Shown: positions 1 to 64,000 of the stretch, one piece after another
Layout: each line of letters starts with the position of its first letter
Numbering within the stretch: position 1 is the stretch's first letter
DNA from: Nitrospirota bacterium
GTDB lineage: Bacteria; Nitrospirota; Thermodesulfovibrionia; Thermodesulfovibrionales; JdFR-86
Length of the DNA stretch: 64,000 nt
Direction of reading: 5' to 3'
Assembly: GCA_963721805.1 (NCBI GenBank)
Contig: CAVRJY010000001.1
Location: 192,001-256,000, forward strand
Notes under the pieces: generated by a model
Databases searched by the model: none
The model's input: the letters and a program-made list of their open reading frames with translations, nothing else
What the model was told of the DNA's origin: nothing
Made by a program: the position numbers and the translations under genes

Positions 1-1122
1 TCGGCATTCGGCCGTCCGATAGACCTCCGCGCGCTCAAGCCCTCGGTAGCCATGCCGATAGAGGTGTATCCCTCGGACGTGCCGATAGAGCGCAAGGTGG
101 CGCTTATACGCAGCGCCGATGCTGCCGCGCGTGCGGTGGACAGCGCGGTGCGCCAGGTCATAGTGATCTACCGCGATTCCGTCCAGACGGTGCGCATCGG
201 AAACTCTCTGGGCGCGCTGGTCGACGACGAGCGCGTGCAGCTGACCGGGATCGTCCAGGTAGTGGCCGAACGTGGCGGGGTCGTCCAGACCGGGTATGAC
301 ACAGTTGGCGGACATACCGGATTTGAGATATTCGGCCGCGAGCCCTTGGAGGCCGCGGCAGAGCGCGCCGCGCGCCGCGCGGTCGCGATGCTCTCGGCAC
401 GGCGCGCTCCGGGAGGGCGGATGCCGGTAGTGATATCGTCCGAGGCCGGGGGCACGATGGTCCACGAGGCCATAGGCCACGGTCTGGAGGCGGACCTCGC
501 CGGACAGGGGCTCTCGAAATACTCGGGCATGCTAGGCGCTCAGGTCGCATCGAAGCTGGTCACCGTGATAGACGACGCAACGCTCCCCGGCCACCGGGGC
601 TCATACGCGTTTGACGACGAGGCTACGCCGTCAGGGCGCACCGTGCTCGTAAAAGACGGCGTGCTCACCGGATATATGTATGACCGCCTGAGCGCGAAAA
701 GGGATGGAGCTTCACCGACCGGAAACGGACGGCGCGAGTCATACCAGAGCAGGCCTATCCCGCGCATGTCCAACACCTTCATAGCGCCCGGTGCGTCCGC
801 GCCGGACGAGATCCTGCGCTCGACGCACTCCGGGCTGTTTGTGCGCAAGATGGGCGGTGGGCAGGTCAACACCGTCACCGGCGAGTTCGTCTTCGACGTG
901 ATGGAGGGCTACCTGATCGAGGGCGGCCGGATCGGGGAGCTCGTGCGCGGGGCCACGCTTACGGGAAGCGGCCCGGACATCCTCCGCTCTATAGACATGG
1001 TCGGCACCGACCTGGGGTTCTCTATCGGCACCTGCGGCAAGGACTCCCAGGGCGTACCCGTATCGGACGCGATGCCGACCGTCCGCATCCCGGATATGGT
1101 CGTTGGCGGCGAGGTCGCCTAG
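1..1122 (+). CDS. tldD: TldD/PmbA family metalloprotease (5' end outside window)
   Basis: Frame is open from base 1. HEAIGHGLEAD zinc motif, PRMSNT and CGKDSQGVPV motifs. Confidence 0.93.
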   Translation, partial: SAFGRPIDLRALKPSVAMPIEVYPSDVPIERKVALIRSADAAARAVDSAVRQVIVIYRDSVQTVRIGNSLGALVDDERVQLTGIVQVVAERGGVVQTGYDTVGGHTGFEIFGREPLEAAAERAARRAVAMLSARRAPGGRMPVVISSEAGGTMVHEAIGHGLEADLAGQGLSKYSGMLGAQVASKLVTVIDDATLPGHRGSYAFDDEATPSGRTVLVKDGVLTGYMYDRLSAKRDGASPTGNGRRESYQSRPIPRMSNTFIAPGASAPDEILRSTHSGLFVRKMGGGQVNTVTGEFVFDVMEGYLIEGGRIGELVRGATLTGSGPDILRSIDMVGTDLGFSIGTCGKDSQGVPVSDAMPTVRIPDMVVGGEVA

Positions 1123-1142
1123 CCCTAACAAGACTTTGAGAC

Positions 1143-1160
1143 TGTTGCATAATTGCAACA
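1143..1160. promoter_or_regulatory. Inverted repeat TGTTGCA-TAAT-TGCAACA, candidate enhancer-binding-protein site
   Basis: Perfect 7-bp arms about 60-80 bp upstream of a sigma54 promoter. Confidence 0.55.
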
Positions 1161-1221
1161 TTAGAATATTCCTGGCTACAGTCGCCCTGAAAATAATCCT
1201 TTAATATCAAGCGGAACACTC

Positions 1222-1237
1222 TGGCACGTCAATTGCA
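1222..1237 (+). promoter_or_regulatory. sigma54 -24/-12 promoter of lpxC
   Basis: TGGCAC-GTCAA-TTGCA, exact consensus and spacing. Confidence 0.8.
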
Positions 1238-1252
1238 CTCTATAAACCGATC

Positions 1253-2131
1253 ATGCAACTTCAGAGGACCATAAAGGGAGAGATCGCGTTTGAGGGGCCG
1301 GGGCTTCACACCGGCCGGCAGGTGAGCATGAGGCTCCGGCCGGCACCCCGCGATACGGGAATCGTATTCCGCAGGCTCGACAAGGGAGTCACGATCCGCG
1401 CCACCCTCTCCGCCGTATCCGACACGTCGTTTGCGACCACGATCAGCTCCGGCGGCGCGAACATCAAGACCGTCGAGCACCTGCTGGCCGCCGCGGCCGG
1501 GCTCGGGGTCGACAATATGCAGGTGGAACTCAACGGCCCCGAGGTCCCGATCATGGACGGCAGCTCGACCGCGTTTGCAGAGGGCATACTCAAGGCGGGG
1601 ATCGCCAAGCAGGCCTCCAACAGGCCGTACATCAGGATCACCAAGCCGGTCTACTTCAGCGAGGGCAAGGCCGAGATCGCGGTCGTCCCGTACGAGGGCC
1701 GCAGGATCAGCTACCACATAGCCTTCAACCATAGCATGGTCGGCGAGCAGCGCCTCTCGATTGACCTCTCCTCCGAGACGTTCATGGAAGAGCTGGCCCC
1801 GGCGCGCACCTTCGGGTTTCTGAAGGACGTCGAGTACCTCAAGTCCATGGGCCTCGCCAAGGGCGGCTCGCTTGAAAACGCGATCCTCTTAAGCGAGACC
1901 GGCGTGCTGAACGCCTCGGGCCTCAGGTTCCGCGACGAGTTCATCCGCCACAAGGTCCTGGACTTCGTCGGCGACATCTCGCTAGTCGGTTTCCCGGTCA
2001 TGGGCCATTTCATCGTATCGCGTTCGGGGCACTCCTCGAACATCAAGTTCCTGCACACGCTCCTTGGCTCCCGCGACGCATGGGAGATCGTCACCGGCGT
2101 GGGCGACGCGATGCGCGCCGCGATAGCCTGA
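1253..2131 (+). CDS. lpxC: UDP-3-O-acyl-N-acetylglucosamine deacetylase
   Basis: QRTI..GLHTG, TVEHLLAA, MDGSS, ARTFGF and RHKVLD motifs. Confidence 0.97.
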   Translation: MQLQRTIKGEIAFEGPGLHTGRQVSMRLRPAPRDTGIVFRRLDKGVTIRATLSAVSDTSFATTISSGGANIKTVEHLLAAAAGLGVDNMQVELNGPEVPIMDGSSTAFAEGILKAGIAKQASNRPYIRITKPVYFSEGKAEIAVVPYEGRRISYHIAFNHSMVGEQRLSIDLSSETFMEELAPARTFGFLKDVEYLKSMGLAKGGSLENAILLSETGVLNASGLRFRDEFIRHKVLDFVGDISLVGFPVMGHFIVSRSGHSSNIKFLHTLLGSRDAWEIVTGVGDAMRAAIA

Positions 2132-2282
2132 GCCCCCTCCGCCCGGGGCATCCAGGGGCGAATCTCAAGACGATTCAAGGCAATTCAGGGGATCGGTGTC
2201 TGTAGAAAAAACATTATAAATCAATAAGCTGGCTGCAGCAGTTGATTTTTAACAGGGCAAAGCCAGAAAATATCAGTGTCTC

Positions 2283-2331
2283 AAAAAAGAGAGGGCTGGG
2301 GAAAGCGTCATAAAAAGCGCTTCCCCAGCCC
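2283..2331 (-). terminator. Intrinsic terminator of the small Lys/Ala-rich ORF
   Basis: GGGCTGGGGAA/TTCCCCAGCCC stem followed on the minus strand by TCTCTTTTTT. Confidence 0.75.
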
Positions 2332-2337
2332 GAGCGT

Positions 2338-2457
2338 TTACTTCTTCTTCGTTGCCTTCTTCACAGTCTTCTTCACAGCAGCCTTCTTCGGAGCAGCCTT
2401 TTTCGCGGCAGCCTTCTTCGGGGCAGCCTTCTTCGTCGTCGTCTTCTTTACCGCCAT
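2338..2457 (-). CDS. 39-aa histone H1-like Lys/Ala-rich protein (not in ORF track)
   Basis: MAVKKTTTKKAAPKKAAAKKAAPKKAAVKKTVKKATKKK. Strong SD AAAGGAGGTGA upstream and terminator downstream. Confidence 0.85.
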   Translation of the reverse strand: MAVKKTTTKKAAPKKAAAKKAAPKKAAVKKTVKKATKKK

Positions 2458-2506
2458 TTGTCAGTCACCTCCTTTCCAATCCCCCCACGATGGGGGAACC
2501 CGAATT

Positions 2507-3052
2507 TCAAGCCCTGCCCAAAAGGGATATCCTTTTACCCGCGGTTATGCGCGCGAGCATTGGGTCCTTCTTACGCCTCTTCGACCTGTACTCCTCCTCG
2601 TCCATCTCGATCCAGGTGATCGTGCGGCCGAACTTGCGCTCGAGGTCCTTGAACTCCCGGACCGGTGAGCTCTGCGCCCCCATCACGAGCAGCGTGACCT
2701 CCGGGGCGTCGTCGTCTTCCGCATATGGGCCATAGATGAAGGCCGCCTTGGCGCCGGCCGCGCGCAGCACGGCGCGCAGGGCGCCCGGCAGGCCGAGCGA
2801 TTTAGTGATCAGGTTTTTGAGTTCGGCGTATAGCGGGCTTTCGATGTCGGCCTGGAAATATCTGAGGTTCGCGACGCGCTCGCTGCGCAAGATCCCGGAC
2901 TGCTCCAGATTGTCGAGTTCGCGCTTGATGACCGAGGGGTTTTTTCGGAGGATACCCGCCACCTCCCGGATGTAGAACATCTCATCAGGGCTGTTGAGCA
3001 GTAACGAGAGCACCTCTGCCCTCGTGGATGATGAAAATAGGCTCTTCAGCAT
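2507..3052 (-). CDS. Winged-HTH protein fused to a degenerate minimal nucleotidyltransferase domain
   Basis: LFSSSTRAEVL..FYIREVA..RELDNLE wHTH. The C-terminal AFIYGPYA..EVTLLVMG resembles MNT GS..DxD but is degenerate. Confidence 0.7.
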   Translation of the reverse strand: MLKSLFSSSTRAEVLSLLLNSPDEMFYIREVAGILRKNPSVIKRELDNLEQSGILRSERVANLRYFQADIESPLYAELKNLITKSLGLPGALRAVLRAAGAKAAFIYGPYAEDDDAPEVTLLVMGAQSSPVREFKDLERKFGRTITWIEMDEEEYRSKRRKKDPMLARITAGKRISLLGRA

Positions 3053-3215
3053 CTTCCTTACGCCTAAGATAACATACCGCAAAAGGGTTGTCAAGAGAAA
3101 AGTGCACTTTAAGAACAGATGATGCTAAAAGTGAAACGATTTTGAATTGAATACGTTAGGAGCCAGATTGAGAACGATCAGGTAAAGGTAACGATCGTTT
3201 CAATTATGGATACGA

Positions 3216-4046
3216 TCATCGAAGGAGAGAGCGGGCCGCGGCGAGGTTGCGCAGGTCGTCCCCGTCGCCCTCCTTCGGGGTCTCGAGCACCAGCGGCACG
3301 CCCGCGAAAGCCCGGTGCGCAATGGTTTCCCTCAAGGCATCAATTCCGATCGTGCCCTCCCCGATGCCCGCGTGGCGGTCAGCGCCCGAGCCCGAAGCGG
3401 CGCGCGAGTCGTTGAGGTGCACGAGCCTTATCAGAGAGAGCCCGACGCTCCTGCCGAGTTCCGAGCCGAGCCGCTCTATCCCCCCCGCCCTGAGGTCGTA
3501 CCCGGCGGCGTGCGCGTGGCAGGTGTCGATGCAGACCCCGGCGGCCGCGCCCTGTGCGCCATCAAGGATTTCAGCGAGGTCGGCCGGGGTGGTCGCGATG
3601 TCGCCACGCTTGCCCGATGTGTTCTCGACCAGCAGCCCGGAGCGAAGCGCCAGCCCGGCCATCGCCTCCCTGATGCTCCGCGCGGCGCGAGGGCGGCCCT
3701 CGGCGTCATGCGTGCTCCCGGCGTGCAGCACGACGTACTCGGCCCCTATGGCCTCGGCCCGCAGCATCTCTTCGCGCAGCAACGAGACGGACTTTATCCG
3801 CAGCTCTTCGTTTGAGGATGCGATATTAATCAGGTAAGAGGCGTGCACGTATACGGGCGAGATGTCGAGCTTCGCCCTCTCGGAGCGAAACGTACCCGCC
3901 TCCTCGGGGCTTACAGGCGCGAGCGCCCACTGCCGCGGGCTGTGCGAGAAGATCTGCATGCAGGTGCAGCCGAGCGCGGCGGCCCTCGCCGGGGCGAGGC
4001 TGACCCCGCCCGCTATCGAGACGTGCACGCCTATGCGCCGCTTCAT
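3216..4046 (-). CDS. nfo: Endonuclease IV
   Basis: IGVHVSIAGG, HASYLINIAS, CIDTCH, HLNDS, DRH and LETP motifs. Start overlaps the priA stop. Confidence 0.93.
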   Translation of the reverse strand: MKRRIGVHVSIAGGVSLAPARAAALGCTCMQIFSHSPRQWALAPVSPEEAGTFRSERAKLDISPVYVHASYLINIASSNEELRIKSVSLLREEMLRAEAIGAEYVVLHAGSTHDAEGRPRAARSIREAMAGLALRSGLLVENTSGKRGDIATTPADLAEILDGAQGAAAGVCIDTCHAHAAGYDLRAGGIERLGSELGRSVGLSLIRLVHLNDSRAASGSGADRHAGIGEGTIGIDALRETIAHRAFAGVPLVLETPKEGDGDDLRNLAAARSLLR

Positions 4047-5872
4047 ACGTATGCCGGGTCGATGTCTATGGTGCATGGCCCGGCGGCCGTGGCTATGGCG
4101 GAGACCGCGCGGCGCAGCGCCACGCGCGACGGGGCCTTGACGAGCAGCTTCCACCGCCCGCCGCGCTCTGGTAGCGGGCCCAGGACCTCCGCGCCCCTGA
4201 CCTCGGGCAGCGCCTCGGGGTGGTCTATCCTCAGGACCGCGAGCTTCCAAAACGGCGGATACCCGTGCTCCTGGCGGGCGGACAGTTCTTCCTTATAGAA
4301 GCCCTCGCGGTCGAACCGCTTGAGGTGCCCAAAGATGCGCGCTCCTGAAAACCGGCTCTGCAGCACGATCCTGCCGGTGGGAGAAAGGGCGTCGGCCGCG
4401 TGCAGGAGGTCGCAGTACGCGCGCTCCGTGGCGCGGAAGTCAGGTATGTGCATGTACGAATCAGCGTTCAGTACCGCAATGAGATTAAAACCCTCTTCGC
4501 CGGTCTCCTGCCTTAGCGCCATCTTCGAGCCCACGGCGAAGACGCCGTGGCCCGAGGCCGTCAGCGCCTCGACCGATGAGTGCTCGTCGCCGGGCTTGAG
4601 GTGCACGGGGTTTAGAGCCGCGAGCTCGTCCTCTATGCGTTCGAGCCCGACGCCCGCGGGCTCGATGATCCCGCCGCACGCCGGGCAGGTCTCGGGCGGC
4701 TCGGCCTCGTGGCCGCAAAGCGTGCACCTTAGCGCGCGGCGCGCCCTCTTAGTGTACTCAAGCCCCACGCCGCAGGTTGGGCACTCGGGCATCTGGCCGC
4801 AGTCCGCGCACCGGAGCATCGAGTACCCCATGCGCCGGATTACGAAGAGCACGCGGCCCCCGCGCCTGATCTCGGCCTCGGCCATCGCGCGCAACCTCGG
4901 CGCGATGCCGCCCCTGGCCGAGCGCGTAGGAAGCAGGCTCACCTCAGGCCGCCTGGGCGCGGGGCTCTTGGGGACGACCAGGGCGTACTTCCCGCGTTCG
5001 GCGTTGTGGTATGACTCCAGGGACGGGCAGATCGAGCTCAGGAGCACCGGTATGTGTTCGAGGTACCCGCGCATCACGGCCGCGTCGCGCGCGTTGAACC
5101 TGATGCCGCCCTCGTCCTTATATGACGCGCTCTCCTCCGAGAGCACCGCTATGAGCGATGGCGCAGCGGCCGGGGCGAACGCCCCGAGCCTGCTCCCTAC
5201 GACCACCCGCGCCCCGTCCATCGAGCGGAGCGCGTCCGAGCGCTTGCCGGCCGAGAGCCCGCTGTGGTACGCGACGACCCCCTCAAACGAGCCGCGCAGA
5301 AGCTCGGCCACGTGCTCGGCGCGGCCTATGTCGGGCGCCAGCACGAGTGCGGGGCCCGCTTCACCGGCCGCCGCGATGGCCTCGGCCAGAAACCCGTGCT
5401 CGTACGCGCCCGATGGGGCCTCGAGCAGATACGTCCTGTAAGCGCGGCGCTTTGCGTACTGCGAGATCGAGGCGAGGGCGAGGGCGGCCTCCTTATCCGG
5501 CGTAAACGCGCTGTAGTGCGGAGGGGCATGGGCGCGTATCTTCTTAGCCGCGCGCGCCTTGGCCGGCCTGAAGAACTCCTTCGGGAAGATGCTCTTAAGC
5601 ACCATGCCCTCCGTGGTCATGTAGTATTCCGCGAGCCATCCTATCAGGCTGACCGTCGCATGGCTTAATAGCGGCGCGTCCTCGACAGCGCAGCGAATAG
5701 ATCTGAGCTTCATCCCGGCCGGGGCCGAGCCTGCTCTCAGCACGATGCCGCGGCTGACCGAGCGCTTAAGCGGGGCCTCCACCACCATGCCCGGCTCAAT
5801 CCGCAGCCCCGGAGGGACTATATATGTAAGCGCCCCAAGCTGCTGGGGGAACGCTATGTCCGCGAACTCCAT
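4043..5872 (-). CDS. priA: Primosomal protein N'
   Basis: N-terminal LTY..P domain, ARDAAVMR, four CxxC pairs, PDFRATER and GYPPF. Helicase motifs are degenerate. Confidence 0.88.
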   Translation of the reverse strand: MEFADIAFPQQLGALTYIVPPGLRIEPGMVVEAPLKRSVSRGIVLRAGSAPAGMKLRSIRCAVEDAPLLSHATVSLIGWLAEYYMTTEGMVLKSIFPKEFFRPAKARAAKKIRAHAPPHYSAFTPDKEAALALASISQYAKRRAYRTYLLEAPSGAYEHGFLAEAIAAAGEAGPALVLAPDIGRAEHVAELLRGSFEGVVAYHSGLSAGKRSDALRSMDGARVVVGSRLGAFAPAAAPSLIAVLSEESASYKDEGGIRFNARDAAVMRGYLEHIPVLLSSICPSLESYHNAERGKYALVVPKSPAPRRPEVSLLPTRSARGGIAPRLRAMAEAEIRRGGRVLFVIRRMGYSMLRCADCGQMPECPTCGVGLEYTKRARRALRCTLCGHEAEPPETCPACGGIIEPAGVGLERIEDELAALNPVHLKPGDEHSSVEALTASGHGVFAVGSKMALRQETGEEGFNLIAVLNADSYMHIPDFRATERAYCDLLHAADALSPTGRIVLQSRFSGARIFGHLKRFDREGFYKEELSARQEHGYPPFWKLAVLRIDHPEALPEVRGAEVLGPLPERGGRWKLLVKAPSRVALRRAVSAIATAAGPCTIDIDPAYV

Positions 5873-6207
5873 AAGAAGATTTTAACACGCAGGGTGCAAT
5901 GGACACTTTTTCCAATTTCAGGGTTTCTCCACGGCACGAGAGGTGGCGGGGGAACCCGCTCACTTATAAATAATGCCCTTGACCGCGGGGCTGGGGCGGA
6001 AGCGTTTCGTATATGAACGCCTTTTTTGCGCTTTCTTCATATGTTCTTCATTGCATTGTTTGTAAAATTATTGTGCTGTTTAATGGGAATTCATATGAGA
6101 TAAAGGATTTCCATCACGCTAAGTTATGGGTTGTGGCTTTTTTTCATGCCCGGAAGGTTTGGGGTAACGGTTTTATAATCGGCCTGTGTGCCAAGGAGAC
6201 AGCTTAG

Positions 6208-7233
6208 ATGTACAGAAAAACAATGATGGTCTTAACCCTGCTTATTGCCTTGACAATGGCCTTATCGGCTACCTCGTCGATGGCGATGGCGATGGGCGGC
6301 ATGGGCGGCGGGACCGGCGGGACCGGCGGCACCGGTGGCATGGGCGGCATGGGTGGCAATGTCGGCAACGGCGGCATGGGCGGCACCAACGCGTGCATCC
6401 CGAGCGGACTGGCGGCGATGACCTCCTGCAAGCTGGACGCACAGAGTTCCTATGCCCTCGATCTTGCCAATTGCAAGAACCTCACCAAGACTGACCAGCC
6501 CATGTGCAAGCAGGAGGCTTCGACGGCACAGAAGAATTCGATGCGGGCGTGCAACAGCCAGATGGCCGCCAGAATGTCACAATGCGGCTGGATGGGCAAC
6601 TACGGGTATGCCCCGGTGATGAACTCAGCGGATTTCGTACAGGACGTAACCAACCCGTTCATGCCGCTCGTGCCCGGCACGACCTTCATGTATAACGGCG
6701 CTACCTCGGGCGGCCTCAAGCAGATGGAGTTCAATGTGACCGGCAACACGAGCGTCATCCTCGGCGTCACAACCACCGAGGTCGATGTCAAGACCTCCGT
6801 GGCCGGCAACATGACCGAGAATGACACCGAATGGTTCGCGCAAGACACGACCGGTAACGTCTGGCTCTTCGGCAAGAACGCAAACCAGATGTCCGACGGC
6901 CTCGTCGTCGGGGTCGCAGGCTCATGGACCGCCGGAGTCGGCGGGGCCATGCCGGGCATCGTAATGGAGGCCACCCCCACGCTGGGCAATGCGTATCGGC
7001 AGGACTTCTCCATAGGCATGGCCGAGGACATGGCCACGGTCATGAGCATCACCGAGTCCGTCTCAGTGCCGTATGGATCGTGGGCCAACTGCCTGAAGAC
7101 CTCCGAGACCACCCCTCTTGCTCCGTCAGCCCAGAGGTATATGTACTACTGCTCAGGCGTCGGCAACGTGCAGATGGAAAACGCGGCGTCCGGCGATACA
7201 CTGCAGCTTATCACCGTCACCACCGGCCCATAA
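6208..7233 (+). CDS. Secreted hypothetical protein with Gly/Met-rich linker and Cys-rich region
   Basis: Signal peptide, GGM/GGT repeats, six-Cys segment and NPFMPLVPG..WFAQD..GNVW domain. AGGAG SD upstream. Confidence 0.75.
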   Translation: MYRKTMMVLTLLIALTMALSATSSMAMAMGGMGGGTGGTGGTGGMGGMGGNVGNGGMGGTNACIPSGLAAMTSCKLDAQSSYALDLANCKNLTKTDQPMCKQEASTAQKNSMRACNSQMAARMSQCGWMGNYGYAPVMNSADFVQDVTNPFMPLVPGTTFMYNGATSGGLKQMEFNVTGNTSVILGVTTTEVDVKTSVAGNMTENDTEWFAQDTTGNVWLFGKNANQMSDGLVVGVAGSWTAGVGGAMPGIVMEATPTLGNAYRQDFSIGMAEDMATVMSITESVSVPYGSWANCLKTSETTPLAPSAQRYMYYCSGVGNVQMENAASGDTLQLITVTTGP

Positions 7234-7255
7234 AGAAAAAGGCTTCTCGTTACAC

Positions 7256-7286
7256 AAGCGTCGGGGGCTCAGTCCCCCGACGCTTT
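7256..7286 (+). terminator. Hairpin, probable terminator
   Basis: AAGCGTCGGGGG-CTCAGT-CCCCCGACGCTT 12-bp stem after the stop codon. Confidence 0.6.
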
Positions 7287-7389
7287 CCCTCCTCAAAATC
7301 TAATGCCTTCCCCATACCCCTGTTGCGGCCTCGCGTAAGAAATGATAGTATTTGGCAGGGAGAAACCTAAACCACAGGAGGAACGGCTT

Positions 7390-7860
7390 ATGTTTAGTTT
7401 GAGGCCATTGAAGGGGCGTCTAACGGTTTTCACATTGATTGCGGTGCTGCTGCTTCAGCTCGCGGCATGCGGAACGATCCTCTATCCTGAGCGCAGGGGC
7501 CAGCGCAGCGGCACAGTGGACATCGGGGTCGCGGTTCTTGACGGCATCGGGGTCGTACTCTTCGTGATCCCCGGGCTTATCGCCTATGCGATAGACTTCT
7601 CGACCGGGGCGATATACCTGCCGGGCGGCAGCAGGTCGTCCAATGGGATCGGCACTGACCTCACCGTGATAAATGTTCCCCCGGCTGAACTCACCCCTGA
7701 GAGGATCAGACAGGTAGTGCTCGCTCAGACCGGTGTTGATGTGGATCCGAGCTCGCAGCGCGTGCTGCAATATTCAGCCAAGTATGCCGACCTGCACAGT
7801 CTGGCGCAGGCGATAAACAGCGGCGGCTCGAGGCTCGCATTCGGGATAGCCTCCCACTAG
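7390..7860 (+). CDS. Hypothetical lipoprotein / membrane protein
   Basis: AGGAGG SD, lipobox LAAC, GTILYPERRGQ, hydrophobic hairpin. Confidence 0.75.
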   Translation: MFSLRPLKGRLTVFTLIAVLLLQLAACGTILYPERRGQRSGTVDIGVAVLDGIGVVLFVIPGLIAYAIDFSTGAIYLPGGSRSSNGIGTDLTVINVPPAELTPERIRQVVLAQTGVDVDPSSQRVLQYSAKYADLHSLAQAINSGGSRLAFGIASH

Positions 7861-7889
7861 GTGTGCCGGGGTCGACTGGGCCCCACTCT

Positions 7890-9446
7890 TCATAAGATAT
7901 AATGGCCTCCGTGGCCGGGCAATACGGTCACGGGGGCCTTCCTTTGCCCCGCGAGAGCGGCGAGCGCCGATCTCAGGGCCCCGGACTCCTCGTTATATAG
8001 CGCGGGGTCGGTGTTAGGGTTCGTAAGCAGGTACTTATAGATCCCGAGCTGCTCGCGGTCTCTGGGCATCAGCGTGGCGGGGTTTATCAGGTAGTCCGAG
8101 GTAAAAACCCAGCCGCAGGCGCGGCAGAGATAGAACACCAGCCCCGGCGCATGGCCCCCGCGGCTCTCTATGACCTCGAACTCAAGCGGCCCGAACTCAA
8201 ACCGGCCGATGATTTTGAAGCCCCCGAAGGCCACATGGTGGCCCTCTTCAGCCGCCCAGTATGCCGGGTGCTCCGGGAAGGCGCACCCCGTAATCCGGAT
8301 AGACAGGCGCGTGTAGTACTTGTTGAGCTCAAACAGCCGCCCGCTCGTACCGTGGGCGCGGTTGAGGCTCTCCATCACGTCGCGGCCGCCGCGGTGCATC
8401 CAGATCTCCGCGCCGTTTTCGGCCTCGAACCTGCCTGCCATCCCGATGTGGTCGGTGTCCGGGTGGGTGACGAACACGCGCCTGACCGCCGAGGGCTTAT
8501 GCCCGCGCTCGCGGAGCGCCCGCTTGAAGTCCTCGTAATATATGCCGTGGCCCGCGTCGATCAGGGCCAGCTCGCCGCCCTCGCGGCTCAGGAGGTAGAC
8601 GTTCTCGCTCGTGGGCAGGCGTATGCCCTCCACCGTGACGCCCTGGCACGCGAGCGGCTCCATCCACTGCGCGACGAAGCGGTCTCCGACCTGCCCGCGT
8701 GCGCGCGAGGCCATCGCGAGCACCTTCTCGAAGACCTCCGATGCGTCGAGGTCGCGGCCGGCCTCCTCGTAGAACCCCACGAGGTCGCGGTATAGCTCGC
8801 CCGAGGAGCGCACGAGGCTTCGGACGTCCCCGGCGTCCTCGGCCCCGAGTATGGCCTTCAGGCGGATGAAGAACCGCTCGGTGAGCTTCAGCCCTATGGC
8901 GCGCTTGACCTCGCCGTCCCCGTCCGCGCCGCGATATAGCACGCGGTAGTGATATCCGCGCTGGTTCAGGGCGTCCAGGATCGTGTCGATCTCCGGGGGC
9001 GAGGGCGCGGCCATCGCGACGTCCGCGCTGTCCGGGGTGATCTCGTCGTCATAGAGCATGTAGGTGATGTTGGCCTCATGGGATTTGAGCACTGCGGCGA
9101 ACTCGGCGAGCGATCCGGGGCGGTCCTCGAGCTTGACGCTTATCTCGAACACACCCTCGGCCGTCGTGAGCGAGGGCTCCTCGTCAGAGGCCGCGGCATA
9201 GCCCTCCGAGGCGATCTGCTTCATAAGGGCATCGAGGCCGTCCGCAGAATCGAACTCGGCCTCGACCGCGATGCGCGTTGAGTCGACCGAGCGGTCGTAG
9301 TGGAAGAACTCGATGTTGCCACCGGCGGAGGCTAGCAGGGAGGCGAAGCCCGCCAGGGAGCCCGGCCTGTCAGGAAGGGATACTCGTAACTTCAACAAAA
9401 GCCCCTCGCCATTTATTCTTTTGTATGCCCGGATGGGTTCACTCAT
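7890..9446 (-). CDS. Tandem ACT domains fused to an MBL-fold metallo-hydrolase
   Basis: Two DRPGSLA ACT motifs. THPDTDHIG, GGHAPG, FTSD and PGHG MBL motifs. Confidence 0.85.
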   Translation of the reverse strand: MSEPIRAYKRINGEGLLLKLRVSLPDRPGSLAGFASLLASAGGNIEFFHYDRSVDSTRIAVEAEFDSADGLDALMKQIASEGYAAASDEEPSLTTAEGVFEISVKLEDRPGSLAEFAAVLKSHEANITYMLYDDEITPDSADVAMAAPSPPEIDTILDALNQRGYHYRVLYRGADGDGEVKRAIGLKLTERFFIRLKAILGAEDAGDVRSLVRSSGELYRDLVGFYEEAGRDLDASEVFEKVLAMASRARGQVGDRFVAQWMEPLACQGVTVEGIRLPTSENVYLLSREGGELALIDAGHGIYYEDFKRALRERGHKPSAVRRVFVTHPDTDHIGMAGRFEAENGAEIWMHRGGRDVMESLNRAHGTSGRLFELNKYYTRLSIRITGCAFPEHPAYWAAEEGHHVAFGGFKIIGRFEFGPLEFEVIESRGGHAPGLVFYLCRACGWVFTSDYLINPATLMPRDREQLGIYKYLLTNPNTDPALYNEESGALRSALAALAGQRKAPVTVLPGHGGHYIL

Positions 9447-9472
9447 AAGTAATCCCCATTGTGGCATTTGCC

Positions 9473-9631
9473 AAAGTGCGCGAAATCGCGTGATACGTTG
9501 TCATGGCTCGGAAATCCGTCCTCGGAGTACGCTCAAGTACACCGTCGGACGTTTTCCTCGCCATTCCTAGTCTGACGCTGATTTCTCGCGCTTTAAATTT
9601 CAATCTCATAAGTGTGCGAGCGGTCAACGGC
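9473..9631 (+). repeat. GTAC-hairpin dispersed element, copy 1 (subtype A)
   Basis: Imperfect ~125-bp palindrome with apex GTAC-GCTCAA-GTAC and tail GGTCAACGGC. Homologous to 30538-30691 and the reverse complement of 59830-59994. Confidence 0.9.
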
Positions 9632-9870
9632 TCAGTTATATACATAGTTATCGCGCGCGTGCGCGCGCATTTTTTTAGAGCGTTCAAATGAACGAAGAAA
9701 AAACAGTGCAAGGTAGCGGAATCCATGGCTAATTTGAAAGCCTCCATGTTCATGCGTTCAGAAACGGTTTCCGTGCATTCCATCGGCCTTCTGCTCCGCT
9801 TTCTCTGACCTCAAAATGGGCATATAACCCTCATCCAGTATTGAATCACAACGCTATGACAAAAAGCGAT

Positions 9871-9956
9871 AAACTACGGTTTATATATAAACCCAAGTTG
9901 ATAGAAAAAATTGATAGCCGTGCGTTTTCTACTAACTTCCGATTAACTATGGTTAA
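9871..9956. repeat. 86-bp AT-rich palindromic block, copy 1
   Basis: Reverse complement matches 28215-28300 with about 10 mismatches. Contains GGTTTATATATAAACC and TTAACTATGGTTAA. Confidence 0.9.
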
Positions 9957-9980
9957 AGGAGGGGCCGGGCGGCCCCTCCT
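9957..9980. terminator. GC hairpin at the stop of the 68-aa ORF
   Basis: AGGAGGGGCC-GGGC-GGCCCCTCCT. Confidence 0.55.
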
Positions 9981-10186
9981 TATTTCGCGTAAAGTTTCTT
10001 GGCCTGCGCCTTAAAGCCCTTAAGTTCCTCTATCAGGCGGTCGATCTCGGTGTCCATCTCGGCCGGGCTGAAGCAGTCGTAAGAGATCTGGATCTCGCCG
10101 TCCTCGTGCTCCCTGAAATGGTTGAGCCCTATATATACCAGCTTCTTCCCTGACTTCGTCGTCCTCAGTTCAAACGTATGCGCCAT
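9980..10186 (-). CDS. Hypothetical protein, 68 aa
   Basis: AAGGAGGA SD, plausible codon usage, downstream hairpin. Confidence 0.7.
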   Translation of the reverse strand: MAHTFELRTTKSGKKLVYIGLNHFREHEDGEIQISYDCFSPAEMDTEIDRLIEELKGFKAQAKKLYAK

Positions 10187-10218
10187 TATTTAATCCTCCT
10201 TATAAATAACTTTAATTA

Positions 10219-10392
10219 ATGCCTTTGACCATGTGGGGCGCGGAGGGCCTCCTTTATCCGTGCCCCCCGAAAGCGCGCCCAAATCGGCTTCAGACAAGGC
10301 AGGGCAAGAAGACCGCCCGATGGTGTACTGTGACGTACATAGAGGGCGAGTCTTTGAAGCCCAACGAAGTATCAAGCGATTTGGAGCGCTTT
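10219..10392 (-). repeat. GTAC-hairpin element, copy 2 (subtype B)
   Basis: Core differs from 12636-12809 at about 4 of 124 nt. Lies just downstream of trpS. Confidence 0.92.
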
Positions 10393-10423
10393 AAAGAAAG
10401 CACCGGGTGCGGTTCAATAGCCA

Positions 10424-11416
10424 CTATAGTCCCTTCAACCCCATTACTTCCCTTACCTGCTGCATTGTCGCTCGTGCCGTAATGCTCGCCTTATCGGTGC
10501 CTATGTCTATCGCGCGCCTGAGTATCGAGGGATCCCCCGCGATCTGCGCCCGGCGCTCCCACAGGGGCGAGAGTGCCCCGCGCATGTTCTTGATCAGCAC
10601 CTTCTTGCAGTCGATGCAGCCGATCCCGGCGGTGCGGCAGCCCTCGGCGACCTCTGCCAGCTCGGCCTCGCTCGAGAATATCTTATGGAGCTGGTATACC
10701 GGGGAGAGTTCCGGGTCGCCCTTGTCCGTGCGCCTGATGCGCGCGGGGTCGGTGGCCATGGTGCGCACCTTTTTTTCGAGCTCATCGGACGTGTCGCTAA
10801 GGTATATCGCGTTATCGTAGCTCTTGCTCATCTTGCGGCCGTCGAGGCCCGGCACCTTGGGGAACTTCGTGAGCAGGGCCTCGGGCTCGACCAGCACGTC
10901 GGAGTTATACAGCCCGTTAAAGCGCCGCGCGATCTCGCGCGTGATCTCCAGATGCGGCATCTGGTCCACTCCGACCGGGACGTAGTGCGCGCCGTAGAGC
11001 AGGATGTCCGCGCTCATGAGCACCGGGTATCCGAGGAAGCCGTACATCGAGAGGTCGCGGTCTGAGAGGTTTTCCTTTTTCTCCTTGTATGTCGGCACGC
11101 GCTCGAGCCATCCAAGCGGGGTGATCATGCTCAGAAGCAGGTGCAGCTCGGCGTGCTCCAGCACGCGGGACTGCAGGAATATCGTGCAGCGCTCCGGGTC
11201 GAGCCCGGCAGCGATGAAGTTCGTAAGCAAGTCCTTGGTGCTCGCGGCCAGCGCGGAGGGATCGGCGTAGCCTGTAGTGAGCGCATGCCAGTCGGCCACG
11301 AAGTAGTAGCAGTCGTATTCGTCCTGGAGCTTGACCCAGTTGCGCAATGCCCCGACCCAGTTGCCTACGTGAAGGCGGCCGCTTGCCTGCATGCCGCTTA
11401 GAACTCGCTTTTTCAT
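10424..11416 (-). CDS. trpS: Tryptophan--tRNA ligase
   Basis: HVGN (HIGH-like), YPVLMSADIL, VPVGVDQ and KMSKS. Confidence 0.97.
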   Translation of the reverse strand: MKKRVLSGMQASGRLHVGNWVGALRNWVKLQDEYDCYYFVADWHALTTGYADPSALAASTKDLLTNFIAAGLDPERCTIFLQSRVLEHAELHLLLSMITPLGWLERVPTYKEKKENLSDRDLSMYGFLGYPVLMSADILLYGAHYVPVGVDQMPHLEITREIARRFNGLYNSDVLVEPEALLTKFPKVPGLDGRKMSKSYDNAIYLSDTSDELEKKVRTMATDPARIRRTDKGDPELSPVYQLHKIFSSEAELAEVAEGCRTAGIGCIDCKKVLIKNMRGALSPLWERRAQIAGDPSILRRAIDIGTDKASITARATMQQVREVMGLKGL

Positions 11417-12090
11417 AGACCTCCAACCCAGGTTAAAAGTATGCTGAAGAAATAAAGCAGGGGCGCCATGAGAAACCTCGTTGCGCCCGTGGCGATCAGG
11501 AGCATCACGATCATGAACCCGAACGGCTCGAGCCTCGCAAGCTGCCGGCCCATGCTGTAGGGCAGCAGCCCGACCGCGACGCGCCCGCCGTCAAGCGGGG
11601 GGATCGGGATAAGGTTAAACGAGGCCAGCACGAGGTTCATCGTGATGCCAGAGATCAGCATCAGCCTCAGCGGATGAAGCACCGACTCTGCGGTATCGGG
11701 CGATACGAACGCAGAGGCAGGGATCACGACAAATTTGATGAGCAGCAGGCTTATGACCGCCAGCAGGATGTTGCAGACCGGCCCGGCCGCGGCCGTGATC
11801 GCCATGCCGCTGTGCGGGTTTTTGAAGTTATTGGGGTTGATCGGCACGGGCTTGGCGTAGCCGAACATGAACCTCCCGCCGCTGAGGATCAGCATCGCTA
11901 TCGGCAGGATGATCGTGCCGACGAGGTCTACGTGCGCCAGCGGGTTTAGCGTCAGGCGTCCGAGCATCTTCGCTGTGGGGTCCCCGAGGCGGTTGGCGAC
12001 ATACCCGTGCGCGACCTCGTGAAAGGTGATCGCGATCAGTATCGGGATGGCCGATATCGCTATCTGTCTGATTGTATCCGTTATGTCCAT
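11413..12090 (-). CDS. Site-2 (M50) protease family protein
   Basis: HEVAH, AAAGP and FNLIPIPPLDG. Confidence 0.93.
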   Translation of the reverse strand: MDITDTIRQIAISAIPILIAITFHEVAHGYVANRLGDPTAKMLGRLTLNPLAHVDLVGTIILPIAMLILSGGRFMFGYAKPVPINPNNFKNPHSGMAITAAAGPVCNILLAVISLLLIKFVVIPASAFVSPDTAESVLHPLRLMLISGITMNLVLASFNLIPIPPLDGGRVAVGLLPYSMGRQLARLEPFGFMIVMLLIATGATRFLMAPLLYFFSILLTWVGGL

Positions 12091-12152
12091 GGTGGAAAGC
12101 TTATGATATAGCCTATCTCAAAGGCATGTCAAACAAGCGTATAATTGTATCC

Positions 12153-12611
12153 ATGCCGGATATATCGCACGCAGATATAGCGGATGCGGCTGAGATACTC
12201 GAGCTTCAGAAGCTCGCGTTTCAGAGTCAGGCCATATTATACGATTACTGGTCCATGCCGCCCCTGACCCAGACGCTTGAAGATATCAGGGAGGAGTTCG
12301 GCAGGCTCGTATTCCTGAAGGCGACCGAGTCAGGCAGGATCATAGGCTCGGTCAGGGCGTCGCTAGATGACGGCACCTGTCATATCGGCAGGCTGATCGT
12401 ACATCCCGATTTTCAGAACCAGGGCATCGGCACGCGGCTGATGCGGGCGATAGAGGCCGAGTTCCCGGACGCGCAACGCTACGAATTATTCACCGGCAGC
12501 AGGAGCGAGCGCAATATCCACCTCTACGAGAAGCTCGGCTACAGGATCATCAGGCAAGAGCCGGTATCGAATAATGTCTCACTTTTGTATATGGTTAAGG
12601 CGCTTAGCTGA
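12153..12611 (+). CDS. GNAT family N-acetyltransferase
   Basis: VHPDFQNQGIG motif A and N..LYEKLGY. Confidence 0.9.
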   Translation: MPDISHADIADAAEILELQKLAFQSQAILYDYWSMPPLTQTLEDIREEFGRLVFLKATESGRIIGSVRASLDDGTCHIGRLIVHPDFQNQGIGTRLMRAIEAEFPDAQRYELFTGSRSERNIHLYEKLGYRIIRQEPVSNNVSLLYMVKALS

Positions 12612-12635
12612 AAGCGCTCATCTTAATTCCAAACA

Positions 12636-12809
12636 TTGCCATTGACCTTCGGGGCCGGGGGGCCGACCGTTCTTCCGTGCCCCCCGAAAGCGCGCCCAAA
12701 TCGTCTTCAGACAAGGCAGGGCAAGAAGACCGCCCGATGGTGTACTGAGACGTACATAGAGGGCGAGTCTTTGAAGCCCAACGACGTATCAAGCGATTTG
12801 GCGCGCTTT
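12636..12809 (-). repeat. GTAC-hairpin element, copy 3 (subtype B)
   Basis: Near-identical core to copy 2. Lies between convergent genes. Confidence 0.92.
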
Positions 12810-12832
12810 GAAAGAACTTGCTAAGTGCCCTG

Positions 12833-13414
12833 CTAAGGTTTCTTATTCGCCATCGCGGCTGCGGCGGCTGGCAGGTTCTTAAGTACCGACGACATGCGTT
12901 CGGTGAGGGACGCGACCTTCAAGGGCGGCATCGCGGCCATCGCCGCGCCCGACTTGCGGGGGTTCATGCCCAGCAGTATGTTGACCGCGAGGTCTTCAGG
13001 GAGCGCGGCCAGGCGCACCGCGGCATCCTCGGGCTGCATGGCCTCGTAGCTCTTAACGATTTTCTTCGTGTTTTTGTTGTTGAGGTCCCCGGCCGTCTGC
13101 AGAGCGGCCTCGATCTTCATCAGGAGCTTCGTGTACCTGTCGATCTCGTTGTCGAGGTCGCGGCGCATCGCGCCCATGCGCTCCTCCTCGCTCTGGAGCT
13201 TGGCCTCCCATGCCGAGAGTTCCGCGCGGCGGGCCTCGATGTCCTTGTCCGCTGTCTTGGGGGCCGCATCCTGCGCGGCGTACGGTTTCGGGGTGTACAC
13301 GCCTGCGGGCGAGTTCGTCCCGGCGGGCTGGGCTGAGTTGTCGATGCCGTACATCGGCACCGCGATCAGCAGCCCAAGGGCGATCAGGGCCCCAAGCCAT
13401 ATGGCGCGGTTCAT
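12833..13414 (-). CDS. MotE/FlbB-like flagellar protein
   Basis: N-terminal TM, coiled coil, YEAMQPEDAA..ILLGMNPRKSGAAM. Follows fliJ. Confidence 0.75.
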   Translation of the reverse strand: MNRAIWLGALIALGLLIAVPMYGIDNSAQPAGTNSPAGVYTPKPYAAQDAAPKTADKDIEARRAELSAWEAKLQSEEERMGAMRRDLDNEIDRYTKLLMKIEAALQTAGDLNNKNTKKIVKSYEAMQPEDAAVRLAALPEDLAVNILLGMNPRKSGAAMAAMPPLKVASLTERMSSVLKNLPAAAAAMANKKP

Positions 13415-13854
13415 GCGAGCGCCCTCCTGCTTATAAACAGCGCGTCCATGCCCTTTTGCTCCTCGATGTCCTGCTGGCGGGTGAATTGCTTCTGGAGCCG
13501 GTCGCGGTAGGTCTCGATGACCCTGCGCTCGCGGTGGGCCTCGAGCAGGGCGTCGAGCCTGGAGTCGAGCTCGATTGTTGCGGCCTCCACGACCGCGCTC
13601 TGGCGGCCGCGGCTCCGGTCCATGCTCTCGCGGTACTCAAACAGCATACTGAGCTCAAGGACGTCGAGCGTGCGCTCCGACTGCACCTCGAAGAGCCGCT
13701 TCATCGCGGCATCGAGGCTGCGGTCGATCAGCCGCAGCGCGGCCTCCTCGTCCTCCAGGACGGCGCGTGCGCGGCGGACCTCGGCGACCTTGTCCTCCTC
13801 CTCGATCTCGCGGACCTCGGCCACGCGCGTCAGCGTCGATATCCTCTGTCTCAT
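13411..13854 (-). CDS. fliJ: Flagellar export protein FliJ
   Basis: 147-aa coiled coil after fliI with C-terminal EEQKGMD. Confidence 0.8.
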   Translation of the reverse strand: MRQRISTLTRVAEVREIEEEDKVAEVRRARAVLEDEEAALRLIDRSLDAAMKRLFEVQSERTLDVLELSMLFEYRESMDRSRGRQSAVVEAATIELDSRLDALLEAHRERRVIETYRDRLQKQFTRQQDIEEQKGMDALFISRRALA

Positions 13855-13879
13855 ATCTTGTAACTCATTGGCTTATATC

Positions 13880-15244
13880 TCATCGCTTCTGGCCCGCGGG
13901 CACCGGCGGCTGCGGATGGGGCTGAGGCTGCTTCTCGAACAGGTGGTAGAGCCCTTGGAGGCTGTCGGAGAAGTCCTTGCGGTCGTTCATGCCCTGCCGC
14001 AGGTAGGCGCGCATCGGCTCGATCATCTCGATTGCGTAGTCGATCTTCGGGTTCGAGCCTTTCTTGTAAGCGCCAAGGTTTATCAGGTCCTCGGCGCGGC
14101 GGTAGTTTGCGAGCGTCTCTAAAAACTTGTTCGCGAACTGCAGGTGCTTGGGGTCTGCGATGTCCGTCATGACCCTGCTTTTAGACTGCAGGACGTCGAT
14201 TGCGGGGAAGTGGTTTTCTATCGCCAGCTCGCGCGTGAGCACGAAGTGACCGTCGAGCACCGAGCGCGACGCGTCCGCTATCGGCTCGTTGAAGTCGTCG
14301 CCCTCGACGAGCACGGTATAGAGCCCCGTGATGCTGCCCTTGGCCTCGGTCGTCCCGGCGCGCTCCAGTATGCGCGGTATCAGGGCGAAGACCGAGGGCG
14401 TGTAGCCCTTCGCCGTAGGGGGCTCGCCGATGGCAAGGCCGATCTCGCGCTGCGCCATGCAGACGCGGGTGAGCGAGTCCATCAGCAGCAGGACGTCCTT
14501 GCCCTGGCTTCGGAAATACTCAGCCACGCTCGTCGCGGTAAACGCGCTGCGCACCTTCGCAAGCGGGGGCTGCTCGCTGGTCGATACGATAACGACCGAG
14601 CGCTTCAGGCCCTCGGGCCCCAGGTCGCGCTCGATGAACTCGCGCACCTCCCTGGCGCGCTCGCCGATCAGGCCGATCACGTTTACGTCGGCCGCGGTGA
14701 ACTTCGACATCATCCCCATCAGCACGCTCTTGCCCACGCCCGAGCCGGACATGATCCCGAGCCTCTGGCCCTTGCCGACCGTCAGCAGGCCGTTGATCGA
14801 GCGCACGCCCAGGTCGATGGGGTCGTGGATGCGGCGGCGCTTCAGCGGGTGGGGGGAGTATGAGAAAAGCGGGTACTGTTCCCCGGTGACCGGCCCCTTG
14901 CCGTCCATCGGGTTGCCGAGGTAGTCAAGCACGCGGCCTACGAGCGACGGGCCGACCGTGATGGATAATTTCTTGCCGATGGCCTGCACGCGGCTTCCGG
15001 GGCGTATCCCAGCCTGATCGCCTATGGCCATCAGGAGGCTCTGGCCGTCCTTGAACCCGACGACCTCGGCAGGAACCGGTAGCTCGCCGTCCTCGCCGTG
15101 TATGAGGCAGGCCTCGCCGACGCTCACGCGCAGGCCCGAGACCTTCAGCAGCAGGCCGGTGATCTCGGTCACGCGGCCGTATGCGTGCATGCACTCCAGC
15201 GCGTCTATCGCGGCCGCGAAGCCCTCAAGGTCGCACAGCGGCAT
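13880..15244 (-). CDS. fliI: Flagellum-specific ATPase
   Basis: GSGVGKS, LIGERAREV, DSLTR, GEPP..KGYTPS and LDGH. Confidence 0.96.
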   Translation of the reverse strand: MPLCDLEGFAAAIDALECMHAYGRVTEITGLLLKVSGLRVSVGEACLIHGEDGELPVPAEVVGFKDGQSLLMAIGDQAGIRPGSRVQAIGKKLSITVGPSLVGRVLDYLGNPMDGKGPVTGEQYPLFSYSPHPLKRRRIHDPIDLGVRSINGLLTVGKGQRLGIMSGSGVGKSVLMGMMSKFTAADVNVIGLIGERAREVREFIERDLGPEGLKRSVVIVSTSEQPPLAKVRSAFTATSVAEYFRSQGKDVLLLMDSLTRVCMAQREIGLAIGEPPTAKGYTPSVFALIPRILERAGTTEAKGSITGLYTVLVEGDDFNEPIADASRSVLDGHFVLTRELAIENHFPAIDVLQSKSRVMTDIADPKHLQFANKFLETLANYRRAEDLINLGAYKKGSNPKIDYAIEMIEPMRAYLRQGMNDRKDFSDSLQGLYHLFEKQPQPHPQPPVPAGQKR

Positions 15245-15902
15245 GCATGGCCTCCAGCTCGCGCTCTATCTCGCGTATCTGCCCGTCGATCTCGGTGACG
15301 ACCTCGTCGGCCGGACCGATGACGACCGGCCCGGTGGCCGAGGCCGAGGGGTCGACGTCGAAGACGATATCGGGGTGTATCGCCATGAGCTCGGGCTTAA
15401 TCTTCTGGATGAGCTCGGCCACGGCCGGGTTGAGCTTGATCGTGACCGGCCCGGTCTTCTCGACCTTGCGCAGCGCGGCCTTGACGAGTTCGGCTATGGA
15501 CTCGGGGGACTGCTTCAGCTCGGTCGCTATGACCTTGCGGGCAATCGCCACGGAGAGCTTAAGCAGCCCGGGCTCGATCTCGCGGCTCAGGTTGTTTTTC
15601 CGGTCGATGAGTTCGTTGAGCGTGTGCTGCAGGCGCTGGAGCAGCGCGGCGGCCTTCTGCTGCCCGACCTCGAGCCCCGCCCGCTCCCCTGCGGCGTACC
15701 CCTTCCGATAGCCCTCTTTCTCAATGGCTGCGATGTGCTCGGCGGGCGTGGGGCCTGCGGGCTTCCTTAGCTCCTCGCCCTTGATCCTGCCCTCCAAATG
15801 CGGCATCCCGAAGACAGGCTGTCCCGTATCCTTCAGCACCTTGCTCCTGAAAAGCGAGCCGCTCTCTGCGGTGCCCTTTATGCTCGATGCGGTCCTCATC
15901 AT
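15225..15902 (-). CDS. fliH: Flagellar assembly protein FliH
   Basis: GxxxG repeats and IARKVI. Lies between fliG and fliI. Confidence 0.85.
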   Translation of the reverse strand: MMRTASSIKGTAESGSLFRSKVLKDTGQPVFGMPHLEGRIKGEELRKPAGPTPAEHIAAIEKEGYRKGYAAGERAGLEVGQQKAAALLQRLQHTLNELIDRKNNLSREIEPGLLKLSVAIARKVIATELKQSPESIAELVKAALRKVEKTGPVTIKLNPAVAELIQKIKPELMAIHPDIVFDVDPSASATGPVVIGPADEVVTEIDGQIREIERELEAMHAAVRP

Positions 15903-15916
15903 CTATCGGAGCCCGC

Positions 15917-16048
15917 TCATACGAGTTGCTCTCCGAGGCGTCGAGCAAGCGGGTGCATGTGCTATGGAGTTCATCATACGAGTTGCTCTCCGAGGCGTCG
16001 AGCAAACGGGAGCATGTGCTATGGAGTTCGTCATACGAGTTGCTCTCC
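15917..16048. repeat. 57-bp tandem repeat x2.3 containing the last 18 nt of fliG
   Basis: TCATACGAGTTGCTCTCC at 15917, 15974 and 16031. The intervening 39-nt segments differ at 3 positions. Confidence 0.95.
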
Positions 16049-17005
16049 ACCCTTGCCGCCGAGGATGATGCGGCCCTCCTCCTCGAGGCGGCGGGCGACC
16101 TTGACGATGTTCTGCTGCGCCTTCTCGACCTCCGATACGCGCACGGGGCCGCGCACCTCCATCTCCTCTTTGAGGATCGTGGCGGCGCGCGAGGACATGT
16201 TCTTGAAGATCTTGTCCTTCAGCGTCTCGCTCGACGTCTTGAGCGCGAGCGAGAGGTCGTCGGTGCTCACTTCCTTCAGCACCGACTGTATGCCCTTGTC
16301 GTCGACGTTTATGAGGTCTTCGAACACGAACATGAGCTGGCGTATCGAGTCCGCGAGCGCGGTGTCGTGCTCGTCGATGTTTTCAAGTATCATCTGCTCC
16401 GTCGTGCGTTCGACCGAGTTTAGGATCTCGGCCACGGTCTTTATGCCTCCGACCTTGGTGCCGGAGCCCCTCGTGAGTTCCAGCCCCTTCAGCGCCTCCT
16501 CGAGTTCCTCGATGGCGTGCGTCGGGATGCGTTCGGTCACTGCCACGCGCATCGCTACGTCGGCCCTCATGGTGTCGGGGAGGTTGACCAGGACCTCGGC
16601 GGCCTGCGGCGGTTCGAGCAGGCACAGGGCGAGCGCGACGGTCTGGGGGTGTTCGGTCGTCAGGAAGTTCGCGAGCGTCTTGGGGTCGACGTCCTGCAGC
16701 GACTCGATCGGGCTCTCGGACTCGATCAGGGCCAGCACGCGGTCGGCGCGGTCGGGGCCCAGGACCTTCTCCAGTATGCGGCGGATGTAGTCCTGCCCGA
16801 CGGGCTGCAGCTCCCCGGTCGTGATGCGGCTGGAGGCCTCGTTGAAGACCATGTCGATGTCGGCCTTGCCCACGGAGCCTACCTTGCTCATGTACGAGCT
16901 GATGCGGCTGATCTCGTCCATCGCGAGGGACTTCAGGACCTCCGCGGCGCGGTCCTCGCCGATAGTCCTGAGGAATATGGCGGCCTTCTCATACCCGGTT
17001 AACAT
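16031..17005 (-). CDS. fliG: Flagellar motor switch protein FliG
   Basis: EHPQTVAL, MFVFEDL, NMSSRAA and GPVRVSEVE. Confidence 0.97.
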   Translation of the reverse strand: MLTGYEKAAIFLRTIGEDRAAEVLKSLAMDEISRISSYMSKVGSVGKADIDMVFNEASSRITTGELQPVGQDYIRRILEKVLGPDRADRVLALIESESPIESLQDVDPKTLANFLTTEHPQTVALALCLLEPPQAAEVLVNLPDTMRADVAMRVAVTERIPTHAIEELEEALKGLELTRGSGTKVGGIKTVAEILNSVERTTEQMILENIDEHDTALADSIRQLMFVFEDLINVDDKGIQSVLKEVSTDDLSLALKTSSETLKDKIFKNMSSRAATILKEEMEVRGPVRVSEVEKAQQNIVKVARRLEEEGRIILGGKGGEQLV

Positions 17006-17056
17006 TTACGCGGCCCCCGTGCCTTCCGACATTATGCCCTGTCTCATTATATTAGC

Positions 17057-18604
17057 CTATTTCTTCTCTTCGAGCCAGCCGCGTATGAGGTCGGCGGTCT
17101 TCTTCGGGTTCTTCTCGACCCAGTCGAGCACCTGTCCCTTGACGCCGCGCGTGCGGGTCTCGGACTCGAGCTCCGGCAGTATCGGCTCGAGAGACAGCGA
17201 CTGCTGGGCCTGTGCGGCGGCGAGCGCCCTGATCTGGGCGCCGCCTTCGGTCTCGCGCGGCCCGGTGAGGGCGCGCATGATCGGGCGGAGCACCATCAGG
17301 AAAAACAGGATTACCACTATAAACGGGGCGAGGTACTTAAGCGCCTGCATCCCGAGCGCCGCATAGTCGCGCTTCTCGACCGGGATCTCCTCGGCCGTGA
17401 CCTCAAACGGCATGTTCGCGACGCTGACCTCGTCGTTGCGCTCCAGCGAGAACCCGATGGCCTTCTTTACGAGGTTCTCGTAGTTGCGGATGTCCTCGTC
17501 CTTGCGCGGGGCATAGGTGCCGGTCTTCTTGTCGTATACGCCGTCGACGATGACCGCGGCCGTGATGCGCTTGACCTGTGCGGCTGCGTCCGTCGTATGG
17601 CTTACGACCTTCGTGATCTCGTAGTTGATCGTCTCGTTCTGGTTATTGGTGTTGGAGTTGGAGCTCGAGGGCTGCGCGGTGGCGGTCTTGCCCGGCACGT
17701 TTGAGCTCACGCCGGGCACTCCGCCGCGGCCCGTGGACTCGGACTTCTCGGTGCTGTGCTGCTCGCTGCGCACGACCTGACCCTCGGGGTCGTACTTCTC
17801 CTCGGTCGACTCGCGGTGCGTGAAGTCTATGGTCGCTGCGACCTGGGCCTTGACCTTGCCCTGGCCGACCACCGGCTCGAGGATCGAGACGATGCGCTCT
17901 TGCAGTTCCTTCTCGACGGTCTTTTGATAGTCCAGCTGCGTGCTGCTGAGCCCTGTGCTGTCGTCCGCGACCTTGGTGAGCATCGCCCCGTTTGAGTCCA
18001 CGACGGTCACGTCGCGGGGGTCCATGCCCTCCACGCTGCTGGAGACGAGGTGCACGATGCCCTGCACGCTGTCCTCCGAGAGGCGCCTGCCGGGGCGGAG
18101 CTTGACGAGCACCGAGGCCTTGGGCTTGAACTTGTCGGACTGAAACAGCGAGCGCTCGGGGATCGAGACCTGCACGCGTGCTCGGTCGACCTCGGTAAGG
18201 GCGCCTATCGTGCGCTGCAGCTCGCCCTGGAGCGCGCGGCGGTAATTGAGCTTCTGGACGAAATCCGTGGTCCCGAACTCGACCTTGTCGAAGAGCTCGA
18301 AGCCGACAGAGCCGCCCTGCGGCAGCCCCGCAGCGGCCATCTGCATGCGCAGCTCGTAGACCTTGTCCTTGGGCACCATGATGCCGCCCTCGGTGGCCTT
18401 GTACGGGACCTTCATCTCCTGGAGCTTCTGGGCTATCTGCCCGGAGTCCTCGGCCGAGAGGTTTGTAAACAGCAGGCTGTAGTCGGGCCTCTGGGCCCAT
18501 GCGAACACCAGGACCATCGCCACGACCCCCAGGGCCAGGGCGGCCAGGAGCGCGCCCTTCTTGCGGGCCGGGAGGTTCGTTATCGTCTCTGTCAGGTTTG
18601 CCAT
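17057..18604 (-). CDS. fliF: Flagellar MS-ring protein
   Basis: GFELFD, RALQGELQRTI, ASVLV and two TM segments. Confidence 0.97.
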   Translation of the reverse strand: MANLTETITNLPARKKGALLAALALGVVAMVLVFAWAQRPDYSLLFTNLSAEDSGQIAQKLQEMKVPYKATEGGIMVPKDKVYELRMQMAAAGLPQGGSVGFELFDKVEFGTTDFVQKLNYRRALQGELQRTIGALTEVDRARVQVSIPERSLFQSDKFKPKASVLVKLRPGRRLSEDSVQGIVHLVSSSVEGMDPRDVTVVDSNGAMLTKVADDSTGLSSTQLDYQKTVEKELQERIVSILEPVVGQGKVKAQVAATIDFTHRESTEEKYDPEGQVVRSEQHSTEKSESTGRGGVPGVSSNVPGKTATAQPSSSNSNTNNQNETINYEITKVVSHTTDAAAQVKRITAAVIVDGVYDKKTGTYAPRKDEDIRNYENLVKKAIGFSLERNDEVSVANMPFEVTAEEIPVEKRDYAALGMQALKYLAPFIVVILFFLMVLRPIMRALTGPRETEGGAQIRALAAAQAQQSLSLEPILPELESETRTRGVKGQVLDWVEKNPKKTADLIRGWLEEKK

Positions 18605-18616
18605 TTGGAGTTCTCC

Positions 18617-18922
18617 TTATACCTGCATCCGCATGACTTCCTGGTATGCCGAGACGAGCTGGTTACGCACCTCGAGCATCACCTGAAACGACATGTCGGC
18701 CTGCTCCATAGCGAGCATCGTCTCGGTTACGTCGCCGCCCTTCGTGAGGTTCTCAACCGCCTTCTCGGCCTCGTTATTGGCGTCGTTGACCTTGCCGAGC
18801 GCCGTGTCCATGGCCTTGGAGAATGCCCCCTCCTCCGGCGCAGCGGCCGATGAGGAGGGCTTCGTCATCTGCGGGCTTATCGAGTTCGTCCCTGAGAGCG
18901 GACCTATGTGGAAACCTGACAT
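18617..18922 (-). CDS. fliE: Flagellar hook-basal body protein FliE
   Basis: EVRNQLVSAYQEVMRMQV. Confidence 0.95.
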   Translation of the reverse strand: MSGFHIGPLSGTNSISPQMTKPSSSAAAPEEGAFSKAMDTALGKVNDANNEAEKAVENLTKGGDVTETMLAMEQADMSFQVMLEVRNQLVSAYQEVMRMQV

Positions 18923-18937
18923 CCTGCGGCCCTCCCG

Positions 18938-19354
18938 TTACTTCCCTATCTGAAGGGCCGACTTGAACATGCCCTTTGATATGTTAAACGTAGAGACGTT
19001 GGCCTCGTATGCGCGCGAGGCCATCATCATGTTGACCATCTCGGCCAGCGGGTCGACGTTCGGCATCTGCACGACGCCGTTTTCGTCCGCGTCCGGGTTG
19101 CCGGGGTCGACGACCGCCTTAAACGGGCTTTGGTCCTGCACTACTTCGCTTACGGCCACGCCGCTTATGCCGTCTTTGGGGTCCTTGCCCATCGGCGTGG
19201 AGGTGAAGACGATGTCCTGCCTGCGGTAGGGGCCGCCCTCCTCGGTGCGCGTGGTGTGGGCGTTGGCCATGTTCGATGCGATGAGGTTCATCCTCGCCCG
19301 CTGGGCGTACAGCCCGCTGGCGCTTACCCTGAGCACGTCGAAATTGGAGTCCAT
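18938..19354 (-). CDS. flgC: Flagellar basal-body rod protein FlgC
   Basis: SNMANAHTT, PYRR and EMVNMMMASRAYEAN. Confidence 0.96.
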   Translation of the reverse strand: MDSNFDVLRVSASGLYAQRARMNLIASNMANAHTTRTEEGGPYRRQDIVFTSTPMGKDPKDGISGVAVSEVVQDQSPFKAVVDPGNPDADENGVVQMPNVDPLAEMVNMMMASRAYEANVSTFNISKGMFKSALQIGK

Positions 19355-19361
19355 AGCTTAT

Positions 19362-19772
19362 CTACCTTCCCTTTACTGCCTGGTTGAATTCGTTGATACG
19401 CGTTGAGATGAGCCGCACCCCGGTCTCGTACAGCAGGGAGTTCTCGGTCATCTTCGAGACCTCGACGTCGAGTTCCACGTTGTTCTGGTCGTCCCAGGGC
19501 TCGGTGTCCTGAACCTTCAGGTCCACGGCCTCGGGGATGCTGGACTTGGGCGTTATGTGGCCCGGCTCCGTCGCGGCCATCTGGAGCCTCGCGCTCTCCT
19601 TGCCGAGTTCGGCGCCGAAGCTCGCGATGTCCTTAGAGCGGTAGCCCGGCGTGTCCGCGTTGGCTATGTTGGAAGACAGCACCTTCTGCCTGAACTGCGC
19701 GACGCGCAGGATCTTGTGCATCGTCTCGAACCCCTTGTCGCCCATCGCCTCTATGCCTGTCGGATTGCTCAT
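19362..19772 (-). CDS. flgB: Flagellar basal-body rod protein FlgB
   Basis: SNIANADTPGY and DQNNVELDVE. Confidence 0.95.
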   Translation of the reverse strand: MSNPTGIEAMGDKGFETMHKILRVAQFRQKVLSSNIANADTPGYRSKDIASFGAELGKESARLQMAATEPGHITPKSSIPEAVDLKVQDTEPWDDQNNVELDVEVSKMTENSLLYETGVRLISTRINEFNQAVKGR

Positions 19773-19787
19773 ATCGCCTCGTTATTA

Positions 19788-19802
19788 ACAATAAGCGTGC
19801 CA
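19788..19802 (-). promoter_or_regulatory. sigma54 promoter of the flgB operon
   Basis: Minus strand TGGCAC-GCTTA-TTGT (variant -12). Confidence 0.65.
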
Positions 19803-19902
19803 GCTTTCGCCGGACAGATAACGTTGATTATAAAGATAATTTTCCTCACCCTGTTGTCTCCTTGGCTCTCGCCACGTCAAAATCCCGTCAGCGCGTCCGT
19901 CT

Positions 19903-21210
19903 TCAGGAAAAGTTTCCCCCGTATTCCGCCAGTTTATTGCGTATCGTCCGCACGGTCACGCCGAGCCTGCGGGCGGCGGTTGTCTTGTTGCCGTCGCACT
20001 CGGTAAGCGTGCGCAGTATGACCTCTTTTTCGATCTCGCGGAGGCTGCCGCCCAGCTGGCCGGCCGCCGGGGCGGCCGCCCCTCCGGTCTCGACCATGAA
20101 GTCGTCGGCCTCTATGACGCCGGAGTGGTTTAGGAGCACCGCGCGCTGAAGCGCGTTTTCCAGCTCGCGCACGTTTCCGCGCCACGGGCGGCGAAGCAGC
20201 GCCTGCATCGCGCCCTCGCTGATCGACTCTACGGGCTTGCCCATCGAGGCCGAGAATTTCTTCAGGAAGTGGGCTGCCAGCAGTTCGACGTCCTCAGGCC
20301 GCTCACGAAGCGGCGGGAGCGTAAGAGGCACGACGCTCAGGCGGTAGAAAAGGTCCTCTCGGAACCTGCCCTCGGCGCATTCTTTCGATAGGTCGCGGTT
20401 CGTGGTTGCGACGATGCGGATGTCGACCGGCACGGGCTTGCTCGATCCGACGCGGTCCACCTCGCGCTCCTGCAGCACGCGCAGGAGCTTGGCTTGCAGC
20501 GTCATCGGCATCTCGCCGATCTCGTCCAGGAGCACCGTCCCGCCGTCGGCGAGCTCGAACTTGCCCTGCTTGCGCTCGATAGCGCCCGTAAACGCGCCTT
20601 TTTCGAACCCGAACAGCTCGCTCTCCATCAGGGTTTCGGGGATCGCCGCGCAGTTGACTGCGACAAACGGTCGCTCGCGGCGCGGGCTCATGCGGTGTAT
20701 CAGGCGCGCGACGAGTTCCTTGCCCGTGCCGCTCTCGCCGGTGACGAGCACGGTCGTGTCGGTGCGGCTGACCTCCTCGGCCATGCCAAGGACGCGCTCC
20801 ATGCGCGGGCTTTGCGTGAGGATCTCGCGGTCGCCCGTGTAGCGCTCCATCACCGAGCCGACCGAGGCCGTGAGCGTGTCGTAGGAGAAGGGTTTCAGCA
20901 GGTACTCAACCGCGCCTTCCTTCATCGCCTCCACGGCGTTCTCTACCGTGGCGTAGCCGGTGATGATCAGCACCGGGAGCTTCCCGGCGCGGGCGCGGAT
21001 TTCCTTTAACAGCTCGAGCCCTCCCATGCGGGGCATCTTCATGTCCGTTATGACCATCGAGAACTCCGAGGCCGCGAGCCTTTGCATGGCCTCGCGTCCG
21101 TCCTCGGCGAGCACGGCCTCAAAGCCCATGCGCTGCACGGCTTCTTTAAGCGCCGAGCGCATCTGCGGGTCGTCGTCCACCACCAGTATAGGATTCGTCG
21201 TTGTCGTCAT
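19903..21210 (-). CDS. sigma54-dependent response regulator (FleR/FlgR-like)
   Basis: Receiver domain, GESGTGKE, GAFTGA and Fis-type HTH. Confidence 0.93.
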   Translation of the reverse strand: MTTTTNPILVVDDDPQMRSALKEAVQRMGFEAVLAEDGREAMQRLAASEFSMVITDMKMPRMGGLELLKEIRARAGKLPVLIITGYATVENAVEAMKEGAVEYLLKPFSYDTLTASVGSVMERYTGDREILTQSPRMERVLGMAEEVSRTDTTVLVTGESGTGKELVARLIHRMSPRRERPFVAVNCAAIPETLMESELFGFEKGAFTGAIERKQGKFELADGGTVLLDEIGEMPMTLQAKLLRVLQEREVDRVGSSKPVPVDIRIVATTNRDLSKECAEGRFREDLFYRLSVVPLTLPPLRERPEDVELLAAHFLKKFSASMGKPVESISEGAMQALLRRPWRGNVRELENALQRAVLLNHSGVIEADDFMVETGGAAAPAAGQLGGSLREIEKEVILRTLTECDGNKTTAARRLGVTVRTIRNKLAEYGGNFS

Positions 21211-22412
21211 GCCCTCTGTCCCTCCGCTTCTAATTGTGGCAGGCTTAGCAGGAAGCTGGTACCACGGCCGGGGCCGCTCTCCACCCTGATCGTTCCGCGG
21301 TGCGCCTCCATGATGCGAGCCGAGATCGCGAGCCCGAGCCCGGTGCCCCGATCCTTCGTGCTGAAAAACGGGTCGAATATGCGCCCGGCGTCCTCGCGGC
21401 TGATGCCGGGGCCGTCGTCATGCACCTCGATCACGGCCGCCCCCCCGCGCTCGGAGCAGGTGACGGCTACCTCCGAGCCGCTCGGCGCGGCCTGTATCGC
21501 GTTTAGGATTATGTTCATCAGGACCTGCTTTATCAGTTCGAGGTCAAACAGCGCCAGCACGCCCGGGCCGCCCGAGAAGGCGATCGTAAGGCCGTGGCTT
21601 GCGGCCATTGGCTTTAGCAGGTATACCGTGGGCTCTATCGCGCGGCAGACCTCGGAGGGGCGCAGCGCGGCCTTCCGGGGCTTGGCGAAAAACAGCATGT
21701 TCGTAAGCACGTTGTTGAGGCTCCTGATGCCCGAGGATATGCCCTCGGCCATCTCGGCGTTAGGCGTGCCGCCCAGGTCGCGCGCGAGCATGCTGGCATA
21801 TAGCTCGATGCTGCACAGCGGGCTTCGGATCTCGTGTACTATCTTCGCGGCCATCTCGCCCATCGCTATCAGGCGGTGGTTGCGCTCCTGGGCGGCCTCA
21901 AGCTCCTTGAGCCGCGTGATGTCCTGCAGGAGCACGACATGCCCGCGCGTCATGCCCTCGGCGTCCGTGATCGCGGAGCGCGAGACTATGACGTCGAGCC
22001 TCGAGGCCGCAAGCCATGCCTCATCGGCGTCCTCCGGGATGCCCAATGACGCAAACCCCGCGCCGACTATGCCTTCGGTGCTCATGCCCAGCATCCGGCC
22101 GGAGGCGGCGTTGGCCATCGTGACCGTGCCGGCCGTGTCGACCACTATGATCGCCTCCGAGAGGCTCTCCAGTATGCCGCCCAGGTAGTCCTTGGCCTCC
22201 TCGGTCTGGGCGAGCGCCCCGGCGAGCGCGCGGTTTTTCTCGCCGAGCTCGTCGGTGAGATACCGCACGCGGCCCTTGAGGTCCGCATACGACTGCTCGA
22301 GCGCCTTCGAGGCCGAGGTGAACTGAGTGAATGCCTCGTGGAGCCTCTGCATCTTTTTGAGCTCCTCGGTGATCTGCCCTTCGGACATGGCCTCTTTTAT
22401 CGCCTGTGTCAT
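21207..22412 (-). CDS. PAS-domain sensor histidine kinase (FleS/FlgS-like)
   Basis: HEIRSPL, N box, DDGPG, FDPFFSTK and GTGLGL. Confidence 0.92.
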   Translation of the reverse strand: MTQAIKEAMSEGQITEELKKMQRLHEAFTQFTSASKALEQSYADLKGRVRYLTDELGEKNRALAGALAQTEEAKDYLGGILESLSEAIIVVDTAGTVTMANAASGRMLGMSTEGIVGAGFASLGIPEDADEAWLAASRLDVIVSRSAITDAEGMTRGHVVLLQDITRLKELEAAQERNHRLIAMGEMAAKIVHEIRSPLCSIELYASMLARDLGGTPNAEMAEGISSGIRSLNNVLTNMLFFAKPRKAALRPSEVCRAIEPTVYLLKPMAASHGLTIAFSGGPGVLALFDLELIKQVLMNIILNAIQAAPSGSEVAVTCSERGGAAVIEVHDDGPGISREDAGRIFDPFFSTKDRGTGLGLAISARIMEAHRGTIRVESGPGRGTSFLLSLPQLEAEGQRA

Positions 22413-24430
22413 CTGCCTTCGAGCGCCTTTTCTATCTGGATTTCCCTGAGCCGCGCAGCGGCCATCTTGCCTATGATCGAGCTTCCGGGGCTTATGAGCT
22501 TAAAAAGCTCCTCCTGGTCCGGGCCGCTGCTCATGACCGCCATCCTGTATGTAGCCCATTCGTTCGTCGCGTCCCTGGCGTGCGCTTCCTCGTAGAAGCT
22601 GAGGGATTTCTGCCTCTGCCCTAGGTCGTAGAGCATGTCCGCGAGCGAGAGCAGCACGGCCGCTGAGGGATCGTTAGCAGAATTCACCGCGCGCTCGAAA
22701 TAAGCTGCGGCCTTCGCGGGGTCGGATGAGCCCTTATATGACTGCCCGAGCAGGAGGAGGTCGTCCTCCGTAGGATTTTTGATCGAGAGTATGCGCGAGG
22801 TCGCGCCCTTGAGGTCGTGCTCGGCGAACAGTATCGCGGCGTCGGCCCGCTGGACGTCAGGGCCCTTCGCGCCCTGGAGCGTCTTTAGGCGGTCGAGGTA
22901 GGTCCTCGCCCTCTGGAAGTCCCCGGTCGCGGTATAGTGGTTGACGAGTTCGGCCAGCGCGCGCGTGCGGCCCTCGCGCGAGCCGTTTTCCTCGACCCAC
23001 TGCAGGGTGTCGAGATACGGCTCGCCGAGCTTCTTGAGCCTGAAGGCGATGTCCAGGAGCGTTGCCTCGCGCTTGGTGTCGAGCATCCATTTCTTTATGG
23101 CGGCCCAGGTGGACTTCAGGTCTTCGTCGTCACCGGCCTTCAGGTATGCCTTTAAGATGTTCTCGTATTCGTCGACGGCCTTGGCCTCGGGCTGAAACCT
23201 CATGACCAGCTCGCGGAGGTGGCCCATGGCGTCCTTCTGCTTGCCCTCGGCCTCGTCGATGCGGGCCAGGCCGAGTATCGCGGCATCGTATTCCTTGCCG
23301 TAGGGGAACTTCGAGCGGATCTCCTCGAGCGTGGCGCGGGCCTCGGTGAGCCGCCCGGTGCGGGCCTGTATGGCCGCGAGCTCAAGGAGCGCCGAGACCG
23401 CGATCTGGCGCGTCTGGGAGGACTTCAAGGCCTCAAGGCCGCTTATCGCCTCGTCGTCGCGGCCCTCGGCGGAGGCGATCCTCGCCAGGCCGAGCGCGGC
23501 GCGCTCCCTGTCCGGGCCGGACTGGATATCCTTCAGCATCTGGCGTGCGTCGAAGAGCTTCCCCTGCTGCCTGAGCGTCTCGCCGTACATGTAGCGCGCG
23601 TCGGCGGACTGTTGCAAGTACCTCGGGTACTTCGTCTGGGCCTCGCGGAACGCGCGTTCGGCCTCGTCGAACCTGCCCATGCGGCCGAGCGCCTCGGCCT
23701 CGCCGAATCCGGCTGCCGCGGACTGCCCGGCCTGCTGGAAGCTCGGGATCGCCTCGCCGTAGAGCTTCAGGCCCATCAGGGCCTGCCCGAGCCCGAGGTG
23801 GGCCTCCTCGGATAGCTTGGAGTTCGGGAAGCTCTTTAGGAATATCATGAAGTCCGCGCGCGCCTCGATATGGTGCTTGAGCGCGAGGTACGTCCGGCTG
23901 CGCTCGAACAGCGCGAGTTCCTTGAGCTTCTGGTCGGCGCTCAGCACGTAGGCGCCCCTGAATGAGTCTACCGCGTCGAACATGCGGCCCTGGCTGCGGT
24001 ACAGGAGGCCCTGCATGAAGTTAAGCGGCGGGTATGGGTTCGTGGGCGGCCTGTATGCGGCCAGGTCCTTCGCGGCCTCATTAGGGTTGCCGTTTTTGAT
24101 ATGCAGGAACGCGAGCTTCAGCGTAGGGTTGGATATCGCGAGATCTATCGAGTAGTCGATGTCGAACTTCGGGGCCTCGGCCGCCGGGGCGGCCTGCGGT
24201 TCTGAGTATGCGTGCCTCTCGTAAGGCTCATAGTTTCCGGGTGAAGGAGCGGTGGACGCGGGTCTGTCGTAGGGCGCATAGTTTCCGGGTGTTTGCGCCG
24301 GGGATGGCCTCTCGGCCCCGGACGGGCCCGCAGGCTTGACGATAGGCGCGAAGATCGAGGGCGGCGCGGTGTCCGCCGCCATAGCGGCCGAGGCCATCAA
24401 GATTATGATCGCTGTAAGAAACGCTCTCAT
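22409..24430 (-). CDS. Exported tetratricopeptide repeat protein
   Basis: Signal peptide, Pro-rich linker and many TPR-like helices. Confidence 0.8.
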   Translation of the reverse strand: MRAFLTAIIILMASAAMAADTAPPSIFAPIVKPAGPSGAERPSPAQTPGNYAPYDRPASTAPSPGNYEPYERHAYSEPQAAPAAEAPKFDIDYSIDLAISNPTLKLAFLHIKNGNPNEAAKDLAAYRPPTNPYPPLNFMQGLLYRSQGRMFDAVDSFRGAYVLSADQKLKELALFERSRTYLALKHHIEARADFMIFLKSFPNSKLSEEAHLGLGQALMGLKLYGEAIPSFQQAGQSAAAGFGEAEALGRMGRFDEAERAFREAQTKYPRYLQQSADARYMYGETLRQQGKLFDARQMLKDIQSGPDRERAALGLARIASAEGRDDEAISGLEALKSSQTRQIAVSALLELAAIQARTGRLTEARATLEEIRSKFPYGKEYDAAILGLARIDEAEGKQKDAMGHLRELVMRFQPEAKAVDEYENILKAYLKAGDDEDLKSTWAAIKKWMLDTKREATLLDIAFRLKKLGEPYLDTLQWVEENGSREGRTRALAELVNHYTATGDFQRARTYLDRLKTLQGAKGPDVQRADAAILFAEHDLKGATSRILSIKNPTEDDLLLLGQSYKGSSDPAKAAAYFERAVNSANDPSAAVLLSLADMLYDLGQRQKSLSFYEEAHARDATNEWATYRMAVMSSGPDQEELFKLISPGSSIIGKMAAARLREIQIEKALEGR

Positions 24431-24444
24431 CGCGCTGATTTACT

Positions 24445-24460
24445 TGCAACACTCATGCCG
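24445..24460 (-). promoter_or_regulatory. sigma54 promoter of the TPR/kinase/regulator operon
   Basis: Minus strand CGGCAT-GAGTG-TTGCA. Confidence 0.65.
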
Positions 24461-24563
24461 GGCTCAAAGGTACTGATTTTGAATGCTTTTATCTCCTTGA
24501 GTGAAGTCGGGTTTTTGACGATCACATTAAGCTCTGACACGCGAACGCGGCTAGTTTCAACCG

Positions 24564-24711
24564 AAAGTGCGAGAAATCGCGTCAGACAAGGGTGCCACGG
24601 GCACTTTTCTTTAACAGGAGGGGGTCCGTGACCCCCGATGGTGTACTGTGACGTACATAGAGGGCGGATTTTTGAAGCCCTGACGCAGTATCACGCGTAT
24701 TTGGCGCGCTT
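24564..24711 (-). repeat. GTAC-hairpin element, copy 4 (A/B mosaic with mini-hairpin substitution)
   Basis: Outer arms are like subtype A and the apex is like subtype B. No clear tail. Confidence 0.88.
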
Positions 24712-24748
24712 GAGGAAAGTGGAGGATTCGCAAAGCAGCTTTCGTTAA

Positions 24749-25795
24749 TTAATAAGTTATATTCTTCTTCTTAATCTTTTCAATCAATGTCGTGCGATTT
24801 AATCCTAGAAGCGACGCCGCCTTGCTCTTGACCCCGCCTACCCGTTTGAGGGCAACGGTGATCATATGCCTCTCGATCTCATCCATCAGGTCATTAAGGT
24901 TCACCCCGCCTTCCGGGAGCGGGAAGAGGAAGTCAGGCCGGGGCTCGGCATATGAGAACCTCGGGCCGTCCTCGGCCGCGGGCGCGGCGGGCGCGGTAGA
25001 GATCATCGAGGGCTCCGGCGCGCCCAGGACGCGCGGGGGGATGTCCTGCATCGTGATGGAGTCGTCGTTACAGAGGGTCACCATGCGCTCTATCGTGTTT
25101 TCGAGCTCGCGCACGTTGCCGGGCCAGTGGTAGACTTGCAGCTTCTCGACGACCTCCTGCGAGACCTCGACCTCGCGGCCCCGTTTTTTGGAGAAACCGG
25201 TAACGAACTCCTGCACCAGCAGCGGTATGTCATTTTGCCTCAGCCGCAGCGGCGGCAGGTGCATCGGGATGACGTTGAGGCGGTAGTAGAGGTCCTCGCG
25301 GAACGCCCCGGTGCGCGTCGCGGCCTCCAAATCGCGGTTCGTCGCGGCGAGTATTCGGACGTCGACCGAGATCGTCTTGGTCCCGCCAACGCGCTCGAAC
25401 TGCCGCTCCTGAAGCACGCGCAGGAGCTTGACCTGCAGCGTCGGGTGCAGCTCCCCGATCTCGTCGAGGAATATCGTGCCCCCGCTTGCGAGTTCGAACC
25501 TGCCCGGCCTCATCGCTATGGCGCCCGTAAACGCGCCCTTCTCGTGGCCGAACAGCTCGCTTTCGAGGAGGTTTTCGGGGATCGCGGCGCAGTTGACAGG
25601 GACGAATGGTTTGGGTGCGCGGTCGCCGTTTTGGTGGATCGTCTTGGCTACGCGCTCCTTGCCGGTGCCGCTCTCGCCATAGATAATAACGGTGGTATCG
25701 GAGGCCGCGACCTTGCGGATCAAATCGAAGACCTGCATCATTTGACGCGATTCGCCCGTAAGCATTGGGTAACGGCCCTCTCCCCGTTGGTCCAT
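24749..25795 (-). CDS. sigma54 activator (FleQ-like) lacking an N-terminal sensory domain
   Basis: GESGTGKE at about residue 40, GAFTGA, WPGNVRE and C-terminal LNRTTLIEK HTH. Confidence 0.9.
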   Translation of the reverse strand: MDQRGEGRYPMLTGESRQMMQVFDLIRKVAASDTTVIIYGESGTGKERVAKTIHQNGDRAPKPFVPVNCAAIPENLLESELFGHEKGAFTGAIAMRPGRFELASGGTIFLDEIGELHPTLQVKLLRVLQERQFERVGGTKTISVDVRILAATNRDLEAATRTGAFREDLYYRLNVIPMHLPPLRLRQNDIPLLVQEFVTGFSKKRGREVEVSQEVVEKLQVYHWPGNVRELENTIERMVTLCNDDSITMQDIPPRVLGAPEPSMISTAPAAPAAEDGPRFSYAEPRPDFLFPLPEGGVNLNDLMDEIERHMITVALKRVGGVKSKAASLLGLNRTTLIEKIKKKNITY

Positions 25796-25977
25796 AGGAT
25801 ATAGCCTAGAATAAACATTTTGCCAATGTCAATAGTTTGACTTATTTTGCTGGTTTGACGCGGACAAGACGGCTCGCGTATGGGGAGCAGCCCGATGCGG
25901 TGCTTTTGGATGCGGCCGGATGGCCCGTTTACCGGGCCTTGCTATTGCCGCGCCTCATCTGGTTTAATCGGCTTACG

Positions 25978-27819
25978 ATGTACAACCTTCCGCGGATAGA
26001 TCCCATGCTCGCGCGCGACGGGCGCGGGCTGGTCGTCCTGGAGTCCCTCAGGCCGGATGCGCAGAACCGCACCAGCTATGTCTTTCGAGAGCCGGAGAAA
26101 GTCCTTACCGCTCATGACTGCGAGGGCGTGGCCCGCGCGCTTACGGAGATCGACCGGCTCTCGCGGGAGCGCTGGATCGCGGGGTACATCACTTACGAGG
26201 CGGGGCTCTGCATGGAAGGGGCCACGGGCCCTCTCCTCGCCACGGGCCCTCTCCTATGGCTCGGGGTATACAGCGGTGCCACCAAGTACGACCACGTAAC
26301 GGGTCAAATTGCGGGAGACGCTGCGGTGTTCGCATCGGGTGAGGTTGAGCAAGGGGATTACGCTATCACAAACCTCGCGCTTGAGATGGACGCGGCGCGG
26401 TACGCCGAGCGCATAGGGCGGGTGAAAGACTATATCGCTGCCGGGGACGTCTACCAGGTGGACTTCACGACCGGGTACGCTTTTGATTTTACGGGCTCGG
26501 CATATGCCCTTTATGACGCACTCAAGAGAAAGCAGACCGTGGCATACGCCGCGTTCATCCGCACGGATAAAGGCGGAGAGGTGCTATCTCTCTCGCCGGA
26601 GCTGTTTTTAAGGCGAAGCGGCGACATAGTGACAGTAAGGCCGATGAAGGGCACCGCACCCCGTGGCCGCACCGCGGCAGAGGACGCCGCGCAGGCAACG
26701 TACCTCGCCGCCGATCCCAAGAACCGCGCCGAGAACGTGATGATCGTCGACCTGATGCGCAACGACCTCGGCCGCATCAGCCGCACGGGCGGGGTGCGTG
26801 TTGCGAGTCTCTTTGACGTCGAGCGGTACGAGAGCCTGCTTCAGATGACGAGCACGGTCACGGCCGAGCTCAGGCCGGACGTTAAATGGTCAGAGATCAT
26901 GCGCTGCATCTATCCTTCGGGCTCGGTGACCGGCGCGCCGAAGATCAGGGCCATGGAGATCATACGCGAGCTGGAGGACGGGCAGCGCGGGGTATACACC
27001 GGGGCGATAGGGTTCATCGCGCCGGGCGGCCGCGAGGCCGCGTTTAACGTACCGATACGGACTATAGAGCTAAGCGGCGGACGTGGCCGGATGGGCGTGG
27101 GAAGCGGGATAGTCGCGGACTCCGGGATCGCGGCGGAGTACGAGGAGTGCGTGCTTAAGGCCGCGTTTCTGACCTCGCCCCCGGTTGCGCCATTTAAACT
27201 GATTGAGACGATGCTCTGGGAGCGGGGCGGATATAAGCGGCTGGCGCTGCATATGGAGAGGCTGGCCGCCTCGGCCTCGTACTTCGAGATTCCGCTGAGT
27301 GAGGATGGAGTCAGGCGGGCGCTAGATGATGCCGCATCCGCGTTCGATGCGAATCTGCGATACCGCGTGAGGCTCACGCTCGATAGCGATGGCCGCTCCG
27401 ATGTTAATGCGGCCGGGCTGGTTGATACCGCTTCGGATACCGTCGCGATCTCGCCGCTTCGCACATCGAGAAAAGATGTCTTCCTGTATCACAAGACCAC
27501 AAACCGCGCGCTTTATGATGCGGAGTTCAAGAGGTGCTCTGCGGAAGGCCATGCGGACGTGCTGTTTTTAAATGAGGAGGGCGAGCTGACCGAGGGCGCG
27601 ATATCGAACGTGTATGTCGAGATCGAGGGCATGCTCTATACCCCACCGGTCGGGTGCGGTCTGCTCGCTGGCGTGATGCGGCGCGTGCTGCTTGAAGAGG
27701 GCAGGTGTACCGAGCGTGTGATCACCCTGGACGACCTCAAGGCCGCGGATGCGGTCTATATCTCGAACTCGGTGCGCGGGCTTAGGAGGGTCAGTATCGT
27801 ATTGCCGGCACTGCCGTGA
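25978..27819 (+). CDS. pabB: Aminodeoxychorismate synthase component I fused to class IV aminotransferase / ADC lyase
   Basis: SPELF, PMKGT, MIVDLMRND and TGAPKIRAM, then LHMERL, HKTT and GLLAGVMR. Confidence 0.92.
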   Translation: MYNLPRIDPMLARDGRGLVVLESLRPDAQNRTSYVFREPEKVLTAHDCEGVARALTEIDRLSRERWIAGYITYEAGLCMEGATGPLLATGPLLWLGVYSGATKYDHVTGQIAGDAAVFASGEVEQGDYAITNLALEMDAARYAERIGRVKDYIAAGDVYQVDFTTGYAFDFTGSAYALYDALKRKQTVAYAAFIRTDKGGEVLSLSPELFLRRSGDIVTVRPMKGTAPRGRTAAEDAAQATYLAADPKNRAENVMIVDLMRNDLGRISRTGGVRVASLFDVERYESLLQMTSTVTAELRPDVKWSEIMRCIYPSGSVTGAPKIRAMEIIRELEDGQRGVYTGAIGFIAPGGREAAFNVPIRTIELSGGRGRMGVGSGIVADSGIAAEYEECVLKAAFLTSPPVAPFKLIETMLWERGGYKRLALHMERLAASASYFEIPLSEDGVRRALDDAASAFDANLRYRVRLTLDSDGRSDVNAAGLVDTASDTVAISPLRTSRKDVFLYHKTTNRALYDAEFKRCSAEGHADVLFLNEEGELTEGAISNVYVEIEGMLYTPPVGCGLLAGVMRRVLLEEGRCTERVITLDDLKAADAVYISNSVRGLRRVSIVLPALP

Positions 27820-28117
27820 TTTCCGCGCTGATCCTCGCCATCACGCCATCAATGCCTGAAAGCACGTCTGTCTGCGTGCAGCTTAAAAACCTGATCCCGT
27901 AGCCCTCGATGATCGCCTGACGCTTCTTGTCCGGGCCCTTCGCGCCCTCGATCTCGACCACCAGCCTGAGCTTGGGGCAATAGAAATCAACGACCAGCTG
28001 CCCGACGCCGTATTCGCGGCTGAACCTGTAACCATTCAGGTCTGTTTCCTTCAGCCTGGCCCAGAGGGCGGCCTCGGCCTTCGGCGCTTTAATCTCAAGC
28101 AGTCCGTTTTTTGTCAT
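27791..28117 (-). CDS. DUF559 (Vsr-like) endonuclease-domain protein, degenerate
   Basis: AEAALWARL, GYRFSRE and VVDFYCPKLRLVVEIEG. Confidence 0.8.
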   Translation of the reverse strand: MTKNGLLEIKAPKAEAALWARLKETDLNGYRFSREYGVGQLVVDFYCPKLRLVVEIEGAKGPDKKRQAIIEGYGIRFLSCTQTDVLSGIDGVMARISAEITAVPAIRY

Positions 28118-28214
28118 TTCGTTTGCCTCACTGAATGTTCCGGCCAAAGGTATATTGTTGATGGCGGGTGCGTCTTATTAAGTATAGCATTTACGTGGCA
28201 ATCGGCCTCATTTA

Positions 28215-28300
28215 TTAACCATAGTTAATCGTAAGTTAATAGAAAACGCACGGGCATGAATTTTTTCTATAAGCTTCGGTTTATATATAAACCAAAGTTT
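28215..28300. repeat. 86-bp AT-rich palindromic block, copy 2
   Basis: About 88% identical to the reverse complement of 9871-9956. Confidence 0.9.
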
Positions 28301-28569
28301 GGCATTCTTTAGTGTATATTGGTTCTATGAGCAGTTTAGGATCATATCTGATGGGTAGCGCAGGCGGGGTTAGAGGGTTCCGCACTTGTTCGGATAAAGG
28401 GCTGAAAAGAGCCAAAAATATCCGAACATCCGAACACGGGGAACTAGGAGAATCAATATTTTCCGCAGAGTTATCACCGGTTTTGCGCCCGACATCCGAA
28501 CAGAATCGGCAAAAACGCGCGCGCACGCGCGCGGAATGCATAACTATACCTAAGCGCGGACATCAGAAC

Positions 28570-28767
28570 ATGCCTTTGACCTCGTGGGGCGCGGGGGGCG
28601 TCCTTCGTCCGTGCCCCCCGAAAGCGCGCCCAAATCGTATTCAGACAAGGGGCCGACTGGCCCTTTCTTCAGGAGAGGTGCCCGTGGCACCCCGATGGTG
28701 TACTGTGACGTACATAGAGGGCGAGTCTTCGATGCCCAACGACGTATCAAGCGATTTGGAGCGCTTT
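28570..28767 (-). repeat. GTAC-hairpin element, copy 5 (subtype B with mini-hairpin substitution)
   Basis: Matches copies 2 and 3 except at about 28650-28693. Confidence 0.9.
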
Positions 28768-28846
28768 GATCGAAAGGGACGCTTGCCAGATGAGGCCGCT
28801 TTAAGGTTAAATGGTGGTTCAATAAAACTAAAGGTAGGTGTCCCTA

Positions 28847-30532
28847 ATGGCTACAGTTGAGCCTAATAAGATTATTTATTCCATGGTGCGGGTCAGCAAG
28901 CTCTACGACCGCAAGCCCATAATCAAGGACATCTCGCTCTCGTATTTCTACGGTGCCAAGATCGGCGTGCTCGGGCTGAACGGCTCGGGCAAGAGCACGC
29001 TTCTGAAGATCATGGCCGGGGTCGAGAAGGAGTTTGAGGGCACCGCTGTGCTCTCGCCCGGATACACCGTCGGATACCTCGAGCAGGAGCCGCTCCTGAG
29101 CTCGGAGAAGACCGTGCGGCAGGTCGTTGAGGAGGGCGTGCAGGCCACGGTCGATCTCGTAAACGAGTTTAACCAGATAAACGAGAAATTCGCCGAGCCG
29201 ATGTCGGATGACGAGATGGAAAAGCTGTTAAAGAGGCAGGGCGAGGTGCAGGAGCAGCTCGACCACCTTGACGCGTGGGACCTCGACTCGCAGCTTGAGA
29301 TGGCGATGGACGCGCTCGGATGCCCGGACGGCGCGATGAACGTTAACGTCCTTAGCGGCGGCGAGCGCAGGCGCGTCGCGCTATGCAGGCTGCTGCTGCA
29401 GAAGCCCGACATACTGTTGCTGGACGAGCCCACCAACCACCTCGACGCCGAGACCGTGGCGTGGCTCGAGCACCACTTGAAGGCTTACGCCGGTACGGTC
29501 ATCGCGGTGACGCACGACCGCTACTTCCTCGATAACGTCGCGGGATGGATACTCGAGCTAGACCGCGGCGAGGGCATCCCGTGGAAGGGGAATTATTCCT
29601 CGTGGCTGGAGCAGAAAGAGGCCCGCCTCGCCAACGAGGAGAAGCAGGAATCGCAGCGGCGTAAGACTCTCGATAGGGAGCTTGAGTGGATACGGATGTC
29701 CCCCAAGGGCCGCCACGCAAAGGGCAAGGCCCGCATCAGCTCATACGAGGCCCTGCTCGGGCAGGAGGCGGAGAAGCGCGCCGAGGACCTTGAGATCTAC
29801 ATCCCTCCCGGCCCGAGGCTAGGGAAAACCGTAATAGACGCCGAGGGCGTCACGAAGTCATACGGCGAGAACATCCTTATGGAGAACGTATCGTTCATGC
29901 TCCCGCCGGGCGGCATAGTCGGCGTGATCGGCCCAAACGGCGCGGGCAAGACCACGCTATTTAGGATGATCACCGGGGCCGAGGAGCCGGACGCGGGCAC
30001 GCTCAAGGTCGGCGAGACCGTGACGCTCGCGTACGTGGACCAGAGCCGCGAGGGCCTGAGCGCGGACAAGAGCGTGTATGACGAGATCTCGGGCGGCTAT
30101 GACATGATAAAGATGGGCTCGCGCGAGATCAATGCGCGCTCCTATGTCGGGAAGTTCAACTTCTCGGGCACCTCGCAGCAGAAGAAGGTCGGGATGCTGT
30201 CGGGCGGCGAGCGCAACCGCGTGCACCTGGCGAAGCTGCTGAAGTCCGGGGCGAACGTCATATTGTTAGACGAGCCGACGAACGACCTCGACGTCAACAC
30301 CCTGCGCGCGCTCGAAGAGGCGCTCCTGAACTTCGGCGGCTGCGCGGTGGTGATCAGCCACGACCGCTGGTTTCTGGACCGCATCGCCACGCACATGCTG
30401 GCGTTCGAGGGCGATAGCAAGGTCGTATGGTTTGACGGGAACTACTCGGAGTACGAGGCCGACCTTAAGGCGCGGCTAGGCGTAAACGAGATCACGCCGC
30501 ACAGGATAAAATATCGTCACTTGACTAGGTAG
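28847..30532 (+). CDS. ettA: Energy-dependent translational throttle ABC-F ATPase
   Basis: SYFYGAKIGVLGLNGSGKS, two ABC domains and ELEWIRMSPKGRHAKGKAR linker. Confidence 0.96.
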   Translation: MATVEPNKIIYSMVRVSKLYDRKPIIKDISLSYFYGAKIGVLGLNGSGKSTLLKIMAGVEKEFEGTAVLSPGYTVGYLEQEPLLSSEKTVRQVVEEGVQATVDLVNEFNQINEKFAEPMSDDEMEKLLKRQGEVQEQLDHLDAWDLDSQLEMAMDALGCPDGAMNVNVLSGGERRRVALCRLLLQKPDILLLDEPTNHLDAETVAWLEHHLKAYAGTVIAVTHDRYFLDNVAGWILELDRGEGIPWKGNYSSWLEQKEARLANEEKQESQRRKTLDRELEWIRMSPKGRHAKGKARISSYEALLGQEAEKRAEDLEIYIPPGPRLGKTVIDAEGVTKSYGENILMENVSFMLPPGGIVGVIGPNGAGKTTLFRMITGAEEPDAGTLKVGETVTLAYVDQSREGLSADKSVYDEISGGYDMIKMGSREINARSYVGKFNFSGTSQQKKVGMLSGGERNRVHLAKLLKSGANVILLDEPTNDLDVNTLRALEEALLNFGGCAVVISHDRWFLDRIATHMLAFEGDSKVVWFDGNYSEYEADLKARLGVNEITPHRIKYRHLTR

Positions 30533-30537
30533 ATTTT

Positions 30538-30691
30538 AAAAGTCGCACTAAAGTCGCGTGATACTGCGTCAGGGCTTCGGAAATCCGTCCTCGGAGTACG
30601 TCACAGTACACCGTCGGACGTTTTCCTTGCCGACGCGATTTATCGCGCTTTAGCGCAGCTTGCGCTTAATCGTGCGAGCGGTTAACGGCAT
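30538..30691 (+). repeat. GTAC-hairpin element, copy 6 (subtype A, internal deletion)
   Basis: Homologous to 9473-9631. Starts 6 bp after the ettA stop. Confidence 0.9.
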
Positions 30692-30695
30692 TGAT

Positions 30696-31250
30696 TTAAT
30701 GCGCGGAGCGAATAGGTGAGCGCGGAGCGTGAATATTGAAGGGGCCAGCCGGCCCCTTAAGGGACGAGCGGGTCGGCCTCAGTCGGAGCGGGATATGTAC
30801 GCCTTTGCTCGCACTCCTCGCGCCACCGGGGAGGGTCTCCTGATGGAGCTCCATGGCCTCGACCGCACGCGCCGGGTTGACGCGCGCGAAGTATTTGAGC
30901 ACCTGCGCGCCGAGCTCGTGCGGGTTGATGGGCTTGATCAGGTATCCGCTGATGCCTATTTTTACGAAGTCCATCACGTCGTCGCTCTTTGACAGCGAGG
31001 TCAGGATGATGGCCGGGGTCGCGCGGTCGCCGAAGAACGTGCGGATCGTCTTGAGCGCGGCATAACCGGTCATGACCGGCATGATGCTGTCAAGCAGCAT
31101 GAGATCGGGCTTCTGCTCGCCGTAGGCCTCGAGGAGTTCCTTGCCGTTGGCGACGAACCGCTTCTCGAATACGTAGCCGCTGAGGAAGCAGTCGTAGGTA
31201 TCCTGGAGCGATTTTTCGTCCTCCGCTATCAGGATATGGATTTTTTCCAT
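30696..31250 (-). CDS. Response regulator (receiver domain)
   Basis: AEDE, LLDSIMPVMTG, ILTS and KP. The C-terminal ~40 aa run through hairpin DNA. Confidence 0.85.
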   Translation of the reverse strand: MEKIHILIAEDEKSLQDTYDCFLSGYVFEKRFVANGKELLEAYGEQKPDLMLLDSIMPVMTGYAALKTIRTFFGDRATPAIILTSLSKSDDVMDFVKIGISGYLIKPINPHELGAQVLKYFARVNPARAVEAMELHQETLPGGARSASKGVHIPLRLRPTRSSLKGPAGPFNIHAPRSPIRSAH

Positions 31251-31295
31251 GGCGGTCTCATTTTACATCAAACCGGCGTGAAAAATTAATATGAA

Positions 31296-31335
31296 CTGTG
31301 TAACGGGTTACCCAACGCTGTGTAGCGGGTTACAC
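31296..31335 (+). promoter_or_regulatory. Tandem candidate activator sites CTGTGTA(A/G)CGGGTTAC
   Basis: Two 16-mers 22 bp apart upstream of a sigma54 promoter. Confidence 0.6.
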
Positions 31336-31375
31336 ACTCCTGCTGACGCTCCCGCGTATATAAAGCGGATTTTTG

Positions 31376-31391
31376 TGGCACGCCGGTTGCT
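31376..31391 (+). promoter_or_regulatory. sigma54 promoter of the pilY1 cluster
   Basis: TGGCAC-GCCGG-TTGCT. Confidence 0.8.
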
Positions 31392-31493
31392 TCTATACTA
31401 TACTGTAGTGACCGGGGGGCGTTCGTGACCCGTGAAGATAGCGTGACTGACTAACCGGGCCGTAAAGGGCCCTCCAGAAGAAGGGGTGCGCAG

Positions 31494-34400
31494 ATGAGCA
31501 AGAGGGCAAGGAAGCGCGAGGGCGTGGCCGAGGTTCTGATACTGATACTGGCGCTGTTCACGGCGTTCCTGTTTCAGGGCGCCGCGCCGAAGCAGGCCTC
31601 GGCCGTCTATAACAGCAACGATTACTGCACCAACCCCGCGCTGATCGGCAGCGGCTCGGTGCCCCCGATGGTCATGCTCACGGTCGAGAAGGACCAGAAG
31701 CTCTGGAAGAAGGCGTACAGTGATTATTCGGACCTCGACGGCGACGGTCTGCCTGATATAACCTTTAAGCCCTCAATCGACTACTACGGGTATTTTGACC
31801 CCTACAAGTGCTACACCTATGACTCCACAAACACGACGTACAAACCCGTGCGCTCGACCTCAACCAAGATCTGCGGCGGCGGCGCGCGCAACGACGCTGC
31901 GCTGGGCGAGTGGTCCGGCAATTTCCTGAACTGGGCCACGATGACCCGGCTGGACGTCATGCGCAAGACCCTCTATGGCGGCTACCGCTTTAGCGAAGGC
32001 AACACCAGCGGGGCGATCCTGGAGCGCGCGTTCCTGCCTCAGGACTCCCACAGCTTCAACAAGGTATTCAACGACTGCCAGTACGACGTCAACTATAACG
32101 TCACGGGCAGCGGGATGCTGCATGACTACACCGCGTTTGACGCCAGCGCTGGCTCCGACGCCTATAACCCCAAAAACTGCTGGGACCCTGACAACACCCT
32201 CAACATGTGCAGCGCCACCATCGGCTCGTTAACGGCCCCGCCCTGGGTGCGCATCGCGCGCGGGGGCATACCAAACCCGGACGGGTATTACAATTCCCCC
32301 GGATTCTACGGCTTCCCGCGCTGGGCGACCTCCGAGCGCTGGCAGTGCGCGTATCAGGGTGAGGCCAACAAGCCCGCGGCGCCGAGCAACGTCATAAGGT
32401 CCACTTTTAATAGTACCCTTCACGATACTGCCTCCGGCGGCGACTGGGGGCCTTACGGCACTACTAACGCTTCTGACATTTCATATTCCACTTCCGACTA
32501 TGTCGGCTCCTCCGGCGCTTCGGTGGTCCTCAGCACGCCAAACGCGAACGACGACGCCCGGCTTGAGGAGACGGTCACTACTGTTGCCGGCCACTATTAT
32601 CAGCTCGAATACTATTACAAGAACGGGACGGCAGCCCATGCCGGTTATGCGGAAGCAAGAGACGATACAGGCTCCACCCCATGGATCTTCGGCGGGCATG
32701 ACTACAGCGATTTTTACTGGGACAACGCCGCGTGGACGTTCCACCAGCACAGGTTCAAGGCCATATCAAACAGCACGCGGATATACCTCGCGGTGCATAA
32801 CGTGACCAGTACCACCAACATCACCGGGATGTTCGACGAGGTCACGATGAGAGACATGGGCACGCTTGATACCAGCGGCCCTTATGGCACCAGTTCGCCG
32901 GAGGTCATAAACTGGCCGAACCCGGCAAGTTACGCATACTCGCCGCCCTCCCCATATGTCCCCCAGGGCAACAAGATCGGCGACTACACAGTCCACATAG
33001 CCGCGTGCCAGCCCGGAAACGGTTCTGATGGCAAGCCGCTGCTCGGCACGGAGCGCTGCAGGCTCTATCCCAAGGGCGACTATAAGCCCTCCGGCCTGCT
33101 GGAGTCTTATGGCGAGGACGGCACGATGCACTTCGGGCTCATAACCGGAAGCTACAAGCTGAACAAGTCCGGCGGCATTCTGCGCTCGAAGATTACCGAC
33201 ATGTACAGCAGCGGCGACATAAACCAGTCATATGGGACGTTTACGGGCACCAACACCGGCCTGATCACTACACTGGGCAACAAGGGCGGCGGCAACGGCA
33301 AACGAAGCGGAATCGACATCATAGGGTATAACTACTCCGACGCCACGGACCCGGGGACTTACAACAATACATTTTCCTGCAAATGGGGGCGTTCGGATTT
33401 CAACGACGGGCAGTGCGTCACGTGGGGCAACCCCCTTGGCGAGATGGAATACGAGGCCATGCGCTACTTCATGGGGATTTACCCCAACACCACTGACTAT
33501 TACACCTCCAGCAACCCGGATCTAGGCCTGCCCCTGCCCCAGGAGTCATGGAACAAGAACGTGGACCCATTCCAACAAAAATACTCGCAGCCCTGCGAGC
33601 AGGCGTTCAACCTCATCCTTAGCGAGCCTTACCCGAGCTACGACTCCGACCAGGTGCCGGGCGGGTACAGCGGTTTCGGGAACATCGCGGGCGACACCCC
33701 TGACTTTCTGAATAAGGGCGGCGCGTCCGGGTTCGCAAACATCATAGGCGGCAACGAGGGAATGTATAACGGCGGGACGTTCTTCGTGGGCGAATCAGGC
33801 TCATCGAACGACCGGCAGTGCACGGCCAAGACCATAACAAACCTGGCGCAGGTGCGCGGCCAGTGCCCCAACGACTCCGGCACCGAGGGCAGCTTCTACC
33901 TCCCGGCCGTGGCTTACTACGCGAACACAAACGACCTCAGGACAGGCTCCGTGGGCATCTCCAATCAGGACGGTTCGCAGAACATGGTCACGTACTCCGT
34001 GGCCCTCAGCAGCGGCCTGCCGCAGATAAGCCTGCTTACGAACAGCGTAACGATCGTGCCGTCATGCTTCGACTCGACCCTCCACTCCGGGCCTGGACGG
34101 CCCTGCACCATAGTGGACTTTCATATCAATTCATATAAGACTTGCGACCCTGCCCACGGGCTGACGTGGAACGGCACCGCCCCCAACCCTTATAACTACG
34201 CTAAATGGGGGAATTATCCGTACATGGGCGTAGCCTGCAAGGCGGGCGACGTCGAGGGCGACATACATATCTATTGGGAGGACTCGCAGCAGGGCGGTGA
34301 CTACGACCAGGACGCAGACGGCATCCTGCACTTCTATGCGGACGCCGCTGCCAAGACGGTCTGGACATACGTGGACGTGGAGGGCAACTCCACGCCGTAT

Positions 34401-37376
34401 AACCTCGATACAGGTTTCATCATAACCGGCACGACAGCGGACGGACAGTATATAACCAACACCTACGTAAACGATGGCAGCGGCCCTCCCCAAAAATGCG
34501 ACGTCACCACGAGCCCGACAGGCACAGGCTGCTCATGGCAGAACACGTTCACCCAGGGGACCGGCGGGGCCCAGACCCTGCACGACCCGATGTGGTACGC
34601 CGCGAAGTACGGCGGGTTTGTGGACCTCAACGGCAACGGCGTGCCGGATGAGGGCGAATGGGACACGAGGGTAAAGGGCACGCCGGATACGTATTTCCTC
34701 GTACAGAACCCCAACCAGCTCGAAAGCTCGCTGGTCGCCGCGTTTAACAGTATCCTTAACCGCGCATCTTCAGGCACTGCGGCATCGGTGCTCGCCTCGG
34801 GCGAGGGCTCGGGCGCAAACCTGCTGCAGGCCATTTACTTCCCGCGCCGCCGCTTCGCCTCGACCGAGATAAGCTGGTCCGGCGTGCTGCAGAACCTCTG
34901 GTATTACGTCGACCCCTACTTCAACACGAGCACCATCCGCGAGGACACCGATCAGAATATGAAGCTCAACCTCACGAAGGACTACATAATCACGATGTTC
35001 TTCAACAGCGACTCTAACAAGACCTACGCGCTCCGCGGCATAGACTCGCTGGGCGTCGGCAACATCGACTCCTACGCCCCGACCGTGGAGTTCACGAACA
35101 TCAAGTCGCTCTGGGAGGCGGGCAAGCTCCTGTGGATGCGCAACCTCGACACCGAGCCGCGCACTATCTGGACCTATGACGTGACCAACGGAACCGGCAG
35201 CCTGGCCAACCCAAGCGGCCTGATAGCCTTCGACAACTCCACCGCGTCCAAAAACCTCCTGAGCCCGTTCATCAACGCCCCGTCGTTCATAAACGGGACG
35301 TACGACACCACCGGCGACATCATCGACTGGACAAGGGGCTACCTCATCAGCACGGACTACCAGTCGCCAGGGACGCTCGACTGGCGCACCCGCACCGCCG
35401 ACATAGACCTCAACAGCAACGGCAACACGAACGACGACGTGCAGGTCATGCTCTTTAACAGCCCCGACGGCGGCACGCAGCTTACCACGACGGTCAACGA
35501 GGTCAACGAGTGGAAGCTCGGAGACATCATATCCTCGACGCCGAAGATACAGTCACGGTTCAAGATGCACAACTATGACTCGCTGTATGGGGACAAGACG
35601 TACGGCCAGTTCGTGCAGGATTCGTGCATAATAAACAGCGCGGCTTCCATCTGTCCGGTGGCATGCACTGGCGGGTGCCCCATATACGGGCCTGACGACC
35701 AGCGGCGGTACCTCAACCGCGGGACTGTCTTCACCGGGGCCAACGACGGGATGCTCCACGCCTTCAAGCTCGGCAAGCTCATGCTGGCCGGGGTGGACTA
35801 CACCGCCTCGGACCCCCACGAGGTCGCGGAACTCACCGTGCCGGCCTCGGAGATCGTCGCCGGGGACCTCGTGGCCAGCAAGTACCCGGGCAAGGAGCTC
35901 TGGGCCTACATCCCGCTTAACTCGCTGCCCTACCTGAGGCTCATGGCCGAGCCTACGTACTGCCACAACACGAACGTGGACCTCGCGCCGTACGTCTTTG
36001 ACGCGAGCATCATCGGAAACACTCCGGACAGCGCGCGTAATAATATGAGCTGGCGCACCATACTGATAGGGGGCTTCCGCCTGGGCGGGGCGTGCCGCGA
36101 CAACGGCGGCACCTGCGGCACCGGAGGCTGCGTGAAGGCGCCCCTTACGGCGACGGTCGACGGCGTCTCCGGCACCAGCGTCGGCTACTCGTCTTACTTC
36201 GCACTTGACGTGACCGACCCCTACAACCCGACCCTGATGTGGGAGTTCAAGGACCCCGCCCTGGGCTTCTCATCCTCAGGCCCTGCGATAGTGCGCATTG
36301 CCAGCTCGCCCACCGGCTCGCCGGACTCCACGAACGGCAACTGGTTTGTGGTCATCGGATCGGGCCCGACCGGGCCGATAGATACCACAAACCACCAGTT
36401 CATGGGCCAGTCGGACCAGCACATGCAGCTGTTCGTCCTGGACCTCAAGACGGGCGCGCTCCTGCGCACGATTGACACCAACATCGCCAATGCCTTCGCG
36501 AGCTCCATGGTCAACGTCACGATAGACCTGAACGTCAACTACTCCGACGACGTCCTGTACGTCGGTTACACCAAGGCGGTCACATCGGGCGGCGCGACCA
36601 CGTGGACCGACGGGGGCGTAGGCAGGCTCATCACCAACGAAGACTACCATCCCGCGAATTGGATATGGAGCACGGTCATCGACGGCACGGGCCCGGTGAC
36701 GGTCGCCCCGGCCAAGCTCCTCGATACGCGCAACAACAGGATGTGGCTGTATTTCGGCACCGGGAGGTTCTTCTTCAAGAACACGGCGACGGCGGACGAC
36801 CTGACCTCCCCGCGCAAGCTCTACGGGATCTCGGACCCGTGCCTGGTTAACTTTGCGTCCCTGACCGTTTCGGGCATCTGGAACTCGGTCTGCACGACAG
36901 ACACCGGCGGCCAGAGGGCAACCGCCCCTGCTACCGGGAGCCTGACTAACATGACGGACACCAACTCCCAGGCCACGCTCAATACAAACGGCTGGTACAT
37001 AAACCTCATGGCCAACTCCACGGGCGCGGAACGCGACATCACCGACCCGCTGGCCACGACGGCCGGGTTCGTCTACTTCACGACGTATATCCCGCAGACC
37101 TCGATGTGCAAGCTCGACGGCACGACATACCTCTGGGCCGTGAAGTACGACACCGGCGGCTTGCCTGCCGGGATCGCGGGCACCGCGATAATACAGGTCT
37201 CGACCGGAGCGATACAGCAGATGGACCTCTCAAAGACTTTTGTGGACAAGGGCGCGAGCAACAGCTACGGCCGAAGGTCCGGGGCGATGGTCGGCGCTCC
37301 GCCAAACGCGCAGGGCCTCTCGATACTCGGCTCGCCGCCGCCGGTGAAGCGCATCATTCACCAGATAGAGCGATGA
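31494..37376 (+). CDS. pilY1: Type IV pilus tip adhesin PilY1/PilC family
   Basis: WSGNFLNWATM, PMWYAAKYGGF, LGDIISSTP, GANDGMLHAF, ELWAYIP and YFGTGR. Precedes minor pilins. Confidence 0.92.
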   Translation: MSKRARKREGVAEVLILILALFTAFLFQGAAPKQASAVYNSNDYCTNPALIGSGSVPPMVMLTVEKDQKLWKKAYSDYSDLDGDGLPDITFKPSIDYYGYFDPYKCYTYDSTNTTYKPVRSTSTKICGGGARNDAALGEWSGNFLNWATMTRLDVMRKTLYGGYRFSEGNTSGAILERAFLPQDSHSFNKVFNDCQYDVNYNVTGSGMLHDYTAFDASAGSDAYNPKNCWDPDNTLNMCSATIGSLTAPPWVRIARGGIPNPDGYYNSPGFYGFPRWATSERWQCAYQGEANKPAAPSNVIRSTFNSTLHDTASGGDWGPYGTTNASDISYSTSDYVGSSGASVVLSTPNANDDARLEETVTTVAGHYYQLEYYYKNGTAAHAGYAEARDDTGSTPWIFGGHDYSDFYWDNAAWTFHQHRFKAISNSTRIYLAVHNVTSTTNITGMFDEVTMRDMGTLDTSGPYGTSSPEVINWPNPASYAYSPPSPYVPQGNKIGDYTVHIAACQPGNGSDGKPLLGTERCRLYPKGDYKPSGLLESYGEDGTMHFGLITGSYKLNKSGGILRSKITDMYSSGDINQSYGTFTGTNTGLITTLGNKGGGNGKRSGIDIIGYNYSDATDPGTYNNTFSCKWGRSDFNDGQCVTWGNPLGEMEYEAMRYFMGIYPNTTDYYTSSNPDLGLPLPQESWNKNVDPFQQKYSQPCEQAFNLILSEPYPSYDSDQVPGGYSGFGNIAGDTPDFLNKGGASGFANIIGGNEGMYNGGTFFVGESGSSNDRQCTAKTITNLAQVRGQCPNDSGTEGSFYLPAVAYYANTNDLRTGSVGISNQDGSQNMVTYSVALSSGLPQISLLTNSVTIVPSCFDSTLHSGPGRPCTIVDFHINSYKTCDPAHGLTWNGTAPNPYNYAKWGNYPYMGVACKAGDVEGDIHIYWEDSQQGGDYDQDADGILHFYADAAAKTVWTYVDVEGNSTPYNLDTGFIITGTTADGQYITNTYVNDGSGPPQKCDVTTSPTGTGCSWQNTFTQGTGGAQTLHDPMWYAAKYGGFVDLNGNGVPDEGEWDTRVKGTPDTYFLVQNPNQLESSLVAAFNSILNRASSGTAASVLASGEGSGANLLQAIYFPRRRFASTEISWSGVLQNLWYYVDPYFNTSTIREDTDQNMKLNLTKDYIITMFFNSDSNKTYALRGIDSLGVGNIDSYAPTVEFTNIKSLWEAGKLLWMRNLDTEPRTIWTYDVTNGTGSLANPSGLIAFDNSTASKNLLSPFINAPSFINGTYDTTGDIIDWTRGYLISTDYQSPGTLDWRTRTADIDLNSNGNTNDDVQVMLFNSPDGGTQLTTTVNEVNEWKLGDIISSTPKIQSRFKMHNYDSLYGDKTYGQFVQDSCIINSAASICPVACTGGCPIYGPDDQRRYLNRGTVFTGANDGMLHAFKLGKLMLAGVDYTASDPHEVAELTVPASEIVAGDLVASKYPGKELWAYIPLNSLPYLRLMAEPTYCHNTNVDLAPYVFDASIIGNTPDSARNNMSWRTILIGGFRLGGACRDNGGTCGTGGCVKAPLTATVDGVSGTSVGYSSYFALDVTDPYNPTLMWEFKDPALGFSSSGPAIVRIASSPTGSPDSTNGNWFVVIGSGPTGPIDTTNHQFMGQSDQHMQLFVLDLKTGALLRTIDTNIANAFASSMVNVTIDLNVNYSDDVLYVGYTKAVTSGGATTWTDGGVGRLITNEDYHPANWIWSTVIDGTGPVTVAPAKLLDTRNNRMWLYFGTGRFFFKNTATADDLTSPRKLYGISDPCLVNFASLTVSGIWNSVCTTDTGGQRATAPATGSLTNMTDTNSQATLNTNGWYINLMANSTGAERDITDPLATTAGFVYFTTYIPQTSMCKLDGTTYLWAVKYDTGGLPAGIAGTAIIQVSTGAIQQMDLSKTFVDKGASNSYGRRSGAMVGAPPNAQGLSILGSPPPVKRIIHQIER

Positions 37377-37476
37377 GCGGGTACGGTAAAAGCGATGAGC
37401 GGTTATTGTAAAACCGGCGGGCGCTCTAGGAATAGAGCGCCGGGCCGTGTATGATAATAGCGGTGGGGAGGACTGT

Positions 37477-38235
37477 ATGGGCATGAGAGCGCCGTGGCGC
37501 ACGCGTGAAGCGGTCAGGCATGCCCGCTGGGCAGGGCGCGGCAAGGCGGGCTTCACGCTCGTCGAGCTGATGATCGTGGTCTCGATCATCGGGCTGCTGC
37601 TCGTGATAGCGGCATGGAACTACGCGGGCTGGATCGGGCGCCACAGGGTCGAGTCCTTCACGCGCGACCTCCAGGCCGCGGTGATGGACGTCCGCATGTC
37701 CGCGGTCTCGGACTCGACCACCCACTGCTTCTTCCTGAACACGCCCGGCGCGCAGGCGAACCTCTATGCCACGTACTACGTCAACAGGGACACGAACAAC
37801 AACCTCATATGCAGCGGGACAGGCGCCGATGCGGGCGGGGCCGTGATCATGGCCGGTTTCCCCAAGAACGTCGTCCCCGGCACCGTAAGCACCCCCGCTA
37901 CCAAATACGTGCTCAACAACCTGGAGTTCAAGGCGGGCGGCGTGCCCGTGACCGAGGTCGACTTCAGCCCGCGCGGCATGCTCGTCGACACCGGCGGCAC
38001 GCTGATCACGGGCACGCAACTGCCGGACGGCACGTGGGTCCCCGGGATCATCCTCAAGGTGGACTACCCCGGCGAGTGCTGGTTCACCGGCGAGTGCGCT
38101 GACTCGACGACCGACCGCAAGGTATACCCGGATATCGACTGCGTGGTAATCACCCCCACGCAGGTAAACGTTGGGCTCGGCCGCATCAACCCGGCAAACA
38201 ACCTATGGGACGGACAACACTGCGATGTCAAATAA
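37477..38235 (+). CDS. FimU/FimT-like minor pilin
   Basis: GFTLVELMIV prepilin cleavage motif. Confidence 0.85.
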   Translation: MGMRAPWRTREAVRHARWAGRGKAGFTLVELMIVVSIIGLLLVIAAWNYAGWIGRHRVESFTRDLQAAVMDVRMSAVSDSTTHCFFLNTPGAQANLYATYYVNRDTNNNLICSGTGADAGGAVIMAGFPKNVVPGTVSTPATKYVLNNLEFKAGGVPVTEVDFSPRGMLVDTGGTLITGTQLPDGTWVPGIILKVDYPGECWFTGECADSTTDRKVYPDIDCVVITPTQVNVGLGRINPANNLWDGQHCDVK

Positions 38236-38737
38236 GATAGACCTTGTCGCTACCCGCGGAAGGCGGGGCATGACGCTCATCGAGGTCCTGATCTCGATGG
38301 TGATACTGCTGTTCGTGGCGCTCGCGCTGGTGCAGGTCGTAACCCTCACGCTCGACGTGAACATGAAGGCCGCCCTGCAGGACCAGGCCGTGCGCCTCGC
38401 CGGGGAGCGCATGAGCAACATGCGTAACATCTCGCTCTCAAACATAACGGCCCCAACCGCGTTCGCCACCCCCTCGGGGCAGCCGGTCGTCGAGACGGTG
38501 AGGAACTACAGGGTGAGTTATTACATAACCAACAATGTGGCGCCGAACCTCACCAACGGGCTGGTCGCGAACCCCCTGGGAGGCGCGGCCTCCGAAGCGA
38601 CCTCCGGGGAGGTATGGCTCATCAACACGCTGGTCGAGTGGCAGTGGAGGGGGCAGGGCAGCGGGGCGTGCAAGCATGCCGACCTGACAGGCGACCAGTG
38701 CTACTCCCACCTGCTGAGCGCCGTGAGGAGCCAGTAA
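38225..38737 (+). CDS. pilV: PilV-like minor pilin
   Basis: GMTLIEVLISMVIL and position in the cluster. Confidence 0.75.
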   Translation: MSNKIDLVATRGRRGMTLIEVLISMVILLFVALALVQVVTLTLDVNMKAALQDQAVRLAGERMSNMRNISLSNITAPTAFATPSGQPVVETVRNYRVSYYITNNVAPNLTNGLVANPLGGAASEATSGEVWLINTLVEWQWRGQGSGACKHADLTGDQCYSHLLSAVRSQ

Positions 38738-40113
38738 TGACAAACATGCCGGGAGAGATATCGACGGCCCCGAAACGCGCTCTGGCGCGGAGGGCGGCCG
38801 GCGCCCGCGGCTTCACGCTCGTGGAGCTGCTCGTCGTGATGCTGATCACGATGTTCGTGCTGTACGCAGCGACCCAGACGCTCGGCTCGCTGGTCATCCA
38901 GTTCAAGCAGCAGGCCCGCGTCACCGAGACGAACATCTCAAGCATGCTGGGCCTCGAGGTCCTCAGGCGCGACCTCCACGCGGCCGGATACGGCCTGCCG
39001 TGGGGCGATGCCTCGACGACCACGACGCTCGCGGGCTTCCCGTATGCGGAGGCTTCCGACGCGGACCAGTTCATGTACGACCATAACGCACTGCTCCCAT
39101 CCAAGCCAAGCGACCTCAACGACGCCCCCAACGGCGCCCCGCGCGCCGTGGCGAGCAAGACAAACGCCGGGCCGAACAATTCCGATTTGCTGGCCATCAA
39201 GTCCGCCAAGGCCGCCATTAACCGCGCGGCCGGGAAATTCCACATGCTCTACACCGACGGGACTACCGGCGTGTACAATACGCCGTCGGACAACCTCTGC
39301 CCTAATACGGTCCCGAACAATACCTGTGTCGCCGGGGCCAGCGACTTGGCGATCGTGCTGTCGCCAGACCCGACCGAAACCTCAACGAGCATGACGCTCG
39401 TATCGGCCAGCACCCCGTTTGCCTCGAACATGGCCGGGCTGGACAACCCCAATATCACGCGCCTCGTATACGGCATAGACTCCAGGGGACCGGCCTCGAC
39501 GCCCGAGGCGCTCAGCGCGCTCCGCTTCCCGTTTAACAGGGCTGACTACTACATCTCGTACCGGAACGTGCCCGAGAGGTGCGCCCACAACAGCGACCTA
39601 AATCCGGGCCCGGGCCAGGCAGGCTTCGATACCGCCCATCCGCCCACTGACCGCACGAACCTCGCAAATCCCGGCACCGGCGTGCTCGTCAAGACAGTGC
39701 TCGACCAGAAGGACGGCGACTACTGGTTCGAGGGCCAGGACACCACGCAGGCCGACGAGATGCCGATCGAGGAGTGCGTTGCGGACTTCAAGGTGATTTA
39801 CGGCCTCGACCTGACCGGCAACGGGATAATCACATACGACGCGAACACCCTCACAAGCGGATATGACGCCGCGGCCATACGCAGCTATGTGCGCGAGGTG
39901 CGCGTTTATGTCGTCAGGCACGAGGGCACGTTCGACCCGAAATTCACTTTTGACACTGACCCATCGACCCCGGCCATCGACTCCAACCCGGTCATAAACG
40001 TCGACGAGATGGGCCTGAGCGGCACGCTGGACCTCTCTGCAATGGACCCCAGATGGCAGAACTTCAGATGGAAAATCGACCGGCTGGTTGAAAAGCCGGT
40101 CATGTTGAGGTGA
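38737..40113 (+). CDS. pilW: PilW-like minor pilin
   Basis: GFTLVELLV, RRDLHAAGYG and VIYGLD. Confidence 0.8.
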   Translation: MTNMPGEISTAPKRALARRAAGARGFTLVELLVVMLITMFVLYAATQTLGSLVIQFKQQARVTETNISSMLGLEVLRRDLHAAGYGLPWGDASTTTTLAGFPYAEASDADQFMYDHNALLPSKPSDLNDAPNGAPRAVASKTNAGPNNSDLLAIKSAKAAINRAAGKFHMLYTDGTTGVYNTPSDNLCPNTVPNNTCVAGASDLAIVLSPDPTETSTSMTLVSASTPFASNMAGLDNPNITRLVYGIDSRGPASTPEALSALRFPFNRADYYISYRNVPERCAHNSDLNPGPGQAGFDTAHPPTDRTNLANPGTGVLVKTVLDQKDGDYWFEGQDTTQADEMPIEECVADFKVIYGLDLTGNGIITYDANTLTSGYDAAAIRSYVREVRVYVVRHEGTFDPKFTFDTDPSTPAIDSNPVINVDEMGLSGTLDLSAMDPRWQNFRWKIDRLVEKPVMLR

Positions 40114-40757
40114 CAAATAAAATGAGAAGGACGGATAAAGGCGGACGTGGCGCCGCCCCGCTGGGAAACGAACGGGGCGTGGCCCTGATACTGGTCCTCA
40201 TGATAGCGACCATAGCGCTCGCGGTGACCGCCACGCTGCTATACATCATAAGCGTGAACTCCCGCATGACCGGCATAGAGAAGCGCTACGAGAGCGCGCT
40301 TGACGCGGGCGAGGCGGTCACGGGCGTGGCCTCGGACATCATAGGCCAGAGGTTCGACATCACCGACACGGGTCACCACTACGTCCTCCCCGGGGCGGGT
40401 TTCACCCCGAATCCCCTGATGACTACCGCCAGCGGCTGCTGGCAGGCCAAGATGTACAGCAATACCGCAAACTGGCCGGTCGGCTGTGACGCGGACTTCA
40501 ACGTATCGCAGAGCAGCTATGACTTCCACTATACGACGGGCGGCGCGCCGAGCTTTGACGTATACGCCAAGATCATCAATACCGTTGCCGGCAACTCGGC
40601 CCCCGACCTGGGACTCAGGAAAAACGGGGTCGTGGCCGCCAGCCCCGGCGATCTCGCCGTCCCGTCGCGGCCCTACATGTACATGATCGAGGTGGCGGCG
40701 ATCAACCAGTCAAACCCCAGCGAGCGGGCGCGCGTCTCGATGCTCTACCAGTACTGA
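40110..40757 (+). CDS. pilX: PilX-like minor pilin
   Basis: ERGVALILVL (no Glu5) and A..AGEA. Confidence 0.8.
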   Translation: MTNKMRRTDKGGRGAAPLGNERGVALILVLMIATIALAVTATLLYIISVNSRMTGIEKRYESALDAGEAVTGVASDIIGQRFDITDTGHHYVLPGAGFTPNPLMTTASGCWQAKMYSNTANWPVGCDADFNVSQSSYDFHYTTGGAPSFDVYAKIINTVAGNSAPDLGLRKNGVVAASPGDLAVPSRPYMYMIEVAAINQSNPSERARVSMLYQY

Positions 40758-40800
40758 GCCCGGCCCACGCATGATGGCGCGTTTGGATTATAATACCCCG

Positions 40801-41760
40801 ATGAGGCGAGTGATCGTCATAGCGATGCTGCTGTCCCTTGCGCTTGGGTGCAGCAAGAAGGCCCCCGAGGCCCCTGCGAACGCGCCCGCCGCGGCTGGCA
40901 ACTCAGCCGCCGCCCCCGCGCAAGCGGCTCCGGCGGCCCAGGCCGGGCTTTCCATCGCCCCGGATAAGCCATTTGTCACGACTGTCATAACGCCCTCGGC
41001 CACGGGGTTCGACCTCTCGAAGGCCAGCATCGCGTGGTCCGTCAACGGCAAGCCCGTGCCGACCTTCGACCCGAAGGGGTTTGACCCCTCGCGCGACGGG
41101 GCCAAGAAGGGCGACACCGTCACCGCGGCCGCTACCGTGGACTCGAAGGAATACCAATCCAATGCGGTGGTGATACTGGACTCCGCCCCGCAGATCGTCA
41201 AGCTGATGCTGCTGCCCGAGGGCGCGAACACCGATGCGGACATCTGGGTCGACGCCGAGGCCACTGACGCCGACGGCGACCCCGTGACGTTCGAATACGA
41301 GTGGGTCATGGACGGCAAGGTCGTGAGCAGCACCAAGGGCCTCCCGAGGGAGGCCAACAAAACCGGCACCGAGTTCGTGGTCACGGTGACGCCCTCGGAC
41401 GGCGAACTCAAGGGCCAGAGCGTGAGCCTCCGCCGCTCGATCCTCAACTTCCCGCCCAGGATCGAGGCGAAATACGACTATGAATTCGACGGCAGGGTTC
41501 TGACGTACCAGATAAGGGCCACCGACCCCGACGGGGACAAGATCACCTACGGCGTTCAGGACCCGCAGCCGGGCATGAGCGTGGACGCCGGGACCGGGGC
41601 GCTCCGGTGGGACGTGCCCGAGGGGCTTACGAACACGACGGTGCCGATAGTCGTCACGGCCTCCGACGGCCGGGGCGGCACGGCCACGATGCAACTGAGT
41701 TTCACGCTCAAGACCGAGCCCGCCGCAGCTCCTGCGGCCCCCGCGCCAGCCGCAAAGTAG
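40801..41760 (+). CDS. Lipoprotein with Ig-like / cadherin-like repeats
   Basis: Lipobox LGC. DADGDPVTFEYEW, ATDPDGD and VTASDG motifs. Confidence 0.8.
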   Translation: MRRVIVIAMLLSLALGCSKKAPEAPANAPAAAGNSAAAPAQAAPAAQAGLSIAPDKPFVTTVITPSATGFDLSKASIAWSVNGKPVPTFDPKGFDPSRDGAKKGDTVTAAATVDSKEYQSNAVVILDSAPQIVKLMLLPEGANTDADIWVDAEATDADGDPVTFEYEWVMDGKVVSSTKGLPREANKTGTEFVVTVTPSDGELKGQSVSLRRSILNFPPRIEAKYDYEFDGRVLTYQIRATDPDGDKITYGVQDPQPGMSVDAGTGALRWDVPEGLTNTTVPIVVTASDGRGGTATMQLSFTLKTEPAAAPAAPAPAAK

Positions 41761-41772
41761 CTTCCGGGGGCT

Positions 41773-41835
41773 AGGGGGCAGAGCCCCCTGAAAGAGAGGG
41801 GTCCGTGACCCCTGATGGAAGGGGCAGTCGCCCCT
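41773..41835. repeat. Cluster of three REP-like mini-hairpins
   Basis: AGGGGGCAGAGCCCCCT, AGGGGTCCGTGACCCCT and AGGGGCAGTCGCCCCT. Confidence 0.75.
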
Positions 41836-41852
41836 GAGTTATAATTTCTCCC

Positions 41853-43220
41853 ATGGAACTCCTGTATATCGGACTTTTAATCGGGGTATTAAGCGGGGCC
41901 GCGCTCGGATTTTTCGCGGCCGCATGGCGGACGTCCACGATTTACGCGCGTCGGCTCTCTGAGGTCGAGGCGAAGCTCGCGGACTCTAATGCCACTCAAG
42001 CGGCCTCCGCAGCCATTGCCGAGGAGCTGCGCCGCACGCTCGACGCGCGCTCCGGCGAGTGCGAGACCCTGAGGCAGAACCTGCTGAAGGAAGAGCGCGG
42101 CCGCGCCGAGGCCGAGACCCGGCTCGAGGACGCAGGGGAGGCGATGGTCAAGGAGCGCGCCCTGATCGACGCGATGGAGGAGAAACTCAAGGAGCGCTTC
42201 GGCGTGCTCTCTTTAGAGGCCCTGACGCGCAACTCCGAGGAATTCCTCAAGCTCGCGGCCAAGTCCCTCTCGGCCCAGACCGATATGGGCGCGAAGGAGC
42301 TCGAAGGCAAGAAGGAGCTTATAGACCAGAGCGTCGAGGGCATGGCCCGCCGGATGGCCGATATGCAGAAGCGCATCGAGGAGCTCTCGGCCGAGGGCTC
42401 GCGCCGGATGGTCGAGGTCTCGGGCGAGGTCAAGAAGCACGCCGAGGCGACGTTGAAGCTCTCCGAGACTACCGAACACCTGCGGCGGACGCTTGCGAGC
42501 TCGCGCAAGCGCGGCGAGTGGGGCGAGCGCATGGCCGAGGACATCATCAAGCTCGTCGGGATGATCGAGGGCATAAACTACATCAAGCAAAAAACACTCG
42601 ACACCGCGCGCACGCGGCCGGACTATACCTTCCTGCTCCCCAACGAGATGCGCATCAACATGGACGTCAAGTTTCCGATGGACCACTACGTGCATTACCT
42701 CGAGGCCACCACTGATATAGACAAGCGCCACCACCGCGAGGAGCTTATCAAGAGCGCGCGCGTCATGATCCGCGACGTAACGGGCCGCGAGTATATCGAC
42801 GCCGACACCGTGGACTACGTGCTCGTCTTCATCCCCAACGAGCAGGTCTACGGATTTTTAAACGAGTCCGCGCCCCAGCTCATGGACGAGGCGCTTTCAA
42901 AGAAGGTCATCCTCTGCTCGCCGTTTACGCTATACGCGGTGCTTGCGGTCGTGAGGCAGGCCGTGAGCAATTTTTCGCTGGAGCGTACGGCGTCCGAGAT
43001 ACTGCGTCTGCTCGGCGATTTCAACAAGCAGTGGACCGCGTACAAGGACCGTTTCGAGATACTCGGCAAGCGCATAGACGAGGCGCGGCGCGAGTACGAG
43101 AACATCTCGAGCACGCGGACGAATATGCTCGAGCGGCCGATGCGCAAGATCGAACTGCTCCGCGAGTCCACTCCGATGTCTGAAGCCGCAGCCCCCGCTA
43201 AGGATCTGCTTGAATCTTGA
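41853..43220 (+). CDS. rmuC: DNA recombination protein RmuC
   Basis: TM plus coiled coil, RGEWGE, RPD..LP, MDVKFP and FIPNE. Confidence 0.92.
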   Translation: MELLYIGLLIGVLSGAALGFFAAAWRTSTIYARRLSEVEAKLADSNATQAASAAIAEELRRTLDARSGECETLRQNLLKEERGRAEAETRLEDAGEAMVKERALIDAMEEKLKERFGVLSLEALTRNSEEFLKLAAKSLSAQTDMGAKELEGKKELIDQSVEGMARRMADMQKRIEELSAEGSRRMVEVSGEVKKHAEATLKLSETTEHLRRTLASSRKRGEWGERMAEDIIKLVGMIEGINYIKQKTLDTARTRPDYTFLLPNEMRINMDVKFPMDHYVHYLEATTDIDKRHHREELIKSARVMIRDVTGREYIDADTVDYVLVFIPNEQVYGFLNESAPQLMDEALSKKVILCSPFTLYAVLAVVRQAVSNFSLERTASEILRLLGDFNKQWTAYKDRFEILGKRIDEARREYENISSTRTNMLERPMRKIELLRESTPMSEAAAPAKDLLES

Positions 43221-45118
43221 GGCCCTGCTCAAGCCCCACCTTCGGGGCTACGAGCACCGCACGAGCCAGGAGAAGATGGCCGACGCGGTGCTCGAGACGC
43301 TGCACCGCCGTGGCCGCCTCATAGTCGAGGCCGGCACCGGCACCGGAAAGAGCCTCGCGTACCTGATCCCCCTGATCGAGACGATCATAGAGGAGGACAC
43401 CCGCGCGGTCGTCTCTACTTACACCAAGGCGCTCCAGCGGCAGCTCTTCGTCAAGGACATCCCTCTGCTGGCCGAGCGGCTATATCCGGGGCTGCGCACA
43501 GCATTATGTGTCGGCAGCGAAAACTACCTCTGTCTCCGAAGATTGGAGCAGGCCAGAAACTTCGGCCTGTTTGAGAGCGACGCGCTGGAGTTCGACCGCC
43601 TGATGTCCTGGGCGCGCACCACGGACGACGGGATCAGGGAGGGCACCGGAGGGGCGCTCTGGCACACGGTATGCCGCGAGGGCGACTCGTGCATGGGCCG
43701 CGACTGCCGGTTCGCCAAACGCTGCTTCCACCAGCGCGCGCGCGAGCGCGAGCGCCGAAGCAATCTCCTCGTCATAAACCACCACCTGTTCTTCGGACAT
43801 CTCGCCACGGGCGGAAACCTCCTGCCGGAGTTCGAGCACGTCGTATTCGACGAGGCCCACGAGCTTGAGGACGTCGCTGCCAGCTACCTCTCGGTCGAGC
43901 TCTCGAACATGCGCTTGCGCTACGTGCTCAACTCCGTGATCAGCCCGCAGGGCAAAGGCGTGCTCACGCGGATGCGCTGGCTCGCGAGCTCCGAGGTGGC
44001 TCATTTAGGCTCGCTCGTCAACATAGCGCGCACCGCATCGGACGGCTTCTTCGCGGAGCTCGAGCGCCATGTGGGGCGCGGGACGGTGCGCTTTAGAGAG
44101 GGCGGGTTCATGGAAGACACGCTCTCGAAGCCGATAGCCCGCATCCAGCACGAGATCGAGGCGCTCGCGGAGCGCTCCTGCTGAGGACGAGGACCGCAAG
44201 GATTTAAACGCCACCGCGCTTAAGCTCAAGGCCATGGCGGTCGCGGCAGACGGGCTCGTGAACCTCTCGTTCGAGGACCACGTCTACTGGGCCGAGCGCT
44301 CCGGCCGGTATACCCGGCTCGTGGCCACCCCGGTCGACGTGGCCGGGATGCGCGTATTCGAGCCCCTTGGAAGCGCGATATTCACCTCGGCCACGCTCTC
44401 TACGGGCGGGAATTTCAAGTACACGAAGGAGAGGCTGGGGCTTGACGAGGCCAGGGAACTCCTGATCGGCTCGCCGTTTGAGTACGAGCGGCAGGCCCTG
44501 CTTTACGTCGACCCCGAGCTGCCCGGCCCCCAGAGCCCGGCCTATGAGCTGGCGGTGATCAAGCGCATCGGCGAGATAATCTCGATAGTGCGCGGCGGCG
44601 TGCTCGTGCTGTTTACGAGCCACGGGCTTTTGAACCGCGCGTACGATGCCGTTTCGGTCGAGGACATAGAGATCCTCAGGCAGGGCGATAAGGACAGCTA
44701 TGCGCTGATAGAGGAGTTCAGGGAGAGCAAGAGCGCCGCGCTCTTCGGGACGTATACGTTTTGGCAGGGCGTGGACGTGCCGGGCGACGCGCTAAGGTGC
44801 GTGATAATCACGCGGCTCCCGTTCGCGGTGCCGGACGACCCTGTAATACAGGCCCGTTTGGAGCGGTTAGAGGCCGAGGGCAAGGACCCGTTTTACCACT
44901 ACTCAGTGCCGGAGGCCGCGATCATGCTCAAGCAGGGCTTCGGGCGGCTGATCCGAAACGGCACGGATCGCGGAGTCGTGGCGATACTGGATTCAAGGAT
45001 CGCCACGCGCAATTACGGCAAGGAGTTCCTGAAGTCCCTGCCGCCCGCCAAGCGCACGAAGAGCCTCGCTGAGATCGCTGAGTTTTTCAGCCCGGACTCA
45101 TCGCAGGAGCCTTTTTAA
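43210..45118 (+). CDS. dinG: DinG/YoaA-family helicase, split by a +1 frameshift near 44179
   Basis: EAGTGTGKS and DEAH in the first ORF. SATL, LFTS, FWQGVD and QGFGRLIR in the second. Confidence 0.9.
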
Positions 45119-45128
45119 ACAGCCCCTT

Positions 45129-45320
45129 TTATTTTCCGGAATTGCGGATGATATTCGCGATGCTGCGGTCGTAGGTGCGCTCGGCCTCGGCGCTGAAGAA
45201 GCAGCCCGGTATCTCCCCGTTTTCCCTGTGATGCCTGACGCACTCGCAGCACTTGCCCCGCCGCTCGCAGGGATAAGTGCAGGTGCAGCCCTTAAGGTTT
45301 ATGTCCACTCTGCATTCCAT
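45129..45320 (-). CDS. Small Cys-rich protein (DUF6485-like)
   Basis: CTCTYPCERRGKCCECV..H..PGCFF..E.TYDRS. Confidence 0.75.
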   Translation of the reverse strand: MECRVDINLKGCTCTYPCERRGKCCECVRHHRENGEIPGCFFSAEAERTYDRSIANIIRNSGK

Positions 45321-45394
45321 GTTCTATGCCTGCTTTCCTCAGTAATATCAAGGGACGGTCATTGGTTTTATGGGAAGGGGCCAACTGGCCCCCC

Positions 45395-46729
45395 TTATTT
45401 TCCTATGCAGAACTCGCGGAAGATTATATCCAGTATGTCATCGACCCCTACTGCGCCGATGATGCGGCCGAGGCTGTCGAGCGCGTCGCGCGCATCTATC
45501 GCCACGACCTCAAGCGGCGCGCCCTCGCTCATAGCGGCCTGAGCCGCGCCTAGCCTTTGAGCCGCGATGTCTAATGCCTCTTTGTGCCTGAGGTTGCTTA
45601 CGACCACGCCCTCGGTCTGGGTGCCTGTGCATTTGGCGTATACCGCGTCGCGGAGCCGGTCGATCCCCTCTGTGGTGAGCGCCGAGACCCGGATGCCGCC
45701 GACCTCCGGGATGCATGCGATGTCCGTCTTGTTGAGCACGACTATATGCGGCCTTGCGGCGACGCGCGCGAGCACGACGCGGTCTTCGTCCGTGACCGCC
45801 ACCGAGGCGTCGAGCACCGCGAGGCTGATATCCGCGTCCTCTAACGCGCGGAGGCTCCGGCTGACCCCCTCCCGCTCGGCCATCTCGTGGGCCTCGCGCA
45901 TCCCGGCGGTGTCCATGATGCGCACCGGCAGCCCGCGTATCGCTATCTGCTCCTCGATCACGTCACGCGTCGTGCCCGGATCGGGCGTGACGATAGCGCG
46001 GTCGCGCCCGATCAGCGCGTTTAGCAGAGACGACTTCCCGACGTTCGGCCTGCCCACTATCGCGACCTTAAGCCCTTCGCGGTAAAGCCTGCCCTCGGCG
46101 CAGCTCTCGGAGAGTGCGCGGCACTCGGCCTCGATATCCGCCATCGAGCCCGCGATCTCCGCAAGCGCGCCGGGCGCGATCCCGTCTTCCGGGAAGTCTA
46201 TGTGTGCCTCGATATGCGCACAGGCGCGCAGGAGAGAATCGCGCATCGCATGTATCCGCTTCGACAGCCGTCCAGATAGCTGCTCAAGCGCGATGCGCCC
46301 GGCAGCGGACGTCCTGGCGCGTATCACGTCGAGCGTGGCCTCGGCCTGTATCAGGTCGATCCTTCCGCTCAGGAAGGCGCGGCGCGTGAACTCCCCCGGC
46401 TCGGCCATGCGCGCCCCGAGCCGCAGCATCAGCCCCAGCACGTCCGCCGTAGGCGCGATCCCGCCGTGGCAGTTGATCTCGACTATATCCTCCCGCGTGT
46501 AGGTGCGGGGGGCAAGCATCACCGAGACCAGCACCTCGTCGAGCGGGCCACCGTCCTCGACGATATGGCCGTGGTGGATGGTGTGGCTCGCGGCGTGGCT
46601 GAGGGCGCCCTCGGGCCGGAACGCGGCGTCCGCGATCTCGACCGCGCGCGGGCCGCTCAGGCGCACTATCGCGATCGCACCCTCGCCGGCCGCGGTCGAT
46701 AGCGCGGCAATTGTATCGCCGCCTGTCAT
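45395..46729 (-). CDS. mnmE: tRNA modification GTPase MnmE
   Basis: DTIAALST, GRPNVGKSS, GTTRD, DTAG and C-terminal FCIGK. Confidence 0.97.
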   Translation of the reverse strand: MTGGDTIAALSTAAGEGAIAIVRLSGPRAVEIADAAFRPEGALSHAASHTIHHGHIVEDGGPLDEVLVSVMLAPRTYTREDIVEINCHGGIAPTADVLGLMLRLGARMAEPGEFTRRAFLSGRIDLIQAEATLDVIRARTSAAGRIALEQLSGRLSKRIHAMRDSLLRACAHIEAHIDFPEDGIAPGALAEIAGSMADIEAECRALSESCAEGRLYREGLKVAIVGRPNVGKSSLLNALIGRDRAIVTPDPGTTRDVIEEQIAIRGLPVRIMDTAGMREAHEMAEREGVSRSLRALEDADISLAVLDASVAVTDEDRVVLARVAARPHIVVLNKTDIACIPEVGGIRVSALTTEGIDRLRDAVYAKCTGTQTEGVVVSNLRHKEALDIAAQRLGAAQAAMSEGAPLEVVAIDARDALDSLGRIIGAVGVDDILDIIFREFCIGK

Positions 46730-46925
46730 ATAATATATTGCGTTCGGAATTCTCGCTCCACTCGTATTTCGAACGGGGCTCCGCGCGCATGGCGTATTGC
46801 CATGCGCCTGGGCAGGGGGCATAACTGCCATCCTGCACCCCCGTTTTGTAGGGTACCTGCAGCTTGCTGCAGGGAGCATTATTTTAATATAAAAACTACA
46901 TAAGCGGGGAGATTGTAAATTGGGG

Positions 46926-48059
46926 ATGCTGTTTGAGCCTGTAAATATAGGGCCCCTGAGGCTCGAAAACCGGATCGTGCGCGCCGCGACTTACGAAAAG
47001 CGCGCGGACGAAAACGGCTTTGTCACGGACTCGCTCGTCGACCTCTACGAGGACCTCGCAACCGGGGGCGCGGGCCTGATCATCACCGGCGCGGCGCTCG
47101 TGCACGTCTCGGGGCGCATGATCCCAAAGATGCTCTGCGCCCACAGCGACATATACACCGACGGCCTGAAGCGGCTCACCGAGGCCGTGCACGACATCGA
47201 CGGCCGGATCGCGCTTCAGATAGCGCACGGGGGGCGTCAATGTTCTCCGAGGATGCTCGGCGGGGAGGACAGCCTCGCGCCCTCGGCGGTATACGACCCG
47301 TCGACGCGCTCGACCCCGCGCGAGATGACAGTGCCGGAGATCTGGGAGATGGTCGAGGCCTTCGCGGACGCGGCCTGGAGGGCGCAGTACGCCGGGTTCG
47401 ACGCGGTCGAGTTGCACGCCGCGCACGGGTATCTGATAAGCAGCTTCCTCTCGCCGCACACGAACCGCCGCGACGACTACTGGGGCGGGGACGAGGAGCG
47501 GAGGTTCCACTTCATCGAGGAGGTCGTAAAGGCCGTCACCGAGACCGTGGGCTGGAATTTCCCTCTTCTGGTTAAGATGAACGCGGCCGACATGGTACCC
47601 GGCGGGCTCGAGCCGGAGGAGGCTGGCCGCATAGCGCAGAGGCTCGGGCCGATCGGCGTCGCCGCAATCGAGCTCAGCGGCGGCATGCGCGAGAGCGAGA
47701 CCCCGACGATCCGCCCCGGCATCAGCAAGCCCGGCGACGAGGCATACTTCCGGGCCGCATCGTGGGCGTTCAAGCAGGCCTCGACCGTGCCGATCATACT
47801 TACGGGCGGGATGCGCTCGCGCGCCGTGATGGAGGACGTCATAAGCTCAGGCGCCTGTGATATGGTCGGGATGAGCCGTCCGCTCATCCGCGAGCCCCTG
47901 CTCCCGGTGCTCATGCGCGACGAGGGCAAAGAGGCCGCGGACTGCACCTCGTGCAACAAATGCACGCGGTTTTTCAAGCTCAAGTACGTCAGGTGCAAGG
48001 AGATCCCGCCCCCGCCGGACGTCAACGAGGCCGAAGAGGACAAGGGCAGCTACAAATGA
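46926..48059 (+). CDS. NADH:flavin oxidoreductase (OYE family)
   Basis: [32 protein letters not shown] and CTSCNKC. Confidence 0.93.
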
Positions 48060-48820
48060 TCCACGGCAAGAAGGTCATAGTCGTGATGCCGGCCTATAAC
48101 GCTGAGCGCACGCTCGAGATGACCTGCCGCGAGGTGCCGCGCGAGTACATAGACGAGGTCATCGTCGTGGACGACGCAAGCAGCGACCGCACCGCGGAGG
48201 TCTCCAGACGGCTTGACCTCCATACCATAGTGCACCCCCGCAACCTGGGCTACGGCGGCAACCAGAAGACCTGCTACCGCGAGGCGCTCGGCCGCGGCGC
48301 TGACGTGGTCGTCATGCTCCACCCGGACTACCAGTACACGCCCCGCCTGCTCGTCGCGATGGCCTCGCTGGTCGCCGTGGGGCAGTATGATATCGTCCTG
48401 GGCTCGCGCGTGCTCTCGGAGGGCGCGCTTCAGGGCGGGATGCCGCTTTACAAGTACGTCGCCAACCGCATCCTGACGCTCATCCAGAATCTGATATTAG
48501 GCAAGAAGCTCTCGGAGTACCACACCGGCTACAGGGCCTTCTCCCGGCGGCTGCTCGAATCTCTCCCCCTGGGCGAGAACTCCGACGACTTCATCTTCGA
48601 CAACCAGATGCTCGCCCAGGCGATGTACTTCGGGTTTTCCGTGGGCGAGGTCTCATGCCCGACGAAGTACTTCCCCGAGGCCTCGTCGATCAGCTTCAGG
48701 CGGAGCGTGAAGTACGGGATAGGCGTGCTCTGGACCTCGGCCCTCTACAGGCTCAACAAATTGGGCCTCGCGAGGAGCCGCATATTTTCGGCGGGCGGCA
48801 GGGGGCTCGCCGAGGGTTGA
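48056..48820 (+). CDS. GT2 glycosyltransferase (DPM synthase-like)
   Basis: VVMPAYN, VDDASSD, GYGGNQK and HPDYQY. Confidence 0.92.
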
Positions 48821-50565
48821 CCGCCGGAGGGGACATCACACGCGGCCGCCTGCTGCTGTGCGCGCTCGCTGCCGCGGCTTTGGCCTTCGCGCTCTATAGC
48901 GCATCCCTGGGCGGGGCGTTCATAGTCCCGAACGACTACGCGTACGTCAGGGACAACCCCGCGATGGCGCTCCCCCCCGCGGAGTTCGCCCGCTGGGCCT
49001 TCTCCACCTTCGAGCTCTCGGCCTGGCAGCCGCTCACCTGGATCTCCTTCAGGATTGACCATGCCCTCTGGGGCGCTAACCCGCAGGGGTATCACCTCAC
49101 CTCGGCGCTCATCCATAGCCTTAACGCGTTTCTCGTGACCCTGCTGTTTGGCGCTCTGATCCGTGCGGCACGCACTGATGCCCGGGAGGGCGGCTATGCC
49201 GGGGCGCTGATAGCCGGGCTGATGTTCGCCTCGCACCCGGCGCTCGTAGAATCAGTGGCATGGATATCAGGGCGCAAGGTGCTGCTGTCGGCCGCGTTGT
49301 GGCTCGGCTCTGCGCTTATATACCTGAAATACACCGGGCGGCGCAACCCATTTCTATATCTGGCGAGCCTCGCGTCTTTCGCCCTCGCGCTCATGAGCCA
49401 GCCGATGGCCGCCACGCTCCCGGTCGCGCTCCTGATACTCGACCGCTATCCGCTCAGGCGCGGCCCTTGGCGCATGATCCTGGTCGAGAAGGCCCCGTTT
49501 GCGCTGCTGGGCCTCGCCTCGGGCGCGGTGGCGTATGCCGCGTACAAAGACGCGCTTTCGGGCATGACGCCGCCTGGCTGGGGCTTCAGGCTTCTGGACG
49601 CGGTACGGGCGCTCGGGCATTACATGGCCAAGACCGCGGCCCCGGTAGGGCTCTCGGCGTTCTATCCCCAGCCGATGGGGGGCTCCACGGTCAACGCCGG
49701 ACATGTCGGCGCGGCTGTCGCGGTGCTCGCCGTGAGCCTCGCGGCACTGCTGACGAGGAGGAAGTTCCCGGCGGTCATCGCGGGCTGGGCGTTTTTCATC
49801 GTGACCCTCCTGCCCGTGCTCGGGCTCATCCCCACCGGGCTTGCGGCAGCGGCGGACCGGTACATGTACATCGCGCTGCTCGGGCCACTTGGAGTTATAG
49901 CGGCATATGGCTGGCGCGGGCGCAAGTCCCGCATGGCGGCCGCGGCGCTGGTTGGCGCGCTCTGCGTGCTCTGCGTCGTCCAGATACGCGTATGGCGCAC
50001 GGGCGAGACGCTCTGGGAGCACAGCCGAGAGCTCTATCCTAACGACGCGCAGCCCTATGCCGAACTGGGCCTCTCGGCGATGGCCGGGGGCAGGACGGCC
50101 GAGGCGCTCGCCCTCCTTGACGACGCGGTTAAGATCGAGATCGAGACGGTCACGAACTCCCCGAGGCTGTCCTGGCTCTATGCGGCCAGGGCCGACGCCC
50201 TGATGTCCGGCGGCGAGTACGAAAAGGCCGCGATCGATTACTCGGCCGCGATACGGATAAAGGACTCTTATGACATCTATTACATCAAGCGCGCCGTGGC
50301 GTATTCCGCTCTGGCCGAGTGGGACCGCGCGATCCAGGACCTCAGGCGGGCCGTCGCGCTGCGGCCCGGCAATGCCGGGGCCTGGGGCATGCTCGGGGAT
50401 GCGTGGCTGAAGCGGGCGGATTACGCCCGGGCGGCCGATGCCTTCACGAAGGCGCTCGCGCTGCGGCCCGGCGACCGCGCGTTTCTGGAGGGCCGCGCCG
50501 AGGCCTATGCCGGGATGGGACGGCCGGATCTGGCGGGCGAGGACCGGCAACAGGGCCGGCGGTGA
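48817..50565 (+). CDS. Multi-TM GT-C/TMTC-like protein with C-terminal TPRs
   Basis: [32 protein letters not shown] and TPR repeats. Confidence 0.85.
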
Positions 50566-50620
50566 GACGCGCTCCGGGTTGCTTTTTCGATGTCCGGCTG
50601 GATATGATCAATTAAGTGAC

Positions 50621-52996
50621 ATGCTGAGAAAAAAGACCGCCTTGACCGCTCTGCTGCTGCTGTTCGCCTGCGTTTTATGGGGCTGCGCCTCCGAAGGGAC
50701 GAGTCCCGCCTCCGCAGCCGCTAATTCCGGCCTTCCGCCCATTCCGCTTAAGGTTGCCGTCGTGTATAACGGGGCATCGTTCATCCACACCGCATTGGAT
50801 ACCGACCATGACATGGGCGCCGTGGACTATCAATACTCGCTCAACGCCGGCGCGATGATCATGCGCGACCTCCGCAAGCGCGTGCCCCACATGTTTTCGG
50901 ACGTGATATTCGTCCCCGACATCTCGGACCTGAAACCCGGATACCTGGCCCTTATCCCCCAGGACATCGACATAAGGACGGAAAACGACAAGATCAGGAA
51001 ATTCATCAGGTGCGAGAGCGAGACCTACCCGATAAGGGCGCTGGTCACGATGTCGCTCGTGCTGGCCATGCCGGACGGGACGCCGGTCGTCTCGCATTCG
51101 GCCTCCGTGATCGAGGAGCGCATCGAGGACTGGCCGCTATACTGCAACGGCCGGACCCAGGTCGGCGGCGCCGAGGAGTCGGACTACCGCAACCAACTCG
51201 AGGCCGCGCTCGACAGCGCCCTCTCGAGGCTTGAGACGCGCCTCAGGTCCTCAGGCTCGATCATGTTTTACCGCGAGCTCTCGGCCTCGATGCCGCCTGA
51301 GGATTTCGCCGAGCGGTGGCGGCATTCGGTCGTCGTCGAGGCGCTGCCGCCTTCGGTCGGCCGCATCATCGACGCCCAGCCCTTCGTGACCGTGGCCCAG
51401 GACGTCCAGTCGCGGATGGACGCTTACCTCGCGCCCCGCGCGAGCGCGGCCAGGAGGCGGGCGATACCCCAGGCGATTAGGCGGCCGGCCATCCCGGTCC
51501 CGGCCGGCCTCGAGGACCAGTCCGACTCGGACTCACAGCCGCAGCAGGATGAGGACCAGGACCTCGAAGGCGACTTCGAGGACCCGGGGGCAGCCACCGG
51601 CGTCATGCCCGAGCAGCGCGAATTCCGCCTGCAGCGGCTTCAGGAACAGTTCCGCACCGCCGTGGAGAGGCGCAACTCGACGATTGCCGGCATAAGGGAC
51701 GCATACCAGAGGGAGATCGCCTCCATAAACGCGGAGCAGGAGGCCAAGAAGCGCAACGCCGAGAACAAATACGTCGAGTTCGCCCGCTCGAGCATCAACG
51801 AGGCGATGGAGGGCGTTTTCGTCAAGGATTCCGCGTACGAGGACGGGGCGCTGATGGTCACGTTCGCCGCCAACAGCGCGCTCTATGAGATCAGGCTCAG
51901 GTTCCCGATGTCGGCCGGGGAGGCCTCGGCCGTGAAGTCCTCGGCCGCGCCCCCGACGCCGCTTTTCGAGTTCGCGGTCAGCCCCCAGGGCGTCTCGGTC
52001 CGCAGCGCCCGGCTGTACTCAGGCCCGAAGACCTATTCCGCCGTTATACCGGACTCGGAGAAGACAATAGTCGCCCTCGATACGAAGTTCAACTTCAAGA
52101 CCCTCGCGTACACCGACCGCGATGCGGCCGAGTTCGCCCTGCAGGACCCGAACCTCCTGGACCCCTACCACTCCCAGGTCGTCGTGCCCGGCTATTCGGA
52201 CGACGTCACCCCGGAGGGCTTCACCGAGGACCTCGTGACCGCGATCAGGGACGGCGAACCGCGGGCCCAGTCGCCCGACCGCTGGCTCGTGGCTATCGGG
52301 ATCGAGAGCTACCTTAAGGCCGACCGCATACTGTTTGCTGACAGGAGCTACACCTACCTCCTCGATGCCGCGCAAAAGGCGTTCGGGATAAGGCGGGACC
52401 ATGTCCTGGCGCTCGCGGACCGGCAGGCGACCTCCGAAGCTATCGGCTCGCTGACCTCGGAGCTCGCCGCCAAGGTCAAGCCTGGGGACACGATTTACTT
52501 CTATTACAGCGGCCATGCCGTGAGGGAAGAGTCCGGGGGCGACCGCATCTACCTCCTGCCGGTCGACCTCTCGCCCGACGACGCCACTGCCGTAGGCCGC
52601 CTCGCGCTAGACTCGATATTCGACAAGATGCTCGAGTCCAAGCCCGCGCGCATAATCGCGTTTCTGGACGCGGGCGTTGGCGGAAACACGGACCGCGTGG
52701 CCGTCATGAAGGGCGTACGCCGCAACCGGGCCCTCAAGGTCCGGCCTCCGGCTGACCCGGCCGTCATCACGCTCGTCACGGCCTGCCGCCCGGAGCAGTC
52801 CGCAAACATATATGCCGAGAAACGCCACCGCATGTTCTCGTACTTCCTGATCCGCGACCTCATGGCGCGCAAGCCCGAGGATGACCTGCCCGCCTTCCTG
52901 CACAAGCTCTCGGCCGATGTCACCGAGGCCACCTCCAAGAGGGAGCTCGGCTCGCAGACCCCCGAGGCGTTCGGCAATACAACGGGCCCGCTCTAA
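50621..52996 (+). CDS. Lipoprotein with a C-terminal caspase-like (C14) domain
   Basis: Lipobox LWGC. WLVAIGIESY, FYYSGHA, YLLPVD, FLDAG and SQTP. Confidence 0.78.
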   Translation: MLRKKTALTALLLLFACVLWGCASEGTSPASAAANSGLPPIPLKVAVVYNGASFIHTALDTDHDMGAVDYQYSLNAGAMIMRDLRKRVPHMFSDVIFVPDISDLKPGYLALIPQDIDIRTENDKIRKFIRCESETYPIRALVTMSLVLAMPDGTPVVSHSASVIEERIEDWPLYCNGRTQVGGAEESDYRNQLEAALDSALSRLETRLRSSGSIMFYRELSASMPPEDFAERWRHSVVVEALPPSVGRIIDAQPFVTVAQDVQSRMDAYLAPRASAARRRAIPQAIRRPAIPVPAGLEDQSDSDSQPQQDEDQDLEGDFEDPGAATGVMPEQREFRLQRLQEQFRTAVERRNSTIAGIRDAYQREIASINAEQEAKKRNAENKYVEFARSSINEAMEGVFVKDSAYEDGALMVTFAANSALYEIRLRFPMSAGEASAVKSSAAPPTPLFEFAVSPQGVSVRSARLYSGPKTYSAVIPDSEKTIVALDTKFNFKTLAYTDRDAAEFALQDPNLLDPYHSQVVVPGYSDDVTPEGFTEDLVTAIRDGEPRAQSPDRWLVAIGIESYLKADRILFADRSYTYLLDAAQKAFGIRRDHVLALADRQATSEAIGSLTSELAAKVKPGDTIYFYYSGHAVREESGGDRIYLLPVDLSPDDATAVGRLALDSIFDKMLESKPARIIAFLDAGVGGNTDRVAVMKGVRRNRALKVRPPADPAVITLVTACRPEQSANIYAEKRHRMFSYFLIRDLMARKPEDDLPAFLHKLSADVTEATSKRELGSQTPEAFGNTTGPL

Positions 52997-53081
52997 AACC
53001 GTCACAAATCCCTTCAGCCGGTCTGGCCCGCAATAGATTCCCGGCGCGGCCGGCCTGAAATGTTATAAAATACCCCCCATC

Positions 53082-54960
53082 ATGCAGATTAGGCTCACGA
53101 CCGGGAAGACGATATTCACCAGCGCGGGCGAAAGCGTGCTCGGGGCGCTTCGGCGCCACGGCATATACCTGACCGCCTCATGCGGCGGCAAGGCCACCTG
53201 CGGCAAGTGCCGGGTGCGGGTGATGGAAGGCTCCGCCGGCTGCCGCAACCTCGGCAAGCTCACGCCCGAGGAGCGCGCCTCGGGGCTGGTGCTCGCCTGT
53301 TCGAGCTTCCCCGCGACCGAAGACCTCCTGATAGACATCCCCGAGAGCTCGCGCCTCGTCATCGGGGACAAGATCGCGACCTCGCGCACCGAGGACATGC
53401 TCGGGCTTCTGCGAGAGCTCGGCGGCACGATAAGCCCGATAGTGCGCACGGTCGACCTTGAGCTCCCTCCCCCGAACATCAACGACAATATCGGGGACCT
53501 CGAGCGCCTGAAGCGCGCCCTGGAGGAAATCGGGATCACGGGCGTCAGGTTCTCGCACGGCTTCATAGCGCGCCTGGCGGCCGCGATGCGCGAGCCCAGA
53601 TGGAGCTTTACCCTCGGCCTCACCGGGACTCCGCCCGAGGCGATCTACATATCCCCGCGCAAGGACTGCTGCCGCTACGGGATAGCCGTGGACATCGGCA
53701 CGACGACCGTGGTCGTATACCTCGTCAACGTGGCCTCGGGGGCCATCCTCGATATGGGCCTTACGTATAACTCCCAGATCCGCCACGGCGACGACGTCAT
53801 CACGCGCATCGTGCACGCCACGGAGGGCGGAGGGCTAGAGGAGCTGAGGCTTGCCGTCACGGACGACATCAACGACATCATAGGCTCGATCTGCGAGCGG
53901 CAGGGCATCGCCCCCTCCGAGATCGAGAGCGCCACGATAGCCGGCAACACGACGATGGCGCACCTGTTTTGGGGCCTCGACCCCGGATACATACGCGAGG
54001 AGCCCTACATACCCACGCTCAATTCCTTCCCGGTATGGCGCGCAGGGCACGGCAGCGCTCCGGATCAACCCGCAGGCCCCGGTCTATACCTTCCCGTGCA
54101 TCGCAAGCTACGTGGGCGGCGACATCGTCGCGGGCGTGCTGGCGTCGAAGTTAAACCGCAGCGAGGAGATCGCGCTGTTTATGGACATCGGCACGAACGG
54201 CGAGATCGCCGTAGGCAACCGCGACTGGCTGATGACCGCGGCCTGCTCGGCCGGGCCGTGCTTCGAGGGCAGCGGCATACGCCACGGCATGCGCGCCACG
54301 GAGGGCGCGATAGAGTCCATTCGCATCGACCCGGCGACGAAGGAGCCGTCCTTCACGGTCATAGGCGGCACGCTGCCGCGCGGCATCTGCGGCTCGGGCA
54401 TGATAGACGCGATCTCCGAGATGTACCTCTCGGGCGTCATAGACCAGCGCGGCAAGCTCATCCGCGAGGCCGCACCATCCCGTATCAGGGAGGGCTCCGA
54501 GGGCGTGGAGTACGCGTTCTACGAGCAGGGCGGCGTTACGGTCGCGCTCACCGAACCCGACATAGAGAACATCCTGCGCGCAAAGGCCGCGATATACGCG
54601 GGCGTCGGGCTGCTGCTTGCGGAGGTCGGCTTCACGATGGACATGATCGAGCGCGTATACATCGCCGGGGGGTTCGGCAATTACCTCAACATCGAGCGCG
54701 CGATCATCCTCGGCATGCTCCCTGACTTGCCGCGCGAGCGGTTCCGGTTTTTGGGCAACACCTCGATAGCCGGGGCGTACCTGGGCCTGCTCTCATCCGA
54801 GCTGCGGGAGGAGTCCGAGCAGATCGCATCGAAGATGACTTACATGGAGCTCAGCGTCTCGCGCGGGTTCATGGACGAGTACATGTCCGCGCTGTTTCTG
54901 CCGCACACGGACCTCTCGCGCTTCCCCACGGTCGAGGCCCTGATGAAGGGCCGGACGTAA
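53082..54960 (+). CDS. 2Fe-2S/ASKHA-domain protein (RACo-like corrinoid activator), +1 frameshift near 54045
   Basis: CGGKATCGKC, VDIGTTT, DVITRI, DIGTNGE, SAGPCFEG, GICGSG and AGGFG. Confidence 0.9.
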
Positions 54961-54964
54961 GGGG

Positions 54965-55714
54965 ATGGCCGGGGTCTCGGTCATCATCTCCGCGCTCAAC
55001 GAGGAGCGCAACGTCCTGGCCGCGATAGGCAACGCCTTGCAGGCACTCAAGGACTTCGGGATCGACGGCGAGGTCGTCTTCGTAAACGACGGCAGCACGG
55101 ACGCCACCGGCGCTGTAGTGGCGGAAAAGTATGCCGGAGATCCCCGCTTAAGGACGATCACGCACGAGAGGCCGCACGGCGTGGGCGGATCGTTTTGGGA
55201 GGGCGTCGACCTCGCGCGCGGCGAGGCCGTGTTCTGGTTGCCGGGCGACAACGAGAGCGACCCCTGGGAGATTCTCAGGTACTACCCGCTGCTGGAGCAC
55301 GTGGACATGGTGGTGCCGTTCGTCTTCAACCCAGAGGTCAGGCCGCGCTCGCGCCGCGCCCTCTCGCGGCTTTACCTCCTCGTGATCAACCTCACCTTCG
55401 GGACGGGGTTTAACTACACGAACGGTACGATCATGTACAGGAAGAGCATCCTGCGGACGCTCCCCAGCAGGACCGATTCGTTCTTCTTCCAAAGCGACGT
55501 CATCATCCGCCTGGCCAGGATGGGCTGCCTGTACGCCGAGGTCCCGGTGAGGCTCGGCGTGCGCGATACGGGCGAGTCGAAGGCCTTAACCTTCAAATCG
55601 TTCCGGAAGGTCGCGGCCGGGTATATAAAGCTCGTAAGGGATTATCATTTCGGCCCTCGCGGCCCGCGCGAGTTCCCGCCGGATACGCAGACGTATAAGC
55701 GGAGGCGCGGCTGA
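54965..55714 (+). CDS. GT2 glycosyltransferase
   Basis: SVIISALNEE, VNDGSTD and PGD. Confidence 0.9.
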   Translation: MAGVSVIISALNEERNVLAAIGNALQALKDFGIDGEVVFVNDGSTDATGAVVAEKYAGDPRLRTITHERPHGVGGSFWEGVDLARGEAVFWLPGDNESDPWEILRYYPLLEHVDMVVPFVFNPEVRPRSRRALSRLYLLVINLTFGTGFNYTNGTIMYRKSILRTLPSRTDSFFFQSDVIIRLARMGCLYAEVPVRLGVRDTGESKALTFKSFRKVAAGYIKLVRDYHFGPRGPREFPPDTQTYKRRRG

Positions 55715-55735
55715 GACCGGAGGGTTTTCTCCCTG

Positions 55736-56878
55736 TCAGGGGAGCAGCGGCGTTTTAGCAATTAACCTGTCGTAAGAGGCCTGCACGGCGTACGAGAGCG
55801 ATATTACCGCAACGCAGCATATGACCATGAACGCGGAGAGCTCGCCCGAGGAGCTCCAGCGTAGCGGCCCGTTACCGATTGAGACAAGCCCGACCAGCCG
55901 CAGCCTGGTGGCCTCGTAATAGAGCACCTGTGAGATCACCTGATGAAAGAGGAATGTGATGAATGAGGCATATGCGATAAACGAGACCGCGCGCCTGGCC
56001 GGGCCGAACCTGTTGATGAGCGTCGAGGGGATATACAGCACGAAGAAATACGCTATCGACTGAAACGCCGAGATGTCGAGCGTTACGGTAAGGTATTGCC
56101 GGGCCGCCAGCGACGCGGCGAGGGCCACCGAGATGGCCGCCCACCCCCTGAGTGAAAACAATACCGCCAAAATCTTCCTGTCGTGGAATACCCAATCGGC
56201 CGTCAGCATCCCGAACGTGAAATAAGGCAGATATTCAAACGGGAGCTTCCCTGAAAATGCGACGCCTGCCGCATCGAGCGCCTTTGCCGCCAGGTAGTTG
56301 GCCGCAAGCGACAGGATGACCAGCGCCCACTTCGAGGCATCGTGCGAGAACGCCTTTACGAACAGCGGAAACGCGATATAGAACCAGACCAGGACTCCGA
56401 CGAACCACAGCGCACCGTAATCGAGATAGTCCGGCGTGAAATTCTGTAGCAGCAGCATGGCGCTGAACAACCCCTTCAGGTCCGAATAAGACCTGAAGGT
56501 GCGCCAGAAGTATACGGCGATCACGGCCGCCCAATAAAGCGGCAGGACCCGGATCGCCCTCTTTTTGTAGAACCCGGCCCACGAAGGCCGCTTCTTCAGA
56601 TAGCTCAGATAAAGGCCGTACCCGCTCGCCATGAAAAATGCGCTGACAGCGATCCCCACATTGTGCGTAAACGCCGAGATAAGCCCTGCGACGCTTTCGG
56701 AGAAGTCATGCGAAAATATCATCGAGGATATCTGCTGAAGCGTCGGCCTTGCATCGAACCCCTCAAAATACCTCGCATCCTCAAAATGCCAAAATACGAT
56801 CTGAAGGATCGCGACGGCCTTGACGAAGGTAATGAACTGGCTGATCTGATCCTTGCCGCGGGCGGGGGATGACTGCAT
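55736..56878 (-). CDS. Acyltransferase-3 family membrane protein
   Basis: KAVAI...VFWH, VSAFFMASGY, FYKKRAIRVLPLYW and LWF. Confidence 0.88.
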   Translation of the reverse strand: MQSSPARGKDQISQFITFVKAVAILQIVFWHFEDARYFEGFDARPTLQQISSMIFSHDFSESVAGLISAFTHNVGIAVSAFFMASGYGLYLSYLKKRPSWAGFYKKRAIRVLPLYWAAVIAVYFWRTFRSYSDLKGLFSAMLLLQNFTPDYLDYGALWFVGVLVWFYIAFPLFVKAFSHDASKWALVILSLAANYLAAKALDAAGVAFSGKLPFEYLPYFTFGMLTADWVFHDRKILAVLFSLRGWAAISVALAASLAARQYLTVTLDISAFQSIAYFFVLYIPSTLINRFGPARRAVSFIAYASFITFLFHQVISQVLYYEATRLRLVGLVSIGNGPLRWSSSGELSAFMVICCVAVISLSYAVQASYDRLIAKTPLLP

Positions 56879-56889
56879 CGGACGCGCTG

Positions 56890-58329
56890 TCAGGGCTGCT
56901 TTAGCTTGCGCGAAAGTATCTCGTTTACTGTCTTGGGGTTGGCCTTGCCCTTGGTAAGCTTCATGAGCTGCCCGACGAAGAACCCCAGCAGCTTTTCGTC
57001 ACCGCCCCGGTAGCGCTCGACCTCTTTGGGGTTGGCGGCCAGCACCTCGTCGACTATGCGCTCGATCTCCCCGGTGTCGCTCACCTGCACGAGGCCCTTT
57101 TCCTTCACTATTGCCTCGGCGTCCCTGCCCGAGGTGAACATCTCGCTGAATACGCCCTTTGCGATCTTGGCGTTGATCGTGCCGGAGTCTATGAGCTTCA
57201 GGAGCCCCGCAAGCGCGGCGGGTTTCATCGGGCAGTCCTCGATAGCGGTGTTGGTCTCGTTGAGCATGCGCATCAGTTCGCCCATGATCCAGTTGCTGGC
57301 GGCCTTGGGCTGCGCCCCGGCTGCGACAGCGGCCTCGAACCACTCGGCCGTCGCCCGCTCGTTCGTCAGCAGCCACGCGTCGTAGTCCGGCAGGCCCATC
57401 GCTGAGGTATACCGCGCCACCTTCGCATCCGGAAGCTCCGGCAGCGTGGCGCGTATCGCCTCTATGCGCTCCGGCGTCGTCGTGATCGGCACGAGGTCCG
57501 GCTCGGGGAAGTAGCGGTAGTCATGGGCCTCCTCCTTCGAGCGCATCGAGACCGTGACGTTCGCGCCGGAGTCCCAAAGCCGGGTCTCCTGCACTATCGT
57601 ACCGCCTTCTTTGACCGACTTGATCTGGCGCCTGATCTCGTACTCTATCGCCTTCTCGACGAACCTGAACGAGTTGATGTTCTTGACCTCGACCTTGACG
57701 CCGAGCGTGGTCTGCCCTATAGGGCGGACCGATACGTTCGCGTCGCAGCGAAGCGAGCCTTCCTCCATGTTGCCGTCGCAGACGCCGATGTACCTTAGCA
57801 GGCTTCTAAGCTTGCGCATGTACTCCGCCGCCTCGGCGGGGGTGCGCATGTCCGGCTCCGAGACTATTTCCATAAGCGGCACGCCGGTGCGGTTTAAATC
57901 CACAAAGCTGTATTGCCCCGCGCCCTCGTGGATGTTCTTCCCGGCGTCCTCTTCCATGTGGATGCGCGTGATCCCGATGCGGCGGAGCTTGCCCTCGATC
58001 ATGACGTCGAGGTGGCCGTGCTCGCAGATCGGCTGTTCGTACTGGCTGATCTGGTAGCCCTTCGGCAGATCCGGGTAGAAGTAGTTCTTGCGCGCGAAGC
58101 GGCTGTATGGCGCGATGGTGCAGCCCGTGGCGAGGCCCGAGCGGATCGCGAACTCAAGCGCGGTGCGGTTCAGCACGGGGAGCACTCCGGGCATGCCTAT
58201 GCATATCGGGCAGGTCTGGGAGTTCGGCCCCTGGCCGAATTTCGTCGAGCAGCCGCAGAATATCTTGGTATTCGTGCGCATCTGCGCATGGACCTCAAGC
58301 CCTATGACGGCCTCGTACTGTGTGCTCAT
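56890..58329 (-). CDS. gatB: Asp/Glu-tRNA amidotransferase subunit B
   Basis: [31 protein letters not shown] and [10 protein letters not shown]. Confidence 0.97.
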
Positions 58330-59762
58330 AGCGCGGGCCTCTTTTGCTTGCGCCAGCCCGCGGCCTGCTCGTATGCGTACGCGGCCTGAAGCAGCCGCGC
58401 CTCGTCGAAGTTCCGGCCTATGAGCTGTAGCCCGATAGGAAGCCCGGCCTCGCTGAACCCGCACGGCAGCGATATCCCAGGCACTCCGGCGAGGTTCACA
58501 GATATAGTGAATATGTCCGAGAGGTACATCTTCAGCGGGTCGTCGGTCTTCTCACCCGCCTTGAATGCGACCTCCGGCGCGGTTGGGGTGGCGATGACAT
58601 CGACGCTTCGCAAACGCCTCGTCGAAGTCGCGCTTTATCAGCGTGCGCGCGGACTGCGCCTTGATGTAGTAGGCGTCGTAATACCCGGACGATAGGGCGT
58701 ACGTGCCGAGCATGATCCGGCGCTTGACCTCGGCGCCAAAACCTTCTGCACGCGACTTTAGATACATCTCCATCAGATCCTTCGCGCCCTCGGCTCGACG
58801 GCCGTACTTCACGCCGTCATACCGCGCGAGGTTCGATGAGGCCTCTGACGTGGCGAGGATGTAATATGTCGGCACCGCGTAGTCGGTATGCGGGAGCGAG
58901 ACCTCGACTGATCTCGGCCCCGAGGGAGGCAAGCGTCTTGAGTGCGGCCTTAAACGCGGCCTCGACCTCGCGGTCCATGCCCGGTACGCTGTATTCCTTC
59001 GCTACGCCGACCTTCAGGCCCTTGATCCCGTGGCCCAAGTGCGGCGGTGTAGTTCGGGACGTCGAGAGGCGCGCTCGTAGAGTCGCGCTCGTCCTGGCCG
59101 GAGATGATCTTAAGCATGATCGCGGCGTCGCACACGTCCTTGGTGATCGGGCCTATCTGGTCGAGCGAAGATGCGAACGCGACGAGCCCGAAGCGCGATA
59201 CGCGGCCGTACGTGGGCTTGAGCCCGACTACGCCGCAGAACGCCGCGGGCTGCCGGATCGAGCCTCCGGTGTCGGAGCCGAGCGCCGCGATGCACTCATC
59301 CGCCGCGACCGCCGCGGCCGATCCGCCGCTCGAGCCGCCCGGCACGCGCTCGGTGTCCCAGGGGTTGCGAGTGGGGTGAAACGCCGAGTTCTCGGTAGAT
59401 GAGCCCATCGCGAACTCGTCGAGGTTCGTCTTGCCCAATAGCACATAGCCCGCTTGCGCGAGCTTTTCGGTGACGGTGCTGTCGTATGGCGGGATGAAGT
59501 TTTCGAGTATCTTCGAGGAGCACGTGGTTCGCACGCCCTTGATGCACATGTTGTCCTTGATCGCTATCGGTATGCCCGCCAGAGGGCCGGACGCACCGGT
59601 CATCGACGAGGCGATCTCCGGAGTGCGCGTGACGTATGCGCCAATGCGGCTCTCGACCGCGTCTATGCGGCCTTCGACCGATTCGAGCACCTCGGCCGCC
59701 GAGACCTCGCGCTTGTCGAGCAGCTCGCGCAGGTCATGTATGGTCAGACGGAACAGTTCCAC
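58326..59762 (-). CDS. gatA: Amidotransferase subunit A, interrupted by three +1 frameshifts (~59033, ~58909, ~58607)
   Basis: [40 protein letters not shown] and MYLSDIFT across four ORF pieces. Confidence 0.93.
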
Positions 59763-59829
59763 AGCCAATATTATCACATGCAGGGAAATTCGTTGTCAAA
59801 AGGGGAAAGCGCGCGAAATCGTTTGAACA

Positions 59830-59994
59830 ATGCCGTTGACCGCTCGCACGATTACGCAAGGGCAACACTTAAAGCGCGATAAATCGCGTCAGACTAGGAA
59901 CGGCGAGGAAAACGTCCGACGACGTACTGAGACGTACTTCGAGGACGGATTTCCGAAGCCGTGACAACGTATCACGCGTATTTAGCGCGGCTTT
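59830..59994 (-). repeat. GTAC-hairpin element, copy 7 (subtype A)
   Basis: Reverse complement of copies 1 and 6. Starts 12 bp after the nadC stop. Confidence 0.9.
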
Positions 59995-60005
59995 CCACCA
60001 AAGCG

Positions 60006-60860
60006 CTAAGAACCAAACCTCATACTTATATCGGCGGCGGGGGCTGAATGGGTGAGCGCGCCTACCGATATGAAATCCACTCCGGTCAGCGCGATCTCGC
60101 GGACGTTATCGAGCGAGACGTTGCCCGAGGCCTCGGTTTTCGCGCGTCCGGCGATGAGTGAGACCGCCTCAGCCATCATCCCGACCGTCATGTTATCGAG
60201 CATGATGATATCCGCGCCCGCATCGAGCGTCTCGCGAACCTGGTCGAGCGTCTCGCACTCGACCTCTACCGGCATAGCCTCGGGCCTCATCGCCTGCGCC
60301 TTGCGCACCGCGCGCGTGATCCCTCCGGCCCCGGCGATGTGGTTGTCCTTGATCAGTATCCCGTCATAGAGCCCCATGCGGTGGTTGACCCCGCCGCCCA
60401 TCCGCACGGCATATTTCTCCATCTCGCGCAGCTGGGGCAGGGTCTTTCTGGTATCGAGTATGCGAGCATCAGTGCCCGCGACCTCGCCCACGAACATGCT
60501 CGTAAGCGTGGCTATGCCCGAGAGGTGCTGAAGGATATTGAGCGCCACGCGCTCGCCCATCAGCAGGCCGCGCGTGAGGCCGCGCACACGGGCTATGACC
60601 CCACGGTTGAGCACGAGCTCGCCGTCGCAGACGAGGGCCGAAAACTCTATCGAGGGGTCGACCTGCTTGAACGTCTCCTCGACGAACGGGAGCCCGGCGA
60701 CGACGAGCGGGGCCTTGGCGATGAGCGCTCCCTCGGACACGCTCTCGGGCGGGATCGTCGCTACGGAGGTGATGTCCCCGGTGCCGACGTCTTCCCTGAG
60801 CGCCTCGTAGATCAGGGTGCTTATGGATTTCTGCTTCTGCCTCTTTGAGCCGTGCGCCAT
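60006..60860 (-). CDS. nadC: Nicotinate-nucleotide diphosphorylase
   Basis: EDVGTGDIT, DTRKT, NHRMGLYD, LIKDNH and LTHS. Confidence 0.96.
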   Translation of the reverse strand: MAHGSKRQKQKSISTLIYEALREDVGTGDITSVATIPPESVSEGALIAKAPLVVAGLPFVEETFKQVDPSIEFSALVCDGELVLNRGVIARVRGLTRGLLMGERVALNILQHLSGIATLTSMFVGEVAGTDARILDTRKTLPQLREMEKYAVRMGGGVNHRMGLYDGILIKDNHIAGAGGITRAVRKAQAMRPEAMPVEVECETLDQVRETLDAGADIIMLDNMTVGMMAEAVSLIAGRAKTEASGNVSLDNVREIALTGVDFISVGALTHSAPAADISMRFGS

Positions 60861-60862
60861 GA

Positions 60863-63535
60863 TTATTTCGGTGAACCCTTGAGCTTAGCGAGCCCTTCGG
60901 TGAGCTTGTCGAATTTGGACTTGCACTCGGCAAGTTTCGCGCGCTCCTTCTCGACCACGGCCTGAGGCGCGCGGCTGACGAAGTCCTCGCGCGAGAGCTT
61001 CGCGCTGACCTTCTGCATCTCCTCGTCGACCTTCTTGAGCTCCTTGTTGAGGCGCTCGCGCTCGGCCTCGATGTCCATCTCGCTTCGCACCAGCACGACA
61101 TAGACCTCGATCTGGTCCTTCACCGAGGTATAGGCGCCCTCGGGCTTGACCGCGTCCGGGCCAAGGGACTTTATAGAGGCGCGAGAGAGGCGTTCTAAGA
61201 GCGCAATGTTATTCTGTAATATCGCGGTCGCCGGTGCGCTGGCCTTGATCGTCGTGTCGAGGATCTCCTTGGGTGATACGTCTAGCTCGCCCCGGACGTT
61301 GCGGATGCCGGTGATCGCGTCCATGAGCATGTTCATCGCGGCCTCGGCCTCGATGTCGCGGCCCTCCGCGACCGGAAACGGCGCGACCATGATGCTGGCC
61401 TTGGCCTGCTTTACGGGTATCCCCTGCCAGAGCTCCTCGGTCACAAACGGCATGAACGGGTGCAGGAGGCGCAGCACGGTCTCTAATGTATAAAGCAGGA
61501 CGTCCTTCGTGGAATCATCCATCTCGACCTTCGCGATCTCGATGTACCAGTCGCAGAACTCATGCCAGGTGAACTGGTATGCGGCGCCCGCAGCGTCGTT
61601 GAAGCGGTAATCGGCCAGCCCGTTTTCGACCTCATCGGTCGCCTGCGTCAGGCGGCTCAGTATCCACCTCTGGGCCAGAGTTGCCGAGGCCCGGCGCGCC
61701 ATTACGCGGTCGTGGAGTTCTGCTTCAGTGGGAGGGACATAGTCCCCGCCGAGGTTCATCATGATAAACCGGGTCGCGTTCCAGAGCTTGTTGATGAAGC
61801 TCCGGTACCCAAGCACGCGGTCTTCGCTAAACCGCACGTCGCGGCCTTGGGCCGCGAACGCCGCGAGCGTGAACCGGAAGGCGTCGGTGCCGAACTTGTC
61901 GATCATGATGAGCGGGTCTATGACGTTGCCCTTGGATTTGCTCATCTTCTGGCCCTCTTCGTCTCGGACGAGGGCGTGGATGTATACGTCCTTAAACGGC
62001 ACCTCGCCCATGAACTTCATGCCCATCATGATCATGCGCGCGACCCAGAAAAACAGGATATCAAACGCGGTGACGAGGACGTCCGTCGGATAGTGCGCGC
62101 TAAGCTCAGGCGTTTTGTCAGGCCAGCCAAGCGTGCTGAACGGCCATAGGGCCGAGCAAAACCAGGTATCGAGCACGTCCGGGTCCTGGTGGATCTCGGA
62201 GCTTCCGCAGTGCGTACACTTGGTCGGGTCGGTCTGCGCGTCGCCAAGAGAGGGCACCGTGTGCCCGCCGCAGGCGTCGCAGTACCAGACCGGGACGCGG
62301 TGGCCCCACCATATCTGGCGCGTGATGCACCAGTCGCGGATGTTCTCCATCCAGGAGTAGTAGCTGTTCTTCCAGCCCTCGGGCAGTATGCGTATGCGCC
62401 CGTCGCGGACGGCTTCCAGCGCCTGCTCGGCAAGCGGCGCGACGCGAACGAACCACTGCGGCGTGGCGTACGGCTCGCACACGGTCTTGCAGCGGTAGCA
62501 GTGCCCCACCGCGTGCATGTGCTTTTCCTGGCGGCCCAAGTGGCCCATGCGCGCGAGCTCCTCGACGACCTTCTTTCTGCATTCGTAGCGGTCGAGGCCC
62601 TTGAACTCTATGCCCGCCTCCGCGGTCATCGTGCCGTCCTCGCCGATAATCGTGATCGAGGCGAGCCCGTGGCGCTGGCCTATCGCCTCGTCGTTGAAGT
62701 CGTGCGCGGGCGTGACCTTGACCGCGCCGGTGCCGAATTTCGGATCGACCGCGCTGTCGGCGACTATGGGAATTTTGCGCCCGGCAAGCGGGAGGTCGAG
62801 CGTCTTTCCGATCAGGTGGCTGTACCGCTCGTCTTCGGGATTGACCGCGACGCCGGTATCGCCGAGCATCGTCTCGGGCCGCGTGGTCGCGACCGTGACG
62901 TGCCCCTTGCCCTCGCTGAGCGGGTAGTCGATGTACGTAAGCGTGCCCTCGTGGTCCTCGTGCTCGACCTCCAGGTCGCTAAGCGCGGTGCGGCAGCGCG
63001 GGCACCAGTTTACGAGCCTCTTGGCGCGGTATATCAGGCCCTCTTCGTAGAGGCGCACGAAGACCTCGCGCACCGCAGCGGACAGGCCCTCGTCCATCGT
63101 GAAGCGTTCCCGGTCCCAGTCGCACGAGCAGCCGAGGCTGTGAAGCTGGTGGATGATCCGCCCCCCGTACTCTTTCCTCCACTCCCAGACCTTCTCGATG
63201 AACTTTTCCCTGCCGAGCGTGTGGCGGTCGACCCCGTCGGCCGCGAGCTTGCGCTCGACGACGTTCTGGGTCGCGATGCCCGCGTGGTCGGTGCCGGGTA
63301 TCCAGAGCGCGGCGTCGCCGTGCATGCGCCTCCAGCGGACGAGCGCGTCCTGTATCGTGGAGTTCAGCGCATGGCCCATATGGAGCTGGCCCGTGACGTT
63401 GGGCGGCGGGATGACGATGGTGTAGGGCTTGCCGCCGGGGTTGATCTCGGGCTTAAACAGCCCGAGGCTCCGCCAGCGGGCGTAGATGCGGGCTTCAGCG
63501 TCCTTGGGTTCGAAGTTCTTCGGGAATTCAGTCAT
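60863..63535 (-). CDS. valS: Valine--tRNA ligase
   Basis: PPPNVTG..HMGH, DHAGIATQ, KMSKS and C-terminal coiled coil. Confidence 0.98.
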   Translation of the reverse strand: MTEFPKNFEPKDAEARIYARWRSLGLFKPEINPGGKPYTIVIPPPNVTGQLHMGHALNSTIQDALVRWRRMHGDAALWIPGTDHAGIATQNVVERKLAADGVDRHTLGREKFIEKVWEWRKEYGGRIIHQLHSLGCSCDWDRERFTMDEGLSAAVREVFVRLYEEGLIYRAKRLVNWCPRCRTALSDLEVEHEDHEGTLTYIDYPLSEGKGHVTVATTRPETMLGDTGVAVNPEDERYSHLIGKTLDLPLAGRKIPIVADSAVDPKFGTGAVKVTPAHDFNDEAIGQRHGLASITIIGEDGTMTAEAGIEFKGLDRYECRKKVVEELARMGHLGRQEKHMHAVGHCYRCKTVCEPYATPQWFVRVAPLAEQALEAVRDGRIRILPEGWKNSYYSWMENIRDWCITRQIWWGHRVPVWYCDACGGHTVPSLGDAQTDPTKCTHCGSSEIHQDPDVLDTWFCSALWPFSTLGWPDKTPELSAHYPTDVLVTAFDILFFWVARMIMMGMKFMGEVPFKDVYIHALVRDEEGQKMSKSKGNVIDPLIMIDKFGTDAFRFTLAAFAAQGRDVRFSEDRVLGYRSFINKLWNATRFIMMNLGGDYVPPTEAELHDRVMARRASATLAQRWILSRLTQATDEVENGLADYRFNDAAGAAYQFTWHEFCDWYIEIAKVEMDDSTKDVLLYTLETVLRLLHPFMPFVTEELWQGIPVKQAKASIMVAPFPVAEGRDIEAEAAMNMLMDAITGIRNVRGELDVSPKEILDTTIKASAPATAILQNNIALLERLSRASIKSLGPDAVKPEGAYTSVKDQIEVYVVLVRSEMDIEAERERLNKELKKVDEEMQKVSAKLSREDFVSRAPQAVVEKERAKLAECKSKFDKLTEGLAKLKGSPK

Positions 63536-63551
63536 GTGGCCTGCGGGCGAG

Positions 63552-64000
63552 TCAGTTCCCTGCGCGGATGCTGTCGATCTCCTGCTTGATTAGGGTTTCG
63601 GCGATCTCCGGGACGGTGTCCCAGATGACGTTTTCGACCTCTTTCCTAAGCGGGGCGACGGTGTCTCTTATGGCATCCTGGAGCATGCGTTCGAGCATAT
63701 CGGGCATGAGCTCCCAGAGGATCTTCTCGATCTTTTCATTTATCGCGGGCGCTACGGCCTCGCGGATGATCTCTTTTATGTCCGAGGAGGCGACGATCGC
63801 CTCGATCCGGGCGTCCAGCGCGCGTGTGAGTGCGGCCTCGATATCCATGGAGGCGAGCTTGCCCTCGACGGACGCGCTTACGATGGTATCGGCGTCGAGC
63901 GTGGCGAGCTTAGTCTCTACGGCCGCGCTTACGATGGCATCGGCGTCGAGCGCGGAGAGCTTAGCCTCGACGGCTGCGCTCACGATAGCATCGGCGTCGA
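63552..64000 (-). CDS. C-terminus of a RomR-like protein with 17-aa repeats (5' end outside window)
   Basis: IEKILWELMPD and VENVIWDTVPEIAETLIKQEI motifs. Directly upstream of valS. Confidence 0.6.
   Translation of the reverse strand, partial: DADAIVSAAVEAKLSALDADAIVSAAVETKLATLDADTIVSASVEGKLASMDIEAALTRALDARIEAIVASSDIKEIIREAVAPAINEKIEKILWELMPDMLERMLQDAIRDTVAPLRKEVENVIWDTVPEIAETLIKQEIDSIRAGN

Follow-up and report, generated by a model that had tools for sequence, protein, structure and literature searches.

A strand-asymmetric structured hairpin repeat at gene ends and foreign-gene islets of a Nitrospirota genome

The window considered here, a 64-kb stretch from a Nitrospirota bacterium, contains a long interrupted hairpin that recurs between genes. 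This raises the question of what kind of element the hairpin is, whether its shape is maintained by selection and what it does for the genes that it adjoins. A preliminary description had listed seven copies with compensating substitutions, proposed that structure rather than sequence is selected, and read the copies as a structured RNA or a single-stranded DNA substrate that resembles ERIC and REP repeats in size and placement.

Repeat copies in the window and in the genome

All seven copies were recovered at the positions first described, with copies 1 and 6 on the minus strand, and exactly seven matches of a whole-genome nhmmer search fall within the window. The GTAC-N6-GTAC apex is present in 7/7 copies, the two unpaired stretches were verified (TCAGAC, of which copy 6 has lost a part, and GTATCA), and GCCNTT(G/A)ACC occurs in six of the seven copies, copy 4 being the exception. 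The paired differences between copies (CGTCC/GGACG versus CGCCC/GGGCG, GGAAA/TTTCC versus GAAGAC/GTCTTT and ATGGC/GCCAT versus ACGGC/GCCGT) are also as described. Two points needed revision. The motif GCCNTTGACC, initially called a tail, is present but sits at the 5' end of the strand that folds better and was therefore renamed head. The term seven-copy family is correct for the window but not for the 2.78-Mb genome, in which the hairpin core of approximately 124 nt yields 231 nhmmer matches at E<1e-3, including 184 of full length; the family comprises about 190 copies. The modal core length is 123 nt (91/184 copies). With at most two mismatches, the core motif occurs 137 times in the genome and the same pattern read backwards not once, an abundance far above chance.

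Each copy is a mosaic element, which in this genome consists, in 5' to 3' direction, of a head (TGCCGTTGACC), a small variable hairpin, the long-hairpin core of about 124 nt and a short tail. Copy 1 (9473..9631, minus strand; core hairpin 9473-9595, 107.7 bits) carries the head GCCGTTGACC at 9622-9631 (-), and a gap of 6 nt separates its tail from the start of an ACT/MBL-fold gene (7890-9467, minus strand). The head is adjoined by the 3' end of an AT-rich, non-coding module of about 370 nt, termed module X (9644..9964, minus strand; nhmmer match C1:201644-201964). Together with a 67-aa ORF without Pfam match (9980-10186, minus strand), this module X forms the content of a low-GC islet (9632..10218, about 47% GC) that separates the head of copy 1 from that of copy 2. 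Copy 2 (10219..10392, plus strand) begins with its head at 10219, followed by a G-rich small hairpin and the core (10269-10392, 138.7 bits), and its neighbour on the tail side is a tRNA synthetase gene of class I (Trp/Tyr; 10424-11416, minus strand), with 31 nt between tail and stop codon. Copy 3 (12636..12809, plus strand; core 12686-12809, 141.3 bits) has a GNAT acetyltransferase gene of lower GC content on its head side, and its tail is 23 nt away from the stop codon of gene 12833-13414 (minus strand). A simple consensus scan of window positions 9300-13000 called no intrinsic terminator at copies 1-3, and a sigma-70 scan called no promoter at the TTGACC heads. A look-up of RNA runs for window positions 8800-13400 gave no match.

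The remaining copies are more variable. Copy 4 (24564..24712, plus strand; 45.4 bits) is a core without head whose 5' arm is broken by small GC hairpins; on the tail side, a sigma-54 activator gene (24749-25795, minus strand) has its stop codon at a distance of 37 nt. A second module X (28205..28570, plus strand; nhmmer match C1:220205-220570, 42% GC), with a DUF559 gene (27791-28147, minus strand) beside it, adjoins the head of copy 5 (28570..28767, plus strand; 62.6 bits), in which inserted small hairpins extend the core to 148 nt (28620-28767). The tail of copy 5 points toward the start of an ABC-F ATPase gene (28838-30532, plus strand), and the stop codon of this gene is 7 nt from the tail of copy 6 (30538..30691, minus strand; core 30540-30652 with the TCAGAC loop deleted, 62.7 bits), whose head abuts a response-regulator gene (30696-31250, minus strand). 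Copy 7 (59830..59994, plus strand; core 59868-59993, 105.1 bits) is flanked by a split amidase gene on the head side, and 12 nt lie between its tail and the stop codon of a quinolinate phosphoribosyltransferase gene (60006-60860, minus strand).

Covarying fold, conserved loops and distribution

Among 112 distinct copies of this genome, both-sided changes occur at 32 of the 43 pairs, compared with 17.5±2.1 in shuffled alignments, none of which reached this value (0/500); these counts tally sequences, not events, and come from alignments that were fitted to the model. In the same copies, 89.1% of the cells are paired, in contrast to 27-52% after sliding the partners. The pattern recurs in 30 copies from three other genera, with both-sided changes at 34/43 pairs versus 24.3±2.1 in shuffles (0/500). 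This strong covariation agrees with the initial proposal and shows that selection acts on the fold.

The two strands are not equivalent. Calculated with RNA parameters, the model strand gives a more stable fold than the complement in 158/184 copies of this genome and in 43/44 copies of relatives, and with DNA parameters in 174/184 and 41/44 copies, respectively. The strand that reads from head to tail is thus the better folder, although its complement still folds with a mean of -52.8 kcal/mol. Cells with G-U exceed those with A-C (232:75, 103:74 and 41:23). Since the asymmetry is equally seen with DNA parameters, single-stranded DNA may also be the folding molecule.

Within this genome the GTAC apex covaries to GTAT/ATAC, and in relatives it is replaced by GCGCAG/CTGCG. 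The apex is therefore not the defining feature, and the conserved parts are the internal loops, in which the purine-rich motifs RCRAGG, (G)ARG, YUGAG and GAYGNNGYA are kept. Two candidate readings of the loops were not adopted. The outer loop contains ACAAGGA, which we take to resemble the CsrA consensus, and a csrA gene is present, but ACA is not kept in other lineages and CsrA is therefore only a lead. A K-turn in the inner loop was not claimed, as position 2b is G and not A.

Covariance model searches detected the core in 25/150 other genomes of the order and in 43/150 sampled other genomes of the phylum (Nitrospirota-like), as well as in one Rokubacteria record with six matches (best E 3e-14); within the same family, 3/10 genomes carry it. 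Across relatives the same loop motifs are retained and the stems are wholly different, and the fold has been maintained over large evolutionary distances. Column identity averages 77% among the repeat copies and 99.8% among IS copies; the repeat copies are old. Taken together, the core is a structured element of old age and vertical persistence, present in multiple copies in many Nitrospirota-like genomes. The original comparison with structured ERIC/REP-like RNA or single-stranded DNA is supported by these data, except that the GTAC apex does not define the family and that the family extends far beyond this genome.

In relatives the core sits inside outer inverted arms (AGAACCTGTCTCAAAATTG) with TA-like ends. 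Five genomes each contain 41-136 occurrences of these arms, which on their own form a hairpin followed by a T-run. The exact apex motif gave 0 matches in genome-contig and metagenome-contig collections, but the motif is lineage-specific and such blanks are therefore uninformative on the family; likewise, the pattern with up to two mismatches found nothing in 40 relatives, among which the covariance model later detected the family.

The element does not belong to a named family among the Rfam records: Rfam 15 gave 0 matches at gathering score in the 64-kb window, and at E<=1 only two weak matches, neither on the element, were obtained for four loci with five copies. No strong match to a described Rfam, REP or MITE family was encountered, our literature searches found no published work on such a repeat in Nitrospirota, and the portion of PMC12306157 available to us gives only REP counts for three Nitrospirota genomes.

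Gene ends, low-GC islets and possible functions

The tail faces a stop codon in 123/184 copies (median distance 15 nt) and a start codon in the other 61/184, where gene boundaries are crude calls from ORFs and codon usage. In relatives a stop codon is found on the tail side in 25/44 copies, a start codon in 12/44 and nothing nearby in 7/44. The stop codon that is abutted by the 3' end of the head-to-tail strand belongs to a gene on the opposite strand. This placement would fit an ordinary 3'-end hairpin, i.e., a REP-like terminator or mRNA stabiliser that acts on the complementary strand within the mRNA of the adjoining gene, and both the folding energy of the complement and the hairpin plus T-run of the relatives' outer arms are in line with it. 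We nevertheless consider such a role distinctly unlikely, because the complement is the weaker folder in most copies here and in nearly all copies of relatives, the conserved G-U pairs turn into A-C mismatches on it, and the core is followed only by TTT, with a U-tract on neither strand. Furthermore, the tails that point toward gene starts do not fit, and a plain stabiliser does not need loop sequences that are conserved across phyla.

The two sides of the element also differ in base composition. For 181 copies, the first kb on the head side has about 50% GC, compared with 62-63% on the tail side. Head-to-head neighbours form 71 pairs, of which 60 lie within 5 kb, and the DNA between the 64 pairs within 8 kb has 49.5% GC; the 69 tail-to-tail pairs include only 18 within 5 kb, and 62.9% GC is found between the 30 pairs within 8 kb. 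Low-GC islets are bracketed by 57 head-to-head pairs, and their cargo includes toxin-antitoxin pairs, restriction-modification, Abi, HEPN, HNH and IS genes; seven head-to-head dimers carry no cargo. Thus, in this genome, the heads face islets of foreign low-GC genes, and the repeats mark the borders between core genes and small foreign-gene islands. Solo elements are found in relatives, where GC content is not asymmetric between the flanks; the association with islets may therefore be special to this lineage.

Module X adjoins a co-oriented head in 48 of its 56 copies and is present at exactly one head in 36/57 islets and at both heads in none. It holds a GC palindrome and a T-run, which reads as a putative terminator for transcription that enters the islet. 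The nearest gene is directed away from module X in 24/34 islets, which is too weak for a rule of cargo orientation, and a left/right rule for the repeat subtype was also rejected, subtypes being mixed within pairs. In two freshwater-sediment DNA runs, analysed at a likeness of at least 82%, contigs stack on the three repeat positions, whereas the intervening genes are hardly covered, and no clean empty-site joint was found in these runs at this likeness.

Small toxin-antitoxin and restriction cassettes between 57 inverted pairs recall integron and pdif modules, and the element could accordingly be a folded recombination site (attC- or pdif-like) at which a tyrosine recombinase swaps cassettes, with head-to-head pairs as docking points. 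The better-folding strand abuts the stop codon of a gene that lies on the other strand, the same geometry as in attC bottom strands; GTTGACC of the head is close to the consensus GTTRRRY; the genome encodes seven tyrosine recombinases; and module X at one head but never at both would suit cassette exchange. Yet none of the recombinase genes is linked to the repeats, the search for an integron integrase reached at best 68.8 bits with TIGR02249 against a cut-off of 265, and recombination between inverted sites would invert the cargo instead of excising it. In addition, the "core site" at the apex covaries and is not conserved, pair members are of mixed subtype with no left/right rule, and solo elements in relatives lack low-GC flanks. 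Such a site is the reading to which we give the least credence.

High copy number and interspersed placement are also typical of non-autonomous mobile elements (MITE, REPIN or PATE-like), in which the hairpin would be the single-stranded DNA or terminal-repeat substrate of a transposase acting in trans and its structure would be kept because the transposase needs it. The tolerance of G-T pairs, the strand asymmetry with DNA parameters, the outer inverted arms with TA-like ends in relatives, the seven cargo-less dimers and an active IS200 in the same genome point in this direction. The search for mobility enzymes, which had been suggested at the outset for HUH/RAYT transposases and reverse transcriptase, revealed no partner. 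The only Y1_Tnp genes belong to the six identical copies of IS200, whose end hairpins are unrelated to the element, as are the ends of a 1206-bp IS, so that neither of the two IS families of the genome shares its ends with the repeat; for these two mapped families, it also holds true that no transposase lies in the window. Y1_Tnp does not track the element: it is absent from 6/25 element-carrying genomes of the order, three of which are 92-99% complete, and present in 102/150 other genomes of the order. TnpB, an IS110 transposase, a reverse transcriptase and a partner RAYT were not found in the 94%-complete assembly.

Target duplication was likewise not detected. For 166 single elements, the longest word shared between head and tail flanks equals the shuffled-partner control, except for one 16-nt duplication (C5:73577), and the outer flanks of 55 pairs resemble mismatched controls, in a comparison that is blind to duplications of 2-4 nt as exact element ends are not fixed. 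The one 3.7-kb arm-to-arm stretch of relatives that was inspected contains a TPR gene but lacks a transposase, the outer arms alone form a hairpin with T-run, and the copies are diverged with loops kept across phyla. Mobility by a transposase in trans is therefore an unlikely explanation, but one that we take seriously.

The reading that we tentatively prefer, while rating it as somewhat short of probable, is a strand-specific boundary or insulator element of the ERIC/BIME type. The element would act in cis as a signal that is single-stranded and most probably RNA; this RNA would be made only when transcription exits on the head side toward the 3' end of the neighbouring gene, as antisense or read-out. 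The long hairpin, whose loops possibly bind a protein, would stop, trap or process this transcript, and the core genes would therefore be insulated. Foreign cassettes may then persist where insulators stand back to back; the position of module X, at exactly one head in many islets, suggests entry of at least some cassettes beside a head, and copies may spread and reshuffle mainly by recombination among modules, with no dedicated transposase found. Against an insulator stand the 61 tails that face gene starts and the bare TTT after the core, at which the simple scan called no terminator.

A more far-reaching version is decidedly doubtful in our view. Here, the family would be an undescribed multi-copy module of structured RNA or single-stranded DNA, phylum-wide or wider, with purine-rich loops that are read by a putative host factor. 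It would serve as boundary and docking device of a cassette system, which takes up foreign genes, frequently with module X at their front, beside the head between back-to-back copies and insulates them from core genes. If true, this would organise acquired genes in a way unlike integrons, pdif modules or transposons.

Comparison with known systems

REP, ERIC, BOX and Correia repeats have been known for decades, and to our knowledge their functions are mostly unresolved. The present family offers conserved loops with freely covarying stems across a phylum, a measurable strand preference, a fixed polarity toward gene ends and, in one genome, an almost regular link to about 57 small defence and toxin-antitoxin islets. 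With such clean handles, it could therefore reveal what interspersed structured repeats do, and show whether, with their help, a small genome can keep foreign DNA safely. It is, moreover, a candidate for an RNA family record of its own.

Among intrastrand-triplex repeats (BoxC/PIT/TMECO), the available part of PMC4666352 describes a higher genomic variability adjoining TMECO. The small head module shows the same order of G-block, G-block and C-block as given there, but the consensus CCCTCNCCC-N3-6-GGGNGAGGG-N3-GGGNGAGGG in that part of the source (PMC4666352) is unmatched. On this partial basis, the likeness is confined to the head module of one subfamily and does not extend to the core.

Integron attC sites, CALIN and pdif modules share with the present elements folded sites beside stop codons, a favoured strand and small toxin-antitoxin or defence cassettes between sites, and inverted sites bound pdif modules as well. 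Unlike attC and CALIN, the present family has neither IntI nor a tandem array, with inverted pairs instead, and the R-box motifs are not conserved. The 28-bp 11-6-11 site of the Xer type, as in pdif, is not kept; the only palindrome with 6-nt spacing, at the apex, covaries. Correia, RUP and other bacterial MITEs resemble the family in size, copy number and hairpin-forming RNA, and the outer inverted arms with TA-like ends in relatives add to the likeness. In contrast to these, target duplication is not detectable and a parent IS was not found among the two IS families of this genome or in the one arm-to-arm stretch inspected, the copies are old and diverged, and conservation crosses phyla.

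According to the portions of PMC3116915 and PMC3337134 at hand, REP/BIME and REPIN-RAYT repeats are long-lived, mosaic intergenic repeats of hairpin modules, which are located at gene ends and act as IS hot spots, and REPs have 20-40 nt and depend on a single-copy RAYT that is flanked by REPs. The present repeats are also mosaic, intergenic, built from hairpin modules, persistent, placed at gene ends and hot spots for IS insertion. Their core, however, is one hairpin of about 124 nt and not a doublet of short palindromes, and RAYT is neither present nor co-distributed.

ERIC/IRU elements keep their fold by compensating changes and include variants with internal insertions, and we know of no transposase linked to them. 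The present family is like them in size, intergenic site, spread of copy numbers, compensated fold, insertions and lack of a transposase; the comparison rests on such features, and sequence likeness is probably absent. In Enterobacteriaceae, ERIC/IRU are imperfect intergenic palindromes of about 125 nt, shared by several genera whose copy numbers differ greatly (see Hulton 1991; Wilson and Sharp 2006). The family described here, in contrast, is spread over a phylum and extends into a second one, retains its purine-rich internal loops, is clearly polar toward gene ends and, in this genome, borders islets of foreign genes.

Members, architecture and covariation of the hairpin family

The seven copies in the window (9473-9631 (-), 10219-10392 (+), 12636-12809 (+), 24564-24712 (+), 28570-28767 (+), 30538-30691 (-) and 59830-59994 (+), numbered 1 to 7) can be aligned after reverse complementation of copies 1 and 6, and they bear out the details of the preliminary description: the GTAC-N6-GTAC apex is found in all seven, the unpaired TCAGAC and GTATCA loops are present, with TCAGAC missing from copy 6, the GCCNTT(G/A)ACC motif is carried by six, and the paired differences between subtypes are as first described. 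The number seven is exact for the window but not for the genome, since a profile of the long-hairpin core, run on the entire assembly (2.775 Mb, 9 contigs, ~60% GC), returned 231 matches at E<1e-3, 184 of them full length (mode 123 nt). With up to two mismatches, the core motif occurs 137 times in the genome, versus 0 for the reversed pattern. The family is genuine, and the window holds a small sample of it.

Read along the best-folding strand, the element in this genome consists of four parts: a near-invariant head, (A)TGCCGTTGACC; a small variable module, which is a G-block/G-block/C-block hairpin or else GCTCGCACGAT...; the core, AAAGCGCG...CGCGCTTT; and, in many copies, a short tail, SAARAARGC. 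Head type is coupled to outer-stem type (86 G/A, 44 C/B and 54 other combinations, n=184), and inner stems and apex provide further combinations; the family is therefore a mosaic, with one common folded architecture for every subfamily. Cores of 145-160 nt, such as those of copies 4 and 5, contain small GC hairpins within the 5' arm. REP-like units of ~29 nt, each a GC hairpin of 15-16 nt (GGGGCCGACTGGCCCC, GGTGCCACGGGCACC) followed by TCTCACTATTCGC, form tandem arrays 5' of many heads (in the whole genome, G000, e.g. at 815318, 350373 and 382898 of contig C1, CAVRJY010000001.1) and also occur within the cores of copies 4 (24564-24712) and 5 (28620-28767). Many tails carry GAAG-AAAGCG after the 3' arm GCGCTTT (e.g. 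C1:267354, C4:339848, C5:72246), and these stretches might fold into a small alternative hairpin in competition with the outer stem of the core.

The proposal that the structure is under selection was examined with a covariance model, which was built from 91 distinct copies and used to align 114 (112 distinct), and strong covariation was found. Standard pairs fill 89.1% of cells, versus 27-52% after a shift of the 3' partners by 1-3 columns; these cells represent sequences, not events, in an alignment fitted to the model. Double-sided changes affect 32 of the 43 pairs in this genome, compared with 17.5±2.1 after shuffling; 500 shuffles were run and none reached 32. A plain MAFFT alignment analyzed by RNAalifold already has 13 of 20 predicted pairs doubly changed. 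The apex itself covaries (GTAC/GTAC to GTAT/ATAC), and several unpaired stretches are fixed: TCAGAC(A/T)AGG, CCG-NNGG, NGAGG and GAC-NN-GTATCA. In 30 copies from three other genera, 34 of 43 pairs are doubly changed versus 24.3±2.1 in shuffles, 0 of 500 reaching 34.

The head-to-tail strand is more stable than its complement in 158 of 184 copies with RNA parameters (mean difference -4.4 kcal/mol) and in 174 of 184 with DNA parameters; the corresponding values for the relatives are 43 of 44 (-10.3 kcal/mol) and 41 of 44. G-U cells are commoner than A-C cells each time (232:75, 103:74 and 41:23), and the apex stem has at its foot a G-U pair that is conserved across genera. The fold is old and selected, it is strand-asymmetric, and its loops are conserved.

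Gene-end polarity and low-GC islets

The position of the element at gene ends has a fixed polarity. In this genome, where placement counts rest on our own crude gene calls, 123 of 184 tails point toward a stop codon (median gap 15 nt) and the other 61 toward a start codon, a split ~4.6 standard deviations off even (normal approximation, by hand). Of the 44 copies in relatives, 25 have a convergent ORF whose stop lies before their 3' end, 12 have a start there and 7 have nothing nearby. With the adjacent gene converging on it in this way, the better-folding strand runs antisense to that gene. That the element is a simple hairpin at the 3' end of the adjacent mRNA is unlikely, when the short distance to stop codons is weighed against this antisense orientation.

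GC content is ~50% in the first kb on the head side, climbing to 59% at 3 kb, and 62-63% throughout on the tail side (181 copies). Neighbouring copies stand head to head in 71 cases (60 within 5 kb), tail to tail in 69 (18 within 5 kb) and in tandem in 85. The sequence in between has 49.5% GC for the 64 head-to-head pairs within 8 kb and 62.9% for the 30 tail-to-tail pairs within 8 kb. Fifty-seven head-to-head pairs enclose 0.4-8 kb, and seven are cargo-less dimers. In this genome, the element borders foreign islets; the head/tail GC asymmetry was not seen in the flanks of the relatives' copies.

A Pfam scan of 150 of the 185 cargo ORFs (two ORFs of >=75 aa lie outside the scan) gave no match for many of them. 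The cargo includes toxin-antitoxin genes (MazE/PemK; HepT and MNT, as two pairs plus a lone HepT; ParE; HicA; Phd; Gp49, one with an adjacent HTH gene; DUF4258/DUF2283; DUF4160/DUF2442), restriction-modification genes (MmeI-like; a methylase with an Mrr domain), Abi_C, KAP NTPase, HNH, HEPN and two IS families. Module X, an AT-rich non-coding segment of ~370 nt with 56 matches in the genome, lies next to a co-oriented head in 48 of these; among the 57 islets, it is found at one head only in 36, at both in 0 and at neither in 21. The islet between copies 1 and 2 (9632-10218, ~47% GC) contains module X, and the head of copy 5 is accompanied by module X and a stand-alone DUF559 gene (Vsr-like endonuclease fold; 27791-28147 (-)).

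Within module X, at 9652-9677 (+), the palindrome CGCGCGCGTGCGCGCG precedes a T-run and has a terminator-like score; by its direction, it would stop transcription coming into the islet from the repeat side. Copy 7 has, on its head side, an amidase gene in two adjacent ORFs (58552-58932 and 58950-59777 (-)), which cover Pfam Amidase positions 1-229 and 271-368 and probably represent a broken gene.

We tentatively consider the element a cis-acting single-stranded signal, probably RNA, and a putative insulator. It would act on transcription that comes from the head side and enters the neighbouring gene by its 3' end, and cassettes of foreign genes may persist where copies stand back to back.

Search for a mobilising enzyme

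The searches run here found no agent that moves the element. Flank duplication did not exceed chance in 166 single elements or 55 pairs, a single 16-nt case excepted, and the ends of a 1206-bp IS and a 602-bp IS200 are unrelated to the element. The former is present in 11 copies of ~99.8% identity (C1:81095-82300, C1:963106-964311, C2:405823-407028 and eight more); its 344-aa transposase is of the rve type, its terminal repeat is TGTAAAGG, and it always lies within tandem palindromes, GGAACYRGTTCC, which look like a sequence-specific insertion hot spot. The minimal IS200 has six near-identical copies with end hairpins CCCCGTGGCTTGCCACGGGG (C1:42213-42814, 366468-367069, 1251880-1252481 and 1452029-1452629; C4:138454-139056 and 146419-147020), four of them within repeat-bracketed islets. 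The 94%-complete assembly contains no Y1 transposase besides IS200, no TnpB, IS110 transposase or reverse transcriptase, and no integron integrase above the cut-off. Y1_Tnp is found in 102 of 150 other genomes of the order and is absent from 6 of the 25 element carriers. Despite the many copies, it is somewhat unlikely that the hairpin element is mobilised in trans; the copies are also diverged (mean column identity 77%). A folded recombination site would suit the pairs enclosing cargo, but none of the seven tyrosine recombinases in the genome is linked to the repeats and the two repeats of one pair are of mixed subtypes, and we consider this improbable.

Distribution and comparison with known systems

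The exact apex pattern is confined to this genome in the genome_contigs and metagenome_contigs collections, but the covariance model has a much wider reach. The core was found in three of 10 genomes from other genera of the same family (21, 17 and 15 matches at E<=0.01), in 25 of 150 other genomes of the order (5 of 13 families), in 43 of 150 other genomes of a phylum sample and in one of five records of other phyla. For the order and the phylum, a second covariance model that included the relatives was used, and the copy numbers from these searches are lower bounds because 23 candidates were scored per genome. A housekeeping protein of the present genome, at 58-62% identity at best, places it among Nitrospirota or Thermodesulfovibrionia-like MAGs. 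Of the five other-phylum records, a Rokubacteria MAG has six core matches (best E 3e-14) and three lack the core; a single match at E 0.0099 was not counted.

Between lineages, the stems are entirely different yet still paired, and the loops RCRAGG, (G)ARG, YUGAG and GAYGNNGYA are kept. In most relatives, the core is enclosed by outer inverted arms, AGAACCTGTCTCAAAATTG or GGCAACCTCTAAAAA, the first of which has 41-136 occurrences per genome in five genomes and can also stand alone, as a hairpin with a T-run. At one such locus in a relative (L193, G113:C121:2094-2140), the arms without a core form a 19-bp hairpin followed by TTTTTTGTTTT, so the core seems to be nested within a repeated hairpin of terminator-like type.

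In agreement with the earlier statement that the element could not be assigned to a named family, no Rfam family matches it, and a literature search found no paper on it. The tested defining features of REPIN-RAYT systems, attC/CALIN, pdif sites and intrinsic terminators are lacking in the hairpin family, as is, beyond chance level, the target-site duplication of MITEs. Closest to it in size, placement, persistence and compensating changes are ERIC and the BIME-type mosaics. The family is a kind of structured interspersed repeat, for which its reach and polarity are unusual.

Follow-up and report, generated by a model that had tools for sequence, protein, structure and literature searches.

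The repeated element at positions 9473-9956 of the window, the whole 64,000-nucleotide stretch of DNA analysed here (G000:C1:192001-256000, G000 being the genome studied), is a composite of a hairpin repeat joined at its tail to a module of ~340 bp, termed U, which was defined as the stretch from a CG run through the end of an AT-rich block. Our preferred explanation, to which we assign a probability of about 0.5, is that two dispersed repeats have fused and that U is a polar boundary or docking arm of gene islets, spread by recombination. The architecture, polarity, phasing and mosaicism of the element, its depletion of stop codons and the type of its cargo are all apparent at the level of sequence. 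The arrival of small defence and toxin-antitoxin genes at scattered sites without an adjacent integrase is poorly understood, and in 16 genomes, drawn from two families, a conserved, polar, helically phased module appears to mark sites of this kind. The relevant features of the window are as follows.

9473-9594, forward strand: long hairpin repeat of composite 1, subtype A, with the apex GTAC-N6-GTAC at 9527-9540
9595-9633, forward strand: type-A hairpin tail of composite 1, ending in the 12-bp motif Y (9622-9633), the junction with U
9634-9956, forward strand: whole module U of composite 1, subtype core1
9652-9676, forward strand: CG palindrome and T run of composite 1, with a terminator-like score on the strand reading toward cargo
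9682-9759, forward strand: triple-site scaffold of composite 1, with GTTC at 9682, 9748 and 9756, IHF-like filler at ~9709-9722 and 66 bp from site 1 to site 2
9871-9956, forward strand: AT block of composite 1, with a 16-bp palindrome (9878-9893) and a terminal TAAC-N4-GTTA dyad (9944-9955), the sharp cargo-facing end of U
9439-9783, reverse strand: 114-codon open frame across core and hairpin of composite 1, its stop overlapping the likely host-gene start at 9446
7890-9446, reverse strand: head-side host gene of composite 1 (ACT and metallo-beta-lactamase fold), reading away from the element
9977-10186, reverse strand: cargo of composite 1, a 68-aa orphan ORF without a Pfam match and with one homologue elsewhere (80%)
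10219-10392, reverse strand: inward-facing partner hairpin of composite 1, subtype B, without U, behind the trpS end
28570-28770, reverse strand: long hairpin repeat of composite 2, subtype B, with a type-B tail and motif Y at 28570-28581
28215-28569, reverse strand: module U of composite 2, subtype core2, with linker, CG palindrome (28516-28533), GTTC at ~28501, 28435 and 28427, an inverted one at 28388, and AT block (28215-28300)
28315-28860, forward strand: -10-like hexamer (28315-28320) and 177-codon stop-free frame of composite 2, with a conserved ATG at 28327 and its end overlapping the ABC-F gene start at 28847
27791-28147, reverse strand: cargo-side gene of composite 2, a DUF559 nuclease-like ORF
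12634-12809, reverse strand: hairpin repeat without U
24635-24712, reverse strand: head part of a hairpin repeat without U
30539-30693, forward strand: hairpin repeat without U
59828-59994, reverse strand: hairpin repeat without U

The two AT blocks of the window (9871-9956 and 28215-28300) are inverted relative to each other, 86 nt long and 88% alike, and the palindromes, CG run and GTAC-apex hairpins all lie where a preliminary description of this DNA had placed them. That description counted the element as present twice, which is an underestimate: the genome carries 33 AT-block loci, 33 full-length U and ~30 composites, of which the window pair makes up two. The hairpin repeat is present in 221 copies (overlaps removed) and U, by profile, in 54, comprising 33 full and 21 partial modules. 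The fixed module order proposed earlier was borne out, with 30 of the 33 full U preceded, 165-238 bp away, by the head of a hairpin of the same orientation, one lying behind a hairpin split by an IS30-type insert and two without a hairpin. Across all 54 U, 48 have a same-orientation hairpin within 360 bp, two follow IS30-split hairpins and the remaining four, one of them at the start of a contig, lack a hairpin. Since 48 of 54 U lie near a hairpin and hairpins total 221, the majority of hairpins are solitary and U is seldom so. Where the hairpin is present, U is always joined to its tail at the 12-bp end motif Y, via a short linker. Small GC-rich hairpins also recur past U ends (window 9955-9985) and as inserts in long hairpins, and are possibly a third repeat family.

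The cores of U share, across copies, three GTTC sites at fixed spacing and further short motifs, and fall into two main subtypes (core1 and core2) plus hybrids; GTTC invariance in the alignment used (A5) is by construction. By sequence the core is thus a homologous scaffold, with three GTTC sites set around an IHF-like site in variable filler. The earlier view of an unalignable core holds for the two window copies, which show no direct alignment (55% identity vs 50.4 +/- 2.5% when shuffled), and fails at the level of the family, in which the conserved sites, subtypes and hybrids establish homology. In G000 the tandem GTTC pair occurs 44 times inside U vs four times outside and the terminal dyad 30 times inside vs 11 outside; the AT-block palindrome occurs 29 times in U and nowhere else, which rules out the AT block as an ordinary shared operator. 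The spacing between sites 1 and 2 is 65-68 bp in 52 G000 copies, 67 bp in five copies from the relative G006 and 54-57 bp in 15 copies from the relatives G013 and G057, with nine of 29 relative loci not fitting the site-spacing pattern. The difference between G000 and G013/G057 is close to one helical turn, and the gap falls between site 1 and the IHF-like consensus. Scored against what we take to be the IHF consensus, 20 relative copies gave 7.45 vs 6.44 +/- 0.15 when shuffled, and the G000 copies gave a weak signal (6.60 vs 6.30 +/- 0.10). Short conserved sites amid free filler, together with a spacing that differs by about one turn, suggest a bent protein-DNA complex. The use of U as a LexA operator was rejected, given that lexA was above cut-off in only two of five carriers and that U motifs were not seen upstream of lexA or recA. 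A third U subtype has a right part rich in GGAAC/GTTCC, often followed by a 344-aa IS481-like gene (G000:C1:669400-670850 and nine more gene copies), and an IS200-type element, with six copies in the genome, sits at one identical spot in the terminal region of U at G000:C1:42790 and C4:146997.

The preliminary description treated the core as a captured payload. Its homology across copies refutes this, and neither U nor the core matched viral contigs, phages or plasmids; the cargo sits outside the composite, past the AT block. A typical G000 locus runs from a host gene through hairpin, U and cargo to an inverted hairpin and a further host gene; the element does adjoin acquired genes, as the earlier idea of capture would have it. 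The right end of U, toward the cargo, is sharp and conserved. Of 71 pairs of neighbouring hairpins standing tail-to-tail, 51 fall within 3 kb (head-to-head, 7 of 69), and the GC content of the tail side (0.52) is below that of the head side (0.61), the tail side being lower for 179 of 220 hairpins in G000. Of the 61 inward hairpin pairs within 6 kb, 35 enclose a single U and no pair encloses two (p about 0.001). Among full U, 22 of 33 (composite 1 included) have an inward-facing hairpin within 5 kb and 11 (composite 2 among them) do not. We scanned 55 cargo ORFs past U ends, made up of 49 of the 62 listed beyond 32 U ends and six from one array: 33 have a Pfam match and 22 do not, and, with classes assigned by our own judgement, 26 of the 33 are toxin-antitoxin, restriction, nuclease or defence-like and seven are other.

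By the crude gene caller that we wrote ourselves, a gene starts at the hairpin head of 28 of 33 full-U hairpins vs 44 of 169 hairpins without U, 125 of these 169 instead having a gene end there, and the heads of partial U are mixed (eight gene starts, 11 gene ends). The genes neighbouring U share no function. At one locus, L134 (G000:C1:1055444-1059290), toxin-antitoxin operons (PemK, nucleotidyltransferase/HepT and ParE/Phd) stand in tandem, parted by repeated Y junctions in integron-like fashion. Such clear arrays are rare, the four junctions at L134 being the sole clear ones in the genome; a tail with Y recurs beside toxin-antitoxin operons at three further loci, four in total.

An open frame does lie inside the composites, contrary to the claim that no credible ORF was present, at 28327-28860 on the forward strand and 9439-9783 on the reverse, and both of these leader frames overlap the start of the neighbouring host gene. 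In core2, 22 of 23 copies are stop-free across U from a conserved ATG, with one stop in all vs 30.5 +/- 5.1 expected from column resampling, and the other two frames of the same strand are open in no copy. Divergence by codon position is 0.32/0.33/0.33, i.e. without a codon-position signal, the frame continues through the hairpin in differing registers, and a profile run against 1.84 billion proteins yielded 19 matches, all translations of the repeat itself, some from other assemblies. This combination of one stop where 30.5 were expected, equal divergence by codon position and matches to repeat translations only suggests that stops are selected against and that the peptide is not selected for. 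Sixteen core2 copies have a called host gene, and in nine of these the leader frame ends no more than 25 nt from its called start; the frame from tail to head is open in 41 of 48 U-bearing hairpins vs 57 of 107 without U. Core1 differs, with 21 stops in nine copies and a long downstream frame in 8 of 23 core1-like copies, and the 114-codon frame of composite 1 is a happenstance of that copy, not conserved among core1.

Regarding transcription, a promoter scan gave no consensus promoter in either window composite region, and seven of nine core1 copies, composite 1 among them, have no -10 hexamer at the matching place. In the relatives, 24 of 29 loci carry a -10 hexamer that faces the host side at a distance of 18-19 bp from a conserved -35-like hexamer, compared with 8 of 290 background windows. 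A terminator-like CG/T site faces the cargo in both window composites. In G013, G057 and G006, 12-64 loci per genome show promoter-like sites in which dyads overlap a spacer of 18-19 bp, a geometry known from MerR-type control.

The window hairpins fold far below shuffled energy (z -4.7 to -5.5, none of 200 shuffles being as good), and an alignment of 18 copies has two-sided changes at 8 of the 29 predicted pairs, with 96.5% paired vs 89.3% when shuffled, figures which are overstated because the copies are related. Neither hairpin nor window matched Rfam, attC-type families included, at the gathering score. The short hairpins, earlier supposed to be truncated or independently moving parts, are not truncated composites; they are a separate repeat whose relatives are MITE-like. 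A covariance model matched 16 of 150 genomes of the order, strongly in families f1 and f4, and the relatives in other genomes are complete MITE-like elements with matching terminal inverted repeats, mostly of 173-220 bp and up to 318 bp. Hairpin and U are, like MITEs, short, multicopy (221 and 54 copies) and free of transposase, their internal ORFs lacking a Pfam match; the two ends of the G000 hairpin differ and terminal inverted repeats, which a MITE would have, are absent. The best reading of these sequences is that the G000 hairpin is MITE-derived, having lost its paired termini and kept one conserved end, Y. No autonomous IS with the same ends or an internal transposase was found among 30 of the 100 listed terminal-inverted-repeat matches in five relatives, or in G000 with the transposase families searched there. 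An identical 326-aa IS30-type element occupies the same hairpin position at G000:C1:387254-388340, 649323-650409 and 759636-760722 and at C2:397164-398144; the identities of the IS30-type (1.1-kb inserts) and IS481-like (344-aa gene) elements were assigned by eye from sequence.

Movement of the composite as one cassette, also proposed earlier, was not borne out. Target-site duplications were absent at 24 composites (3.1 vs 3.2 when shuffled) and at 53 head-to-head cassettes, the values being equal to those of shuffled sequence. Among 28 composites, similarity of the hairpin does not track that of the core (Mantel r 0.04, p 0.3), whilst head and tail of the hairpin are correlated (r 0.58); five combinations of hairpin and core type occur, all main ones being represented, and a near-identical 310-bp U lies at two loci behind different hairpins. 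Uncorrelated hairpins and cores and the shared 310-bp U argue for patchwork exchange between copies. RecA-type exchange between repeats, fed by DNA uptake (comEC is present in G000), could explain the mosaicism without a new enzyme, although first docking may need one. The composites at G000:C1:856985 and C9:12261 have the same host-side flank and largely the same U, but differ in hairpin type and in the filler between sites 1 and 2.

Searches for an autonomous version with a Rep, recombinase or transposase found none, and no cognate Rep or primase gene was found adjoining U. Copies lacking U or split were rejected as autonomous forms, the inserts being IS30-type and IS481-like and neither Rep nor recombinase being adjacent. 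In G000, which is 94% complete, no integron integrase (TIGR02249) scored above cut-off and no DDE_Tnp_1 was found; the one resolvase lies within an unrelated island, the Y1_Tnp genes are six identical-scoring IS200-type copies with 144-aa frames and their own IS ends, and no RAYT gene flanked by cognate repeats was found. A satellite-like island (G000:C2:332252-337870) carries an integrase, small HTH genes and a primase-helicase with an iteron-like cluster behind it; the island lies close to a tRNA-like sequence, and its own repeats after the primase gene differ in sequence from U.

In related genomes, a triple-site U model, built in part from genomes later matched, hit 15 of 150 genomes of the order: 5 of 10 in f1, 10 of 12 in f4 and none of the 128 from the remaining 11 families. 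One further match outside the order, near a contig end, came from a phylum sample of 150. U homologues are multicopy, with 64 copies of the distal motif in G013, 55 in G057, 12 in G006, one in G113 and none in G067 or the controls. When 30 relatives were searched by BLAST with composite 1, the single match, of 35 bp, proved to be a real U homologue, and neither U nor the hairpin turned up in exact-pattern scans of genome contigs; three metagenome matches to element patterns were rejected as chance. The AT block is wholly different in the relatives. The linkage of U and hairpin, which holds in G000, is mostly lacking in related genomes, where U lies near a MITE in 1 of 46 MITE loci; the order seen in G000 recurs in two more cases, chosen by coordinates, one of which precedes a toxin-antitoxin-like operon. 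That the two are mostly unlinked there suggests that U is older than its fusion to the hairpin. In the relatives, GC content is 0.47 on the far side of U and 0.56 on the host side, the far side being lower in 24 of the 29 loci with enough flank (of 36), and a host-side gene starts at 22 of the 36, some U lying behind gene ends. Some U copies occupy matching loci in G013 and G057. A search for empty orthologous sites found no synteny by which to compare them.

We propose that a MITE-derived hairpin shed its paired termini, keeping the conserved end Y, and became joined to U, an older, family-wide element that would mark one edge of acquired gene islets. U is most likely a protein-bound junction arm, with its three GTTC sites in helical phase around an IHF bend, next to which would come an outward promoter reading back to the host gene and then the dyad sites at the cargo edge. 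We infer the binding of IHF and other proteins, promoter activity, translation and the docking role of U itself. Recombination between repeats would mix copies, so that modules, and probably cargo, are swapped and the composite does not jump as a unit, and the stop-free, non-conserved frame of core2 probably lets ribosomes traverse the hairpin and reach the host-gene start. A bolder extension, which we advance tentatively and would not bet on, is that U and Y are the two sites of a chromosome-wide docking system found in two families, in which a putative host recombinase, using an IHF-bent GTTC arm, inserts or exchanges small units of defence or toxin-antitoxin type at dozens of platforms without target duplication, the promoter and leader keeping the host gene expressed whatever the cargo. 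Such docking would be, by analogy, an integron turned inside out. U offers exact sites for protein pull-down and exact junctions for population reads.

A possible but doubtful alternative is that U is a repeat-borne promoter or insulator of the REP2 kind, which restores host genes cut off by insertions, with cargo gathering passively in long gaps and the GTTC/IHF loop being a transcription-factor complex. This would account for the gene starts at the heads of full-U loci (28/33), for leader frames ending close to the host start in core2 (9/16) and overlapping it in both window copies, for the open path from tail to head (41/48 vs 57/107), for the terminator-like site toward the cargo, for the promoter geometry conserved in relatives and for the U copies at matching G013 and G057 loci. 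It sits less well with the relatives, in which just 22 of 36 loci have a gene start and some U lie behind gene ends, yet the far side is low in GC in 24 of 29, or with the lack of a common function among neighbours, the sharp conserved right end and the presence of LexA above cut-off in G000 and G006 but not in G013, G057 or G004. We rank the boundary or docking arm above it, since in the relatives U remains linked to foreign DNA and only weakly to gene starts. On the modest reading, what is left would be a repeat-borne promoter with a leader frame selected against stops and not for protein.

Iteron origins combine repeated sites, an IHF site and an AT-rich block, and U, with its IHF-like site, may resemble them in all three; together with the single U per cassette and the primase-helicase satellite in the genome, this would fit a minimal replication origin derived from a satellite or integrative element, by which excised cargo circles replicate with a helper or which acts as a decoy for phage replication proteins. 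We consider this improbable, in view of the lack of matches in viral contigs, phages and plasmids, the different sequence of the satellite repeats, the wholly different AT block of the relatives and a limited literature search on the P4 iteron that found nothing. Less probable again is that a structured RNA or small protein made by the element is its function: hairpin pairs covary (8/29 two-sided, overstated by relatedness of the copies) and there is a conserved ATG with an open frame, set against the lack of an Rfam match at the gathering score, of a codon-position signal and of any protein match beyond the 19 repeat translations in 1.84 billion, and the differing registers in which the frame exits the hairpin. 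Least probable of all is the original model of a single non-autonomous moving cassette with constant ends and a captured payload, which fixed module order, sharp ends and low core identity between the window copies had suggested; it is largely refuted by core homology, by the occurrence of all main hairpin-by-core combinations with uncorrelated similarities, and by the absence of target duplication (n=24) and of any autonomous copy among those searched.

Integrons have a long imperfect hairpin and tandem toxin-antitoxin units bounded by repeated junctions, and make no target duplication. The composite shares a long imperfect hairpin, toxin-antitoxin units between repeated junctions and absent target duplication; it differs in having no integron integrase and no attC consensus, in a platform spread over about 60 sites and in the rarity of tandem junctions. 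As in the REP/BIME/REPIN-RAYT systems outlined in parts of one paper (PMC3184786), there are ~200 palindromic copies, many at gene ends (125/169 without U), which are IS targets and have composite forms with an IHF site, but the Y1_Tnp genes of G000 are IS200-type copies only and the hairpin traces to elements bearing terminal inverted repeats. Correia/NEMIS MITEs are described, in passages of two papers, as dispersed non-coding repeats with a long stem-loop, an IHF site, an outward promoter and open frames (PMC2229807, PMC3184786). The present element is likewise dispersed and non-coding, with a long stem-loop, an IHF-like site, a promoter-like outward signal and open frames, but compared with those passages the G000 hairpin lacks paired termini, no target duplication accompanies the composite, a module of its own holds the IHF-like site and the repeats form polar pairs flanking cargo. 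Neisseria REP2 and Borrelia IR-A, in the relevant passage, have no terminal inverted repeats and place a promoter and ATG upstream of unrelated genes (PMC3184786). U is similar in lacking such repeats and in its putative promoter and ATG before unrelated genes, an arrangement that core2 fits and core1 does not; it differs from that account in its phased GTTC sites, in facing foreign DNA on the opposite side and in a frame that is a long leader crossing a second repeat.

In Geobacter metallireducens, a family shown in Fig. S1 of one paper has 24 copies with a central palindrome, and class 1 and 2 sites, which form opposite-strand pairs separated by a variable distance, are proposed to be bound by IHF/HU and draw IS insertions at a fixed distance (PMC2700814). 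By the legend text, the apex of the MITE-like hairpin relatives matches this central palindrome, which makes homology of the G000 hairpin to that family indirect, and part of the hairpin family may already be in print there. The repeat units in those legends differ from U, and the passages concerned state no link to cargo. The composite is neither MITE, integron, REPIN nor origin by the features of each, and its separate parts have precedents in MITEs, REP2 and the Geobacter paired sites. A few literature searches for Nitrospirota intergenic MITE-like repeats, toxin-antitoxin cassette hairpins and Verrucomicrobia LexA returned no relevant paper, and the family may still be published.

Elsewhere in the window, a 1960-aa ORF without a Pfam match is followed by pilin-like ORFs (31494-40113), and a 57-bp tandem duplication, 95% identical, lies at 15917-16030.
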